NCBI RefSeq assembly: GCF_048403405.1 | Contig: NZ_CP183129.1 | Source of the DNA: Escherichia coli | GTDB taxonomy: Bacteria > Pseudomonadota > Gammaproteobacteria > Enterobacterales > Enterobacteriaceae | Length of the DNA: 64,000 bases | Strand: one strand, 5' to 3' | Shown: positions 1 to 64,000 of the stretch, piece by piece | Numbering within the stretch: position 1 is the stretch's first letter | Layout: each line of letters opens with the position of its first letter | Translations under genes and position numbers: made by a program | Notes under the pieces: model-generated | Database searches by the model: none | The model's input: only the letters and a program-made list of their open reading frames with translations | What the model was told of the DNA's origin: nothing

Positions 1-10200: not shown

Positions 10201-11488
10201 TGCCCACCGCATCAAACTGACTCTGCGCGACGCTGCCGTCCGCGTGTTCCTTTTTCACCACCCGCTTCAGCCCGCCTTCGCCCTGCGTGTGCAGCACTTC
10301 ACGGCGGTCCAGACTGTCGGTGATGGTGATGCGGTCTTTCTCATACTGATACGTGTAGCTTAAGCCTGCCGGGTTTAGCTGCTCTGTCACCCGCCCGTCG
10401 CTGTCGTAACGGTAACGGATTTCCGGCCGGCCCGCGCGGCGGTGCGCCACCATCCGGCCCCGGTATTTATCATCGTAAGTAAAGCTGCGCACCTGTTTGC
10501 CACTGCGGTCATACACCGCCGCCAGTTCGCCGCGCGGCGTCCAGCCATAGCGTACCAGCGGCGCGGCTGGCAGGTTGTCCGGATATTCCGGGTCGTGCGT
10601 CAGCCACACGGCAGACAGACGGATGCCGTTGTCCCGGCCATATTCGGTGTAACCCGGCAGGGTATCAGGAAAAGCGGACGGTTCCGTCCCGCCGGAAATG
10701 GCCTGCTGCCGGGCCTCTTCTGCCCGCAGCGCCTGCGTGGTCAGTACCAGCCGGAAGTGACGCCCGGCACCATCCGTCACGCCGGTGATTTCGCCGCTGA
10801 ATTCGCCGCCAGCCTCACGGTGGAACGTCTGTGTGCGCCCGAAGCGGTCCACCAGCCCGGTCAGTACCCGGTACGGCGGCAGCGGCGCAGGCAGCACCTC
10901 ATCCGCCTCCGGCACCCGCTCACACCAGCCGAGTACCCACCACGGCCCCTGCGGACTGTTCGTCGCCAGATAACGATGCGGACTTAAGCGGAGTTCTTCC
11001 GGCAGCGCCTGCCAGAGTGCGGCCAGCCGGTGACCTTCATCCAGTTTCAGGACACCGCCACGCACCAGCCAGAGTGATTCGCTGCGGCTGTAACCGTCCT
11101 CACCGGGAAACAGGCGCTCAAAATACAGGCTTCTGCCGCCGTTATCACTGAGTATCAGTGTGTTATCGCGCAGCTGTAAGCGGATATCCGCAGGCATTTT
11201 CCAGCCGGGGCCGAGGCTCCCCACCGGCGCGGGCGTTTTTGTCCGGTAACTGCTGTAGGTGCGGGAGAGGATGAACGGCAGCGGGCCGGGCAGTGCAAGG
11301 TCGGTTTCGCCGGGAAGGACCTTCGCACCGAGCAGCGGATTGACCGGATGGCCGGACGTCACCCCGCCGGGGCACACCGAACAGGCCACACCGGTGGGGG
11401 CACCGATGCGCACCCCGGCTGAACCCTGGACAATGCTACCGCCATACTGCGTCATGTCGCCCTGACGCGCCGCCGGTTTTCCGCTCAT
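7289..11488 (-). CDS. rhsB: Rhs-family protein (RhsB-like) with PAAR-like N-terminus, YD-repeat core and a 151-aa divergent C-terminal tip
   Basis: 1399-aa ORF; N-terminus [42 protein letters not shown] typical of E. coli Rhs; many YD repeats; GC-rich core next to nikR as for rhsB in K-12; C-terminus after ...[11 protein letters not shown] is AT-rich and unrelated to core. Confidence 0.9.
7761..8217. repeat. Direct repeat copy B (Rhs core 3' end in main gene), homologous to 2912..3368
   Basis: See copy A. Confidence 0.85.
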
Positions 11489-11690
11489 CGTAAAATCCTT
11501 TTCTATTATTTTAATGACAGTATCTTCATACGAAAAAGCGAAGAAAAACTTGTGGTCACAATGAATTGAAGGTTTTTAGGAATATATTTAGAACGTTACA
11601 AAAGAGAAGGTTCGGATAGGGTATTTAGAGAGGAATCAGGTGTGCTAGTGGCCCTTTGTTGATCGTTCACCAAAGGACCCAATAATAGGC

Positions 11691-14494
<2,804 letters not shown>

Positions 14495-14498
<4 letters not shown>

Positions 14499-15439
14499 GC
14501 GTGCGCTCCTTCATGACGACGAATGCGCGGGTCCAGCGCGGCGTTGAGTAAATCAACAATCAAATTACAGACCACAAAAACCACTACCATCATCAGCGTA
14601 AAGCACTGGATCACCGGATAGTCACGGTTAAAAATCGCCGACACCGCATAGCGCCCGACGCCAGGCCAGGCAAAGATGTTTTCGATAATCATCGTCCCGC
14701 CAATCAGTTCGCCAATGTGCATCCCCACGGCGGTGATCATCGGCAGCGAGGCATTGCGCAGAATATGGCGGCGTTCGGTCTGTTTGTCGTTCAGGCCGCG
14801 TAGCCGTGCCCAGGTGACGTGACGCTGACCGGCGACGTCCAGCATACTGGCGCGCAGCAGCCGCGCGTTAATCGCCAGCGACATAAAGGCAATGGAAACC
14901 GCAGGCAAAATGATGTGCTGCCAGCCGCCGTAGCCCATCGCGGGTAGCCATTGCAGATACACCGAAAACGCCATCACCAGTAAAAACGCCAGCCAGAAGT
15001 TAGGCATCGACACGCCGAGAAACGCGATGAAACGTACGGCGAAATCCGGCAGACGGTCGCGATGGCGCGCCGCCCAGATACCGAGCGGCACGGAAGTGAG
15101 CAGAATTAATACCAGCGCGGCACCTGCAAGTTCCAGCGTGGCGGGCAGGAAGTTCAGCATATCGTCCAGCACCGGGCGTTGGCTGGCGAATGAGATACCA
15201 AAGTCAAGATGCAGCGCCTTCCACAACCAGGTGCCGTACTGGACGTACAGCGGCTGATCCAGCCCCAGCATGGTGCGTGTAGAGGCCAGCATCTCCGGCG
15301 TCGGCGGCAGGTTAGACAGACGCAAATAATCAAGCGCCGGGTCGCCGGTGCCGAGGCGCAGCATCAGAAAAATGATCACCGAGGCGGCGAGCACCATCGG
15401 GATCAGCAGCAGAAAGCGGCGTAATACGTAACGCAACAT
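14495..15439 (-). CDS. nikB: Nickel ABC transporter permease NikB
   Basis: 314-aa multi-TM ORF; operon position. Confidence 0.9.
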
Positions 15440-17013
15440 TAAGGTTTCACCGGTTTAATCTGTTCGAACGGAATTTCGGTGGCGATCGGCGCGTAGGGGA
15501 TGTTACCCAGCTCCGGTTTTGATACCACCATCATCGAGATGTAACTGATAGGCAGATAAACCGCCTCGTCATGCAGACGGGTCAGAATGTCGCGATACAG
15601 CGCCTGACGTTGCGTTTCGTCATGGGTTGCCAGCACTTCGCCGATCTCTTTATCAATCAGCGGCTTGTCGGCTAATCCTTGCTGTGCCTGGAAATCAGCG
15701 TGCGACGGTACGCGCATTGAACTCAGGAAGGCGTGTGGATCGTATGGCGCGCCCCAGGTGCGGTGGAAAATCATGCCAAAACGACCGTCGCGCTGACGAG
15801 CATAGATACTGCTCTCTTCTTCGCCAATCAGCGAGACATCTGCGCCAACCTGGCGCATATCAGCCTGAATGATTTCCGCCATCGATTTACTTAACGCATC
15901 GGTGCCGATGAACGACAGTTCAATGCGCAGCGGCTGACCATTTTTCTCGCGGATGTCTTTGCCCGCAGGCAACGTCCAACCGGCTTTTTCCAGCAACGCT
16001 TTCGCTTTCTGCGGATCGTACTGGCGCGGTTTCAGGCCGAGGTTGGCGTAGGGTACAGAAGGAGCAAACAGGGTGTCGGCGACCTGCTGGGTGCCATACA
16101 ACGCGTTATCAATCAGCGATTTTTTGTTTACCGCGTAATTAAGAGCTTCACGTACGGCCAGCTCGTTGGTGGGGGCTTTGGCGGTATTGAGCGCCAGCAT
16201 CACGGTTTCGATCGGCTGTGACAGTTGGGTGTGGTAAGCCGGGTTCTGGCTAAAGCGGGCGAAGGTATCGAGCGGTAATAACCCTTCGTTTCCGTACAGC
16301 AGGTCGATATCGCCAGTTTCAAACGCTACCGCGCGGGTAGTCGGGTCCGGGATCACGTTAAAGGTGATCTTTTTAATCGCTGGCTTTTCGCCCCAGTAGT
16401 TTTCGTTACGGACGAAGACATCGTACTGATTCAGTTTCGATTCCTGTAAAACCCACGGCCCGGTGCCAATCGGCGCTTTAATTCCGTTCATGGTTTCGTG
16501 GTTTTTAAACTGCGAGGGTGCGATAAAACGGAAAGGACGGGGCAGGGCCAGTTCTTGCAGGAAAGGATAGTAGGCGCTTTTCAGGGTGATTTGCAGCTCG
16601 TTTTTACTGAGTGCTTTGACATCAACAATCTGGTTTGCCAGCTCCAGCCAGGCGTGACGTTGACGGTTATCGAGCACTGCGCGGAAGTTTTCTGCCGCCG
16701 CCTCTGCATCAAACGGTTCGCCGTTGGAGAATTTCACGTCATCACGCAGGGTGAAGGTCCAGGTTTTGCCATCTTCAGAATGAGTCCAGCTTTTTGCCAG
16801 CCACGGGATCACCGAACCGTCTGCCTGATATTTCACCAATGGTTCATAAACCATGCTCTGGGCGAACATCTGGTTAGGCGTGTAAAGGTGCGGGTTTAGT
16901 GGCCCGACATTCACCGGCCAGGCGGTGGTGATTTCATCTGGTGCAGCGGCATGGACGATAAAAGACGCACAAGCCAGCAGCGCAAATAGAGTGCGGCGGA
17001 GTGTAGAGAACAT
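15439..17013 (-). CDS. nikA: Periplasmic nickel-binding protein NikA
   Basis: 524-aa ORF with signal peptide; family-5 substrate-binding protein; first gene of nik operon. Confidence 0.9.
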
Positions 17014-17050
17014 GGTAACCCCAATGGATTAAAATAGATGGCGGAAATAA

Positions 17051-17078
17051 GTATGACGATTTTAAGTATTCGTCATAC
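17051..17078. promoter_or_regulatory. NikR operator (GTATGA-N16-TCATAC) in nikA promoter
   Basis: Perfect inverted repeat gtatgacgattttaagtattcgtcatac read directly, about 40 bp upstream of nikA start. Confidence 0.75.
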
Positions 17079-17123
17079 TGATTACCTGTTCTGGATCAAT
17101 AGATGGGCAGTCGGGTGGGCGGA

Positions 17124-17711
17124 TCAGTTAACTGAATCGATCCATTGCACACTGTCGGCGGTGAGCGTAAAGGGGGTAGGGGTGCAGATCGCCAGGCTTA
17201 AATTTTCCAGCTGACAATGGCTGACTGACAGCGAGGAGTTATAGGTGCTGTCTACGCTGACGATTTGCCAGGCGCTGCCGCCACGCTGTTTAACGATGGC
17301 TTCTTTGCGCGTCCAGATGCGCCAGAACATTTCCAGTTGCTGATCAGGATGCACGGCGTCCATCTCAGCGTGTTCCCCGAGGCTGAACACGGCGTTCGCC
17401 AGCCAGCGCCAGTTGGCGCGCGGGCGAATCACTTCGATATCGCAGCCGACTTCGCCTTCATCGCTCAACAGCAGGGCGATATCGTCACCGCTATGGCTTA
17501 AGTTGAACCATAGCGGCGTTTCCGGCGCGAATGCCGGTTTGCCTTGTTCGCCATAGATGATCTCCGGTAGCGGGGAAAGCGTGTGCGAAAGCAATGCACG
17601 CCCCGCCAGCCAGCGTTCACGTCGTGGACCTTGCGGTGCTTGCTCGCGTAAACCCGGTGGCAGAGGAGCTGCGCTTAAGGTCGAAACTTTCCCCAGAACT
17701 ATCCGATACAT
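17124..17711 (-). CDS. acpT: 4'-phosphopantetheinyl transferase AcpT
   Basis: 195-aa ORF; translation and position match K-12 AcpT. Confidence 0.85.
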   Translation of the reverse strand: MYRIVLGKVSTLSAAPLPPGLREQAPQGPRRERWLAGRALLSHTLSPLPEIIYGEQGKPAFAPETPLWFNLSHSGDDIALLLSDEGEVGCDIEVIRPRANWRWLANAVFSLGEHAEMDAVHPDQQLEMFWRIWTRKEAIVKQRGGSAWQIVSVDSTYNSSLSVSHCQLENLSLAICTPTPFTLTADSVQWIDSVN

Positions 17712-17765
17712 ATCAGGGCCAACGTTTAATGGAAAATGAAAGTGCGTATCGTAACACTTGTCGCC

Positions 17766-18815
17766 TCATCCCGGTAACCGACTTTTCGGTCTGCCTGGTC
17801 CCAGTAAAATCGCCAGTTTGCTACCGCCTTTGGTGGTTTCCATCCAGATTTTACACACGCTGGTTAATGGCACCGAAAGTAGCATCCCTACCGGGCCGAG
17901 CAGCCATCCCCAAATTAACAATGAAAGAAATACCACCATGGTGGACATCCCCAGGCGATGGCCCATCATCCGTGGTTCTAAAATATTGCCGATGACCATA
18001 TGGACCACTAAAAACAATGCGCCGACCAGAATACATTCGTAAATACCATTAAACAGCAGCACCTGAATCATTGGCGGTACGGCGGAAATTACTGCGCCGA
18101 TATTGGGCACGTAGTTGAGCAAAAACGCCAGTACTGCCCACATCAGCGCAAACTGCAACCCCATCAGCTCCAGCCCCAGCCAGACGATTACGCCTGTCCA
18201 TAAACTGAGTAGCGTCTTTAACGCCAGATAATGCGAAACACCTTTAAGTGCGCGGTGTAGTCCGGCGATGTGAATTTGTGGATTATTCAACGCGAAACGC
18301 ATTTTGTAAGGGACGTGGCGCACTTCAAACAGCATAAAAACTACGGTCATCACTAGCAAAAGCACGCTCGCCATTGCCCCGGAAAGCCCGGTCATTAGCG
18401 TCGTGGTGAAGGTAACCACTTTTTCCGAGTCCATCCGCTGCAGTATTCGCTCCGGCGATATATGCAAATTAAGAAAAGGTAACATCTCCTGCAATTTAAA
18501 AAGCTTGCGCGTCAGTTCCTTATTAAACTTCGGTAACATTGAGATAAATTCATTAAATGATGCCGCCAGCACACCGACCAGTGCGGTAAGTGCGATCAGC
18601 ATAACCACCACCACAATCGTAATGGCAACGGGGCGTTGTACTCCCCGACGAATAAACCATGTAACGAGCGGGTTGAGGACGATGGCAAAAAACAGCGCCA
18701 GTAACAGCTGCACAATGATATCTGCCGCTGCGTGAATGCCCGCGAGGATCACTACCAACGAGGCCAACTTGAGCAGAATGTGCATGCCCGTTTTATCGGG
18801 TTGAGGGGTTTCCAT
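17766..18815 (-). CDS. yhhT: AI-2E/PerM family transporter YhhT
   Basis: Multi-TM ORF; likely start at METPQPDKTGMHILLK (349 aa) rather than the longer six-frame ORF. Confidence 0.8.
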   Translation of the reverse strand: METPQPDKTGMHILLKLASLVVILAGIHAAADIIVQLLLALFFAIVLNPLVTWFIRRGVQRPVAITIVVVVMLIALTALVGVLAASFNEFISMLPKFNKELTRKLFKLQEMLPFLNLHISPERILQRMDSEKVVTFTTTLMTGLSGAMASVLLLVMTVVFMLFEVRHVPYKMRFALNNPQIHIAGLHRALKGVSHYLALKTLLSLWTGVIVWLGLELMGLQFALMWAVLAFLLNYVPNIGAVISAVPPMIQVLLFNGIYECILVGALFLVVHMVIGNILEPRMMGHRLGMSTMVVFLSLLIWGWLLGPVGMLLSVPLTSVCKIWMETTKGGSKLAILLGPGRPKSRLPG

Positions 18816-18946
18816 TGGGGCTTCCTTGTGACTTTTTGTATTAAGTGTAGCGGGAGTCACGCCAGCAATATTCTGATTCTTACTGCTGATTTTCACGTCA
18901 GCACATGGTAAAAATGAAACACTGTTGTAAAAATGTGGTGATCCTC

Positions 18947-20164
18947 ATGCCCGAACCCGTAGCCGAACCCGCGCTAAACGGATTGCGCCTGAATTTGCGC
19001 ATTGTCTCCATTGTCATGTTTAACTTCGCCAGCTACCTCACCATCGGGTTGCCGCTCGCTGTATTACCGGGCTATGTCCATGATGTAATGGGATTTAGTG
19101 CCTTCTGGGCAGGGTTGGTTATCAGCCTGCAATATTTTGCCACCTTGCTGAGCCGTCCTCATGCCGGACGTTACGCCGATTTGCTGGGACCCAAAAAGAT
19201 TGTCGTCTTCGGTTTATGCGGCTGCTTTTTGAGCGGTCTGGGATATCTGACGGCAGGATTAACCGCCAGTCTGCCCGTCATCAGCCTGTTATTACTGTGC
19301 CTGGGGCGCGTAATCCTTGGGATTGGACAAAGTTTTGCCGGAACGGGATCGACCCTGTGGGGTGTTGGCGTGGTTGGTTCGCTACATATCGGGCGGGTGA
19401 TTTCGTGGAACGGTATTGTCACTTACGGGGCGATGGCGATGGGTGCGCCGTTAGGTGTCGTGTTTTATCACTGGGGCGGATTGCAGGCGTTAGCGTTAAT
19501 CATTATGGGCGTGGCGCTGGTGGCCATTTTGTTGGCGATCCCGCGTCCGACGGTAAAAGCCAGTAAAGGCAAACCGCTGCCGTTTCGTGCGGTGCTTGGG
19601 CGCGTCTGGCTGTACGGTATGGCGCTGGCACTGGCTTCCGCCGGATTTGGCGTTATCGCCACCTTTATCACGCTGTTTTATGACGCTAAAGGTTGGGACG
19701 GTGCGGCTTTCGCGTTGACGCTGTTTAGCTGTGCGTTTGTCGGTACGCGTTTGTTATTCCCTAACGGCATTAACCGTATCGGCGGCTTAAACGTAGCGAT
19801 GATTTGCTTTAGCGTTGAGATAATCGGCCTGCTACTGGTTGGCGTGGCGACTATGCCGTGGATGGCGAAAATCGGCGTCTTGCTGGCGGGGGCGGGGTTT
19901 TCACTGGTGTTCCCGGCATTGGGTGTAGTGGCGGTAAAAGCGGTTCCGCAGCAAAATCAGGGGGCGGCGCTGGCAACTTACACCGTATTTATGGATTTAT
20001 CGCTTGGCGTGACTGGACCACTGGCTGGGCTGGTGATGAGCTGGGCGGGCGTACCGGTGATTTATCTGGCGGCGGCGGGACTGGTCGCAATCGCGTTATT
20101 ACTGACGTGGCGATTAAAAAAACGGCCTCCGGAACACGTCCCTGAGGCCGCCTCATCATCTTAA
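18947..20164 (+). CDS. yhhS: MFS transporter YhhS
   Basis: 12-TM MFS-like translation; likely start MPEPVAEPALNG (405 aa). Confidence 0.8.
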   Translation: MPEPVAEPALNGLRLNLRIVSIVMFNFASYLTIGLPLAVLPGYVHDVMGFSAFWAGLVISLQYFATLLSRPHAGRYADLLGPKKIVVFGLCGCFLSGLGYLTAGLTASLPVISLLLLCLGRVILGIGQSFAGTGSTLWGVGVVGSLHIGRVISWNGIVTYGAMAMGAPLGVVFYHWGGLQALALIIMGVALVAILLAIPRPTVKASKGKPLPFRAVLGRVWLYGMALALASAGFGVIATFITLFYDAKGWDGAAFALTLFSCAFVGTRLLFPNGINRIGGLNVAMICFSVEIIGLLLVGVATMPWMAKIGVLLAGAGFSLVFPALGVVAVKAVPQQNQGAALATYTVFMDLSLGVTGPLAGLVMSWAGVPVIYLAAAGLVAIALLLTWRLKKRPPEHVPEAASSS

Positions 20165-20167
20165 AAC

Positions 20168-20725
20168 TTACTGAATAACCAGCGTATTAATGATGTTTTC
20201 TGCGGTGGTCTGCGCTTTTTGCTGATCGTCAGCTGGCAGAGTAATTTGCATGGTCAGCAGTTGATTACCCACGTTACCCAGAATAACGGAAGAGTACGCC
20301 GTCTGGCCTTTCGCGGAGATAATGCTGTCTAACTGCTGCATTTTGTGACCTTTCAGCTCAATGGCTTTATTGGTTACCACTTGCAGCTGCGGATCGCGGC
20401 TACGTTGCTGATCTTCCAGACGCTTCGCCAGCACCGCCAGATCTTCTTTCGGATCATCGCCCATGATGACGATGACTGCTTTCTGCCCGGTGGCGTCGGA
20501 CCAGACATGCATGTTATTGGCCTGCGTTCCCAGCTTACCGCTCTGGTCGGTCATATCCGCTGGCAGCGAGAAACTTAACTTGCCATCAAGCAGGTTGACG
20601 GGATTCCCGGTAGCGTTACTTTCCGCGACCGAACCCTGCGCCGTAGCGTTAGTGTCTTTATCATCACAGGCCGCAAGCCCCATAACCAGCAGGCCAATTC
20701 CGACATATTTAACCAGATTGCGCAT
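20168..20725 (-). CDS. dcrB: Periplasmic lipoprotein DcrB
   Basis: Start [22 protein letters not shown] with lipobox LAAC; 185 aa. Confidence 0.85.
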
Positions 20726-20797
20726 TGACTTCTTCCTTTCGATAAACGGCCATAACGGCTCATTCATCCATCTTATCACAACTCTGATAACGAACCT

Positions 20798-21463
20798 TTA
20801 ACTCGCCTGCAAAGCGTTGATTTCGGATTTATCTGCCAGTCTTTTCAACAGCATATTGAGTAATACGCCATACATTGGCAGGAAGAAAACGATACTGATT
20901 AACACTTTGAAACAGTAATCGACCAGTGCGATTTCCATCCAGTGTTCAGCCATAAAGGCATCCGGGCTACGCCAGAAGGCAATGAAGAAGAAGGCCAGCG
21001 TGTCGCTGACGTTACCGAACAGTGTGGACGCTGTCGGTGCCAGCCACCAGCGGCGACTCTGACGCAGGCGGTTAAAAACGTGCACGTCGAGGATCTGTCC
21101 CAGCGCGTAGGCCATGAAACTGGCGGTGGCGATACGGGCGACAAACAGGTTGAAGTGGGCGAGCGCGCCGAATCCTTGCCATGACCCCATATAAAACAGC
21201 GATGAGATGACGTAGGAGATCAGCAACGCCGGGATCATCACCGCAAAGATGATACGACGGGCCAGCGGTGCGCCAAAAATACGCACAGTCAGGTCGGTAG
21301 CAAGGAAAATAAACGGAAAGCTAAATGCGCCCCAGGTGGTATGGAAACCAAAAATGGAGACGGGAAGCTGAACCAGATAGTTACTGGAGGTGATCACCAG
21401 CAGATGAAATAACGATAACCAGAACAACGCCTTATAGCGTTGAGTTTGCGAGAAAACGTTCAT
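20798..21463 (-). CDS. yhhQ: Queuosine precursor transporter YhhQ
   Basis: 221-aa multi-TM ORF; position between dcrB and tusA. Confidence 0.85.
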   Translation of the reverse strand: MNVFSQTQRYKALFWLSLFHLLVITSSNYLVQLPVSIFGFHTTWGAFSFPFIFLATDLTVRIFGAPLARRIIFAVMIPALLISYVISSLFYMGSWQGFGALAHFNLFVARIATASFMAYALGQILDVHVFNRLRQSRRWWLAPTASTLFGNVSDTLAFFFIAFWRSPDAFMAEHWMEIALVDYCFKVLISIVFFLPMYGVLLNMLLKRLADKSEINALQAS

Positions 21464-21684
21464 ATTGTACCTTTTTGATTAACCATTGGGGTGAGGGAAC
21501 CCAATACGTACGACACGCTATTTTACCTTGATTAAATAACGTTCTTACCCTTTTTTCGAGCCGCCGCATGATACTGCTTTACGTTGACAATGCAATGGTT
21601 AATTTTCACGCAATCGTTAACCTGGTTTGCTTACGGACTCACAGGGCGTAAACTAGCGCCGTTTTTTTATGTGATGAGAAGAAA

Positions 21685-21930
21685 ATGACCGATCTCTTTT
21701 CCTGCCCTGACCACACACTCGACGCACTTGGCCTGCGCTGCCCGGAACCAGTCATGATGGTGCGCAAAACCGTGCGCAATATGCAGCCAGGTGAAACGTT
21801 GCTGATTATTGCTGACGATCCGGCGACGACCCGCGATATTCCTGGGTTTTGTACCTTTATGGAACACGAACTGGTTGCGAAAGAGACGGATGGACTGCCT
21901 TATCGTTATTTGATTCGCAAAGGCGGTTGA
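21685..21930 (+). CDS. tusA: Sulfur carrier protein TusA
   Basis: 81-aa ORF with CPEP motif ([12 protein letters not shown]). Confidence 0.9.
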
Positions 21931-21961
21931 TGGGGAAAGATTGGCTTCGATGCCGCCTTTT

Positions 21962-22025
21962 CCCCTCACCCTAACCCTCTCCCCAGAGGAGCGAGGGGAC
22001 CGATCGCGCTCAATGTTGCGATCGG
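21962..22025. repeat. GC-rich interspersed intergenic repeat (box-C-like) with adjacent palindrome
   Basis: Sequence cccctcaccctaaccctctccccagaggagcgaggggaccgatcg recurs at 39693..39840; family name is from memory and not certain. Confidence 0.5.
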
Positions 22026-22031
22026 TTTGCC

Positions 22032-24230
22032 TTATCTCCTGCGCAACAATCTTAACGCATTCGCTGTCACCAGCACCGTCGCACCCGTATCTGCCAGCAC
22101 CGCCAGCCATAGCCCGGTCATTCCTAACAGTGTGGTGACGAGGAAGATCCCTTTCAGCCCCAGCGCAATAGTGATGTTCTGGCGGATATTGGCGTGAGTG
22201 GCGCGTGCCAGTTCAATCATTTGCACCAGGCCGCGCAGGTGGTTATGGGTTAATGCTGCATCGGCGGTTTCCAGCGCCACGTCTGTGCCGCTACCCATTG
22301 CAATCCCGATGGCGGCAGCTTTCATCGCTGGCGCGTCGTTAATACCATCACCGACCATCGCCAGCGGCGCATGTTGATTCAGCTCGGTCACCGCTTTGAC
22401 TTTATCTTCCGGCAAGAGGCCCGCTTTAAATTCCAGCCCCAGTTCCCCGGCGATTGCCGCCGCTGCGCGTGGATTATCGCCGGTGAGGATCACTCCTTTA
22501 ACTCCCAGCGCGTTCAGTTCACTGATGGCAGTTGCAGCATCGGCGCGTAGGGTATCCTGCAATGCAATTACGCCAAGCACGTCATCGTTACGCACTACCA
22601 GCACTACCGTTTGCCCGGCGCTTTCCAGTTCATTAATCAAACCAGCAAATGCAACAGCCGGATGTTTTCCGGCAGCGCATATCAACACGCGCTCACCGTT
22701 AACCTGCGCTTCAATGCCAGACCCGACCAGCGCCCGCTGTGATTCGGCGGTGGGAATAGCGAGTTCAGCAACCTGTGCTTCGCGTACGATGGCTTGCGCC
22801 AGTGGATGCGTCGCGCCTTGCTCGACCGCCGCTGCCAGTGTCAGCAGTTCAGATTCACTAATACCCGTTGCCGGATGAATCGCGGTAACGCGCGGTTTAC
22901 CGACGGTCAGCGTACCGGTTTTATCAAACGCCACCTGGGTAACACGACCCAGTTGTTCCAGCGCCGCTCCGCCTTTAATTAACGCCCCACGACGCGCTGC
23001 TGCTGCCAGCCCGGAGGTAATCGCCGCAGGCGTTGAGATAACTAACGCACACGGGCAGCCAATCAGCAGCAGCGTCAGCCCTTTATAAATCCACTCCTGC
23101 CAGCTGGCGGCAAACAGCAGCGGTGGCACCAGCGTCACCAGCAGAGCGACGGCCATAATCGCGGGCGTATAGATACGGCTGAAACGGTCGATAAACCGCT
23201 CAATGGGTGCGCGACGCTCTTCGGCTTCTTCGATCAGTTTCAGAATCCGGTCAATGGCGCTGGCACCCGGTTCTGACAGCACTTCCAGCGTTACCAGACG
23301 GTCTACGCTGGTGGCTCCTGCAGGAACTTTATCGCCCGTCGCGCGCTCCACCGGAATGGATTCTCCGGTCAGGGCGCTTTCATCAAAACTGGCAAACGGT
23401 GAGAGCAGTTTACCGTCGGCAGGCAAACGCCCACCTGCGGCGACTTCAATCACATCGCCAGGCCGCAGGCTGTTAATCGCCACCTCTTCCCGCTCACCGT
23501 TACGCAGGCGCGTGGCGGTTTCTGGTTTCAGCGCCATTAACGCGCTAACGCCCTGACGCGCGCGGCTGGCGGCCCAGCCTTCCAGTCGTTCACCAATCAA
23601 AAACAGCAGCAACACCATCGCAGCTTCAGCCGTTGCGCCAATAAACAGCGCACCAATAGCGGCTACGCTCATTAAGGTTTCAATGGCGAAGTAGCTGCCG
23701 GATTTGATCAGCCGTAATGCCTGACGAGCAATCGGGTACAGCCCAACCAGCGTGGTCGCGATAAACGCCAGTTGCCCGAACGGATGATTAAACTGCTCCA
23801 GTCCCCAACTTACCGCCATCATCACGATTAGCGTAATCAGCGGCAAATTCTCTTTCAGGCGTGATGTTTGCGGTTCGTCGGCGGCCTGTTCATCGCGCAG
23901 GGAATAGCCCGCTTTTTGCACCGCAGATTCAACCTGGGCACGGATGTCATTGTCGGCATCAACCACCAGTTTTTCGGTGGCGAACAGTACCTGCACCTGA
24001 TTCACGCCTGCAAGCTGGCGCACGGCATTTTCTACCTTGCGCGCACAGGCGGCGCAGTCCATGCCGCTGACTTTCCAGCTATAGCGGGTGCCGGAGACGT
24101 TTTCAGAGAGCGTTGGCGTGCTGGAACATGCGCCGTCGCAGCAACAGTTGTTGGCGTTCTGTACCGCAGTTAGCGGTTTGAACGCAGCAAAGTGAGGGGC
24201 TTTCTTGCCGTGATTGTCAGGAGTCGACAT
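22032..24230 (-). CDS. zntA: Zn/Cd/Pb-exporting P-type ATPase ZntA
   Basis: 732-aa ORF; CPC motif (GCPCALVIS), DKTGTLT phosphorylation motif, N-terminal metal-binding GMDCAAC. Confidence 0.95.
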   Translation of the reverse strand: MSTPDNHGKKAPHFAAFKPLTAVQNANNCCCDGACSSTPTLSENVSGTRYSWKVSGMDCAACARKVENAVRQLAGVNQVQVLFATEKLVVDADNDIRAQVESAVQKAGYSLRDEQAADEPQTSRLKENLPLITLIVMMAVSWGLEQFNHPFGQLAFIATTLVGLYPIARQALRLIKSGSYFAIETLMSVAAIGALFIGATAEAAMVLLLFLIGERLEGWAASRARQGVSALMALKPETATRLRNGEREEVAINSLRPGDVIEVAAGGRLPADGKLLSPFASFDESALTGESIPVERATGDKVPAGATSVDRLVTLEVLSEPGASAIDRILKLIEEAEERRAPIERFIDRFSRIYTPAIMAVALLVTLVPPLLFAASWQEWIYKGLTLLLIGCPCALVISTPAAITSGLAAAARRGALIKGGAALEQLGRVTQVAFDKTGTLTVGKPRVTAIHPATGISESELLTLAAAVEQGATHPLAQAIVREAQVAELAIPTAESQRALVGSGIEAQVNGERVLICAAGKHPAVAFAGLINELESAGQTVVLVVRNDDVLGVIALQDTLRADAATAISELNALGVKGVILTGDNPRAAAAIAGELGLEFKAGLLPEDKVKAVTELNQHAPLAMVGDGINDAPAMKAAAIGIAMGSGTDVALETADAALTHNHLRGLVQMIELARATHANIRQNITIALGLKGIFLVTTLLGMTGLWLAVLADTGATVLVTANALRLLRRR

Positions 24231-24272
24231 GGCATCCTCCGGTTAAGTTTTTTCTCATTAACCGAAGGATAC

Positions 24273-24294
24273 ACTCTGGAGTCGACTCCAGAGT
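24273..24294. promoter_or_regulatory. ZntR (MerR-type) operator in zntA promoter
   Basis: Perfect palindrome actctggagtcgactccagagt about 45 bp upstream of zntA start, flanked by TTGACT on the coding strand. Confidence 0.75.
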
Positions 24295-24303
24295 CAAGTT
24301 TTA

Positions 24304-24930
24304 TCAGAGATACAGCGAGCGGACGATGAGGAAATGACCGGCAAAGTAGCAGGCCGCAGCAATCGCGTTGTCCGCACGGAAGCGTCGGCGATAGTGACTA
24401 CTCAGCCAGACAAAGTTACTGATAAATAGCAACGAAGCGCCGACAAACGCAGAGAGCGCCGGAGCGGTCGGACGGAAGAACCACAGTTCACCTGCCAGCC
24501 ACACCATCACCAGCGTCATGCCGATAAACGTGCAGATAGGCCAACGATACTCTTCCAGCCGCGTCCAGATAATCGCCAGTAACAGCGCACCCAGAACCAG
24601 CAACACCAGTGGCAGAGGCCAGAAGAAAGAGAGCGTCATCTGACTGGCGAAATAGATGGTGTACAGCAGGTGCGAGAGGAAAAACGCGCCGATGGCGTAC
24701 ATCAGACGTTGACGTGGCAACAGGGTTAGCGCATCGCCCAGCAGTGAGGCGCACAGCCCTGCCAGCACCAGATAGCTAATGGCGTCGAACATCGGCGCTT
24801 GCCAGGCCAGTAACAGCAGGAGAAGAAGGGTTAACGGTTTAAACACCCAGCGTTGCCAGGTTGGCCCACGATACGATGCATCCACAGATAGCCATGCGGA
24901 AAGACAGACAGCGATAAACGACCAAAGCAT
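24304..24930 (-). CDS. yhhN: YhhN-family membrane protein
   Basis: 208-aa multi-TM ORF; synteny. Confidence 0.85.
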
Positions 24931-25070
24931 CTTAGTTCCTTGAATTCGTTATTTTTTCGTAAGCGGAATGCCTACGGTCTTGCTTCCAGTTTAGTGGCGA
25001 GGGTGGACGGATGACAACACCATAACTCGCAGGGTATGCTTAATTCCGCATTTTCCGATGAGGGATAAAG

Positions 25071-25430
25071 ATGAGCAAACCACCTCTTTTCTTTATTGTT
25101 ATCATTGGCTTAATCATCGTCGCCGCATCGTTTCGTTTTATGCAACAACGACGGGAAAAAGCTGATAATGATATGGCACCGCTCCAGCAAAAGTTGGTGG
25201 TGGTGAGCAACAAGCGGGAAAAACCGATTAACGATCGCCGTTCGCGCCAGCAGGAAGTGACTCCGGCAGGCACCAGTATGCGCTATGAGGCAAGCTTCAA
25301 ACCGCAAAGCGGAGGAATGGAGCAGACGTTTCGCCTCGACGCCCAGCAGTACCACGCCCTGACAGTGGGCGATAAAGGTACGCTGAGCTATAAAGGAACG
25401 CGCTTTGTCAGCTTTGTTGGCGAACAATAA
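25071..25430 (+). CDS. yhhM: DUF2500-family protein YhhM
   Basis: 119-aa ORF with N-terminal TM segment; synteny. Confidence 0.8.
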   Translation: MSKPPLFFIVIIGLIIVAASFRFMQQRREKADNDMAPLQQKLVVVSNKREKPINDRRSRQQEVTPAGTSMRYEASFKPQSGGMEQTFRLDAQQYHALTVGDKGTLSYKGTRFVSFVGEQ

Positions 25431-25432
25431 GG

Positions 25433-25702
25433 TTATTTTTTAACTTTAAATTTCTTCTGCCAGACCAACAGTTCAAACACGCCGAAAAGGAAAATCCGCA
25501 CCTTTTCGGCGGTGGTCATCTGCGGGCCATCTTTCGGTAAAGTGGATTTCAATAGCGCCAGTTGCATACCATGCATCAGCACGGTAAAAATCAGCGCCAC
25601 GTTAACGAAAATATTCAGCGGACGCGGGAAGGGATGCACCAGGTTGAGGATTAAAAATCCCCAAACGCAGAGCATTAACAAACGTCCAATATTAATCAAC
25701 AT
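25433..25702 (-). CDS. yhhL: DUF1145-family small membrane protein YhhL
   Basis: Likely 89-aa product starting MLINIGRLLMLCVWGF; the longer six-frame ORF overlaps rsmD. Confidence 0.7.
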   Translation of the reverse strand: MLINIGRLLMLCVWGFLILNLVHPFPRPLNIFVNVALIFTVLMHGMQLALLKSTLPKDGPQMTTAEKVRIFLFGVFELLVWQKKFKVKK

Positions 25703-26288
25703 CACTTTCTCCTTGTGCTTCGCGTTGATACAGCCGATAAGCCACCTGACCCGCCACTTTTTCCCGATGTAATGACCAGTTCGCCGGAACAGTGGGCAGA
25801 CCGTTTTCGACTTCGCTTTCGACATAAATCAGGGCTTCGTCAGCCAGCCAGCCGTTATCTTCCAGTAAATTTATCGTCTCTTCTAACAAGCCACGGCGGA
25901 ACGGTGGATCGACAAACACGATATTATGCGGTGTGCCTTTTTGCGCCAGGAATGACATTGCGTTGCTGTTCACCACGCGTGCATTGCCTGCTTTTAGTGT
26001 CGCCAGATTCTTAATTAACTGCTGAGAAACCGCGCGATCCATCTCAATCAACGTGGCCCCCGCAGCATAGCGCGACAACGCTTCCAGCCCTAGCGCGCCG
26101 CTTCCGGCGAAGCAATCCAGACATTGGGCGTCAACAATGACCGGAGCCAGCCAGTTAAACAACGTTTCGCGTACGCGGTCGGTGGTGGGGCGCAGACCTG
26201 GGCTATCAGGAACCGGGAGTTTACGGCCTCGCCACTGCCCGCCAATAATGCGGATTTGGCCGCTGCCGGAATGATTCGGTTTTTTCAT
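25692..26288 (-). CDS. rsmD: 16S rRNA (guanine966-N2)-methyltransferase RsmD
   Basis: 198-aa ORF with methyltransferase motifs (DCFAGSGALGLEALSR ... VFVDPPF). Confidence 0.9.
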   Translation of the reverse strand: MKKPNHSGSGQIRIIGGQWRGRKLPVPDSPGLRPTTDRVRETLFNWLAPVIVDAQCLDCFAGSGALGLEALSRYAAGATLIEMDRAVSQQLIKNLATLKAGNARVVNSNAMSFLAQKGTPHNIVFVDPPFRRGLLEETINLLEDNGWLADEALIYVESEVENGLPTVPANWSLHREKVAGQVAYRLYQREAQGESDVD

Positions 26289-26437
26289 GATAAATTGCTC
26301 AATCCGCCAGATAACACATACTTGCAGGCGGTGATGTGAATTAAGTTAAGTGATAGACTATTTCATCATTTTTTTAGCTGCTATGTACATAGCGTTAACG
26401 CTGTGCCATGAAGCAACAGCGAGGAGTGTAGTCGCAA

Positions 26438-27934
26438 ATGGCGAAAGAAAAAAAACGTGGCTTTTTTTCCTGGCTGGGCTTTGGTCAAAAAGAGCAAACC
26501 CCGGAAAAAGAGACAGAAGTTCAGAATGAACAACCGGTTGTAGAAGAAATCGTTCCGGCGCAAGAGCCTGCGAAGGCTTCTGAACAAGCCGTTGAAGAGC
26601 AGCCGCAGGCGCATACTGAAGCCGAGGCGGAAACTTTTGCTGCCGACGTTGTGGAAGTCACTGAACAGGTTGCTGAAAGTGAAAAAGCGCAGCCTGAAGC
26701 GGAAGTCGTTGCACAGCCGGAACCGGTCGTAGAAGAAACGCCGGAGCCAGTGGCTATCGAGCGTGAAGAGCTGCCGTTGCCGGAGGACGTCAACGCCGAA
26801 GAGGTTTCGCCAGAAGAGTGGCAGGCCGAAGCGGAAACCGTAGAGATTGTCGAAGCGGCGGAAGAAGAAGCGGCTAAAGAAGAAATCACCGACGAAGAGC
26901 TGGAAGCACAGGCGCTGGCTGCCGAAGCGGCAGAAGAGGCGGTGATGGTGGTTCCTCCGGCAGAAGAAGAGCAGCCGGTGGAAGAAATCGCTCAGGAGCA
27001 GGAAAAACCGACCAAAGAAGGTTTCTTCGCGCGCCTGAAACGCAGCCTGTTAAAAACCAAAGAAAATCTCGGTTCCGGATTTATCAGCCTGTTCCGCGGT
27101 AAAAAAATCGACGATGATCTGTTTGAAGAGCTGGAAGAACAGCTGTTGATCGCCGATGTGGGCGTGGAAACCACACGTAAAATTATCACCAATCTGACAG
27201 AAGGCGCATCCCGCAAGCAGCTTCGTGATGCCGAGGCGCTCTATGGCCTGCTGAAAGAAGAGATGGGCGAGATTCTGGCGAAAGTCGATGAGCCGCTGAA
27301 TGTTGAAGGTAAAACGCCGTTCGTGATCCTGATGGTAGGCGTCAACGGTGTGGGTAAAACCACGACGATTGGTAAGCTGGCGCGTCAGTTTGAGCAGCAG
27401 GGTAAATCGGTGATGCTGGCGGCGGGCGATACTTTCCGTGCGGCAGCGGTTGAACAGCTTCAGGTCTGGGGTCAGCGCAACAATATTCCGGTGATTGCCC
27501 AGCATACCGGTGCGGATTCCGCCTCTGTTATCTTCGACGCCATTCAGGCCGCTAAAGCGCGTAATATCGACGTCCTGATTGCCGATACCGCCGGACGCCT
27601 GCAGAACAAATCGCACCTGATGGAAGAGTTGAAGAAAATCGTCCGCGTGATGAAGAAACTCGACGTTGAAGCGCCGCATGAAGTTATGCTGACTATCGAT
27701 GCCAGCACCGGGCAGAACGCGGTAAGCCAGGCCAAACTGTTCCATGAAGCCGTTGGCTTAACCGGCATCACGCTAACGAAACTGGACGGCACGGCGAAAG
27801 GCGGGGTAATTTTCTCGGTGGCTGACCAGTTTGGTATCCCTATCCGCTACATTGGTGTCGGCGAACGTATTGAGGATTTGCGTCCGTTTAAGGCGGACGA
27901 CTTTATAGAGGCACTTTTTGCCCGAGAGGATTAA
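26438..27934 (+). CDS. ftsY: Signal recognition particle receptor FtsY
   Basis: 498-aa ORF; acidic N-terminal A domain, NG domain with GVNGVGKTTT and DTAGR motifs. Confidence 0.95.
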   Translation: MAKEKKRGFFSWLGFGQKEQTPEKETEVQNEQPVVEEIVPAQEPAKASEQAVEEQPQAHTEAEAETFAADVVEVTEQVAESEKAQPEAEVVAQPEPVVEETPEPVAIEREELPLPEDVNAEEVSPEEWQAEAETVEIVEAAEEEAAKEEITDEELEAQALAAEAAEEAVMVVPPAEEEQPVEEIAQEQEKPTKEGFFARLKRSLLKTKENLGSGFISLFRGKKIDDDLFEELEEQLLIADVGVETTRKIITNLTEGASRKQLRDAEALYGLLKEEMGEILAKVDEPLNVEGKTPFVILMVGVNGVGKTTTIGKLARQFEQQGKSVMLAAGDTFRAAAVEQLQVWGQRNNIPVIAQHTGADSASVIFDAIQAAKARNIDVLIADTAGRLQNKSHLMEELKKIVRVMKKLDVEAPHEVMLTIDASTGQNAVSQAKLFHEAVGLTGITLTKLDGTAKGGVIFSVADQFGIPIRYIGVGERIEDLRPFKADDFIEALFARED

Positions 27935-27936
27935 CA

Positions 27937-28605
27937 ATGATTCGCTTTGAACATGTCAGCAAGGCTTATCTCGGTGGGAGACAGGCGCTGCAGGGCGTTA
28001 CGTTCCATATGCAGCCGGGTGAGATGGCGTTTCTGACCGGTCATTCCGGCGCAGGGAAAAGTACCCTCCTGAAGCTGATCTGTGGGATTGAGCGGCCCAG
28101 CGCCGGGAAAATCTGGTTTAGCGGCCATGACATCACGCGTCTGAAAAACCGTGAAGTTCCGTTTCTGCGCCGCCAGATTGGCATGATTTTCCAGGATCAC
28201 CATCTACTGATGGACCGTACTGTCTACGATAACGTGGCGATCCCGCTGATTATCGCCGGTGCCAGCGGTGACGATATTCGTCGCCGGGTGTCGGCGGCAC
28301 TGGATAAAGTCGGGCTACTGGACAAAGCGAAGAACTTTCCTATTCAGCTTTCCGGCGGTGAACAACAGCGTGTTGGCATTGCCCGCGCGGTGGTGAACAA
28401 GCCCGCGGTACTGCTGGCGGATGAACCGACTGGTAACCTTGACGACGCGTTGTCAGAAGGGATTTTACGTCTGTTTGAAGAGTTTAACCGCGTTGGGGTA
28501 ACCGTATTGATGGCAACGCACGACATCAACCTGATCTCGCGGCGTTCCTATCGCATGCTCACCCTGAGCGATGGTCACTTGCATGGAGGCGTGGGCCATG
28601 AATAA
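27937..28605 (+). CDS. ftsE: Cell division ATP-binding protein FtsE
   Basis: 222-aa ABC ATPase ([17 protein letters not shown]). Confidence 0.95.
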
Positions 28606-29656
28606 GCGCGATGCAATCAATCATATTCGGCAGTTTGGCGGGCGTCTGGATCGCTTCCGTAAATCGGTCGGCGGCTCAGGCGACGGCGGTCGTAACGCGC
28701 CGAAACGCGCGAAATCCTCGCCAAAACCGGTAAATCGCAAAACCAACGTTTTCAACGAACAGGTGCGCTATGCCTTCCACGGCGCATTGCAGGATCTGAA
28801 AAGCAAACCGTTCGCCACGTTTTTAACGGTGATGGTTATCGCCATCTCTCTGACGCTGCCCAGCGTCTGTTATATGGTGTACAAAAACGTTAACCAGGCG
28901 GCGACGCAGTATTATCCGTCACCGCAAATCACTGTTTATCTGCAAAAAACGCTGGACGATGACGCTGCTGCGGGCGTGGTGGCACAGTTGCAGGCCGAGC
29001 AAGGCGTGGAGAAAGTGAACTATCTTTCTCGTGAAGACGCGCTGGGCGAGTTCCGTAACTGGTCTGGTTTTGGTGGTGCGCTGGATATGCTGGAAGAAAA
29101 CCCGCTTCCGGCAGTGGCGGTGGTGATCCCGAAACTCGATTTTCAGGGGACAGAATCACTGAATACGCTGCGTGATCGTATCACCCAGATCAACGGCATT
29201 GACGAAGTGCGGATGGATGACAGCTGGTTTGCCCGTCTGGCGGCGTTAACCGGGCTGGTCGGGCGCGTTTCGGCGATGATCGGCGTGTTGATGGTGGCGG
29301 CAGTGTTCCTCGTCATCGGCAACAGTGTGCGTCTGAGCATCTTTGCTCGCCGTGACTCCATTAACGTGCAGAAACTGATTGGTGCGACGGATGGTTTCAT
29401 CCTGCGCCCGTTCCTGTACGGAGGCGCATTGCTGGGATTTTCTGGCGCATTGCTGTCATTAATTTTGTCAGAAATTCTGGTACTGCGTTTGTCATCGGCG
29501 GTTGCAGAAGTGGCACAGGTTTTCGGAACGAAGTTTGATATCAATGGCTTATCGTTCGATGAATGCCTGCTGTTGCTGCTGGTATGCTCGATGATTGGCT
29601 GGGTGGCAGCGTGGCTTGCCACGGTACAACATTTACGCCACTTTACGCCTGAATAA
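28598..29656 (+). CDS. ftsX: Cell division permease-like protein FtsX
   Basis: Start [13 protein letters not shown] (352 aa), overlapping ftsE end; 4 TM segments. Confidence 0.9.
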
Positions 29657-29779
29657 TAAAAGCGTGTTATACTCTTTCCCTGCAATGGGTTCCGTAGCAG
29701 GGAAAGAGACCCCGTTGTCTCTTCCCGGTATTTCATCTCTATGTCACATTTTGTGCGTAATTTATTCACAAGCTTGCAT

Positions 29780-29806
29780 TGAACTTGTGGATAAAATCAC
29801 GGTCTG
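29780..29806 (+). promoter_or_regulatory. Sigma-E dependent promoter (rpoH P3-like): GAACTT-N16-TCTGA
   Basis: Motif gaacttgtggataaaatcacggtctga read directly about 100 bp upstream of rpoH. Confidence 0.65.
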
Positions 29807-29900
29807 ATAAAACAGTGAATGATAACCTCGTTGCTCTTAAGCTCTGGCACAGTTGTTGCTACCACTGAAGCGCCAGAAGATATCGATTGAGAGGATTTGA

Positions 29901-30755
29901 ATGACTGACAAAATGCAAAGTTTAGCTTTAGCCCCAGTTGGCAACCTGGATTCCTACATCCGGGCAGCTAGCGCGTGGCCGATGTTGTCGGCTGACGAGG
30001 AGCGGGCGCTGGCTGAAAAGCTGCATTACCATGGCGATCTGGAAGCAGCTAAAACGCTGATCCTGTCTCACCTGCGGTTTGTTGTTCATATTGCTCGTAA
30101 TTATGCGGGCTATGGCCTGCCACAGGCGGATTTGATTCAGGAAGGTAACATCGGCCTGATGAAAGCAGTGCGCCGTTTTAACCCGGAAGTGGGTGTGCGC
30201 CTGGTCTCCTTCGCCGTCCACTGGATCAAAGCAGAGATCCACGAATACGTTCTGCGTAACTGGCGTATCGTCAAAGTTGCGACCACCAAAGCGCAGCGCA
30301 AACTGTTCTTCAACCTGCGTAAAACCAAGCAGCGTCTGGGCTGGTTTAACCAGGATGAAGTTGAAATGGTGGCCCGTGAACTGGGCGTAACCAGCAAAGA
30401 CGTACGTGAGATGGAGTCGCGTATGGCGGCACAGGACATGACCTTTGACCTGTCTTCCGACGACGATTCCGATAGCCAGCCGATGGCTCCGGTGCTCTAT
30501 CTGCAGGATAAATCATCTAACTTTGCTGACGGCATTGAAGATGATAACTGGGAAGAGCAGGCGGCAAACCGTCTGACCGACGCGATGCAAGGTCTGGACG
30601 AGCGTAGCCAGGATATCATCCGCGCGCGCTGGCTGGACGAAGACAACAAGTCCACGTTGCAGGAACTGGCTGACCGTTACGGTGTTTCCGCTGAGCGTGT
30701 GCGCCAGCTGGAAAAGAACGCGATGAAAAAACTTCGCGCTGCCATTGAAGCGTAA
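29901..30755 (+). CDS. rpoH: RNA polymerase sigma-32 factor RpoH
   Basis: 284-aa ORF; [24 protein letters not shown]-terminus; sigma-70 family regions. Confidence 0.95.
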
Positions 30756-30776
30756 TTTCCGCTACTAAGCAGAGAA

Positions 30777-30808
30777 CCCTGGATGAGAATCCGGGGTTTT
30801 TGTTTTTT
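30777..30808 (+). terminator. Rho-independent terminator after rpoH
   Basis: Hairpin ccctgga...tccgggg followed by tttttgtttttt. Confidence 0.6.
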
Positions 30809-31026
30809 GGGCCTCTGCAATAATCAGTTTCCCCTTCTGGCAAAACGCCAATCCCCACGCAGATTGTTAATAAACTGTCAAAATAGCTATTCCAATATCA
30901 TAAAAATCGGGTATGTTTTAGCAGAGTATGCTGCTAAAGCACGGGTAGTCATGCATAAAACGAAATAAAGTGCTGAACAACAACATCACAACACACGTAA
31001 TAACCAGAAGAATGGGGAACCTCAGG

Positions 31027-32130
31027 ATGAACATGAAGGGTAAAGCGTTACTGGCAGGATGTATCGCGCTGGCATTCAGCAATATGGCTCTGGCAGAAGA
31101 TATTAAAGTCGCGGTCGTGGGCGCAATGTCCGGTCCGGTGGCCCAGTACGGTGACCAGGAGTTTACTGGTGCTGAGCAGGCGGTTGCGGATATCAATGCT
31201 AAAGGTGGTATCAAAGGCAACAAACTGCAAATCGTGAAATATGACGATGCCTGTGACCCGAAACAGGCGGTTGCGGTGGCGAACAAAGTCGTTAACGACG
31301 GCATTAAATATGTGATTGGTCACCTCTGTTCTTCATCAACGCAGCCAGCGTCAGACATCTACGAAGACGAAGGCATTTTAATGATCACCCCAGCGGCAAC
31401 CGCACCAGAGCTGACCGCCCGTGGCTATAACTTGATTATGCGCACCACCGGTCTGGACTCCGACCAGGGGCCGACGGCGGCGAAATATATTCTTGAGAAA
31501 GTGAAACCGCAGCGTATTGCTATCGTCCACGACAAACAGCAGTACGGCGAAGGTCTGGCGCGTGCGGTGCAGGACGGCCTGAAGAAAGGCAATGCTAACG
31601 TGGTGTTCTTTGATGGCATCACCGCCGGGGAAAAAGATTTCTCTACGCTGGTGGCGCGTCTGAAAAAAGAGAATATCGACTTCGTTTACTACGGCGGTTA
31701 TCACCCGGAAATGGGGCAGATCCTGCGTCAGGCACGCGCGGCAGGGTTGAAAACTCAGTTTATGGGGCCGGAAGGCGTGGCTAACGTCTCGCTGTCTAAC
31801 ATTGCGGGCGAATCAGCGGAAGGGCTGCTGGTGACCAAGCCGAAGAACTACGATCAGGTTCCGGCGAACAAACCCATTGTTGACGCGATCAAAGCGAAAA
31901 AACAGGACCCAAGCGGCGCGTTCGTCTGGACCACCTACGCCGCGCTGCAATCTTTGCAGGCGGGCCTGAATCAGTCTGACGATCCGGCAGAAATCGCCAA
32001 ATACCTGAAAGCGAACTCCGTGGATACCGTGATGGGACCGCTGACCTGGGATGAGAAAGGCGATCTGAAAGGCTTTGAGTTCGGCGTATTTGACTGGCAC
32101 GCCAACGGCACGGCGACTGATGCGAAGTAA
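31027..32130 (+). CDS. livJ: Leu/Ile/Val-binding periplasmic protein LivJ
   Basis: Start [23 protein letters not shown] (signal peptide); paralogous to livK product. Confidence 0.9.
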
Positions 32131-32187
32131 TCATTAATCGGCAACTTTGGGTTGCCGCCAAATTGCTAATATCGAGTACGTTGCTTC

Positions 32188-32288
<101 letters not shown>

Positions 32289-32329
32289 AATTTCTCGTTG
32301 GTCGTCACTTTTGAAATCAAACTTGACGA

Positions 32330-32713
32330 TTAACGCTTCTCCCAGCCGCCCTGTTGTGCCGTAAATCCCAGAGCCTGCATAAACGCTGTCATCACGCCGC
32401 GATCTTCCATGCCTGCATCCGCCATCCACCAGCATGAAACGCCAGGATTGTTACGCAAAACCTCTTCCAGCAGATATTGCCCCACACCGCGACGGCGGGT
32501 GACTTCCCGCACGCGCAGGGAATCCAGTGCGCCCTCCGTGCCGCTTAAGGTTACCCGCACGGCCGCGAGAAGGCGCTCGTTAAAACGCGCGGCGTAGATA
32601 CGGTGGTTATCGTCAACCTGTAAAGAGGAAGGGGAATACTCCGGCCAGATCTTTTGCAGGTCAATCTGGTCCTGGTCGCTAAAGTTTTCTAATCGAATGA
32701 TGGTCAGCTTCAT
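32330..32713 (-). CDS. panM: PanD maturation factor PanM (GNAT family)
   Basis: 127-aa ORF; position between livJ and livK. Confidence 0.85.
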   Translation of the reverse strand: MKLTIIRLENFSDQDQIDLQKIWPEYSPSSLQVDDNHRIYAARFNERLLAAVRVTLSGTEGALDSLRVREVTRRRGVGQYLLEEVLRNNPGVSCWWMADAGMEDRGVMTAFMQALGFTAQQGGWEKR

Positions 32714-33136
32714 GGGGAACCCGTGTAAATCACAAAAGTGGAACCAGTGTAGCGAAATAATTTAATCGGAGGCTTTCTCTTTTTTATTTCTTTTGGCAGG
32801 TGATTAATTTTTTAACAGCAATAATTACAAAGTTAAAACATTAGAGAATGAAAAATACCCAGCATAATCCCCTGAATGGTAGTGAATTATTCCGCCCTTT
32901 GTGCCGTTATTTTATGCTGACAACGGCACTTTTTTCTGTTTATCTATCAATAAATGCAGAATATTATCTGTTCTTAATCGACTGAAAAATAGGGATTTTA
33001 ATCGCTATTATCACAAAATACTGCGCTAAACCCTTAATCAGACAGGCAAAAACAGTGCAGTATAAAAAAAGAACAGTCTGATTTGTTAACACATAAAAAC
33101 AAAGCAACACAACATCACGAATGGGGATTTTTGACT

Positions 33137-34246
33137 ATGAAACGGAATGCGAAACCTATCATCGCAGGGATGATTGCACTGGCAATTTCACACACCGCTA
33201 TGGCTGACGATATTAAAGTCGCCGTTGTCGGCGCGATGTCCGGCCCGATTGCCCAGTGGGGCGATATGGAATTTAACGGCGCGCGTCAGGCGATTAAAGA
33301 CATTAATGCCAAAGGGGGAATTAAAGGCGATAAGCTGGTTGGCGTGGAATATGACGACGCCTGCGACCCGAAACAAGCCGTTGCGGTCGCCAACAAAATC
33401 GTTAACGACGGCATTAAATACGTTATTGGGCACTTGTGTTCCTCCTCTACCCAACCTGCATCAGATATCTACGAAGACGAAGGTATTCTGATGATCTCGC
33501 CGGGAGCGACCAACCCGGAGCTGACCCAACGCGGTTATCAATACATCATGCGTACTGCCGGGCTGGACTCTTCCCAGGGGCCAACGGCGGCAAAATACAT
33601 TCTTGAGACGGTGAAGCCCCAGCGCATCGCCATCATTCATGACAAACAACAGTATGGCGAAGGGCTGGCACGTTCGGTGCAGGACGGGCTGAAAGCGGCT
33701 AACGCCAACGTCGTCTTCTTCGACGGCATCACCGCTGGCGAGAAAGATTTCTCCGCGCTGATCGCCCGCCTGAAAAAAGAAAATATCGACTTCGTTTACT
33801 ACGGCGGTTACTACCCGGAAATGGGGCAGATGCTGCGCCAGGCCCGTTCTGTCGGCCTGAAAACCCAATTTATGGGGCCGGAAGGTGTGGGTAATGCGTC
33901 GTTGTCGAATATTGCTGGCGATGCTGCCGAAGGCATGTTGGTCACTATGCCAAAACGCTATGACCAGGATCCGGCAAATCAGGGCATCGTTGATGCGCTG
34001 AAAGCAGACAAGAAAGATCCGTCCGGGCCATATGTCTGGATCACTTACGCGGCGGTGCAATCTCTGGCGACTGCACTTGAGCGTACCGGCAGCGATGAGC
34101 CGCTGGCACTGGTGAAAGATTTAAAAGCTAACGGTGCAAACACCGTGATTGGGCCGCTGAACTGGGATGAAAAAGGCGATCTTAAGGGATTTGATTTTGG
34201 TGTCTTCCAGTGGCACGCCGACGGTTCATCCACGGCAGCCAAGTGA
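33137..34246 (+). CDS. livK: Leucine-specific binding protein LivK
   Basis: Start [23 protein letters not shown]; 369 aa; paralog of LivJ. Confidence 0.9.
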
Positions 34247-34293
34247 TCATCCCACCGCCCGTAAAATGCGGGCGGGTTTAGAAAGGTTACCTT

Positions 34294-35220
34294 ATGTCTG
34301 AGCAGTTTTTGTATTTCTTGCAGCAGATGTTTAACGGCGTCACGCTGGGCAGTACCTACGCGCTGATAGCCATCGGCTACACCATGGTTTACGGCATTAT
34401 CGGCATGATCAACTTCGCCCACGGCGAGGTTTATATGATTGGTAGCTATGTCTCCTTTATGATCATCGCCGCACTGATGATGATGGGCATTGATACCGGC
34501 TGGCTGCTGGTGGCGGCGGGATTCGTCGGCGCAATCGTCATTGCCAGCGCCTACGGCTGGAGTATCGAACGGGTAGCCTATCGTCCGGTGCGTAACTCTA
34601 AGCGCCTGATTGCGCTTATTTCCGCAATCGGCATGTCTATCTTCCTGCAAAACTACGTTAGCCTGACCGAAGGTTCGCGCGACGTGGCGCTGCCCAGCCT
34701 GTTTAACGGTCAGTGGGTGGTGGGCCATAGCGAAAACTTCTCTGCCTCTATTACCACCATGCAGGCGGTGATATGGATTGTTACTTTCCTCGCCATGCTG
34801 GCGCTGACGATTTTCATTCGCTATTCCCGTATGGGGCGCGCCTGCCGTGCCTGCGCGGAAGATCTGAAAATGGCGAGCCTGCTTGGCATCAACACCGACC
34901 GGGTGATTGCGCTGACCTTTGTGATTGGCGCGGCGATGGCGGCGGTGGCGGGTGTGCTGCTCGGTCAGTTCTACGGCGTCATTAACCCCTACATCGGCTT
35001 TATGGCCGGGATGAAAGCCTTTACCGCTGCGGTGCTCGGTGGGATTGGCAGCATTCCGGGAGCGATGATTGGCGGCCTGATTCTGGGGATTGCGGAGGCG
35101 CTCTCTTCTGCCTATCTGAGTACGGAATATAAAGATGTGGTCTCATTCGCCCTGCTGATTCTGGTGTTGCTGGTGATGCCGACCGGTATTCTGGGTCGCC
35201 CGGAGGTAGAGAAAGTATGA
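34294..35220 (+). CDS. livH: Branched-chain amino acid ABC permease LivH
   Basis: 308-aa multi-TM ORF; operon order. Confidence 0.95.
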
Positions 35221-36494
35221 AACCGATGCATATTGCAATGGCGCTGCTTTCTGCCGCGATGTTCTTTGTCCTCGCTGGCGTCTTTATGGGCGTGCAACTG
35301 GAGCTGGATGGCACCAAACTGGTGGTCGATAGCGCTTCGGATGTCCGTTGGCAGTGGGTGTTTATCGGCACGGCGGTGGTCTTTTTCTTCCAGCTTTTGC
35401 GACCGGCTTTCCAGAAAGGGTTGAAAAGCATTTCCGGACCGAAGTTTATTCTGCCAGCGATTGATGGCTCCACGGTGAAGCAAAAGCTGTTTCTCGTGGC
35501 GCTGCTGGTGCTTGCGGTGGCGTGGCCGTTTATGGTTTCACGTGGGACGGTGGATATCGCCACTCTGACCATGATCTACATTATTCTTGGTCTCGGGCTG
35601 AACGTGGTGGTAGGGCTTTCTGGTCTGCTGGTGCTCGGTTACGGCGGCTTTTACGCCATCGGCGCTTACACCTTTGCGCTGCTCAATCACTATTACGGTC
35701 TGGGGTTCTGGACCTGTCTGCCGATTGCCGGGTTAATGGCGGCGGCGGCGGGCTTCCTGCTCGGCTTTCCGGTGCTGCGTCTGCGCGGTGACTATCTGGC
35801 GATCGTTACCCTCGGTTTCGGCGAAATTGTGCGCATATTGCTGCTCAATAACACCGAAATCACCGGCGGCCCGAACGGGATCAGTCAGATCCCGAAACCG
35901 ACTTTTTTCGGCCTTGAGTTCAGCCGTACCGCTCGTGAAGGCGGCTGGGACACGTTCAGTAATTTCTTTGGCCTGAAATACGATCCCTCCGATCGTGTCA
36001 TCTTCCTCTACCTGGTGGCGTTGCTGCTGGTGGTGCTAAGCCTGTTTGTCATTAACCGCCTGCTGCGGATGCCGCTGGGGCGTGCGTGGGAAGCGTTACG
36101 TGAAGATGAAATCGCCTGCCGTTCGCTGGGCTTAAGCCCGCGTCGTATCAAGCTGACTGCCTTTACCATAAGTGCCGCGTTTGCCGGTTTTGCCGGAACG
36201 CTGTTTGCTGCGCGTCAGGGCTTTGTCAGCCCGGAATCCTTCACCTTTGCTGAATCAGCCTTTGTACTGGCGATAGTGGTGCTCGGCGGTATGGGCTCGC
36301 AATTTGCAGTGATTCTGGCGGCTGTTCTGCTGGTGGTATCGCGCGAGTTGATGCGTGATTTCAACGAATACAGCATGTTAATGCTCGGTGGTTTGATGGT
36401 GCTGATGATGATCTGGCGTCCGCAGGGCTTGCTGCCCATGACGCGCCCGCAACTGAAGCTGAAAAACGGCGCAGCGAAAGGAGAGCAGGCATGA
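35217..36494 (+). CDS. livM: Branched-chain amino acid ABC permease LivM
   Basis: 425-aa multi-TM ORF; 4-bp overlap with livH. Confidence 0.95.
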
Positions 36495-37258
36495 GTCAGC
36501 CATTATTATCCGTTAACGGCCTGATGATGCGCTTCGGCGGCCTGCTGGCGGTGAACAACGTCAATCTCGAATTGTACCCGCAGGAGATCGTCTCGTTAAT
36601 CGGCCCTAACGGTGCCGGAAAAACCACGGTCTTCAACTGCCTGACCGGATTCTACAAACCCACCGGCGGTACCATTTTACTGCGCGATCAGCACCTGGAA
36701 GGTTTACCGGGGCAGCAAATCGCCCGCATGGGCGTGGTGCGCACCTTCCAGCATGTGCGTCTGTTCCGTGAAATGACGGTGATTGAAAACCTGCTGGTGG
36801 CGCAGCATCAGCAACTGAAAACCGGGCTGTTCTCTGGCCTGTTGAAAACGCCTTCTTTCCGTCGCGCCCAGAGCGAAGCGCTCGACCGCGCCGCTACCTG
36901 GCTTGAGCGCATTGGTTTGCTGGAACATGCCAACCGTCAGGCGAGTAACCTGGCCTATGGTGACCAGCGTCGTCTGGAGATTGCCCGCTGCATGGTGACG
37001 CAGCCGGAGATTTTAATGCTCGACGAACCTGCGGCAGGTCTTAACCCGAAAGAGACGAAAGAGCTGGATGAGCTGATTGCCGAACTGCGTAACCATCACA
37101 ACACCACTATCTTGTTGATTGAACACGATATGAAGCTGGTGATGGGGATTTCAGACAGAATTTACGTGGTCAATCAGGGGACGCCGCTGGCAAACGGTAC
37201 GCCGGAGCAGATCCGTAATAACCCGGACGTGATCCGTGCCTATTTAGGTGAGGCATAA
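36491..37258 (+). CDS. livG: Branched-chain amino acid ABC ATPase LivG
   Basis: 255-aa ORF, Walker [10 protein letters not shown]. Confidence 0.95.
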
Positions 37259-37259
37259 G

Positions 37260-37973
37260 ATGGAAAAAGTCATGTTGTCCTTTGACAAAGTCAGCGCCCA
37301 CTACGGCAAAATCCAGGCGCTGCATGAGGTGAGCCTGCATATCAATCAGGGCGAAATTGTCACGCTGATTGGCGCGAACGGGGCGGGGAAAACCACCTTG
37401 CTCGGCACGTTATGCGGCGACCCACGCGCCACCAGCGGGCGAATTGTGTTTGATGATAAAGACATTACCGACTGGCAGACGGCGAAAATCATGCGCGAAG
37501 CGGTGGCGATTGTCCCGGAAGGACGCCGCGTCTTCTCGCGGATGACGGTGGAAGAGAACCTGGCGATGGGCGGTTTTTTTGCTGAACGTGACCAGTTCCA
37601 GGAACGCATAAAGTGGGTGTATGAACTGTTTCCACGTCTGCATGAGCGCCGTGTTCAGCGGGCGGGCACCATGTCCGGCGGTGAGCAGCAGATGCTGGCG
37701 ATTGGTCGCGCGCTGATGAGCAACCCGCGTTTATTGTTGCTTGATGAGCCATCGCTCGGTCTTGCGCCGATTATCATCCAGCAAATTTTCGACACCATCG
37801 AGCAGCTGCGCGAGCAGGGGATGACTATCTTCCTCGTTGAGCAGAACGCCAACCAGGCGCTGAAGCTCGCTGATCGCGGCTACGTTCTGGAAAACGGTCA
37901 TGTGGTGCTCTCCGATACCGGCGACGCGCTGCTGGCAAATGAAGCGGTGAGAAGTGCGTATTTAGGCGGGTAA
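37260..37973 (+). CDS. livF: Branched-chain amino acid ABC ATPase LivF
   Basis: Start MEKVMLSFDKV; Walker A GANGAGKTT; 237 aa. Confidence 0.9.
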   Translation: MEKVMLSFDKVSAHYGKIQALHEVSLHINQGEIVTLIGANGAGKTTLLGTLCGDPRATSGRIVFDDKDITDWQTAKIMREAVAIVPEGRRVFSRMTVEENLAMGGFFAERDQFQERIKWVYELFPRLHERRVQRAGTMSGGEQQMLAIGRALMSNPRLLLLDEPSLGLAPIIIQQIFDTIEQLREQGMTIFLVEQNANQALKLADRGYVLENGHVVLSDTGDALLANEAVRSAYLGG

Positions 37974-38040
37974 TAACACGTTGATTGATAAGGAGTCAAA
38001 AGACTCCTTTGAGACAGGTTACAAATGTAAAATTGCCTGA

Positions 38041-38143
<103 letters not shown>

Positions 38144-38233
38144 GAGCAATCTGTAGAGTTTGATTCAGACCTTCTATTTTTCCCGCTTATCCGTGCCCCA
38201 TCTCCCATTTTCCCTCACCCGTACCGTCACCGC

Positions 38234-38274
38234 CTTGTCATCTTTCTGACACCTTACTATCTTACAAATGTAAC
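38234..38274 (+). promoter_or_regulatory. Candidate PhoB boxes in ugpB promoter
   Basis: cttgtcatctttctgacacc resembles pho-box consensus CTGTCATA-N4-CTGTCAT; upstream of ugpB. Confidence 0.4.
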
Positions 38275-38370
38275 AAAAAAGTTATTTTTCTGTAATTCGA
38301 GCATGTCATGTTACCCCGCGAGCATAAAACGCGTGAATTCGCGCATTCGGTACAACAAGAGAGATAAACG

Positions 38371-39687
38371 ATGAAACCGTTACATTATACAGCTTCAGCA
38401 CTGGCGCTCGGACTGGCGTTAATGGGGAATGCACAGGCAGTGACGACCATTCCGTTCTGGCATTCTATGGAAGGGGAACTGGGTAAAGAGGTGGATTCTC
38501 TGGCCCAACGTTTTAACGCCGAAAACCCGGATTACAAAATTGTACCGACCTATAAAGGCAACTACGAACAGAATTTAAGCGCGGGGATTGCCGCATTTCG
38601 TACCGGCAACGCTCCGGCTATTTTGCAGGTTTATGAAGTTGGCACCGCCACCATGATGGCGTCGAAAGCCATTAAACCGGTGTATGACGTGTTTAAAGAG
38701 GCGGGGATTCAGTTCGATGAGTCGCAGTTTGTGCCGACGGTTTCAGGCTATTACTCCGACAGCAAAACCGGCCACTTACTCTCCCAGCCGTTCAACAGCT
38801 CGACTCCTGTTCTCTATTACAACAAAGACGCCTTCAAGAAAGCGGGGTTAGACCCGGAACAGCCGCCGAAAACCTGGCAGGATCTGGCGGACTATGCCGC
38901 GAAACTGAAAGCCTCCGGTATGAAGTGCGGCTACGCCAGCGGCTGGCAGGGCTGGATCCAACTGGAAAACTTTAGCGCCTGGAACGGTCTGCCGTTTGCC
39001 AGCAAAAACAACGGCTTTGACGGCACAGACGCGGTGCTGGAGTTCAACAAGCCGGAGCAGGTGAAACACATCGCTATGCTCGAAGAGATGAACAAGAAGG
39101 GCGATTTCAGCTACGTCGGGCGTAAGGATGAATCCACTGAGAAGTTCTATAACGGTGATTGCGCGATGACCACCGCCTCTTCCGGTTCTCTCGCCAACAT
39201 TCGCGAGTACGCCAAATTTAACTACGGCGTAGGCATGATGCCTTACGACGCCGATGCGAAAGATGCGCCACAAAACGCCATTATCGGCGGAGCCAGCTTG
39301 TGGGTAATGCAGGGTAAAGATAAAGAAACTTATACGGGTGTGGCGAAGTTCCTCGACTTCCTCGCGAAGCCAGAAAACGCTGCCGAGTGGCATCAGAAAA
39401 CTGGTTATCTGCCAATCACCAAAGCGGCGTATGACCTGACCCGTGAGCAGGGTTTTTATGAGAAAAACCCAGGGGCGGATACCGCGACGCGTCAGATGCT
39501 GAATAAGCCGCCGTTACCGTTCACCAAAGGGCTGCGTCTGGGTAACATGCCGCAGATCCGCGTGATTGTGGATGAAGAGCTGGAGAGCGTGTGGACCGGT
39601 AAGAAGACACCACAGCAGGCACTGGATACCGCCGTTGAGCGTGGGAACCAGTTACTGCGCCGCTTTGAGCAGTCTACGAAGTCTTAA
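38371..39687 (+). CDS. ugpB: sn-glycerol-3-phosphate-binding periplasmic protein UgpB
   Basis: 438-aa ORF with signal peptide; operon order. Confidence 0.95.
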
Positions 39688-39692
39688 TTCTC

Positions 39693-39840
39693 TTACCCTC
39701 ACCCTAACCCTCTCCCAAAGGGAGAGGGGACCGATCGGCGTGGTATCCAGGTGCCGTGTCGGTTTGCAACTTCGCTCGGTGGGAAAGTATGCACCGCCTT
39801 TCTCCCTCGCCCCTCTGGGGAGAGGGCCGGGGTGAGGGGA
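39693..39840. repeat. GC-rich interspersed repeat (box-C-like), inverted pair
   Basis: ccctcaccctaaccctctcccaaagggagaggggaccgatcg and its inverse ccctctggggagagggccggggtgagggg; matches copy at 21962. Confidence 0.5.
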
Positions 39841-39862
39841 TCACAACACGAAGAGTTTAACT

Positions 39863-40750
39863 ATGTCATCATCCCGTCCGGTGTTCCGCTCGCGCTGGCT
39901 GCCCTATTTGCTGGTCGCGCCGCAGCTCATCATCACCGTTATCTTTTTTATCTGGCCTGCGGGCGAAGCGTTGTGGTACTCGCTGCAAAGCGTCGATCCG
40001 TTTGGTTTCTCCAGCCAGTTTGTCGGCCTGGATAACTTCGTCACGCTGTTTCATGACAGCTACTATCTCGACTCCTTCTGGACGACGATAAAATTCAGCA
40101 CCTTTGTCACCGTCAGTGGTTTGCTGGTGTCGCTGTTCTTTGCGGCGCTGGTGGAGTACATCGTGCGCGGCAGCCGTTTCTATCAAACCTTGATGCTGCT
40201 GCCGTATGCCGTGGCTCCCGCCGTTGCCGCCGTATTGTGGATCTTCCTGTTTAACCCTGGTCGCGGGCTGATCACCCATTTTCTCGCTGAGTTCGGCTAC
40301 GACTGGAACCACGCGCAAAACAGCGGTCAGGCGATGTTTCTGGTGGTGTTTGCCTCGGTGTGGAAGCAAATCAGCTACAACTTTCTGTTCTTCTATGCCG
40401 CGCTGCAATCCATTCCCCGTTCGTTGATCGAAGCCGCAGCCATCGACGGTGCAGGCCCGATTCGCCGCTTCTTTAAGATTGCGCTGCCGCTTATCGCTCC
40501 GGTGAGTTTCTTCCTGCTGGTGGTGAACCTGGTGTACGCCTTCTTCGACACCTTCCCGGTGATCGACGCCGCCACGTCCGGCGGGCCGGTTCAGGCCACC
40601 ACGACGCTGATTTATAAGATTTACCGCGAAGGCTTTACCGGACTGGATCTGGCTTCGTCTGCCGCGCAGTCGGTGGTGTTGATGTTCCTCGTCATCGTGC
40701 TGACGGTGGTGCAGTTCCGCTATGTTGAAAGCAAGGTGCGTTACCAATGA
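39863..40750 (+). CDS. ugpA: G3P ABC transporter permease UgpA
   Basis: 295-aa multi-TM ORF. Confidence 0.95.
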
Positions 40751-41592
40751 TTGAGAACCGTCCGTGGCTGACAATATTCAGCCATACCATGCTGATCCTC
40801 GGGATCGCGGTGATCCTCTTCCCACTGTACGTGGCGTTTGTCGCGGCGACGCTGGATAAACAAGAAGTCTACGCCGCGCCGATGACGCTTATTCCCAGCA
40901 CGCATCTGCTGGAAAACATCCACAACATCTGGGTGAACGGGGTAGGCACGAATAGCGCGCCGTTCTGGCGGATGTTGCTTAACAGCTTTGTGATGGCGTT
41001 CAGCATTACGCTCGGCAAAATTACCGTCTCGATGCTCTCGGCCTTTGCCATTGTCTGGTTTCGTTTTCCGCTGCGTAACCTCTTCTTCTGGATGATTTTT
41101 ATCACCCTGATGCTGCCGGTTGAAGTGCGTATCTTCCCGACAGTGGAAGTCATCGCCAACCTGAAAATGCTCGACAGCTACGCCGGCTTAACGCTGCCGC
41201 TGATGGCCTCGGCGACCGCCACCTTCCTGTTCCGCCAGTTCTTTATGACGCTGCCGGATGAGCTGGTGGAAGCCGCGCGGATCGACGGCGCGTCACCAAT
41301 GCGTTTCTTTTGCGACATCGTTTTTCCGCTGTCCAAAACCAATCTGGCGGCGCTGTTTGTGATCACCTTTATCTACGGCTGGAACCAGTATTTGTGGCCG
41401 TTGTTGATTATTACCGATGTGGATCTCGGCACCACCGTGGCAGGGATTAAAGGGATGATCGCCACAGGCGAAGGCACAACGGAATGGAACTCGGTGATGG
41501 CGGCGATGTTGTTAACCCTGATCCCACCAGTAGTGATTGTTTTAGTGATGCAGCGTGCCTTCGTGCGCGGCCTGGTCGATAGTGAGAAATAA
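40747..41592 (+). CDS. ugpE: G3P ABC transporter permease UgpE
   Basis: 281-aa multi-TM ORF; 4-bp overlap with ugpA. Confidence 0.95.
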
Positions 41593-41593
41593 G

Positions 41594-42664
41594 ATGGCAG
41601 GACTGAAATTACAGGCAGTAACCAAAAGCTGGGATGGCAAAACCCAGGTCATTAAACCGCTGACCCTTGATGTGGCGGATGGCGAATTTATCGTGATGGT
41701 CGGGCCGTCTGGCTGCGGGAAATCGACGTTATTGCGAATGGTGGCCGGACTGGAGCGGGTAACGACGGGCGATATCTGGATCGACCGCAAGCGTGTCACC
41801 GAAATGGAGCCGAAAGATCGCGGGATTGCGATGGTGTTCCAGAACTACGCGCTCTATCCGCATATGAGCGTAGAGGAGAACATGGCGTGGGGGCTGAAAA
41901 TTCGCGGCATGGGCAAGCAACAAATTGCCGAACGTGTTAAAGAAGCGGCGCGCATTCTGGAGCTGGACGGCCTGCTTAAGCGCCGCCCGCGTGAGCTATC
42001 TGGCGGTCAGCGTCAGCGCGTGGCGATGGGGCGTGCGATTGTGCGTGAGCCGGCAGTGTTCCTGTTTGATGAGCCGCTCTCTAACCTCGATGCCAAGTTG
42101 CGTGTGCAGATGCGTCTTGAACTGCAACAGCTGCACCGTCGCCTGAAAACGACTTCACTCTACGTTACTCACGATCAGGTTGAAGCGATGACGCTCGCCC
42201 AGCGAGTAATGGTGATGAACGGCGGCGTTGCCGAACAGATTGGCACGCCAGTTGAAGTGTACGAAAAGCCCGCCAGCCTGTTTGTGGCGAGTTTTATCGG
42301 CAGTCCGGCGATGAATCTGCTGGCAGGGCGTGTGAATAACGAAGGTACGCATTTCGAACTGGACGGCGGTATCGCGCTGCCGCTAAACGGTGGCTACCGT
42401 CAGTATGCCGGGCGTAAAATGACTCTCGGCATTCGCCCGGAACATATAGCGCTAAGCTCGCAGGCAGAAGGTGGTGTGCCGCTGGTGATGGACACGCTGG
42501 AGATCCTCGGCGCAGATAATCTGGCGCACGGACGCTGGGGCGAACAGAAGCTGGTGGTGCGACTGGCGCATCAGGAGCGCCCGACGGCAGGCAGCACGCT
42601 GTGGCTGCATCTGCCGGAAAATCAGCTGCATCTTTTTGATGGTGAAACAGGACAACGAGTATGA
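41594..42664 (+). CDS. ugpC: G3P ABC transporter ATPase UgpC
   Basis: Start [13 protein letters not shown]; Walker [10 protein letters not shown]; 356 aa. Confidence 0.9.
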
Positions 42665-43404
42665 GTAACTGGCCTTATCCCCGCATCGTCGCCCATCGTG
42701 GCGGCGGTAAACTGGCCCCGGAGAACACCCTGGCAGCAATCGACGTCGGGGCAAAATACGGTCATAAGATGATCGAATTTGACGCGAAGTTATCGAAAGA
42801 TGGCGAGATCTTCCTGCTCCATGACGACAATCTTGAACGCACCAGCAACGGCTGGGGCGTCGCGGGCGATCTGAACTGGCAGGATTTACTGCGCGTGGAT
42901 GCAGGCAGTTGGTACAGCAAAGCGTTTAAAGGTGAGCCGCTACCGTTGCTTTCGCAGGTGGCGGAACGCTGTCGCGAACACGGGATGATGGCGAATATCG
43001 AAATCAAACCCACCACTGGCACCGGGCCATTAACGGGCAAAATGGTGGCGCTGGCGGCACGCGAACTGTGGGCCGATATGACGCCGCCGCTGCTGTCATC
43101 CTTTGAGATTGATGCTTTAGAAGCTGCACAACAGGCTGCACCGGAACTGCCGCGCGGTTTGTTGTTGGATGAGTGGCGCGACGACTGGCGAGAACTGACC
43201 GCGCGACTGGGCTGCGTCTCTATTCATCTCAATCATAAGTTGCTTGATAAAGCGCGAGTGATGCAGTTGAAAGACGCCGGATTACGGATTCTGGTTTATA
43301 CCGTCAATAAACCCCAGCGCGCGGCAGAGTTGCTGCGCTGGGGCGTGGATTGCATCTGCACCGATGCGATTGACGTGATTGGTCCGAACTTTACGGCCCA
43401 ATAG
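42661..43404 (+). CDS. ugpQ: Glycerophosphodiester phosphodiesterase UgpQ
   Basis: 247-aa ORF; HRG motif (IVAHRGGG). Confidence 0.95.
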
Positions 43405-43831
43405 TTTTCAACGGAATATCAGGCTGCGGCGTGCTGGGCTGATTCAGCATGTCGCCGTTTCTCCTCTCCGGCAACATATGCTGCTGATTCAACGAACTAT
43501 CCGGATTACGGTTGCTGTTTAACATCCCGCCGTTGGTGTTGGGCAGCATTTGCTGCCGGGCGGGATTTCGCTCCCCCGGCTGTGACTGCAACACCCGCTG
43601 AGAATTATTGTTGATCTGGTTTTCTAAATGCTGCTGTTGCAACTGCGTTTGCGTTTTCAGTTGCTGATTCAGCATCCCTTTTTGCTGGATTTGCTGCGTT
43701 TGCATTTGAGTCTGCATCCGCTGCTGGCTGGGGATCTGATATCCCGGCTGGTTGGGGTTGTTCAGAGTATTAATGGGCTGTGCAAAGCCGACAAACGGCA
43801 GGAGTGCCGTCAAAAGCAGAAGTCGTTTCAT
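43391..43831 (-). CDS. yhhA: Gln-rich secreted protein YhhA (DUF2756)
   Basis: 146-aa ORF with signal peptide and Q-rich repeats. Confidence 0.85.
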
Positions 43832-43950
43832 CGCGTATCCTCCTCTGAAGATATTCTTTAAGTTTACTCGCTTCCCGGCAAAACGATGATTAATTCAGAG
43901 TTATATACCAGGCTTAGCTGGGGTTGCCCCTTAATCTCTGGAGAATAACG

Positions 43951-45693
43951 ATGATAAAACCGACGTTTTTACGCCGGGTAGCCATTGCTGCTCTGCTCTC
44001 AGGAAGTTGTTTTAGCGCCGCCGCCGCGCCTCCTCCGCCACCTGTTTCTTATGGCGTGGAGGAAGATGTCTTCCATCCGGTACGCGCGAAACAGGGGATG
44101 GTGGCGTCTGTAGATGCTACTGCCACTCAGGTGGGCGTGGATATCCTCAAGGAGGGCGGGAATGCCGTTGATGCTGCCGTGGCGGTGGGCTACGCGCTGG
44201 CGGTAACGCATCCGCAGGCGGGGAATCTGGGCGGCGGTGGTTTTATGCTGATCCGCTCGAAAAATGGCAATACCACCGCTATCGATTTCCGCGAAATGGC
44301 ACCCGCCAAAGCGACCCGCGATATGTTCCTTGATGATCAGGGTAACCCGGACAGCAAAAAATCACTCACTTCGCATCTGGCCTCCGGTACGCCAGGTACG
44401 GTCGCAGGTTTCTCGCTGGCGCTGGAGAAGTACGGCACCATGCCGTTAAATAAAGTGGTGCAGCCGGCGTTTAAACTGGCACGCGATGGTTTTATCGTTA
44501 ATGACGCGCTGGCTGACGATCTCAAAACCTACGGTAGCGAAGTGTTGCCGAATCACGAAAACAGCAAGGCTATCTTCTGGAAAGAGGGCGCGCCGCTGAA
44601 AAAGGGCGACAAGCTGGTGCAGGCGAACCTGGCAAAGAGCCTGGAGATGATTGCCGAAAACGGCCCGGACGAATTCTACAAAGGCACGATAGCGGAACAG
44701 ATTGCCCAGGAGATGCAGAAAAACGGTGGCTTGATCACTAAAGAAGATTTAGCGGCGTATAAAGCGGTCGAACGTACACCGATTAGCGGCGATTATCGCG
44801 GGTATCAGGTTTACTCCATGCCACCGCCATCTTCCGGCGGGATCCATATCGTACAAATCCTCAATATTCTGGAAAACTTCGATATGAAGAAATACGGCTT
44901 TGGCAGCGCCGACGCGATGCAAATCATGGCAGAAGCTGAGAAATATGCCTACGCCGACCGCTCGGAATATCTTGGCGACCCGGATTTTGTCAAAGTTCCG
45001 TGGCAGGCGCTGACCAATAAAGCCTATGCCAAATCTATTGCCGATCAAATCGATATCAATAAAGCGAAGCCATCCAGCGAAATTCGCCCCGGCAAGCTTG
45101 CGCCTTATGAGAGTAATCAAACTACCCATTACTCAGTGGTGGATAAAGACGGCAACGCGGTAGCGGTGACCTATACGCTGAACACCACCTTCGGGACGGG
45201 CATTGTCGCGGGCGAGAGCGGTATTCTGCTTAATAACCAGATGGATGATTTCTCCGCCAAACCTGGCGTACCGAACGTTTACGGGCTGGTGGGTGGTGAC
45301 GCCAACGCGGTCGGGCCGAATAAACGCCCGCTGTCGTCGATGTCCCCAACCATTGTGGTGAAAGACGGTAAAACCTGGTTAGTGACTGGTAGCCCAGGCG
45401 GTAGCCGGATCATCACTACCGTGCTGCAAATGGTGGTGAACAGCATCGATTATGGTATGAATGTCGCCGAAGCGACCAATGCACCGCGTTTCCACCATCA
45501 GTGGTTGCCGGACGAGCTGCGTGTCGAGAAAGGATTTAGCCCGGATACGCTCAAGCTGCTGGAAGCAAAAGGTCAGAAAGTGGCGCTGAAAGAGGCGATG
45601 GGCAGTACACAAAGCATTATGGTTGGGCCGGACGGTGAGCTGTACGGTGCATCCGATCCGCGCTCGGTGGATGATTTAACGGCGGGGTATTAA
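43951..45693 (+). CDS. ggt: Gamma-glutamyltranspeptidase
   Basis: Start MIKPTFLRRVAIAALL (signal peptide); 580 aa; matches K-12 GGT. Confidence 0.95.
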   Translation: MIKPTFLRRVAIAALLSGSCFSAAAAPPPPPVSYGVEEDVFHPVRAKQGMVASVDATATQVGVDILKEGGNAVDAAVAVGYALAVTHPQAGNLGGGGFMLIRSKNGNTTAIDFREMAPAKATRDMFLDDQGNPDSKKSLTSHLASGTPGTVAGFSLALEKYGTMPLNKVVQPAFKLARDGFIVNDALADDLKTYGSEVLPNHENSKAIFWKEGAPLKKGDKLVQANLAKSLEMIAENGPDEFYKGTIAEQIAQEMQKNGGLITKEDLAAYKAVERTPISGDYRGYQVYSMPPPSSGGIHIVQILNILENFDMKKYGFGSADAMQIMAEAEKYAYADRSEYLGDPDFVKVPWQALTNKAYAKSIADQIDINKAKPSSEIRPGKLAPYESNQTTHYSVVDKDGNAVAVTYTLNTTFGTGIVAGESGILLNNQMDDFSAKPGVPNVYGLVGGDANAVGPNKRPLSSMSPTIVVKDGKTWLVTGSPGGSRIITTVLQMVVNSIDYGMNVAEATNAPRFHHQWLPDELRVEKGFSPDTLKLLEAKGQKVALKEAMGSTQSIMVGPDGELYGASDPRSVDDLTAGY

Positions 45694-45699
45694 GGTTAG

Positions 45700-45725
45700 C
45701 GGCCCTCTTCGTGGGAAGAGGGCCG
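45700..45725. terminator. Hairpin between convergent ggt and yrhB (possible bidirectional terminator)
   Basis: cggccctcttc gtgg gaagagggccg perfect stem-loop. Confidence 0.5.
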
Positions 45726-45730
45726 TATTG

Positions 45731-46015
45731 TCAGGGCAAGCCGAAGGTAGCCTTTTTTATTTCATAATCCTGTAGATATTCTTCCAGCGGCTTTGCCGTT
45801 CCCAGAGAATGAATTTCACCACTATCTTTATCAATAATAAAAGGTGCGTTACCAGCTAAGCGCGCGGCCTCATCTCCAGATTCAAGAAATTCTTGTGATT
45901 CGAAACAGAAATACCAGCCCTGGCTAAAACGTCCATGCAGAGTGATGACGACAGGGAGATCTGCATCATCAAGGTAATGGTTCGCTTTCGCGAATGCGTC
46001 GTGATAAGTAATCAT
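45731..46015 (-). CDS. yrhB: YrhB (small heat-stable protein)
   Basis: 94-aa ORF; synteny next to ggt. Confidence 0.8.
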   Translation of the reverse strand: MITYHDAFAKANHYLDDADLPVVITLHGRFSQGWYFCFESQEFLESGDEAARLAGNAPFIIDKDSGEIHSLGTAKPLEEYLQDYEIKKATFGLP

Positions 46016-46464
46016 AATTATAATAAATATTATTGTTGATCGTTATATTATTATTCTTGCGTTATACTTTGAGAAAAGACGCGTTCATCTTCGTCAAAGA
46101 TATTATTAAATGCTGGTTTTGAAAAAAGTTCATCGGATAATATACAGTCACGAAATAAGTATCTGCTAATATTTTGTGATTTCTTTTTCAGAACGTCGAA
46201 CGGGATTTTCTTATTTAAGATATCAGAATCTTATGATTCGGGTGAAATTCTAACTAAATCAACATGTCACTAAAATCATCATAGCCATTAGCTATTTCGG
46301 CTAAAATAGAGATTACATGTCTTCGGTCCATCTCACTTAAGGAGTGTAGTTCCGTTGTAAGTTTTTCCATAGCTTGCATTGCTAAGTTTCGAACAAGGAA
46401 TTTTCTGCTGGTAATCTCTAAAAAGATGGCATGGTTTACAATGATTTTTGTTACCTTTTGATTA

Positions 46465-46959
46465 TTATGAACAACTGTCCATGATTTCGTTTAAGAATGA
46501 AGAGAAATCACTAAACGAACTGAATATATTTTCGGTGCCAATATTATCTCTAATTTCAAAAAAGTTACTTTTAATGTCATAAGTAAATATTGAAATGCTA
46601 TCATCCCCGATCACTAACCGTTCTTGTAGATCAGGGTTTATGAAATCATCATTATTTCTATAAAATTCATTTACGGCAAAAAGGTTTTTAACTGAAGGTT
46701 CTGGAATCGAGAGGCTAAATAATCGTAATCCATTAGCTTCGAATCCATCCATTGCTCTTAAAAAAGTAAGATAATCAGGTTGATTCTTAAAAAAAATACT
46801 AACTTCATTACATAACTTCTCCAGGCAATTAGTTGAATTAGAATTAAATTCTATTTGGATTATACTTTCAATAAATGATTCCTTAAGCGGTGCTTCAAAT
46901 GGATAGTCTAAATCATTCATCATTTTTTTTAATTTATTTATTTGGGTCTTAGTCATCAT
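46465..46959 (-). CDS. yrhA: Putative immunity protein for YhhZ nuclease (YrhA-like), apparently intact
   Basis: 164-aa AT-rich ORF whose start overlaps the yhhZ stop by 4 bp (46956-46959); no IS1 sequence seen. Confidence 0.6.
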   Translation of the reverse strand: MMTKTQINKLKKMMNDLDYPFEAPLKESFIESIIQIEFNSNSTNCLEKLCNEVSIFFKNQPDYLTFLRAMDGFEANGLRLFSLSIPEPSVKNLFAVNEFYRNNDDFINPDLQERLVIGDDSISIFTYDIKSNFFEIRDNIGTENIFSSFSDFSSFLNEIMDSCS

Positions 46960-48134
46960 TTTGTGGGTTCCATAATATTTTTCATGGGAGGATAAATTGA
47001 GCCAGATGGAATGGCCCAGTGAGTGATTTTGCTTTCACCTACTAATATTCCCTTAGCTATTCGTGATTGCATGTTAGTAAAAACTTTATGATATGGTTCG
47101 TTTTCGATTAATACTAAATTTTCGAAATCGTTAGCACCACCATCATCTAGAGATAGTTTATGGTGAACATTATAATTTAGAGGAACATTGCCCTTTCTCA
47201 TTCTTAAAAGGTCTTCGGCGTTGAATCTTTCAGATGCTTCGGAGGTTTTTGCAAGTTTGATAAGAAAATTTTTTCTTACAGTTTTATTAAACTCCTTTCG
47301 TAAGTTAGCTAAGTCTTTTGAAGGTCTCTTAATGTATATTATTTCTATTATGTCTATACCATCAAGAAGTTTTTGTTGACCTCTAAGTTTGCCTAAGTAA
47401 CTATTTATTTCTGTATATGTATCAACATTAGAACGCTTTGTTAAAAGAATAGATGCTGTTGCTATCGCTATGCCCGCTGTTTTTTCATTTAGTATTTGAT
47501 CATAGCCTTTTATTGCATCTCCACCCAGTTTTTCCGCAGTATCTCTGAATCCTTCAATGTTCCCATTGTATACGCCACCAGCAGCAAGTAGCCTGCCAAT
47601 AGCTTTGCTGTTTAACGCTTTTAAACCATTATTTGTTTGGTTTTTTGAATTTGGTAAAACCAAACGGTTATAATTTTCAGGGAGTGCCAAATAGCTGAAC
47701 TCGGTATTTGCGATAAGATGTTGACAGAGGATAAATTCATAACTAACAGTTATTGTTTCTGTATCCAGTTGATTTTGAATGATCTGATGATGAATAGCCG
47801 ATAAAAAAGCGCCTCTTAGTTGTATATAATAATACTTTTCCCATCTACCAAATCTATTGATTCTATAAAAGTCAAATTCCATAAATAATTGCTCATTATT
47901 GTTAATGGAATTAATAAGTAATGGAGTGCTTTTATCAATTAATTTACAAAATGTCATACCCTGTAACTGTGAACCAAGTCCCGTATTAGTAATTCTATTT
48001 GCGAGTGAGAATGTAAATATTTCATCCTCATGCCCACTCTGCCAGCGATTACCTATAGATTCAGTAGTCCCACAACCTGCGGAGATGTTTCCTTGTTGTT
48101 CTCCCGTTACTGTCAGGTAAACAATATTACTCAT
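46956..48134 (-). CDS. yhhZ: Hcp-ET type VI effector: N-terminal Hcp domain fused to C-terminal HNH/EndoVII-like nuclease (YhhZ)
   Basis: 392-aa ORF; N-terminus MSNIVYLTVTGEQQGNISAGC... is Hcp-like; C-terminus has NVHHKLSLDDGGANDFENLVLIENEPYHK, an HNH-type motif. Confidence 0.8.
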   Translation of the reverse strand: MSNIVYLTVTGEQQGNISAGCGTTESIGNRWQSGHEDEIFTFSLANRITNTGLGSQLQGMTFCKLIDKSTPLLINSINNNEQLFMEFDFYRINRFGRWEKYYYIQLRGAFLSAIHHQIIQNQLDTETITVSYEFILCQHLIANTEFSYLALPENYNRLVLPNSKNQTNNGLKALNSKAIGRLLAAGGVYNGNIEGFRDTAEKLGGDAIKGYDQILNEKTAGIAIATASILLTKRSNVDTYTEINSYLGKLRGQQKLLDGIDIIEIIYIKRPSKDLANLRKEFNKTVRKNFLIKLAKTSEASERFNAEDLLRMRKGNVPLNYNVHHKLSLDDGGANDFENLVLIENEPYHKVFTNMQSRIAKGILVGESKITHWAIPSGSIYPPMKNIMEPTK

Positions 48135-48369
48135 CCATGAAAAGTCCTTTTATGGCATGCTATTTTATCAATGGAACTATTATGCTTGTTAATTGTTATT
48201 TATTTACTCCAGGAAATTGTAGGCGTATATATTAAAAAATAAAATATTACACTTTAGGACGTAATCATGAGGTAAATCTTATATATTTATTGGGAAAATA
48301 AATACATTAAAGGAAGGTATGCCGATTTTGAATGACACCCTTTTTCCATCTCAGAAAAAGGGCACTATC

Positions 48370-48858
48370 TTACTTCACCCGCGCCATATAATACGCATCG
48401 ACATATTCACCATTACGTAATGCGTACTTCTTGCCAGTCCCTTCAATCTCAAATCCAAATTTTTTATAGACCTTAATTGCTGGCGCGTTATCGATGAACA
48501 CCGTTAGCTCAATACGATCTACCCGCAACCAGTTGTCGCACATTTCAATCATCTCTCGCATCAGGGCGCTGGCGACGCCGCGATTCTTCCAACGGGAGTC
48601 GACACAAATACCAAAATCTGCAACATGACTGCGGCGTGGGCGCTGTTGCACGTCAATGGTGAGATGGCCCACGACGTCTCCATCAATACAGGCGACGAGT
48701 TGCTTGATGCCGGGGCGATCGGCGAGTCGCTCCTGCCACATATGATCGGAGGGATGAGGCACCTGTAGCGTGTTGCAATACACCTCCGGCTGGGCGTGAA
48801 TCTGCCTGATGGCCTCGTAATCCCGTGTTTCTGCGTGGCGTATCACTATCTCACTCAT
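48370..48858 (-). CDS. yhhY: GNAT N-acetyltransferase YhhY
   Basis: Likely start MSEIVIRHAETRDYEAI (162 aa); GNAT motifs. Confidence 0.85.
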   Translation of the reverse strand: MSEIVIRHAETRDYEAIRQIHAQPEVYCNTLQVPHPSDHMWQERLADRPGIKQLVACIDGDVVGHLTIDVQQRPRRSHVADFGICVDSRWKNRGVASALMREMIEMCDNWLRVDRIELTVFIDNAPAIKVYKKFGFEIEGTGKKYALRNGEYVDAYYMARVK

Positions 48859-48954
48859 TCCTTTGTCCTCTTTGGGGTAAATGTCCCTTTCAACATCATT
48901 GACTTTCAAATGCGAGTCAAATGCATTTTTTTGCAAAAAGTGTTGGACAAGTGC

Positions 48955-48977
48955 GAATGAGAATGATTATTATTGTC
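48955..48977 (+). promoter_or_regulatory. Fur box overlapping ryhB promoter
   Basis: gaatgagaatgattattattgtc resembles Fur consensus GATAATGATAATCATTATC; sits over the -10 region. Confidence 0.7.
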
Positions 48978-48979
48978 TC

Positions 48980-49071
48980 GCGATCAGGAAGACCCTCGCG
49001 GAGAACCTGAAAGCACGACATTGCTCACATTGCTTCCAGTATTACTTAGCCAGCCGGGTGCTGGCTTTTTT
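48980..49071 (+). ncRNA. ryhB: RyhB small RNA (Fur-repressed, iron-sparing)
   Basis: Sequence gcgatcaggaagaccctcgcggagaacctgaaagcacgacattgctcacattgcttccagtattacttagccagccgggtgctggctttt matches RyhB as I remember it, ending in a terminator hairpin plus T-run; located between yhhY and yhhX. Confidence 0.9.
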
Positions 49072-49190
49072 TTGATCTTTCGTTTTCAATTTATCCACGG
49101 GAAGTGCTTGTGTTCGTTATGCGCACTCCAGTAGGAACCACGTCCGCTTTGCGCTAAGGTGTAAATAATCACCTTAAAAAGGACGAAATC

Positions 49191-50228
49191 ATGGTCATCA
49201 ACTGCGCCTTTATTGGCTTCGGCAAAAGCACCACCCGTTACCATCTGCCGTATGTACTTAACCGCAAGGATAGCTGGCATGTCGCGCATATTTTTCGCCG
49301 CCATGCGAAGCCGGAAGAACAGGCCCCAATTTATTCCCATATCCATTTCACCAGCGATCTCGACGAAGTGCTAAACGATCCTGATGTTAAGCTGGTTGTT
49401 GTCTGCACCCACGCGGACAGCCATTTCGAATACGCGAAGCGCGCGCTGGAAGCCGGGAAAAATGTGCTGGTCGAAAAACCGTTCACCCCGACGCTTGCCC
49501 AGGCGAAGGAGCTGTTTGAGTTGGCGAAAAGCAAAGGGCTGACCGTCACGCCGTATCAGAATCGTCGCTTTGATTCCTGCTTCCTGACAGCGAAAAAAGC
49601 GATTGAAAGCGGCAAGTTGGGAGAGATTGTCGAAGTGGAAAGCCATTTTGACTATTACCGCCCGGTGGCAGAAACCAAACCTGGACTGCCGCAGGATGGC
49701 GCGTTTTATGGCCTTGGTGTGCATACGATGGACCAGATTATTTCTCTGTTCGGTCGCCCGGATCACGTCGCTTATGACATCCGCAGCCTGCGTAATAAAG
49801 CCAATCCTGACGACACCTTTGAAGCGCAGCTGTTTTATGGCGACCTGAAAGCCATCGTCAAAACCAGCCATCTGGTGAAAATCGATTATCCGAAATTTAT
49901 CGTTCACGGTAAGAAAGGTTCGTTTATTAAATACGGTATCGACCAGCAGGAAACCAGCCTCAAGGCTAATATTATGCCGGGCGAACCGGGATTCGCGGCG
50001 GATGATTCGGTCGGTGTGCTGGAGTATGTCAATGACGAGGGCGTGACGGTCAGAGAAGAGATGAAGCCAGAAATGGGCGATTATGGGCGCGTTTATGATG
50101 CGTTGTACCAAACCATCGCCAACGGTGCGCCAAATTACGTCAAGGAATCTGAAGTTCTTACCAATCTGGAAATCCTTGAACGAGGATTTGAGCAAGCCTC
50201 TCCCTCCACAGTGACTCTCGCGAAGTAA
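49191..50228 (+). CDS. yhhX: Gfo/Idh/MocA-family NAD(P)-dependent oxidoreductase YhhX
   Basis: 345-aa ORF with Rossmann-fold N-terminus. Confidence 0.9.
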   Translation: MVINCAFIGFGKSTTRYHLPYVLNRKDSWHVAHIFRRHAKPEEQAPIYSHIHFTSDLDEVLNDPDVKLVVVCTHADSHFEYAKRALEAGKNVLVEKPFTPTLAQAKELFELAKSKGLTVTPYQNRRFDSCFLTAKKAIESGKLGEIVEVESHFDYYRPVAETKPGLPQDGAFYGLGVHTMDQIISLFGRPDHVAYDIRSLRNKANPDDTFEAQLFYGDLKAIVKTSHLVKIDYPKFIVHGKKGSFIKYGIDQQETSLKANIMPGEPGFAADDSVGVLEYVNDEGVTVREEMKPEMGDYGRVYDALYQTIANGAPNYVKESEVLTNLEILERGFEQASPSTVTLAK

Positions 50229-50350
50229 GTTTGATGGCCCCTCGAATAGTTCAATTTTTTTGAACAGAGGGGTCAATTTTCACCCTCTATCATCCCAGGC
50301 GGATCGGGTCCACACTAAGCCCATCGAAATCATTCAGGGGGCGAATAAAA

Positions 50351-51046
50351 ATGATCTACTTACGCAAAGCAAATGAACGTGGTCATGCAAATCATGGCTG
50401 GCTGGACTCCTGGCATACTTTCTCTTTTGCCAACTATTACGATCCGAACTTTATGGGCTTCTCCGCGCTGCGCGTGATTAACGACGACGTGATTGAAGCA
50501 GGGCAGGGCTTCGGCACTCACCCGCATAAAGATATGGAAATTTTGACCTACGTGCTGGAAGGTACTGTTGAGCATCAGGACAGCATGGGCAATAAAGAGC
50601 AGGTTCCGGCGGGTGAGTTCCAGATTATGAGTGCGGGTACGGGTATTCGTCACTCAGAGTACAACCCAAGCAGCACCGAGCGTCTGCATCTGTATCAAAT
50701 CTGGATCATGCCAGAAGAAAACGGCATTACGCCGCGTTATGAACAGCGTCGCTTCGATGCCGTACAGGGCAAACAGCTGGTGCTCTCGCCGGATGCGCGT
50801 GATGGTTCGCTGAAAGTGTATCAGGATATGGAACTGTACCGCTGGGCGCTGGTAAAAGATGAGCAGTCGGTGCATCAGATTGCCGCTGAACGCCGCGTCT
50901 GGATTCAGGTGGTGAAAGGCAATGTCACCATTAACGGCGTGAAAGCCTCGACCAGCGATGGTCTGGCAATCTGGGATGAGCAGGCAATCTCCATTCATGC
51001 GGATAGCGACAGCGAAGTGTTACTGTTCGATCTGCCGCCGGTTTAA
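50351..51046 (+). CDS. yhhW: Pirin-like quercetin 2,3-dioxygenase YhhW
   Basis: 231-aa ORF; cupin His motifs (GFGTHPHKDMEILTYVLEG). Confidence 0.9.
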   Translation: MIYLRKANERGHANHGWLDSWHTFSFANYYDPNFMGFSALRVINDDVIEAGQGFGTHPHKDMEILTYVLEGTVEHQDSMGNKEQVPAGEFQIMSAGTGIRHSEYNPSSTERLHLYQIWIMPEENGITPRYEQRRFDAVQGKQLVLSPDARDGSLKVYQDMELYRWALVKDEQSVHQIAAERRVWIQVVKGNVTINGVKASTSDGLAIWDEQAISIHADSDSEVLLFDLPPV

Positions 51047-51269
51047 AACTCAACGGCATCTTTGAAGCCTGCCTTTTTGCAGGCTTCCTCGCTCGCTCCG
51101 GTCGCGTGCTGATGTACGCTTCCGGGGTTTTGCCGCGTCGTTAGCACAATGCGATGCAATTGATTTAGTGTATATCTAATAATTGTAAACAAGCACTGTT
51201 TTCCCCGGGAAGGTTCTGATGCGTCCGTGTTAAACTAAGAGAATCTATCTCTTTTGTACCTTCAGGACG

Positions 51270-52265
51270 ATGAAAAAGAAAAGACCCGTACTTCAGGATG
51301 TGGCTGACCGTGTAGGCGTGACCAAAATGACGGTCAGCCGTTTTTTACGCAACCCGGAGCAGGTTTCCGTCGCTCTACGCGGCAAGATTGCCGCCGCTCT
51401 TGATGAACTGGGTTATATTCCCAATCGCGCGCCCGATATCCTCTCTAATGCCACCAGCCGGGCGATTGGCGTCCTGTTACCTTCTCTCACCAACCAGGTT
51501 TTCGCGGAAGTATTACGCGGAATCGAAAGCGTCACCGACGCGCACGGTTATCAAACTATGCTGGCGCACTACGGTTATAAACCGGAAATGGAGCAAGAAC
51601 GCCTCGAATCAATGCTCTCATGGAATATCGATGGACTGATCCTCACCGAACGTACCCACACGCCACGCACCTTAAAGATGATTGAAGTGGCGGGGATTCC
51701 GGTGGTGGAGTTGATGGACAGCAAGTCGCCGTGCCTCGATATTGCCGTCGGTTTTGATAACTTTGAAGCGGCACGCCAGATGACCACCGCCATTATTGCT
51801 CGCGGGCATCGCCACATTGCCTATCTCGGCGCACGTCTCGACGAACGTACTATCATCAAACAGAAGGGATACGAACAGGCGATGCTGGATGCAGGCCTGG
51901 TGCCGTATAGCGTGATGGTTGAGCAATCTTCTTCTTACTCTTCCGGTATTGAACTGATTCGCCAGGCGCGGCGGGAATATCCGCAGCTGGATGGCGTGTT
52001 CTGTACCAACGATGACCTGGCGGTCGGCGCGGCGTTTGAATGCCAGCGTCTGGGGTTGAAAGTTCCTGACGATATGGCGATTGCCGGTTTCCACGGTCAT
52101 GACATTGGTCAGGTGATGGAACCACGGTTGGCGAGCGTACTGACGCCGCGTGAGCGGATGGGCAGTATTGGCGCTGAACGCCTGCTGGCGCGTATTCGTG
52201 GCGAATCTGTGACACCGAAAATGTTAGATTTAGGTTTCACCTTGTCACCGGGCGGATCTATTTAA
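51270..52265 (+). CDS. gntR: Gluconate utilisation repressor GntR (LacI family)
   Basis: 331-aa ORF; N-terminal HTH LQDVADRVGVTKMTVSRFL. Confidence 0.95.
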   Translation: MKKKRPVLQDVADRVGVTKMTVSRFLRNPEQVSVALRGKIAAALDELGYIPNRAPDILSNATSRAIGVLLPSLTNQVFAEVLRGIESVTDAHGYQTMLAHYGYKPEMEQERLESMLSWNIDGLILTERTHTPRTLKMIEVAGIPVVELMDSKSPCLDIAVGFDNFEAARQMTTAIIARGHRHIAYLGARLDERTIIKQKGYEQAMLDAGLVPYSVMVEQSSSYSSGIELIRQARREYPQLDGVFCTNDDLAVGAAFECQRLGLKVPDDMAIAGFHGHDIGQVMEPRLASVLTPRERMGSIGAERLLARIRGESVTPKMLDLGFTLSPGGSI

Positions 52266-52344
52266 GCCCACAAATTTGAAGTAGCTCACACTTATACACT
52301 TAAGGCACGGATGGATATTGCTTCTGATATTGTCCGGCCGGACA

Positions 52345-52373
52345 ATGTTACCGATAACAGTTACCCGTAACAT
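52345..52373 (+). promoter_or_regulatory. GntR operator sites in gntK promoter
   Basis: atgttaccgataacagttacccgtaacat, two overlapping palindromic half-site pairs resembling the GntR operator. Confidence 0.55.
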
Positions 52374-52403
52374 TTTTAATTCTTGTATTGTGGGGGCACC
52401 ACT

Positions 52404-52931
52404 TTGAGCACGACTAACCATGATCACCACATTTACGTCTTGATGGGCGTATCGGGCAGCGGCAAATCTGCGGTCGCCAGTGAAGTGGCGCATCAACTTC
52501 ATGCCGCGTTTCTTGATGGCGATTTCCTCCATCCGCGCTGCAATATCGAAAAAATGGCGTCTGGCGAACCGCTGAATGACGACGATCGCAAACCGTGGTT
52601 GCAGGCGCTGAACGACGCCGCGTTTGCTATGCAGCGCACTAATAAAGTGTCGCTGATTGTCTGTTCCGCACTGAAAAAACACTATCGCGACCTGCTACGC
52701 GCGGGTAATCCGAATCTCTCTTTCATCTACCTGAAAGGCGATTTTGATGTGATTGAAAGCCGCCTGAAAGCGCGCAAAGGCCATTTCTTTAAAACCCAAA
52801 TGTTGGTGACGCAGTTTGAAACGCTGCAGGAGCCGGGTGCGGACGAAACTGATGTACTGGTGGTAGATATCGATCAACCGCTGGAAGGTGTTGTGGCAAG
52901 CACCATTGAGGTTATTAAAAAAGGCAAATAA
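52404..52931 (+). CDS. gntK: Gluconokinase GntK
   Basis: Walker A GVSGSGKS; product starting STTNHDHHIYVLMG implies a TTG start at 52404; 175 aa. Confidence 0.8.
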   Translation: MSTTNHDHHIYVLMGVSGSGKSAVASEVAHQLHAAFLDGDFLHPRCNIEKMASGEPLNDDDRKPWLQALNDAAFAMQRTNKVSLIVCSALKKHYRDLLRAGNPNLSFIYLKGDFDVIESRLKARKGHFFKTQMLVTQFETLQEPGADETDVLVVDIDQPLEGVVASTIEVIKKGK

Positions 52932-52934
52932 GTA

Positions 52935-54275
52935 GTGACTACATTAACGCTTGTTTTAACAGCAGTAGGGTCTGTTTTACTGCTGCTGTTTTTAGTCATG
53001 AAGGCGCGTATGCACGCTTTCCTGGCTTTGATGGTGGTGTCCATGGGGGCTGGCCTTTTTTCCGGTATGCCGCTCGATAAAATCGCAGCGACGATGGAAA
53101 AAGGGATGGGAGGCACCCTCGGCTTCCTGGCGGTGGTTGTCGCCCTGGGAGCTATGTTTGGCAAGATCTTACATGAAACTGGCGCAGTCGATCAGATTGC
53201 CGTCAAAATGCTCAAATCCTTCGGTCACAGCCGCGCGCATTATGCCATCGGCCTTGCGGGGCTGGTCTGTGCGCTACCGCTGTTCTTTGAAGTGGCGATT
53301 GTTCTGCTGATTAGCGTTGCTTTCTCAATGGCGCGCCACACCGGTACGAACCTGGTGAAGCTGGTAATCCCATTATTCGCAGGCGTGGCGGCCGCGGCGG
53401 CATTCCTGGTACCGGGGCCAGCGCCAATGCTGCTGGCATCGCAGATGAATGCCGACTTTGGCTGGATGATCCTGATTGGCCTGTGTGCGGCAATTCCGGG
53501 AATGATTATTGCCGGGCCGCTGTGGGGTAATTTCATCAGCCGCTACGTGGAGTTGCATATTCCTGACGACATCAGCGAACCACATCTCGGTGAAGGCAAA
53601 ATGCCGTCCTTCGGATTCAGCCTGTCGCTGATCCTGTTGCCACTGGTGCTGGTGGGGCTGAAAACCATTGCCGCGCGTTTTGTGCCAGAAGGCTCTACCG
53701 CTTACGAATGGTTCGAGTTTATTGGTCATCCGTTTACCGCGATTCTGGTTGCTTGTCTGGTGGCGATTTACGGCCTGGCGATGCGTCAGGGTATGCCGAA
53801 AGATAAAGTGATGGAAATTTGCGGTCACGCGCTGCAACCGGCGGGGATCATTCTGCTGGTGATTGGTGCAGGCGGCGTGTTCAAACAGGTGCTGGTTGAC
53901 TCTGGCGTAGGTCCGGCACTGGGCGAAGCGTTAACCGGCATGGGCCTGCCGATTGCCATCACCTGCTTCGTGCTGGCCGCTGCAGTGCGCATCATTCAGG
54001 GGTCTGCAACCGTTGCCTGTTTAACGGCGGTGGGACTGGTGATGCCGGTTATTGAACAACTGAACTACTCCGGTGCGCAAATGGCGGCGCTGTCGATTTG
54101 TATCGCCGGTGGTTCGATTGTTGTCAGCCACGTTAACGACGCCGGTTTCTGGTTGTTCGGTAAATTTACCGGCGCGACTGAAGCCGAAACGCTGAAAACC
54201 TGGACCATGATGGAAACCATCCTCGGCACTGTCGGTGCCATCGTTGGGATGATTGCGTTCCAGCTGTTGAGTTAA
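52935..54275 (+). CDS. gntU: Low-affinity gluconate transporter GntU (GntP family)
   Basis: 446-aa multi-TM ORF; operon order gntRKU. Confidence 0.9.
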   Translation: MTTLTLVLTAVGSVLLLLFLVMKARMHAFLALMVVSMGAGLFSGMPLDKIAATMEKGMGGTLGFLAVVVALGAMFGKILHETGAVDQIAVKMLKSFGHSRAHYAIGLAGLVCALPLFFEVAIVLLISVAFSMARHTGTNLVKLVIPLFAGVAAAAAFLVPGPAPMLLASQMNADFGWMILIGLCAAIPGMIIAGPLWGNFISRYVELHIPDDISEPHLGEGKMPSFGFSLSLILLPLVLVGLKTIAARFVPEGSTAYEWFEFIGHPFTAILVACLVAIYGLAMRQGMPKDKVMEICGHALQPAGIILLVIGAGGVFKQVLVDSGVGPALGEALTGMGLPIAITCFVLAAAVRIIQGSATVACLTAVGLVMPVIEQLNYSGAQMAALSICIAGGSIVVSHVNDAGFWLFGKFTGATEAETLKTWTMMETILGTVGAIVGMIAFQLLS

Positions 54276-54287
54276 TTACTGCGACAA

Positions 54288-54327
54288 ATTACTGCGAGCT
54301 TGCTCGCAGTAATTCATTTCTCTTTTC
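54288..54327 (+). terminator. Rho-independent-like terminator after gntU
   Basis: Stem actgcgag / ctcgcagt followed by T-rich tract. Confidence 0.5.
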
Positions 54328-54412
54328 ACCTGTCTTCATCTTTTTGATCTTTCTCGCAAAAAGACCGGAACATTATCCGTTCTAATCACTGCGTTAACGG
54401 ACGAGGGAGAAG

Positions 54413-56512
54413 ATGATGGAGAAACACGGAGCTGAATTGCTTTTACAGCGGATGTTAGGAAATACCACCGCTACTTTCAGGGAAGGGCAATGGGAAGCCA
54501 TAGATGCAGTGGTTAATCAGCGGCGAAAACTGCTGGTTGTACAGCGCACCGGCTGGGGGAAAAGTGCCGTGTACTTCATCGCCAGTAAAATCTTCCGAGA
54601 TCGCGGCGCTGGCCCGACAATTATCATCTCTCCTTTGCTTGCCCTGATGCGTAACCAGGTTGCCGCCGCTGAACGGTTAGGTATTACGGCTGAAACGTTG
54701 AATTCTACAAACAGGGAAGAATGGCAGCGCATTAGCGATAAGTTGCTGCAAGGTGAGGTCGATTGCTTGCTGGTTTCCCCGGAACGTTTGGCAAACCAGG
54801 ACTTTATCGAAACGGTTTTGTATCCTATAGCCGATCGTATTGGCTTGCTTGTTGTCGACGAGGCGCACTGCATCTCTGATTGGGGCCACGATTTTCGCCC
54901 GGATTACCGACGTATATTAGATATTTTGCGCCAACTGCCTGCGAATACCCCTGTTCTGGGTACAACCGCGACAGCGAATAACCGTGTTGTTGAGGATATC
55001 CGTCAGCAATTGGGTGACATTGTGATTCAGCGTGGAACGCTGGCTCGCGAAAGTTTGGCGCTTGATGCCTTAGTCTTAGGAGAACAGTCATCCCGTCTGG
55101 CATGGTTAGCAACGGTTATCCCTCAGTTTTCCAAATCGGGAATTGTTTATACCCTGACGACTCGCGATGCTGAACTTGTCGCCGAGTGGTTAAGGAAAAA
55201 TGGTATCAGTGCATTTGCTTACTACAGCGGCGTGACTTGTGAAGGCGCGGAAGATTCTAATACTGCCAGGGAATATCTGGAGCAGGCACTGCTGGCAAAT
55301 AAAATCAAAGTGCTGGTCGCGACGACGGCATTAGGTATGGGGTTTGATAAACCTGATTTAGGTTTCGTCATTCATTATCAGATGCCGGGGTCTATTGTCG
55401 GTTACTACCAACAGGTGGGGCGTGCCGGGCGTGCTATAGATTCCGCAGTTGGCATATTGCTTTGTGGTGGTGAAGACCGCGCTATTCATCAATTCTTCCG
55501 TGAAAGCGCCTTTCCTGCGGAGGCGCAAATTCATGAAATACTCAACGTACTTAGCGAGAATGACGGTCTTACCCTACGAGGCATTGAACAACGGACGAAT
55601 CTTCGTTATGGGCAAATAGAAAAAGCACTGAAATTATTGGTAGCGGAAAATCCATCGCCTGTGGTGTATACCGAGAAATTATGGCGCAGAACTATCGTCA
55701 GTTTTTCTCCTGATCATGAACGAATTAACCATTTGATGAATCAGAGAAAAAGTGAGCTGGCAGACGTTGAAAGCTATATCACGACCAAGGAGTGCAAAAT
55801 GCAATTTCTGCGCCGTGCACTCGATGAGCCAAGTGCCGAACGTTGTGGTAAATGTAGTAGTTGTCTTCAGCATCCGTTATTGTCGCCCGACATTGATAGC
55901 GGCTTACTCCATGCGGCAAATTTATTTATTAAACACGCTGACCTGCCGTTAAATCTCAATAAACAGGTGGCAGCTGGGGCTTTTACGCAATACGGATTTA
56001 AAGGGAACTTGCCTGCGGGTTTACAAGGATCTACGGGGCGAATCCTTTCTCGTTGGGGAGATTCCGGGTGGGGAAAGCAGGTAGCACAGGAGAAAAAAAC
56101 GGGGCGCTTCAGTGATGAGCTGGTAGAAGCATGTGCGGAAATGGTTCGCCAACGCTGGAATCCGCATCCTGAACCAACCTGGGTATGCTGCGTTCCTTCA
56201 TTAAGACACCTCGACCTGGTTCCTGATTTTGCCCGGCGACTGGCGGCGAAACTTGGCTTACCTTTTATTGATGCCATTGAAAAAGTCGTGGACAATCCAC
56301 CGCAGAAAATGCAGCAAAACCGTTTTCACCAGTGTCAAAATCTCGACGGGGCGTTTGTGATTACCCCTCCTTTGATGCCAGGTCCGGCGTTGCTGGTTGA
56401 CGATATCGTGGATTCTGCATGGACGCTGACAGTTCTGACAGCACTGTTACGCCAGGCAGGTTGCCCGACGGTTTATCCTCTTGCCCTTGCTTCTACCTCG
56501 GTAAAAAATTGA
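54413..56512 (+). CDS. RecQ-family DEAH helicase fused to C-terminal phosphoribosyltransferase (PRTase/ComF-like) domain
   Basis: 699-aa ORF; Walker A QRTGWGKSAV; DEAH box VVDEAHCISDWGHDFRPDY typical of RecQ; C-terminal ~200 aa ends with PRPP-motif-like LLVDDIVDSAWTL; SD-like gagggaga upstream; start could be 54413 or 54416. Confidence 0.75.
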   Translation: MMEKHGAELLLQRMLGNTTATFREGQWEAIDAVVNQRRKLLVVQRTGWGKSAVYFIASKIFRDRGAGPTIIISPLLALMRNQVAAAERLGITAETLNSTNREEWQRISDKLLQGEVDCLLVSPERLANQDFIETVLYPIADRIGLLVVDEAHCISDWGHDFRPDYRRILDILRQLPANTPVLGTTATANNRVVEDIRQQLGDIVIQRGTLARESLALDALVLGEQSSRLAWLATVIPQFSKSGIVYTLTTRDAELVAEWLRKNGISAFAYYSGVTCEGAEDSNTAREYLEQALLANKIKVLVATTALGMGFDKPDLGFVIHYQMPGSIVGYYQQVGRAGRAIDSAVGILLCGGEDRAIHQFFRESAFPAEAQIHEILNVLSENDGLTLRGIEQRTNLRYGQIEKALKLLVAENPSPVVYTEKLWRRTIVSFSPDHERINHLMNQRKSELADVESYITTKECKMQFLRRALDEPSAERCGKCSSCLQHPLLSPDIDSGLLHAANLFIKHADLPLNLNKQVAAGAFTQYGFKGNLPAGLQGSTGRILSRWGDSGWGKQVAQEKKTGRFSDELVEACAEMVRQRWNPHPEPTWVCCVPSLRHLDLVPDFARRLAAKLGLPFIDAIEKVVDNPPQKMQQNRFHQCQNLDGAFVITPPLMPGPALLVDDIVDSAWTLTVLTALLRQAGCPTVYPLALASTSVKN

Positions 56513-57714
56513 TGAATCTTTCAGCCAATGCACAAGCAACCCTCCTGCTAACCAGCGATTTTTCTCGCGCGGCGGCGAGTGAGTATAAACCTCTTAGTAA
56601 TAGTGAATGGGGGAAGTTTGCATTATGGCTGAAGCACCAACGTATCAGTCCCGCCGATCTTCTGGTGCCGCAACCGCAAGAGAAACTTACAGGCTGGAGC
56701 GATCCGCGTATTTCTCAGGAGCGTATTCTTGGCTTGCTGGCGCGTGGTCATAGTCTGGCGTTGGCGGTAGATAAGTGGCAACGCGCCGGATTATGGATCT
56801 TAACCCGCGGAGATGCCGATTATCCCGTTCGCTTGAAAAACCGATTGCGAACGGATGCTCCTCCCGTTTTATTTGGCTGCGGGAATAAAGCATTATTGCA
56901 AGCGGAAGGTATGGCGATTGTTGGCTCGCGAGATGCTCCGACTGCCGATTTGCGCTATACCCAACAACTGGCAGCGAAACTGGCCCAACAGGGGATTTGC
57001 GTTATCTCTGGTGGTGCGCGAGGTATTGATGAATGTGCAATGGCGTCGGCACTGGAGGCCGGGGGAACTGCCGTTGGCGTATTAGCTGATAGTTTGTTAA
57101 AAACAAGCACGTTAGTGAAATGGCGTAAAGGGCTTATAGCAGGCAACCTGGTGTTGATTTCACCGTTTTACCCAGAGGTACGTTTCACTGTCGGCAATGC
57201 GATGGCGCGGAATAAATATATTTATTGCCTTGCTGAAAGCGCAATGGTTGTACGTGCGGGAATGACCGGTGGAACGATAACCGGAGCGATGGAGGCGTTA
57301 AAACATCAGTGGCTGCCTGTTCTGGTTAAACCAAATCAGGATGTGCAATCAGCCAATTCACGTTTAGTAGAAAATGGGGCGTCATGGAGTGCTGAACAGG
57401 CTGAGAATGTGACGATCAGACTGCCAGATGTTCCTGGGCTGATGTATGACAGAGCACTCCGTAACGCTCAACCAGAATTGTTTTCGCTGCACGAAGATGA
57501 CGCAAATTACGCAGTAATGCCCGCGCATACCCCTGTCGATTTTTATCAACTCTTTGTGGCGGAACTGGCGATCCTTGCAAAGGAATCGATAAGTATTGAA
57601 AGGCTGGCGTCTTGTACTGGTTTAACCATCGAACAAATTAGTGTGTGGCTGAACCGCGCAGAAGAAGAGGGAAGGGTTATCCGATTGGGCGAAGGTCATT
57701 ATCAGTTCAGGTAA
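56512..57714 (+). CDS. DprA/Smf-like (SLOG Rossmann) protein with C-terminal winged-helix-like region
   Basis: Start ATG overlaps upstream stop (TGATG at 56510-56514); core IVGSRDAPTADLRYTQQLAAKLAQQGICVISGGARGIDECAMASALEAGGTAVGVLADSL resembles DprA Rossmann domain; 400 aa from this start. Confidence 0.7.
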   Translation: MNLSANAQATLLLTSDFSRAAASEYKPLSNSEWGKFALWLKHQRISPADLLVPQPQEKLTGWSDPRISQERILGLLARGHSLALAVDKWQRAGLWILTRGDADYPVRLKNRLRTDAPPVLFGCGNKALLQAEGMAIVGSRDAPTADLRYTQQLAAKLAQQGICVISGGARGIDECAMASALEAGGTAVGVLADSLLKTSTLVKWRKGLIAGNLVLISPFYPEVRFTVGNAMARNKYIYCLAESAMVVRAGMTGGTITGAMEALKHQWLPVLVKPNQDVQSANSRLVENGASWSAEQAENVTIRLPDVPGLMYDRALRNAQPELFSLHEDDANYAVMPAHTPVDFYQLFVAELAILAKESISIERLASCTGLTIEQISVWLNRAEEEGRVIRLGEGHYQFR

Positions 57715-57759
57715 TAAAACAGGTGCCGCGTCTGGTTGTGTGCAGCACCTGTTTGAACC

Positions 57760-58353
57760 TTACCCCTTCATCCACATTCGAATCCCGTCGAGGAACATCT
57801 GGGTTGCCATCATCACCAGAATCAATCCCATCAGGCGTTCAAGTGCATTCACCCCTTTCTCGCCCAGCAGACGTAAAAATAGCGAAGACTGTAGCAGGAT
57901 GACAAAGGTGCCGCCCCAGGCCAGTAGCAGAGCAATTACCAGATGTCCCATCTGATTCGGGTACTGATGAGACAACAACATCAGCGTGGCGAGAATAGTC
58001 GGCCCGGCGACTAACGGAATTGCCAACGGCACGATAAACGGCTCTTCACCTGCCGGAAGCCCGCTGCTATTTCCTGAAGCACTGGGGAAAATCATCTTAA
58101 TGGCGATCAGAAACAGAATGATGCCGCCAGAAATGGAGACGGTTTCTGCCCGCAGGCTAAGAAATGCCAGAATTTTCTCACCCGCAAACAGGAACACCAG
58201 CATCACCAGGAGAGCAATAAGCAACTCTCGCACCATGATTGCCCGCCGTCTTTTCGGTTCAGTATGTTTCAGTACGGACATGAAAATAGGTAGGTTTCCG
58301 AGCGGATCCATAATCAGGATCAATAAAACTGCTGCAGAAATGATTTCATTCAT
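57760..58353 (-). CDS. yhgN: MarC-family inner membrane protein YhgN
   Basis: 197-aa multi-TM ORF; synteny next to asd. Confidence 0.85.
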   Translation of the reverse strand: MNEIISAAVLLILIMDPLGNLPIFMSVLKHTEPKRRRAIMVRELLIALLVMLVFLFAGEKILAFLSLRAETVSISGGIILFLIAIKMIFPSASGNSSGLPAGEEPFIVPLAIPLVAGPTILATLMLLSHQYPNQMGHLVIALLLAWGGTFVILLQSSLFLRLLGEKGVNALERLMGLILVMMATQMFLDGIRMWMKG

Positions 58354-58544
58354 AACTCAAATTCCCTGATAATTGCCGCGGACTTTCTGCGTGCTAACAA
58401 AGCAGGATAAGTCGCATTACTGATGGCTTCGCTATCATTGATTAATTTCACTTGCGACTTTGGCTGCTTTTTGTATGGTGAAAGATGTGCCAAGAGGAGA
58501 CCGGCACATTTATACAGCACACATCTTTGCAGGAAAAAACGCTT

Positions 58545-64000: not shown

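Follow-up and report, generated by a model that had tools for sequence, protein, structure and literature searches.

Escherichia coli repeat units in two intergenic spacers

The window, by which we mean the whole 64,000-nucleotide stretch of Escherichia coli DNA analyzed here, carries copies of a GC-rich motif at two intergenic sites. The first copy lies inside the 101-bp spacer between the convergent genes tusA (21685-21930, plus strand) and zntA (22032-24230, minus strand). The second site is the 175-bp spacer inside the operon, between ugpB (38371-39687, plus strand) and ugpA (39863-40750, plus strand), which is filled by a pair of units. The features are as follows.

21950-22011, minus strand: extended type A BoxC, consisting of the core and flanks common to most K-12 type A copies (23 K-12 and 3 window copies compared side by side)
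21963-21997, minus strand: BoxC/TMECO type A (TTA loop), C-arm weakened to CCCTCGCTC (pattern and K-12 orthology)
39688-39862, plus strand: whole ugpB-ugpA spacer, BoxC-pair allele (RNA fold and allele counts)
39696-39728, minus strand: BoxC/TMECO type A, perfect 9-bp hairpin with a TTT loop (strict pattern; DNA hairpin of -9.6 kcal/mol)
39729-39803, plus strand: 75-nt linker between the ugp units (K-12 listing and alignment)
39804-39838, plus strand: BoxC/TMECO type B (CCG loop), a single mismatch in the stem (strict pattern and folding)

Each unit is 33 to 36 nt long, G/C-rich, and built of three 9-nt arms in the order CCCTCNCCC, loop, GGGAGAGGG, 3-nt loop, and GGGTGAGGG. A single strand folds into a hairpin, with DNA hairpin energies of -9.1 to -10.1 kcal/mol when only Watson-Crick folding is considered. 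In the pattern scan of the window, CCCTCACCCTAACCCTCTCC occurred exactly at 21963-21982 and 39696-39715 on the plus strand and, with three mismatches, on the opposite strand at 39819-39838, against a chance expectation of 0.00 matches in 100 shuffles. The strict published pattern, CCCTCNCCC-N3-6-GGGNGAGGG-N3-GGGNGAGGG (PMC4666352), matched 39696-39728 (minus) and 39804-39838 (plus), where zero matches were expected. Simple composition is the sole point in favor of a chance similarity between GC-rich, low-complexity sequences; each of the three patterns gave zero matches in its 100 shuffles and about 85,000 matching places were found over E. coli genomes, and we discard that explanation altogether.

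The scans confirmed the GC-rich motif reported in the first-pass annotation, as three occurrences at two intergenic sites (21963-21997, and 39696-39728 with 39804-39838). The gene context given there was correct: one copy follows tusA, and an inverted pair separates ugpB from ugpA. The spurious open reading frames attributed to the repeat are also present, at 21941-22138 (translating to ...PLTLTLSPEERGDRS...) and 39566-39835 (...SLTLTLTLSQRERGPIG...). The second half of the proposed motif, ggagaggggaccgatcg, is exact in the left ugp unit, but only an approximate form (gagcgaggggaccgatcg) is found in the tusA copy.

Assignment to the BoxC family and decay of the tusA-zntA unit

The three units are very probably members of the BoxC (PIT or TMECO) family of E. 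coli interspersed repeats, which best explains the observations as a whole. The identity of the motif is already known, the family having been known since the 1990s and the tusA-zntA locus standing in a published table. BoxC was reportedly described by Bergler in 1992 and by Bachellier in the 1990s, and was reportedly first noted upstream of fabI. Because the copy upstream of fabI in K-12 is a unit of this family, it is unlikely that the original boxC consensus differed from TMECO.

The name box-C, which had been offered with some uncertainty, proved right, as BoxC, PIT, and TMECO are names for the same element in Holder et al. (2015; PMC4666352). These authors list 23 TMECO copies in K-12, distinguish type A and type B by a second loop of TTA or CCG, respectively, and describe inverted pairs as one type A plus one type B unit; no consistent position of PIT elements relative to genes was found (PMC4666352). 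The family was also treated by Hoyne and Maher (2000/2002, cited through PMC4666352). Elsewhere, BoxC is given as 56 bp in 32 copies (PMC2267715), and the extended type A unit with its conserved flanks measures about 56 nt in our K-12 and window listing. Apart from the altered C-arm base of the tusA-zntA unit, the window units agree with the published TMECO list at every base, and they share with BoxC/PIT/TMECO the three-arm sequence, the loop types, the inverted A-plus-B pairing, the intergenic location, and the multicopy occurrence. Both window sites are intergenic positions of an interspersed, multicopy sequence. Confinement to these two loci, which the first-pass annotation had named as a refuting observation, does not hold, since a genome-wide count gave 84,880 places in 5425 E. 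coli genomes, with a median of 17 and a maximum of 32 matching places per genome. The contig scan, in which the listed matches came from a handful of genomes, shows the breadth of the family rather than its taxonomic distribution. For types A and B and for mismatch variants, an intrastrand purine-motif triplex of the single-stranded DNA was detected in vitro by CD and NMR (Holder et al., PMC4666352), but a published footprint gave no support for the triplex in vivo.

Assignment to REP/BIME or to another named family (RSA or ERIC/IRU) is highly improbable. These families have the general behavior of palindromic intergenic repeats in common with the window units, and the ugp pair, at 143 bp, is near the 152-bp length of RSA repeats. 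However, the REP sequence (gccggatgcg.../gtaggccggataag) is what occupies the K-12 ugpB-ugpA spacer and is unrelated to the window spacer, and the agreement of the units with the TMECO list also stands against this assignment. The REP consensus (GCCGGATGCGGCG... / GTAGGCCGGATAAG...) was absent from both window spacers and present in the ugpB-ugpA spacer of K-12 and 2 HS-C. In an Rfam search of the whole window, only RyhB, at a different position, reached the gathering threshold, and the two repeat sites gave only subthreshold noise.

The tusA-zntA unit has two exact G-arms, but its C-arm (CCCTCGCTC) is one base off, and it was therefore missed by the strict pattern. Window base 21990 is a, whereas its K-12 counterpart is g, and the K-12 orthologue of 21963-21997 does match the strict pattern. 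This K-12 copy, at 3,608,684-3,608,719 between zntA and tusA, is TMECO no. 16 (PMC4666352, Table 1), and the supplement of Holder et al. likewise gives zntA and tusA as flanking genes. The window copy is orthologous to TMECO no. 16 and differs from the published TMECO by one extra arm mismatch; in the published terms, "mutated TMECO" is the most fitting description. For the 78 nt surrounding this copy, the best match reached 99% identity or more in 2645 records, and all 30 matches listed were 100% identical, each at the tusA-zntA locus. The extended type A flanks read g.gc....cggtc on the 5' side (gagcgcgatcggtc in the tusA unit) and gaaaaggc.gca on the 3' side; in one strain (L142) the flank gaccgatcgcgctc is retained and the core is missing. 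We also considered the sequence cggtttgc, which follows the tusA and the ugp type A units, as a part of BoxC and rejected it, since in other strains it belongs with sequence that leads into a REP cluster. In all, the tusA-zntA site carries a solitary type A unit that is old, slightly decayed, and nearly universal, and that most likely lacks a function of its own.

Structure, distribution, and possible role of the ugpB-ugpA pair

The left ugp unit (type A) begins 8 nt past the ugpB stop codon, and the right unit (type B) ends 24 nt ahead of the ugpA start codon. With a type A unit (TTA loop) joined to a type B unit (CCG loop), the pair agrees with the published pairing rule. Its units face outward, A(-) then B(+), which is the less common arrangement, and the only outward-facing analogue in K-12 is the lldD-trmL pair, with a linker of 59 nt instead of 75 nt. 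The start of the ugp linker (gaccgatcggcg) resembles the lldD-trmL pair, and its end (caccgcctttct) is the usual 5' flank of type B.

The BoxC-pair allele was found in 317 to 382 of 5426 complete E. coli genomes (about 6%) and is absent from K-12. The ugp flanks matched in 5421 genomes, and most sampled rows covered 82% of the query. A REP pair at this position was read in K-12 and strain 2 HS-C, the only two genomes in which the 82%-coverage class was read, and REP in the remaining genomes is an extrapolation. One Klebsiella-named and one Salmonella-named record carry a REP pair at the same position. The BoxC pair is a lineage-restricted minority allele of the spacer, in place of the REP pair. 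The ugpB-ugpA spacer is a natural allele swap, in which REP and the unrelated BoxC occupy the same spot directly after a binding-protein gene, and it offers a clean test of whether palindromic repeats act through structure rather than sequence.

RNA folding of the BoxC spacer gave a strong fold of -87.3 kcal/mol (z = -3.1), predicted as one long structure with the two units paired together. The corresponding values were -53 kcal/mol (z = -5.5) for the E. coli REP allele, -59 kcal/mol (z = -5.8) for the Klebsiella-named REP allele, -50 kcal/mol (z = -3.9) for the BoxC-like spacer of the Enterobacter group, and -20.7 kcal/mol (z = -3.5) for the Pluralibacter hairpin. Therefore, a stable hairpin is predicted just after ugpB in every spacer examined, whatever its sequence. 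By z-score, the fold of the BoxC spacer is less pronounced than the REP allele fold.

The first-pass annotation had suggested that the ugp pair may modulate operon polarity. In favor of a transcription terminator or attenuator imposing polarity on ugpAECQ, the pair forms a GC-rich intercistronic structure of high predicted stability, and the spacer RNA begins with 21 nt that, judged by eye, are C-rich and free of G, a composition like that of Rho-loading sites. However, no U-run follows either hairpin, and no intrinsic terminator (a GC-rich hairpin followed by a T/U run) was found at or beside the BoxC units. Scans of 21600-22400 and 39400-40100 for terminators and promoters left both spacers empty, the single site in the former range (21645-21660) lying upstream of tusA. 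Moreover, PIT elements tested earlier had neither promoter nor terminator activity, as summarized in PMC4666352, and strong polarity would presumably be counter-selected, because transport requires ugpA, ugpE, and ugpC along with ugpB. We consider the terminator explanation improbable.

An effect of the RNA-stability type is the only one left as plausible. The pair may plausibly contribute to a differential stability of the ugpB segment, as the window spacer shows no terminator-like site and its modeled RNA folds strongly, like that of the REP allele. REP pairs act as a decay barrier or exert an effect close to the stop codon. The ugp pair is transcribed within the ugpBAECQ mRNA, with a very stable predicted structure 8 nt past the ugpB stop codon, and we infer from this a REP-like action, in which the pair may form a barrier to 3'-to-5' decay and favor the ugpB segment. 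Alternatively, the structure next to the stop codon may affect ugpB translation; in neither case would the pair serve as a terminator. This proposal of a REP-like role is a tentative one. A literature search for REP at ugpB-ugpA or near stop codons returned nothing usable.

A candidate DUF559 link and comparison with known systems

Open reading frames between two BoxC units in Mitsuaria led to a possible link with an endonuclease family. The BoxC-flanked genes match PF04480 (DUF559) with E-values of 1e-38 to 1e-49, and the closest structure to their proteins is 3HRL, an "endonuclease-like protein". Three Mitsuaria genes, a count conditional on the choice of loci for containing BoxC, each lie between a plus-strand unit, some 24 nt ahead of the ATG, and a minus-strand unit that overlaps the 3' end; outside the units, these copies are unrelated to each other. 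The same layout recurs on four independent contigs of other bacteria (L154, L155, L158, and L159), and the loops in L159 are CCG (type B) on the upstream side of the gene and TTA (type A) on the downstream side. BoxC-encoded peptides were found beside the domain in 39 of 150 diverse DUF559 representatives and in 0 of 120 UgpA controls, which came from another library with a narrower taxon range. An all-against-all ORF comparison for a recurrent transposase near Mitsuaria BoxC gave only ordinary paralogous families.

BoxC units could accordingly be read as the terminal inverted repeats of a small selfish DUF559 module with a Vsr-like PD-(D/E)XK fold, a reading that we regard as possible rather than probable. 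The fuller form of this reading, with type B upstream, type A downstream, and ycjD as the E. coli representative, is likewise possible rather than probable. The end of E. coli ycjD (...RRSPSP-TGA) lies inside a BoxC-A-like hairpin, and the intact BoxC no. 9 is located about 130 nt downstream; however, only the 3' side of ycjD is BoxC-like, and there is no upstream unit. All four head-to-head pairs in K-12 have the order B(+) then A(-), which is the module orientation, whereas the window ugp pair has the opposite order. Genomes with ycjD contain a median of 18 BoxC places and those without it 10 (Mann-Whitney P = 6e-9, n = 59 genomes), a correlation confounded by phylogeny, and ycjD is missing in at least one strain with a pristine ugp pair (FDAARGOS_1286). 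The Vsr/DUF559 clade contains a homing endonuclease (PMC3424549), but mobility and cleavage of the module are putative, and neither a clean empty site nor a target duplication was found at tusA-zntA or ugpB-ugpA, where the alternative alleles differ over the whole spacer.

Under the DUF559 module reading, the endonuclease would spread or homogenize BoxC units, and single units and A-plus-B pairs, including the three units in the window, would be nonautonomous, gene-less remnants, much as MITEs relate to transposons or REP/REPIN to RAYT. If true, it would explain the spread of BoxC and the published genomic instability around BoxC, and it would give the family an origin and a testable enzyme, in parallel to REP-RAYT with a different nuclease fold. 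BoxC has been without a known origin or function for thirty years, and the link, if it holds, names YcjD as a candidate. It is apparently unreported; our literature search found nothing tying BoxC to RAYT, DUF559, or ycjD.

REP-type mRNA stabilizers between binding-protein and permease genes have their paradigm in malE-malF. The ugp spacer resembles them in that a stable stem-loop is predicted directly 3' of the gene for the periplasmic binding protein in an ABC transporter operon, but its BoxC allele belongs to a different sequence family. REP/BIME elements are also intergenic palindromic repeats, found either alone or in inverted pairs, where characteristic linkers join two subtypes. A REP pair holds the position of the BoxC pair in K-12 and in all the other REP-type spacers that were read; the two sequences are unrelated. 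In REPIN-RAYT systems, REPs flank RAYT genes, and by analogy BoxC units flank a small nuclease-fold gene in several bacteria, as inverted copies bracketing a gene in the three Mitsuaria copies and on the four other contigs. Because the flanked genes encode PD-(D/E)XK-fold DUF559 proteins and not a Y1 (IS200/IS605-like) transposase, BoxC is not a member of REPIN-RAYT, and its mobility is putative. Lastly, BoxC differs from MITEs in having no associated transposase and no target-site duplication or clean empty site seen, but it resembles them in being short, noncoding, bounded by inverted repeats, and polymorphic for insertion among strains, and in having longer, gene-carrying relatives with the same ends.

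Identity and setting of the repeats

The exact motif CCCTCACCCTAACCCTCTCC was found by pattern search of the window at 21963-21982 and 39696-39715, with a diverged inverted copy at 39819-39838 and zero matches in shuffled sequence. The first-pass annotation had placed one copy after tusA and an inverted pair between ugpB and ugpA, and this observation was confirmed, together with the spurious open reading frames carrying LTLTLS peptides at the motif sites. The first copy is housed in the 101-bp tusA-zntA spacer, and the inverted pair fills the 175-bp ugpB-ugpA spacer. The window is E. coli DNA, and both repeat regions were 100% identical to strain TUM14771.

Genes flanking the repeats in the window
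21685-21930, + strand: tusA, convergent with zntA
22032-24230, - strand: zntA, convergent with tusA
38371-39687: ugpB, co-directional with ugpA
39863-40750: ugpA, co-directional with ugpB

According to Holder et al. 2015 (PMC4666352), a single family goes by the names BoxC, PIT elements (Hoyne and Maher) and TMECO, and its pattern is CCCTCNCCC-N3-6-GGGNGAGGG-N3-GGGNGAGGG. Both ugp units matched this pattern exactly; on the left lies a type A unit (TTA loop) whose hairpin is perfect, and on the right a type B unit (CCG loop) whose stem has a single mismatch. The tusA unit, also type A, carries a rather than g at window base 21990, so that its C-arm reads CCCTCGCTC and the strict pattern is missed by one base. 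This unit is the ortholog of K-12 copy no. 16, which the published list places at 3,608,684-3,608,719 with zntA and tusA on either side (PMC4666352). When a 78-nt stretch around the tusA unit was used as the query, 2645 records had a best match of 99% identity or more, and all 30 matches listed were 100% identical and located at tusA-zntA. The motif extends well beyond the two loci, with a median of 17 and a maximum of 32 matching places per E. coli genome; some genomes held a single place, which among the matches listed was the tusA-zntA copy. The pattern match, the orthology with copy no. 16 and the many places per genome show that the tentatively given name box-C is right.

The tusA-zntA spacer (window 21931-22031, compared with the other E. 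coli pieces L140, L141, and L142) has at least four alleles.

Alleles of the tusA-zntA spacer in E. coli
Allele 1: BoxC alone (window, K-12)
Allele 2: BoxC and three REPs
Allele 3: truncated BoxC, REP and a 102-aa hypothetical membrane ORF
Allele 4: BoxC core absent, flank gaccgatcgcgctc retained, with REPs and the 102-aa ORF

In addition, the 35 nt of window 39696-39730 recur in 207 plasmid records (204 at ≥99% identity), including Klebsiella (106), Aeromonas (31), Citrobacter (26), and Enterobacter (20). Two of these plasmids were read, A. hydrophila pGSH8-2 (L151, 3000-3036) and a 6.7-kb Klebsiella ColRNAI plasmid (L152, 2501-2535); in both, the stretch lies 50 nt past a 123-aa hypothetical ORF, within a segment of about 640 bp that ISApu2 and ISApu1 (IS4-like) flank. 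Holder et al. reported no plasmid association of the repeat (PMC4666352).

Other repeats were also observed in the window. Two 118-nt stretches, 32185-32302 (after livJ) and 38021-38138 (upstream of ugpB), are mutually 85% complementary and, with REP sequence (TAAACGCCTTATCCGGCCTACAA) in at least the former, look like BIME clusters. A 300-nt direct repeat (2897-3196 and 7746-8045; 92% identity, 4.8 kb apart) is accompanied by short exact repeats, e.g., 3283-3319 and 8132-8168. The RyhB small RNA gene lies at 49009-49073 on the + strand (Rfam RF00057, 83 bits).

Alleles of the ugpB-ugpA spacer

Among 5426 complete E. coli genomes, the 181-nt ugp spacer query was covered to at least 80% in 317, and the flanking coding sequence was present in 5421. 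Most of the sampled matches showed 82% query coverage with a span 78 bp shorter. In K-12 and strain 2 HS-C, the spacer is 97 bp long and contains a REP pair instead. The BoxC pair is an allele of roughly 6%, in place of the REP pair. Because the two alleles differ over the entire spacer, including the last ugpB codons, no clean empty site exists at this locus. Among the sampled matches, flank identity to the window was at least 98.1% in carriers of the BoxC allele and at most 96.9% in REP-allele strains, a split more in keeping with one diverged haplotype than with repeated insertion. The region from ugpA to ugpQ (40274-43274) was 95.5% identical to K-12 and the 18.5 kb upstream of it 97.1%, as expected if the BoxC allele and a diverged ugp haplotype travel together. 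Separately, some public UgpA entries (P0001-P0004, P0010, and P0011) are 299 to 407 aa long versus 295 aa, probably with a start codon assigned farther upstream, within the spacer filled with repeats or past it.

We also compared the spacer in other Enterobacterales (DNA pieces L144, L146/L147, L148, and L143). A stable hairpin was present directly 3' of ugpB in every spacer examined, and the hairpins of these taxa all begin no more than about 10 to 20 nt from the ugpB stop codon. Since REP and BoxC-like states are both found in other Enterobacterales, both occupants are old or exchanged between species.

Occupants of the ugpB-ugpA spacer and predicted RNA folding
Window: BoxC pair, units pairing with each other; -87.3 kcal/mol, z -3.1
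E. coli REP allele: REP pair; -53 kcal/mol, z -5.5
Klebsiella-named cluster representative: REP pair; -59 kcal/mol, z -5.8
Salmonella contig: REP
Enterobacter sp. Ap-916 group: decayed BoxC-like pair, 3' end of ugpB like that of the window; -50 kcal/mol, z -3.9
Pluralibacter: simple CT/GA hairpin, then T run; -20.7 kcal/mol, z -3.5

Folding and possible function

REP pairs form a barrier to 3'-exonucleolytic decay, favoring the upstream binding-protein message; alternatively, they act as a structure near the stop codon that affects translation of the upstream gene. The ugpB-ugpA spacer RNA of the window is predicted to fold into a stable structure. Scans of both spacers found no terminator-like or promoter-like sites at or beside the repeat units, and an Rfam search of both gave no family at threshold. 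In published tests, PIT elements lacked promoter or terminator activity, left polymerases unaffected in vivo, and stood at inconsistent distances from genes (summarized in PMC4666352). As regards the earlier suggestion that the ugp copy may modulate operon polarity, the pair does not look like a terminator, and literal polarity by that route is unlikely. Judging from its position and folding, the pair, if active at all, may act like REP pairs in comparable operons, either as a decay barrier that would favor the upstream ugpB message or as a stop-codon-proximal structure that would influence ugpB translation. The tusA unit is best read as a passive relic. BoxC units were also observed inside other K-12 operons, pstA-pstB (L135) and yihS-yihR (L137); the former, like ugp, belongs to the Pho regulon.

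Pair layout and DUF559 endonuclease genes

All 23 published K-12 copies were aligned with the window copies. Type A units share the 5' flank g.gc....cggtc and the 3' flank gaacaggcc.gcac or gaaaaggc.gca, and type B units share the 5' flank ttttct and the 3' flank catcagcgcgcac or taaatattcgcgcc. Every inverted pair in print combines one A and one B unit (PMC4666352). Four K-12 pairs have the order B(+) then A(-) with linkers of 16 to 27 nt, and in one, lldD-trmL, A(-) precedes B(+) and the linker is 59 nt; the latter is the nearest K-12 analogue of the window ugp pair, whose linker is 75 nt (alignment A1).

The exact pattern was also scanned in one genome per species, and the matches listed, which come from few genomes, include taxa distant from E. 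coli. The betaproteobacterium Mitsuaria chitosanitabida contained at least 145 copies in the parts fetched; among the matches listed, a Methylomirabilota MAG contained at least 13, and further copies lay in two more MAGs, one of Contendobacter and one unclassified. Between two units in Mitsuaria lie two paralogous 139-aa genes and, at a third locus, a broken copy. These are DUF559 (Vsr-like endonuclease) genes (PF04480, E about 1e-38). In each, a + unit precedes the start codon by about 24 nt and a - unit overlaps the 3' end; beyond the units, the sequences of the three copies are unrelated. Bracketing at these loci is conditional on their having been chosen for BoxC content.

DUF559 loci with BoxC brackets
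Mitsuaria: L047, 5896-6336; L048, 1128-1568; L050, about 11500-12020
Other contigs: L155, 3062-3457; L158, 2526-2903; L159, 3230-3671

The bracketed layout, type-B-like upstream and type-A-like downstream, was seen in four independent contigs. The upstream and downstream loops are CCG and TTA in L159 and CTA and TTA in L158, an order matching all four K-12 B(+)A(-) pairs. BoxC units may be the ends of a DUF559 endonuclease module, and this layout would explain the A and B combination in all pairs. When the DUF559 domain alone was searched against 1.84 billion cluster representatives, peptide signatures encoded only by BoxC (PHPxPLP, PSPxPSP, LTLxLS, and GEGxGEG) occurred in 39 of the best 150 matches. 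The C-rich-strand signature immediately followed the domain in 28 of these 150, and the G-rich-strand signature immediately preceded it in 8. None of 120 UgpA controls carried a signature, although these represent a narrow family from a different library.

K-12 carries one DUF559 gene, ycjD (L153, 508-861), and is not known to have another. The 3' end of ycjD (...RRSPSP-TGA) falls within a BoxC-A-like hairpin, with a partial duplicate of that end next and, beyond it, upstream of fabI, the intact unit BoxC no. 9; the gene has no upstream unit. It is present in about 3330 to 3380 of 5426 E. coli genomes. Across 59 evenly spaced genomes, BoxC places had a median of 18 (10 to 27) with ycjD versus 10 (1 to 15) without it (P = 6e-9, Mann-Whitney test, a statistic that ignores phylogeny). 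However, ycjD is absent from one strain carrying a pristine ugp pair, and the window pair is reversed; the A(-)B(+) order is that expected of a junction between two modules, not of a module minus its gene. Owing to these limits, we regard the module origin of BoxC as tentative, with the balance somewhat against it, and leave it outside the main conclusion. Among solved structures, 3HRL, which is that of an uncharacterized endonuclease-like protein, comes nearest to YcjD. The Vsr/DUF559 clade counts the homing endonuclease of a group I intron among its members (PMC3424549), and no paper tying DUF559 or ycjD to BoxC was found in the literature searched.

The element itself is already known as BoxC/PIT/TMECO, and one of the two loci stands in the published table. 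To this, our analysis adds a ugp allele of about 6% that replaces a REP pair, its nonterminator nature, and a family that appears to be tied to DUF559 endonuclease genes.

Follow-up and report, generated by a model that had tools for sequence, protein, structure and literature searches.

The question raised by this locus is whether the 449 bp that separate yrhB from yrhA in the Escherichia coli chromosome form a plain non-coding spacer or contain the remains of genes. The gap was analysed within a stretch of 64,000 nucleotides, referred to below as the window. It most probably represents the degraded 3' tail of a polymorphic-toxin island situated between yhhY and yrhB/ggt, made up of a yrhD remnant and the stump of an immunity gene. 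The gap and its surroundings are arranged as follows.

43924-45693, plus strand: ggt
45731-46015, minus strand: yrhB, 94 aa, matching Pfam Imm35 (E 1.2e-22), the downstream neighbour of the gap
46016-46464: the yrhB-yrhA gap, 449 bp, the promoter-distal tail of the AT-rich yhhZ island
46465-46959, minus strand: yrhA, intact, 164 aa, YrhA/YPO0640 family, the upstream neighbour of the gap
46956-48134, minus strand: yhhZ (annotated tssD), 392 aa, an Hcp domain carrying an HNH-type toxin at its C-terminus
48370-48936, minus strand: yhhY
46032-48371: the AT-rich island yhhZ-yrhA-yrhD-stump, approximate extent by comparison with an E. coli strain without it

A preliminary description of this region gave the borders of the gap exactly, with the ATG of yrhB at 46015 and the stop codon of yrhA starting at 46465. 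Both genes are on the minus strand, so they do not form the convergent pair described there, and the promoter proposed for such a pair rests on the wrong gene orientation. The location of the K-12 IS1 in the gap was only approximate, as the junction lies within yrhA at about 46578, which is 114 bp away from the gap. The AT-richness itself is real, with 31.0% GC against 51.4% across the 64-kb window, but it is not specific to the gap: the block 46016-48369, comprising yhhZ, yrhA and the gap, has 32.0% GC overall. Since low GC is common to this whole block, the gap is the tail of an AT-rich island and no compositional oddity in itself. The statement that the gap is non-coding with only short broken frames is true only in part, because yrhD and a 59-codon stop-free stretch with clear protein homology are found there. 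Frame length as such is not unusual, the longest open run being 69 codons against a mean of 58.5 +/- 14.8 in simulated AT-rich sequence.

With the covariance models of Rfam 15, no RNA family was matched in the gap. A sub-threshold match to snoR69Y, a eukaryotic snoRNA, at 46569-46665 on the minus strand within yrhA (28.7 against a gathering score of 45 bits) is almost certainly an AT-rich artefact. yrhA is presumed to be the immunity gene of YhhZ. The HNH domain of YhhZ is under the Pfam threshold (PF01844, E 0.0055, 17.3 bits against a cut-off of 21.4 bits), and its assignment as a nuclease comes from a literature grouping (PMC5714182) without a curated Pfam match.

The yrhA-side half of the gap contains yrhD, which in K-12 is an ORF of 51 codons encoding 51 aa. 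In the window it is shortened.

46254-46379, minus strand: truncated yrhD, 41 codons from the ATG at 46379, or 38 from the K-12 start at 46370

The premature TAG lies at 46256-46254, where the codon of K-12 is TAT (Tyr39); the full K-12-equivalent gene would occupy 46370-46215 on the minus strand. The upstream ATG at 46379 is specific to the window. Of the first 38 residues, 36 are identical between the window and K-12 YrhD. Strain ST2747 has the same sequence (100% identity), and its yrhD is marked by PGAP as a pseudogene ('incomplete; missing C-terminus'). Another haplotype (L006, 94% identical) has ATA instead of the yrhD ATG, an internal TAA and several radical replacements. A megablast search of 5,426 complete E. 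coli genomes with 45900-46600 detected the region in 4,052, chromosomal every time and annotated as yrhA, yrhD and yrhB; the other 1,374 genomes gave no match to the gap region. Haplotypes were counted with allele-specific 45-mers, in which differing central bases leave no megablast seed possible. By this count, the TAG haplotype of the window exists in 509 of the 5,426 genomes, the K-12 haplotype around codon 39 in 2818 and the L006 haplotype in 454, including the type strain ATCC 11775 and Nissle 1917.

Between haplotypes, nearly all substitutions in yrhD are non-synonymous, with a dN/dS of about 2 or with dS = 0, and yrhB, yrhA and yhhZ have values of 0.10-0.37; these ratios are based on 4-13 differences per segment and are noisy and indicative only. 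No homologue of YrhD beyond E. coli was found among 1.84 billion representative proteins, and no family of Pfam, NCBIfam or PHROGs was matched. At the DNA level, the yrhD segment has no relatives in related loci, in the plasmid collection or in the rest of the window. When the sequence is read directly, no recognisable Shine-Dalgarno element precedes the yrhD ATG. Because yrhD is evolving without purifying selection, it is most likely no functional protein gene, and it can be concluded with moderate confidence that it is not maintained as one.

The opposite explanation, that yrhD encodes a true small protein which works in most E. coli and that the window only carries a loss-of-function allele in a normal two-gene interval, is unlikely. 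It draws on the 2818 genomes with the K-12-type 45-mer at codon 39, on the NCBI annotation as 'protein YrhD', on an RpoD binding peak upstream, and on the RNA of the yrhD segment (46216-46464, minus strand), which at -49.4 kcal/mol folds somewhat better than shuffled sequences (z -2.34; 2/200). It has to be set against two independent kinds of disruption, carried by about 509 and 454 genomes, together with the excess of non-synonymous substitutions, the missing Shine-Dalgarno element and the confinement to E. coli without any family match. As the K-12-type codon-39 sequence is kept in about three quarters of the E. coli genomes having the region, a role as a small protein or RNA is possible.

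Several other observations concern this segment. A long-range helix in its RNA joins the first 35 nt or so past the yrhA stop to the premature-stop region. In some genomes, as seen in a 246-aa protein from an E. coli assembly (P0009), a frameshift at the yrhA stop joins yrhA to the frame entering yrhD; this frame is open from inside the 3' end of yrhA (about 46470 in the window) through yrhD. Two candidate relatives were rejected. A decayed yrhA paralogue was suggested by a 21-aa likeness to Lelliottia YrhA, for which Smith-Waterman shuffling gave p values of 0.06-0.48. A tblastn match to a Yersinia plasmid 'HEPN' protein (E 1-5) is spurious, because it lies on the strand opposite to that gene.

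The other half of the gap, next to yrhB, contains the stump of a gene.

46054-46215, minus strand: immunity-type pseudogene stump, corresponding to the first two thirds of a protein family of 85 aa (profile positions 2-51 of 86)
46048-46053, minus strand: TAATAA double stop ending the stump, where intact relatives go on for about 32 codons

Only about 32 nt separate this double stop from the ATG of yrhB. A profile of the family, built from 28 members with E. coli sequences left out, was searched against all six-frame fragments of the window (107,476 aa), and the single match was 46230-46054 on the minus strand (40.2 bits, E 3.5e-11). In direct comparison, residues 2-54 of an 85-aa ORF of Citrobacter youngae align to the stump with 45% identity over 53 aa without gaps (BLASTP E 2e-14), and tblastn and nhmmer agree with this homology. 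In the nhmmer comparison, the 3' end of yrhA and the stump align separately to the C. youngae locus, with about 250 nt of the E. coli-specific yrhD segment between them.

The stump is absent from the list of ORFs because the stretch has no ATG, GTG or TTG start, and no annotated feature covers it in the records examined. When the stitched yrhD and stump product was put through a word-indexed search and through a full HMMER scan of 1.84 billion representatives, only E. coli fragments were recovered; with a match of 50 aa at 45% identity, the Citrobacter family falls short of E <= 0.001 in a library of this size. The family was reached by fetching syntenic loci through relatives of YrhA, with one genome per species. 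Neither the stump, the stitched product nor the 28 intact relatives match any Pfam or NCBIfam family, including Imm35, SUKH/SMI1-KNR4, Imm-NTF2-2 and the YrhA family.

The suggestion of decayed orphan immunity genes is therefore borne out in part by this homology. It holds for the stump at 46215-46054 on the minus strand, and it does not extend to the yrhD half, which is tied to no immunity or toxin family. Known polymorphic-toxin immunity families, a comparison with which had been proposed as a check, give no Pfam or NCBIfam match in any frame of the gap. The preliminary description had also stated that its suggestion would fall if the region were conserved and non-coding in all strains and had no protein-level similarity in any frame; such similarity does exist, because the stump matches the Citrobacter/Budvicia family.

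That the gap is purely regulatory, serving yrhB and/or yrhD as promoter or leader and containing no remnants of genes, and that the Citrobacter likeness is due to chance or composition, is very improbable in view of this match. Transcription signals have been reported in this region. In K-12, genomic SELEX with the RpoD holoenzyme gave a peak upstream of yrhD, marked H-NS, with the hexamers TAGAGA-18-TATATT (Shimada et al. 2014, PMC3946193), which are located in the window as follows.

46523-46552, minus strand: sigma-70-like TAGAGA-18-TATATT, inside the 3' end of yrhA

An RpoS-holoenzyme binding peak in the yrhD>yrhB spacer of K-12 was obtained in vitro by the same group (PMC5493296), and H-NS-binding 'promoter islands' were reported within yhhZ and yrhA (PMC3661553). 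A weaker form of the promoter idea can draw on these in vitro RNA polymerase peaks upstream of yrhD and between yrhD and yrhB in K-12 (PMC3946193, PMC5493296). Promoter-like hexamers are also present at 46075-46047 and 46039-46011 on the minus strand, and the AT-rich DNA and the statistically ordinary length of its open frames would suit a regulatory tract. Promoter-like sites, however, are not enriched in the region (9 against 12.7 +/- 3.6 in shuffles), and neither the sole profile match in the whole six-frame translation nor a gap-free 53-aa alignment at the syntenic position after yrhA is accounted for. A regulatory role may coexist with a gene remnant but does not replace it, and as an exclusive reading it is refuted. 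No terminator was found in the gap. At yrhB itself (46011-46030, minus strand), no Shine-Dalgarno element is seen and a perfect TATAAT lies 1 nt upstream of the ATG (…TTATTATAATTATG).

Judged from its sequence, the stump is a pseudogene remnant and no working member of the family. The frame is free of stops from 46230 to 46054 on the minus strand (59 codons), and at the site of the start codon, 46215-46213, AAT is present in place of the family ATG. The last 32 or so codons are missing, including the most conserved block of the family, RxRMN...G.G..EY.GLER; the absent residues are R64, R66, M67, N68 and, further on, E77, Y78, G80, L81, E82 and R83. Genomes of the K-12 type have an additional in-frame TAA in the stump at site 46176. 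Across haplotypes, the dN/dS of the stump is 0.16-0.76. That it still gives an immunity peptide of about 55 aa, through a non-ATG start or read-through, and acts against JAMM-type toxins of neighbours is extremely improbable, since a frame open for 59 codons in both the window and haplotype L006 and a dN/dS of 0.16 between the window and K-12 (few differences, noisy) are opposed by the lack of any ATG, GTG or TTG start, by the TAA of K-12-type genomes and by the loss of the most conserved third.

As a gene remnant, the stump points to a family that is intact elsewhere. Its members are proteins of 85-101 aa in C. freundii, C. koseri, C. portucalensis, C. rodentium, Budvicia aquatica and metagenomes; the family is conserved over its full length in 28 sequences, none of which has a Pfam domain. 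The family profile found nothing among PDB sequences, PHROGs gave nothing meaningful for four small proteins, and the structure model of the 85-aa protein is poor (pLDDT 55).

The neighbourhood of the intact genes is more informative. Profiles of both families, the small protein and the toxin domain preceding it, were searched over all fetched loci. The toxin domain occurs independently seven times there: in C. rodentium, in Budvicia, on three contigs of metagenomic or assembly origin, in a fragment from Salmonella and in a distant Rhs locus. In all seven, a member of the 85-aa family follows directly, at 0-5 nt or overlapping, whether the toxin domain is Hcp-fused, Rhs-fused or orphan. The C-terminal 155 aa or so of the C. 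rodentium toxin share 61% identity with the C-terminal end of an orphan Rhs fragment from Budvicia aquatica, past the 'DPLGL' boundary, and this fragment is followed by a family member at 1-nt spacing. Movement of a toxin domain between carriers in company with one and the same small gene downstream is what characterises a cognate toxin-immunity cassette (PMC3482391). The gene position thus suggests that the 85-aa family comprises the immunity proteins of this toxin domain. In an Rhs locus of B. aquatica (L010, 3846-4211 and 6988-7353), two further family copies of 121 aa were observed (139 bits each), which together with the copy after the orphan Rhs toxin form a repeated immunity-gene array.

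The toxin domain is about 155 aa long and has a complete JAMM motif, E60...H100-x-H102-x7-S110-x2-D113 in C. rodentium numbering. Each motif residue is at least 90% conserved in 56 toxin-domain sequences, with the consensus SHTHP...S..GD. The model of the domain is confident and its predicted fold is similar to those of solved JAMM structures. None of the 56 members matches a JAB-type Pfam model at E <= 1, and a sequence search of the PDB with the domain gave no match. Polymorphic toxin systems include JAB-fold toxins, namely Tox-JAB-1 and Tox-JAB-2, which have been proposed as possible nucleases rather than peptidases (PMC3482391).

Because the intact members always adjoin a JAMM-motif toxin domain, the stump would be a dead orphan immunity gene left by a swap of toxin modules. 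The earlier attribution of the remnant to the YhhZ (HNH) module is not supported, as the intact relatives are paired with this different domain. The JAMM toxin and immunity cassette was not detected in any of the 5,426 complete E. coli genomes (blastn with 11-base words). With no cognate toxin detectable in E. coli, nothing is left for the stump to neutralise.

Comparison of the same chromosomal site among species indicates how this situation may have come about. In C. youngae, the order is yhhZ-yrhA-ORF85-ORF87-ggt, with ORF85 intact and located 20 nt past the yrhA homologue. In C. rodentium, the site holds yhhX, yhhY, a 402-aa Hcp fusion, a family gene of 101 aa that starts 1 nt past the fusion stop, and ggt; the fusion matches residues 1-229 of YhhZ at 67% identity and has no relationship to it beyond that point. 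In E. coli, it holds the Hcp-HNH gene, yrhA, the yrhD segment, the immunity stump and yrhB. The stump is therefore placed at the yhhY-ggt site, in the same order after yrhA as in C. youngae, and C. rodentium uses the same site. The 87-aa ORF of C. youngae (L008, 4783-5046), between the orphan immunity gene and ggt, has the position of E. coli yrhB; it gives only weak winged-helix-like matches (EarA, Lrs14; E > 0.03) and may be another orphan immunity gene.

The island also varies within E. coli. In strain GYX208DH4E-2 (L004, 4120-4228), the island is absent and about 105 bp of unrelated sequence lie between yrhB and yhhY; homology to the window breaks off near yrhB, at about 46031, and begins again with the yhhY stop, at about 48372. 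This break places the truncated 3' end of the stump about 20 nt from the island boundary. The whole yhhZ-yrhA-yrhD-stump block is seen as a presence/absence polymorphism, and yrhB is also found in strains without the AT-rich island. Strains that have the island and strains that lack it are wholly different in sequence upstream of about 46031, so the upstream signals used by yrhB must differ between the two backgrounds. The remnant DNA may contribute to yrhB transcription now. In strain ET745 (L005, 4832-5750), the island was removed by an IS1-associated deletion reaching from yrhB into yhhY: an IS1 lies between yrhB, which is truncated at its 5' end, and yhhY, which is shortened.

From the sites of three species, an order of events can be proposed. 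The ancestral locus would have carried an Hcp-JAMM toxin with its immunity gene, the latter at the standard position right after the JAMM toxin domain. Recombination may then have brought in the HNH head and yrhA, by which the older immunity gene would have become an orphan. In E. coli, this orphan would subsequently have decayed, with the start codon gone and the last third missing. At present, the role of this DNA may be at most that of a transcribed spacer and promoter region for yrhB. Lelliottia nimipressuralis (L009, 2800-3954) has an intact yrhA-like gene at another chromosomal site, preceded by a toxin gene that is broken into two ORFs (237 and 142 aa) and whose N-terminal part looks unlike Hcp; here a toxin may be decaying while its immunity gene is kept.

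A more far-reaching proposal is that the stump is the fossil of an undescribed pair of JAMM toxin and 85-aa immunity protein, and that the whole gap, including yrhD and 'VRISPE*', is what is left of an Hcp-JAMM cassette displaced by HNH/yrhA. This is put forward tentatively, as a conceivable history rather than the expected one. The trace to which it refers is the following.

46237-46254, minus strand: 'VRISPE' followed by Ser and a stop, a weak 6-residue trace eight codons upstream of the stump

This trace is similar to 'VMISPEWKP*', the conserved end of the toxin ahead of intact immunity genes, and the context of the yrhD stop, TCTTAAAT, resembles the junction of toxin stop and immunity start in the cassettes, CCTTAAAATG; both would suit a relic of a toxin 3' end and are too short to serve as evidence. 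With four cassettes as queries, nhmmer gave no match upstream of the stump. When yrhD was examined as the possible 3' end of a JAMM-type toxin gene, a profile of 64 toxin-domain sequences gave only negative scores in three frames of three haplotypes. If the fossil-pair reading is true, the yhhZ locus represents a datable replacement of a toxin head on an Hcp scaffold.

These findings bear on annotation and on the evolution of this site. Although left unannotated in the records examined, the yrhD-yrhB interval can be recognised as the remnant of a gene, and yrhD behaves as decaying sequence rather than as a conserved small-protein gene. The yhhY-ggt site appears as an Hcp-toxin 'slot' common to Escherichia and Citrobacter, in which the scaffold is kept and the heads and immunity genes are exchanged. 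The JAMM toxin domain and its partner family escape the current domain libraries and represent a candidate type VI/Rhs effector-immunity pair. The value of the stump lies in annotation and in a clean example that records a past swap of toxin heads.

Compared with the K-12 gene, yrhD of the window has the same locus and sequence and is cut at codon 39 by the change of TAT to TAG. The toxin partner can be compared with Tox-JAB-2 (partly DUF4329) and its immunity protein Imm-NTF2-2 (Zhang et al. 2012). A JAB-fold toxin, proteobacterial hosts and delivery by T6SS or Rhs are shared, and the Tox-JAB-2 motif E, H[ST]H, S, D can be set beside the consensus SHTHP...S..GD of the present domain. In contrast to Tox-JAB-2, 0 of 56 members match a JAB-type Pfam model at E <= 1 and the partner lacks an Imm-NTF2-2 match; membership of the domain in Tox-JAB-1 or Tox-JAB-2 is not established. 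Among Hcp-fused effectors, YhhZ is an Hcp-HNH protein, and C. rodentium shares its Hcp part (67%) and swaps the head, with the immunity gene directly after; the C. rodentium head, by JAMM motif and fold, is outside the five clans listed in a review.

The closest parallel is found in the orphan and degenerate immunity genes that follow Rhs, CDI and Hcp-fused toxins (Zhang et al. 2012, Biol Direct, PMC3482391). The place is the same, a small gene after the toxin C-terminal domain, and as in those systems one cassette is found on different scaffolds, here Hcp and Rhs. Orphan copies lie downstream of the active pair and decay once the cognate toxin is gone. The present families differ in that they match no Pfam model, Imm and Tox models included, and in that the E. 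coli copy is a stump of 54 codons. The stump is thus a new, unannotated example of a well-known phenomenon, ordinary genome decay, and will be no surprise to specialists of polymorphic toxins.

Follow-up and report, generated by a model that had tools for sequence, protein, structure and literature searches.

The window, a stretch of 64,000 nucleotides of Escherichia coli DNA, contains the GntI locus with the gene order gntR-gntK-gntU, and its open reading frames there agree with the RefSeq annotation of the identical region. The question that concerns us is the codon at which translation of gntK, the gluconokinase gene, begins; the features that bear on it lie between a putative CRP-binding site and the start of gntU, as follows.

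52272-52293, no strand assigned: putative CRP-binding site, AAATTTGAAGTAGCTCACACTT, with a TTTGA-N6-TCACA core (52275-52290) that is invariant in a 23-species alignment (A2); the function is assigned from the CRP consensus.
52318-52346, plus strand: putative gntK promoter, with a -35 hexamer TTGCTT (52318-52323), a 17-nt spacer and a -10 hexamer GACAAT (52341-52346), both hexamers conserved in alignment A2.
52345-52373, no strand assigned: two overlapping GntR operators of the ATGTTA-N4-TAACAT type, ATGTTACCGATAACAG and CAGTTACCCGTAACAT, forming a near-invariant block in alignment A2.
52377-52379, plus strand: in-frame TAA that closes the gntK frame upstream, from direct sequence reading.
52383-52385, plus strand: upstream in-frame TTG, not a start codon, with no Shine-Dalgarno element and in an indel-rich, non-conserved spacer.
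52392-52396, plus strand: Shine-Dalgarno element GGGGG, 7 nt 5' of TTG 52404, from its predicted duplex with the 16S 3' end.
52404-52406, plus strand: gntK start codon TTG (UUG), read as fMet, from the RefSeq annotation, the comparison of 80 species and the parsimony changes.
52404-52931, plus strand: gntK coding sequence, 175 codons plus TAA, thermoresistant gluconokinase, from the NF008583 equivalog and the alignment to PDB 1KNQ.
52935-52937, plus strand: gntU start codon GTG, 3 nt after the gntK stop, from the RefSeq annotation.

Direct reading of the plus strand places a TTG at 52404-52406, and the codons that follow it (AGC ACG ACT AAC CAT GAT CAC CAC ATT TAC GTC TTG ATG GGC) translate as STTNHDHHIYVLMG (S-T-T-N-H-D-H-H-I-Y-V-L-M-G), which bears out the claim of the original prediction that the conserved GntK N-terminus begins at this codon. 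The same prediction went astray over the competing start: it had taken 52383 for the only in-frame ATG, and the codon at 52383-52385 in fact reads TTG. The gntK frame can be extended 5' by exactly seven codons, to 52383, before it meets the TAA at 52377-52379, and between that stop and 52404 there is no in-frame ATG; the alternatives are therefore two TTG codons, and an ATG does not enter into the choice. Not until 52443 does the frame contain an ATG, as codon 14 (Met14, the M of ...VLMG), adjoining the P-loop. A mechanical list of the open reading frames in the window gives an ORF of 182 aa that begins at TTG 52383.

The reference annotations already contain the TTG start of gntK, which is in that sense known. 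RefSeq places the start at the codon equivalent to 52404 in strain 104 (the RefSeq strain identical to the window over the gntK start region), in K-12 RP437 and in MG1655 (NP_417894.2), in each case with a gene of 528 nt and 175 codons; that NP_417894 stands at version.2 presumably hints at an earlier revision of this start. The K-12 gene (b3437, NP_417894.2; PDB 1KNQ, 1KO1, 1KO4, 1KO5, 1KO8 and 1KOF) shares with the window the TTG start, the 175 residues and the gntR-gntK-gntU order. The two sequences are identical from the GntR operators to codon 15, and their promoter, leader and start regions differ only by two substitutions upstream of the operators; the GntK proteins differ by two amino acids, R46C (52539-52541) and E100A (52701-52703) in the window relative to K-12 and 1KNQ. 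Residues 1-175 of the window protein match 1KNQ chain A with E = 2.3e-113 and 2 substitutions. The proteins of the solved structures, 1KNQ and the five others, have 175 residues and the N-terminus MSTTNHDHH, and for the seven additional residues of the longer ORF 1KNQ offers no counterpart. The earlier statement that the residues read from 52383 (M/L-YCGGTT) are missing from the K-12 protein is thus correct, and it extends to 1KNQ. As the protein in the PDB was produced recombinantly, its N-terminus follows the annotated start and does not prove it. The family models, for their part, both place the TTG-started protein above their curated cut-offs: with the NCBIfam equivalog NF008583 it obtains 373.1 bits (cut-off 265), position 1 of the profile falling on residue 1, and with TIGR01313, which begins at residue 11, it obtains 238.9 bits (cut-off 113.75). 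The Walker A P-loop (GxxGxGKS type), GVSGSGKS, occupies residues 15-22.

The start region is nearly universal within the species. A 331-nt region around the gntK start is found in 5,424 of 5,426 complete E. coli genomes, and 5,417 of them contain an exact copy of the 33-nt segment that comprises the Shine-Dalgarno element, the TTG and codons 2-6. As to published start-site data, no gntK entry was found in the part of the supplement text available for three E. coli studies (TRAINSPOTTER, INRI-seq and tetracycline-inhibited ribosome profiling), and full-text literature searches on the TTG, start or initiation codon of gntK returned nothing relevant. In 1996 and 1997 Izu et al. reportedly purified the enzyme and mapped transcripts.

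Further downstream, between gntU (which ends at 54275) and yhgN (57760-58353, minus strand), the window carries a two-gene PsyrTA (RqlHI) toxin-antitoxin or anti-phage cassette (54413-57714, plus strand). PsyrT is a protein of 699 aa with RecQ-like helicase domains (PADLOC PDLC03928, 1068 bits) and PsyrA is a DprA-like ORF of 431 aa (PDLC03927, 667 bits). As listed the two ORFs overlap by 94 nt, and, since the PsyrA profile begins at residue 32, the real start of PsyrA is probably later than the listed one. Strain 104 agrees with the window in the rest of the gntK region but has yhgN directly after gntU, which makes of PsyrTA a strain-variable insertion.

With respect to ribosome binding, the GGGGG element at 52392-52396 is predicted to pair with the 16S 3' end at -8.4 kcal/mol (among random 20-nt windows, 8.7% pair at -8 kcal/mol or better), and the end of the duplex lies 6 nt from TTG 52404. 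The 20 nt before TTG 52383 give +0.5 kcal/mol, that is, no Shine-Dalgarno element, and those before ATG 52443 give -1.0 kcal/mol, again with none. From the presumed transcription start to codon 13, the leader folds less stably than 196 of 200 shuffled sequences (z = +1.68), and this weak folding fits an accessible gntK initiation region. Two other elements of the leader were considered and set aside. One is a hairpin, GUGG(GGGCA)CCAC, that partly covers the Shine-Dalgarno element and might have acted as a regulator; it has 4 bp only, it is not conserved in Salmonella, Klebsiella or Kluyvera, and the leader as a whole has the z of +1.68 just given. The other is a five-codon mini-ORF (52390-52407, plus strand; GTG GGG GCA CCA CTT TGA), whose TGA at 52405-52407 overlaps the gntK TTG, as though it were a coupling device; it is without a Shine-Dalgarno element of its own, the frame of its GTG differs in Salmonella, and we judge it to be there by chance.

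To place the start in a wider phylogenetic context we have employed one scan of species-representative genomes, which furnished 80 Enterobacteriaceae gntK loci with 90-99% protein identity. The codon aligned to 52404 is TTG in 76 of the 80 and ATG in the other four; it is never GTG, CTG or a non-start codon. Taken with the identity of the 33-nt segment throughout nearly all E. coli, the presence of TTG or ATG at this position in 80/80 species argues that the combination of Shine-Dalgarno element and TTG is more than a chance arrangement. The four ATG genes belong to two Buttiauxella, to Yokenella and to Trabulsiella. They have the same N-terminus (MSTTNHD...), the same Shine-Dalgarno placement and the same upstream GntR operators as the window, and differ from it in starting with ATG where the window has TTG; in orthologues with an ATG at precisely this position, nature itself supplies evidence that initiation takes place there. 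The alignment of upstream regions across enterobacteria for Shine-Dalgarno spacing, which had been proposed as a check, also turned out in favor of 52404: a Shine-Dalgarno-like element (GGGGG, GGGAGG or AGGAGG) is present in 80/80 species, with dG from -5.6 to -11.8 kcal/mol, and in 76 species 4-7 nt separate the end of the predicted duplex from the start codon.

On the coding side, GntK residues 2-14 are conserved as protein in the 80 species while their codons vary synonymously, and conservation of the protein begins at codon 52404. This pattern, which covers residues 2-13, tells heavily against an initiation at ATG 52443 that would turn the N-terminal 13 residues into an untranslated leader. 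Such a start has in its favor that 52443 is the sole in-frame ATG near the 5' end, but we find it scarcely credible: besides having no Shine-Dalgarno element before it, it would remove the HIYVLM that immediately precedes the P-loop, and these residues are within the family profiles (TIGR01313 from residue 11) and the solved structure.

Upstream of 52404 the comparison gives a quite different picture. The 23-species alignment shows a conserved order, namely CRP-type site, TTGCTT, GACAAT with the operators, an unalignable spacer, the Shine-Dalgarno element and the start codon, and its indels fall exactly over the region with TTG 52383. Among the 80 species the distance from operator to start ranges from 20 to 153 nt and falls into all three mod-3 classes; the spacer between the operators and the Shine-Dalgarno element cannot be coding. 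There are in-frame stops at -21 or -24 in 19/80 species, and in 36/80 an upstream in-frame ATG, GTG or TTG is missing entirely. These observations weigh directly on the proposal that translation begins, either wholly or as a minor second isoform, at TTG 52383, which would yield a protein of 182 residues with the extension MYCGGTT-L. That codon is after all a permitted start, in frame and 3' of the stop at 52377; if transcription starts near 52354 it is probably within the mRNA, the A/U-rich sequence before it could in principle allow loading independent of a Shine-Dalgarno element, and a TTG occurs at -21 in 14/80 species, mostly Escherichia and Citrobacter. However, the extension would have to be translated through the actual Shine-Dalgarno element while having none of its own, the segment that contains 52383 shifts frame between genera, the extra residues have no match in the family profile or the PDB, and the codon is used by none of the annotations of strain 104, RP437 and MG1655. 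We therefore regard initiation at 52383 as very improbable, and the 182-aa call of the longest ORF is wrong.

Not all leaders of the family resemble that of E. coli. In ten Klebsiella/Raoultella loci (L021, L026, L027, L030, L031, L033, L040, L041, L044 and L062) the 45 nt that immediately precede gntK bear no relation to the E. coli leader, and GGGAGGA serves as a stronger Shine-Dalgarno element. Moreover, in 11/80 loci the GntR operator lies 74-87 nt from the gntK start instead of 20-45 nt, and the Klebsiella/Raoultella genera are presumably among these. In this lineage the gntK leader appears to have been remodelled with the TTG start retained.

With the RefSeq annotation, the 175-residue solved protein, the placement of the Shine-Dalgarno element and the comparative genomics all in agreement, we conclude, as the original prediction had it, that gntK starts at TTG 52404, and we would put at about 95% the probability that translation from this UUG gives the known 175-residue gluconokinase MSTTNHDHH....

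As for how such transcripts arise, GntR-type operators are present upstream of gntK in 80/80 species. In the window the GACAAT and the two overlapping operators together read GACAATGTTACCGATAACnGTTACCCGTAACA (52341-52373), and that these motifs are GntR operators we take to be established knowledge (Tong et al. 1996; Peekhaus & Conway 1998). A strict consensus promoter scan did not call the gntK promoter, which was delimited instead by phylogenetic footprinting in the 23-species alignment; from its hexamers we infer a transcription start near 52353/52354. The operators span this position, and counted from it the putative CRP site is centred at -71.5. In reporter assays PgntK is strongly repressed by GntR (PMC13386637). 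Given the two conserved operators, the conserved CRP site and this repression, gntK expression is inducible and not constitutive. The modest constitutive expression that had been offered as the rationale for a non-ATG start consequently falls away, and constitutive expression cannot explain the weak start codon.

Combining these elements, the leader would be transcribed from a GntR-repressed promoter with a CRP site, starting near 52354; the GGGGG at 52392-52396 would then position the 30S subunit 7 nt 5' of the UUG, in a weakly structured leader, and the initiator tRNA would decode UUG 52404 as fMet in an ordinary Shine-Dalgarno-directed initiation. The in-frame TTG 52383 would be there by chance, in the non-coding stretch that separates the GntR operators from the Shine-Dalgarno element. 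A well-known case of a start codon with a regulatory role is infC, whose AUU start serves autoregulation through IF3; gntK differs in that evidence for a dedicated regulatory loop on the start codon is absent. It is closer to the ordinary UUG-initiated genes of E. coli, in which a near-cognate start is likewise read by the initiator tRNA with a Shine-Dalgarno element at normal spacing, and in comparison with these there is nothing unusual about gntK. About 3% of E. coli genes have a UUG start, and the efficiencies of AUG, GUG and UUG starts together range over 10-100% of that of AUG (bioRxiv 10.1101/063800).

There is nevertheless the matter of why a weak codon should have persisted. When the 80 genes are placed on a neighbour-joining tree, the gntK start requires 2 parsimony changes at its first base, in both cases from T to A. 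For the 47 four-fold degenerate sites in gntK the mean is 15.2 changes and the median 15, and only 1/47 changed as rarely as the start T, which has thus changed some 7 times less often than these sites. Since the codon would remain a working start with either A or G in first place, roughly 10 changes (about two thirds of the four-fold rate) would be expected there if the choice of start codon were neutral. The second cistron of the operon has a similar bias: the gntU start is GTG in 62/80 species, TTG in 18/80 and ATG in none. In the 80 species (loci L003-L082) this start is often found to overlap the gntK stop or to lie directly against it (GTGA, TAGTG), an arrangement that suggests translational coupling. 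Within the first ~20 codons of gntU there is also a hairpin resembling an intrinsic terminator (52960-52995, plus strand; CAGCAGTAGGGTCTGTTTTACTGCTG then CTGTTTTTAG), and the same motif occurs in Kluyvera (L054); we presume that it may be the known attenuator between gntK and gntU.

Either of two readings could account for the rarity of change at the start codon. One is that non-AUG starts are actively maintained in both gntKU cistrons across the Enterobacteriaceae, so that the weak UUG, retained by selection, would limit GntK translation per transcript; the output of both the kinase and the low-affinity transporter from each message would be capped, and strong switching would take place at the level of transcription, through GntR and CRP. 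The other is that TTG 52404 is indeed the start, with a conservation devoid of regulatory meaning, an adequate start codon having been neutrally retained. Start codons evolve slowly in general, four species have switched to ATG without other visible change in gntK, and the strength of UUG can amount to a considerable part of that of AUG (bioRxiv 10.1101/063800). Against neutral retention stand the 2 changes at the first base where roughly 10 would be expected, and the neighbouring gntU start, which is also never ATG in the 80 species. We would give active maintenance about an even chance of being right, and hold neutral retention to be a serious contender at slightly under evens.

Beyond correct annotation, the significance of the gntK TTG start is small; the point that needed correction is that the upstream ATG does not exist, and the locus offers a clean comparative demonstration of a start site. 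Only mildly new is the observation that gntK and gntU appear to have kept their non-AUG starts under selection. Nevertheless, the weak starts of both operon genes, kept over the divergence of the family, may offer, on a small scale, a testable case of selection acting upon the strength of start codons.

Follow-up and report, generated by a model that had tools for sequence, protein, structure and literature searches.

Sequence comparison identifies the gene pair between gntU and yhgN of an Escherichia coli genome as the rqlH-rqlI (PsyrTA) toxin-antitoxin-like operon

Introduction

The RqlH-RqlI pair was described in the extraintestinal pathogenic Escherichia coli strains F11, CFT073, and 536 (Russell & Mulvey 2015, PLoS Pathog, PMC4670107), with RqlH stated as 698 aa and RqlI given as residues 1-400. 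Left unchecked, the phosphoribosyltransferase (PRTase) domain of RqlH leads to DNA damage, seen as SOS induction, filamentation, a raised mutation rate, and growth arrest. The toxicity needs the PRPP-binding loop, where mutation of D663 removes it, together with further parts of RqlH outside the PRTase domain. RqlI, which binds RqlH, suppresses this toxicity by way of its N-terminal and DprA/SLOG regions, and the helicase activity of RqlH also holds the PRTase in check. An operon was supported by RT-PCR, with RqlI translated off the same transcript as RqlH from an overlapping start. Toxicity, neutralisation by RqlI, and binding to RqlI were published for the F11 allele in MG1655, and CFT073 was among the strains where rqlI deletion was studied. 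Large proteins, a toxin gene placed first, and the many Gram-positive species that carry only RqlH were pointed out as non-canonical toxin-antitoxin features (all PMC4670107).

Mycobacterium smegmatis RqlH (MSMEG_5935), 41% identical to F11 RqlH (PMC4670107), likewise carries a RecQ-like ATPase, a zinc-binding motif, and a C-terminal PRTase in a single protein, and its ATP-dependent RecQ-like 3'-5' helicase activity was demonstrated (Ordonez et al. 2012, as cited in PMC4670107). Unlike the E. coli protein, it has no RqlI partner, as is the case for nearly all Gram-positive carriers.

PsyrTA is the family name from Sberro 2013 (Pseudomonas syringae) and Millman 2022; like the pair analysed here, it joins a helicase-PRTase toxin to a DprA-like antitoxin encoded after it. 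PsyrTA is counted among anti-phage toxin-antitoxin systems (Sberro 2013; Millman 2022), phage protection by a homologue is reported (Millman 2022), and the psyrA deletion is given as untransformable. The PsyrTA of E. coli NILS69 expressed in MG1655 gave no detectable protection, and the expressing strain had a growth defect. The PsyrT PRTase was described in the literature as uncharacterised as of September 2025.

The ShosTA/DprA-PRTase system shares with RqlHI a PRTase toxin requiring PRPP binding, a DprA-like antitoxin, DNA damage with filamentation, and an anti-phage role (Kimelman 2012; Rousset 2022; PMC11961720; PMC12961424). ShosT is a stand-alone PRTase without a helicase, and its reported effect is depletion or corruption of free purines; in RqlH, the PRTase is joined to a RecQ-like module of 500 aa.

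Results

Identity and gene structure of the locus

The window analysed was a stretch of 64,000 nucleotides of E. coli (RefSeq assembly GCF_048403405.1, contig NZ_CP183129.1). The first-pass annotation had described two genes between gntU and yhgN as a RecQ helicase-PRTase fusion with an overlapping DprA/SLOG-like gene, in an arrangement that it did not recognise as a characterised one. Both lie on the plus strand, with gene 1 spanning 54413-56512 and gene 2 reaching its end at 57714. Both reading frames, the quoted motifs, and the TGATG overlap were found as described (Table 1). The arrangement itself proved to be known, since the exact layout is that of RqlH-RqlI/PsyrTA (PMC4670107; Sberro 2013; Millman 2022).

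PsyrTA is catalogued in PADLOC and DefenseFinder, and PADLOC holds dedicated PsyrT and PsyrA models. The PADLOC run on the locus showed full-length matches to both: gene 1 covered positions 4-687 of the 689 in the PsyrT model (E = 0, 1068 bits), and gene 2 covered positions 1-397 of the 398 in the PsyrA model (1.6e-201, 668 bits). The orthologous pair of uropathogenic strain CFT073 also lies between gntU and yhgN, with the same gene order and overlap. Aligned to the CFT073 genes, which served as the reference for identity, RqlH of the window was identical at 689 of 698 residues (99%; 9 aa substitutions) and RqlI at 393 of 400 (98%; 7 aa substitutions). The F11 proteins were compared through published lengths and residues, and the agreement was exact (698 and 400 aa, K49, D148, and DIVD663). 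By sequence, the gene pair is the E. coli chromosomal rqlH-rqlI operon, a member of the PsyrTA family; the two-gene layout was described in 2013-2015 and is not a new system.

The start of rqlH is likely the second ATG at 54416 (698 aa), because this start is used by PGAP, has the better spacing from GGGAG, and reproduces the published residue numbering; translated from the alternative in-frame ATG, at 54413, the protein would have 699 aa. For gene 2, the ORF lister and PGAP both placed the start upstream at 56419 (431 aa), while the 400-aa product from 56512 has the published RqlI length and matches the PsyrA model from end to end.

Table 1. Features of the rqlHI segment in the window
Feature	Position	Strand	Basis or remark
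Upstream non-coding part of segment	54276..54412	+	Presumed rqlHI promoter region, then GGGAG Shine-Dalgarno just before the start codons
12-bp-stem hairpin and T-run, likely gntU terminator in this allele	54287-54314	+	Terminator-like site in scan
rqlH / psyrT, toxin component, RecQ-like helicase-PRTase fusion, 698 aa	54416..56512	+	PADLOC PsyrT, CFT073 identity, published length
SF2 RecQ-type helicase core, DEAD and Helicase_C domains	54482..55435	+	Pfam, TIGR00614, PDB, motifs
RecQ-type tetracysteine zinc-binding motif	55793..55864	+	C461-X16-C478-X2-C481-X2-C484 (699-aa numbering), read from translation
C-terminal type I phosphoribosyltransferase domain	55940..56485	+	Family profile, Pfam, fold; published limits aa 509-690
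PRPP-binding loop LLVDDIVDSAWT	56390-56425	+	Acidic LLVDDIVDS loop, includes D663
TGATG stop/start overlap rqlH-rqlI	56510..56514	+	TGA 56510-56512, ATG 56512-56514
rqlI / psyrA, neutralising partner, DprA/SLOG-like, 400 aa	56512..57714	+	PADLOC PsyrA, Pfam, CFT073 identity
DprA domain of RqlI	roughly 56776-57387	+	Pfam
Inverted repeat between convergent rqlI and yhgN stops, likely bidirectional terminator	57717..57754	.	Sequence; within the variable segment

Domains of RqlH

The helicase core of RqlH was recovered by Pfam (DEAD 5e-25, Helicase_C 4e-13), by TIGR00614 recQ_fam (252.8 bits against a cutoff of 219.8), and by the E. coli RecQ structure 1oyw (2e-53), which confirmed the RecQ helicase proposed for gene 1. 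The Walker A K49 and the DEAH D148 are present (698-aa numbering); in the 699-aa reading, QRTGWGKSAV falls at residue 44, VVDEAHCISDWGHDFRPDY at 147, and LLVDDIVDSAWTL at 660. The zinc motif was matched by Pfam RecQ_Zn_bind at E = 0.0014, and a middle fragment of RqlH matched model positions 351-396 of TIGR01389 at 2.2e-05. The whole protein fell below the RecQ equivalog cutoffs (TIGR01389, 296 against 640 bits; PRK11057, 226 against 1015 bits). No HRDC or RQC domain, as a standard RecQ C-terminus would have, was found in RqlH in the Pfam search.

The PRTase domain at the C-terminus gave weak matches as a single sequence (Pfam E = 0.0087; NCBIfam 0.01-0.1; PDB phmmer 0.26), too weak alone, and was therefore reinforced by an alignment of 39 family sequences and a structure model. 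The family profile matched PRPP synthetases in the PDB at 2.5e-06, and also HGPRT and PurF. Pfam Pribosyltran was detected in 26 of the 39 homologues at E <= 0.001 and in all 39 at <= 0.1. The AlphaFold model of the domain had a pLDDT of 95.9, and its best 50 Foldseek matches in the PDB were all enzymes of the PRTase fold, either phosphoribosyltransferases or PRPP synthetases, with ComF 7p0h among them. Judged from the family profile and the modelled fold, the PRTase assignment, which the first-pass annotation had also made, is firm at both levels. Against the ShosT and retron PRTase models, the RqlH PRTase domain showed no match at E <= 1.

Helicobacter pylori ComF (7p0h) had the highest query TM-score in the list (0.48) to the C-terminal PRTase fold of RqlH, and PGAP named an isolated fragment of this C-terminus 'ComF family protein'. 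The theme of helicase, PRTase, and DprA is reminiscent of DNA-uptake machinery (ComF/ComFC with ComFA). RqlHI differs from it in having no competence gene context and a helicase of RecQ type, not ComFA type; the activity documented for it is toxicity rather than uptake of DNA.

RqlI and the distinction from related families

RqlI matched Pfam DNA_processg_A (PF02481) at 7e-50 and SLOG cluster4 at 3e-11, as expected from the DprA/SLOG-like reading of gene 2, and its C-terminus is an HTH-like region. With TIGR00732, the canonical dprA equivalog, it scored 102.7 bits, below the cutoff of 191.15. The RefSeq product names ('RecQ family ATP-dependent DNA helicase' and 'DNA-processing protein DprA') would point to ordinary housekeeping recQ and competence dprA copies. 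Both proteins score far under the equivalog cutoffs, the PRTase domain sits where HRDC and RQC would be, and the pair is missing from K-12 and from 70% of genomes; such scores and presence/absence data already refute the housekeeping reading, which retains next to no probability.

RqlI matched ShosA models (3.3e-27 and 2.2e-08, DprA core only, far weaker than PsyrA) and the ShosA structure 9vzo (6e-08). The match at 3.3e-27 fits the view of the first-pass annotation that the pair is an uncharacterised helicase-bearing variant of ShosTA or DprA-PRTase systems, as does the PRTase plus DprA logic common to both. The dedicated PsyrT and PsyrA models fit far better, the architecture has been in print since 2012-2015, and the proteins agree at 99% and 98% of residues with the products of genes already studied by experiment, so that this view is likewise refuted, with a vanishingly small probability. 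Membership in ShosTA was rejected on the helicase fused to the toxin, the lack of a ShosT match, and the PsyrA match, which is far better than that of ShosA (1.6e-201 against 3e-27).

A Dpd system was also rejected: NF041063 (DpdF) gave 149 bits against an equivalog cutoff of 550, and rqlHI is flanked by gntRKU and yhgN-asd rather than by dpd genes. The many PADLOC matches named 'DpdF' reflect generic RecQ-like helicase similarity and two short models that cover the PRTase part only. Searching by sequence yielded no solved structure for either RqlH or RqlI and returned only RecQ-family helicases, DprA, and ShosA relatives.

The gntU-yhgN segment and its distribution

The segment between gntU and yhgN (54276-57759) has 3,484 bp and carries the two overlapping genes. 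In MG1655, which lacks the pair as had been stated for K-12, the gntU and yhgN stops are 56 bp apart. No sequence common to the 56-bp K-12 spacer and the 3,484 bp of the window was found, so the segment is a clean replacement of the intergenic region and not an insertion into the K-12 spacer. Among 5,426 complete E. coli genomes, the pair was present at this site in 1,650 (~30%) and the 56-bp spacer in 3,774, with ~70% of genomes without the pair. The pair is thus not universal, and the site is a presence/absence polymorphism with two states.

Divergence among the carriers' sequences was at core-genome level. No flanking repeats, integrase, or transposase were found at the segment, and its GC content (0.45-0.53) is like that of the flanks, with no GC anomaly. 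A mobile-element insertion was rejected on these grounds and on the simple replacement of the K-12 spacer, and an old presence/absence polymorphism is favoured. The earlier description as a 'two-gene insertion' holds for the two extra genes relative to K-12; the word 'insertion' is imprecise for a two-state polymorphism without mobility signatures.

The flanks of rqlHI are core metabolic genes (gntRKU and yhgN-asd), and the locus lies outside any defence island. Of 72,556 plasmids, only 12 carried full-length homologues, and the RqlH PRTase domain had no match in 50,697 phage records. An E. coli IncF plasmid has a divergent RqlH/RqlI pair within a type I restriction-modification (RM) operon, a setting typical of defence systems. 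In O157:H7, rqlH has decayed; both there and in an ISEcp1 insertion, the toxin was lost first and the antitoxin kept.

The upstream hairpin region gave an RNA fold of -16.6 kcal/mol (z = -5.0), and no consensus sigma-70 site was found on the plus strand upstream of rqlH in a simple promoter scan. The inverted repeat between the rqlI and yhgN stops folded at -18.9 kcal/mol (z = -3.2) and was not called by the simple terminator scan.

Discussion

The PADLOC PsyrT and PsyrA matches, with the published toxicity and neutralisation of RqlHI, bear out the earlier proposal of a toxin-antitoxin-like module, and the family is one listed as anti-phage. The first-pass annotation also put forward, as a conjecture, that the module might sense or process the ends of phage DNA. 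Its near-identity to the studied genes suggests that the allele of the window would also be toxic and neutralised by its partner. By analogy with ShosTA, and given that phage defence has been published for a PsyrTA homologue, the chromosomal allele of E. coli may act in defence: phage infection would disturb the balance between RqlH and RqlI and release PRTase activity, which in turn would corrupt the metabolism of nucleotides or DNA and stop cell and phage alike from replicating. The mechanistic analogy with ShosT is a loose one, since the RqlH PRTase matches neither the ShosT nor the retron PRTase models at E <= 1. The best explanation as a whole, which joins the rqlHI/PsyrTA identity, toxin-antitoxin-like toxicity and neutralisation, and an inferred phage-triggered release of the PRTase, is very probably correct. 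The divergent pair inside the plasmid RM operon speaks in its favour; against it stand the lack of protection by the NILS69 PsyrTA, the non-canonical toxin-antitoxin features, and a position among core metabolic genes outside any defence island.

In the original model of Russell & Mulvey, RqlH and RqlI would instead be a cooperative system for DNA maintenance or DNA modification, not defence. The model and data in PMC4670107 speak for this, as do the stable chromosomal locus with core-like divergence and no island context, the absence of protection by the NILS69 system, and the occurrence of RqlH without RqlI in most Gram-positive carriers (PMC4670107). Against it, the rqlHI double deletion had no fitness defect in vitro or in mice (PMC4670107), the pair is wholly missing from 70% of E. 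coli genomes, rqlH was left to decay in O157:H7, a type I RM operon harbours a paralogue, and phage protection is reported for a homologue (Millman 2022); on balance we consider a maintenance role unlikely. Under such a role, the PRTase would alter a nucleotide in or near DNA, which RqlI and the helicase would resolve, with toxicity as a by-product of the unbalanced pathway.

The action of the PRTase on DNA, an idea raised by Russell & Mulvey 2015 (PMC4670107), is a separate matter. The absence of similarity to the ShosT model leaves room for chemistry other than that of ShosT. It is conceivable, if doubtful, that the RecQ-like helicase brings the PRTase to DNA, where it would act on the DNA or on DNA-proximal nucleobases, and that RqlI recognises or reverses the lesion. 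A DNA-directed PRTase chemistry might, for example, be base phosphoribosylation or exchange.

The toxin-antitoxin-like behaviour documented in PMC4670107 would also suit a selfish addiction module that persists through post-segregational toxicity and brings the host no benefit. In agreement with this, deletion mutants of psyrA and rqlI are impaired or cannot be obtained, and decay strips the toxin first and keeps the antitoxin (O157:H7, ISEcp1 insertion). The fixed chromosomal site rather than mobile DNA, the scarcity on plasmids, the lack of a PRTase-domain match in the phage records, and the protection against phage reported for family members (Millman 2022) all argue against it, and we regard pure addiction as distinctly improbable.

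The rqlHI/PsyrTA identity has two consequences. RefSeq-style names ('RecQ family helicase', 'DprA') mask a known toxin-antitoxin/defence module, and the present analysis corrects them. The clean two-state polymorphism between gntU and yhgN makes the locus suited to comparative work in E. coli.

Identity and gene structure of the module
Between gntU and yhgN, the window carries the already characterised and catalogued two-gene RqlHI module (family name PsyrTA) at its usual chromosomal site. The PADLOC PsyrT model matched protein 1 (RqlH) with E = 0 and 1068 bits over model positions 4-687 of 689, the PsyrA model matched protein 2 (RqlI) with 1.6e-201 over positions 1-397 of 398, and PsyrTA and RqlHI are equated in the literature. 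The first-pass annotation had regarded the arrangement as not yet characterised, which was overturned by these full-length matches and by the published work on RqlHI (PMC4670107). In ExPEC strain F11, RqlH and RqlI have 698 and 400 aa, the RqlH helicase mutants are K49A and D148A, the PRTase mutants are D663A and DIVD663EVME, and the PRTase domain spans residues 509-690 (PMC4670107). K49, D148, D663, DIVD663, and 509-690 all coincided in the window protein counted from the second ATG. Strain CFT073, also used in that study (PMC4670107), has both genes between gntU and yhgN, and the window proteins were identical to its RqlH and RqlI at 689/698 and 393/400 residues, respectively. ShosA matched protein 2 much more weakly than PsyrA in PADLOC (3.3e-27), and a new ShosTA variant was excluded by these scores and the literature.

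Both ORFs were present as first described, and the three motifs quoted from protein 1 were located at residues 44, 147, and 660. The TGATG overlap was also seen, with the A of the rqlH stop (TGA, 56510-56512) shared by the ATG at 56512-56514. The rqlH start is more likely the second ATG (54416), since PGAP chose it in an identical genome, a GGGAG Shine-Dalgarno lies 6 nt 5' of it, and the published residue numbering was recovered from it. The ORF lister and RefSeq/PGAP drew the rqlI frame out to an upstream ATG at 56419 (431 aa), which overlaps rqlH by 94 nt. A start at 56512, with a product of 400 aa, is supported by the published protein of that length (PMC4670107) and by the end-to-end fit of this form to the PsyrA model. 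The RefSeq product names of both genes obscure their known identity.

Coordinates of the RqlHI locus and other features in the window
Feature	Position	Strand	Remarks
Rhs element	about 1,200-11,500		annotation carried over from strain 4621, offset +776
tssD (yhhZ, Hcp-family type VI effector) and yrhA	about 46,460-48,130	-	adjoins gnt locus
RyhB small RNA	49009-49073	+	full-length Rfam match, 83 bits
Segment between gntU and yhgN stops	54276-57759		3,484 bp
Hairpin 3' of gntU	54287-54314		z = -5.0
rqlH ORF (gene 1)	54413-56512	same as rqlI	699 aa, ORF listing
PADLOC 'DpdF' model matches	55895-56509		PDLC02869, PDLC02866
rqlI ORF (gene 2)	ends 57714	same as rqlH	ORF listing
Hairpin between rqlI and yhgN	about 57717-57754		z = -3.2

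Domain analysis
RqlH contained a RecQ-family core (TIGR00614, 252.8 bits, cutoff 219.8) with Pfam DEAD and Helicase_C domains, and matched the E. coli RecQ structure 1oyw at 2e-53. The RecQ tetracysteine zinc motif was retained with the spacing C-X16-C-X2-C-X2-C, and no RQC or HRDC domain was found in the protein. It fell below the true RecQ equivalog (296 vs 640 bits). RqlI was DprA-like as proposed, with a DprA domain (PF02481, 7e-50) overlapping a SLOG cluster-4 match, and was well under the dprA equivalog cutoff (103 vs 191 bits). Housekeeping recQ and dprA were excluded by these scores and the literature.

The C-terminal domain of RqlH gave marginal PRTase matches as a single sequence, so relatives of residues 495-699 were gathered (1,655 clusters at E <= 0.001) and the domain was retested as a family alignment of the query and 38 trimmed relatives (39 sequences). 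The family profile matched PRPP synthetases at 2.5e-06 across the PRPP loop, with HGPRT and PurF as the next matches. Pfam Pribosyltran was detected in every one of the 39 sequences at E <= 0.1, and 26 of them reached E <= 0.001. Each of the 50 best PDB fold matches to the AlphaFold model of the domain (pLDDT 95.9) was a PRTase-fold enzyme, either a phosphoribosyltransferase or a PRPP synthetase; H. pylori ComF was one of them. The initial PRTase call was therefore right. Two PADLOC 'DpdF' models, PDLC02869 and PDLC02866, matched the PRTase domain only (1.3e-54 and 4e-14, respectively); both appear to be PsyrT fragments filed under the wrong system, a possible source of false DpdF calls.

Chromosomal site and distribution
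In the K-12 reference MG1655, gntU and yhgN are convergent with stop codons 56 bp apart. No sequence in common was found between this spacer and the 3,484 bp of the window, so the intergenic region was replaced as a block; the extra genes first reported relative to K-12 are real, but they do not sit within a retained K-12 spacer. The segment has its own hairpin at both ends and a GC of 0.45-0.53, similar to its neighbours. No flanking repeats were found at the segment and no integrase or transposase gene at the locus.

The segment occurred in 1,650 of 5,426 complete E. coli genomes, chromosomal in every carrier, mostly single-copy and 95-100% identical, and an intact K-12-type empty junction occurred in 3,774. 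Carriers and empty junctions made up all 5,424 matching genomes, hence the site is two-state. Carriers differed from one another in the segment about as much as in the surrounding 24 kb, which argues for long residence and not recent transfer. The exact RqlH and RqlI sequences are already plentiful in public data.

Decayed and plasmid-borne relatives
In E. coli O157:H7 strain 7636, rqlH is a pseudogene with a 1-bp deletion (window-equivalent 54931) and a 29-bp insertion (56203), while rqlI is intact, which leaves an orphan antitoxin; the same two-piece match pattern was seen in two further records. Isolate NRZ94505 (locus 2421-5586) had the 5' part of rqlH replaced by an ISEcp1-blaCTX-M-15 unit, leaving a PRTase-only remnant (named 'ComF family protein' by PGAP) followed by intact rqlI. 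A second, divergent pair (60.7% and 49% amino-acid identity for RqlH and RqlI) was found on IncF plasmid NZ_OX030731.1 of E. coli isolate 68 (locus 4001-7518), flanked by hsdS and hsdR inside a type I restriction-modification operon. Chromosome record NZ_OX030728.1, an accession neighbour, was 100% identical to window 40-64 kb and is probably from the same isolate, in which case isolate 68 has two PsyrTA-type systems. Full-length helicase-PRTase homologues were carried by only 12 of 72,556 plasmids, and those on haloarchaeal plasmids (Halomicrobium, Halanaeroarchaeum; about 43% identity) extend the architecture to Archaea. The PRTase-domain query had no match in phage records.

Other features of the window
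RyhB lies at its usual K-12 position near yhhX. The Rhs element comprises a 4.2-kb core protein, then orphan Rhs tips, NTF2-fold immunity genes, and IS fragments. Strain 4621, the closest relative, carries an IS1 in the panM-livK intergenic region (about 32,900) that is absent from the window, and is 99.9% identical upstream. The window thus belongs to a near relative of strain 4621 and not to that genome itself.

Functional interpretation
In the near-identical alleles studied experimentally, RqlH without its partner causes growth inhibition, SOS induction, filamentation, and higher mutation rates; its toxicity requires the PRTase domain and D663, the PRTase domain by itself is insufficient, and helicase-dead mutants are more harmful (PMC4670107). 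RqlI is a binding partner of RqlH and uses its own N-terminal and DprA/SLOG regions to neutralise it, and no fitness cost of an rqlHI double deletion was detected (PMC4670107). The main live alternative to an antiphage role is the original model of a cooperative DNA-maintenance system, and a purely selfish addiction module is possible; the RqlHI/PsyrTA identification is unaffected by either. Published work lists a PsyrTA homologue among phage-protective systems and describes a PsyrTA antitoxin deletion that is not transformable. PsyrTA of E. coli NILS69 expressed in MG1655 gave no detectable protection and only a growth defect.

For an antiphage role, by analogy, phage infection would free the RqlH PRTase, which might then bring about abortive or replication-arrest immunity. 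The parallel is ShosTA, whose PRTase requires PRPP binding and perturbs purine metabolism. The RqlH PRTase showed no similarity to ShosT or retron-PRTase models at E <= 1, and its chemistry may thus differ from that of ShosT. According to a 2025 preprint, the ShosT PRTase is the only one to have been characterised. What scientific value remains lies with the enzymology of the family, to which this window adds nothing.
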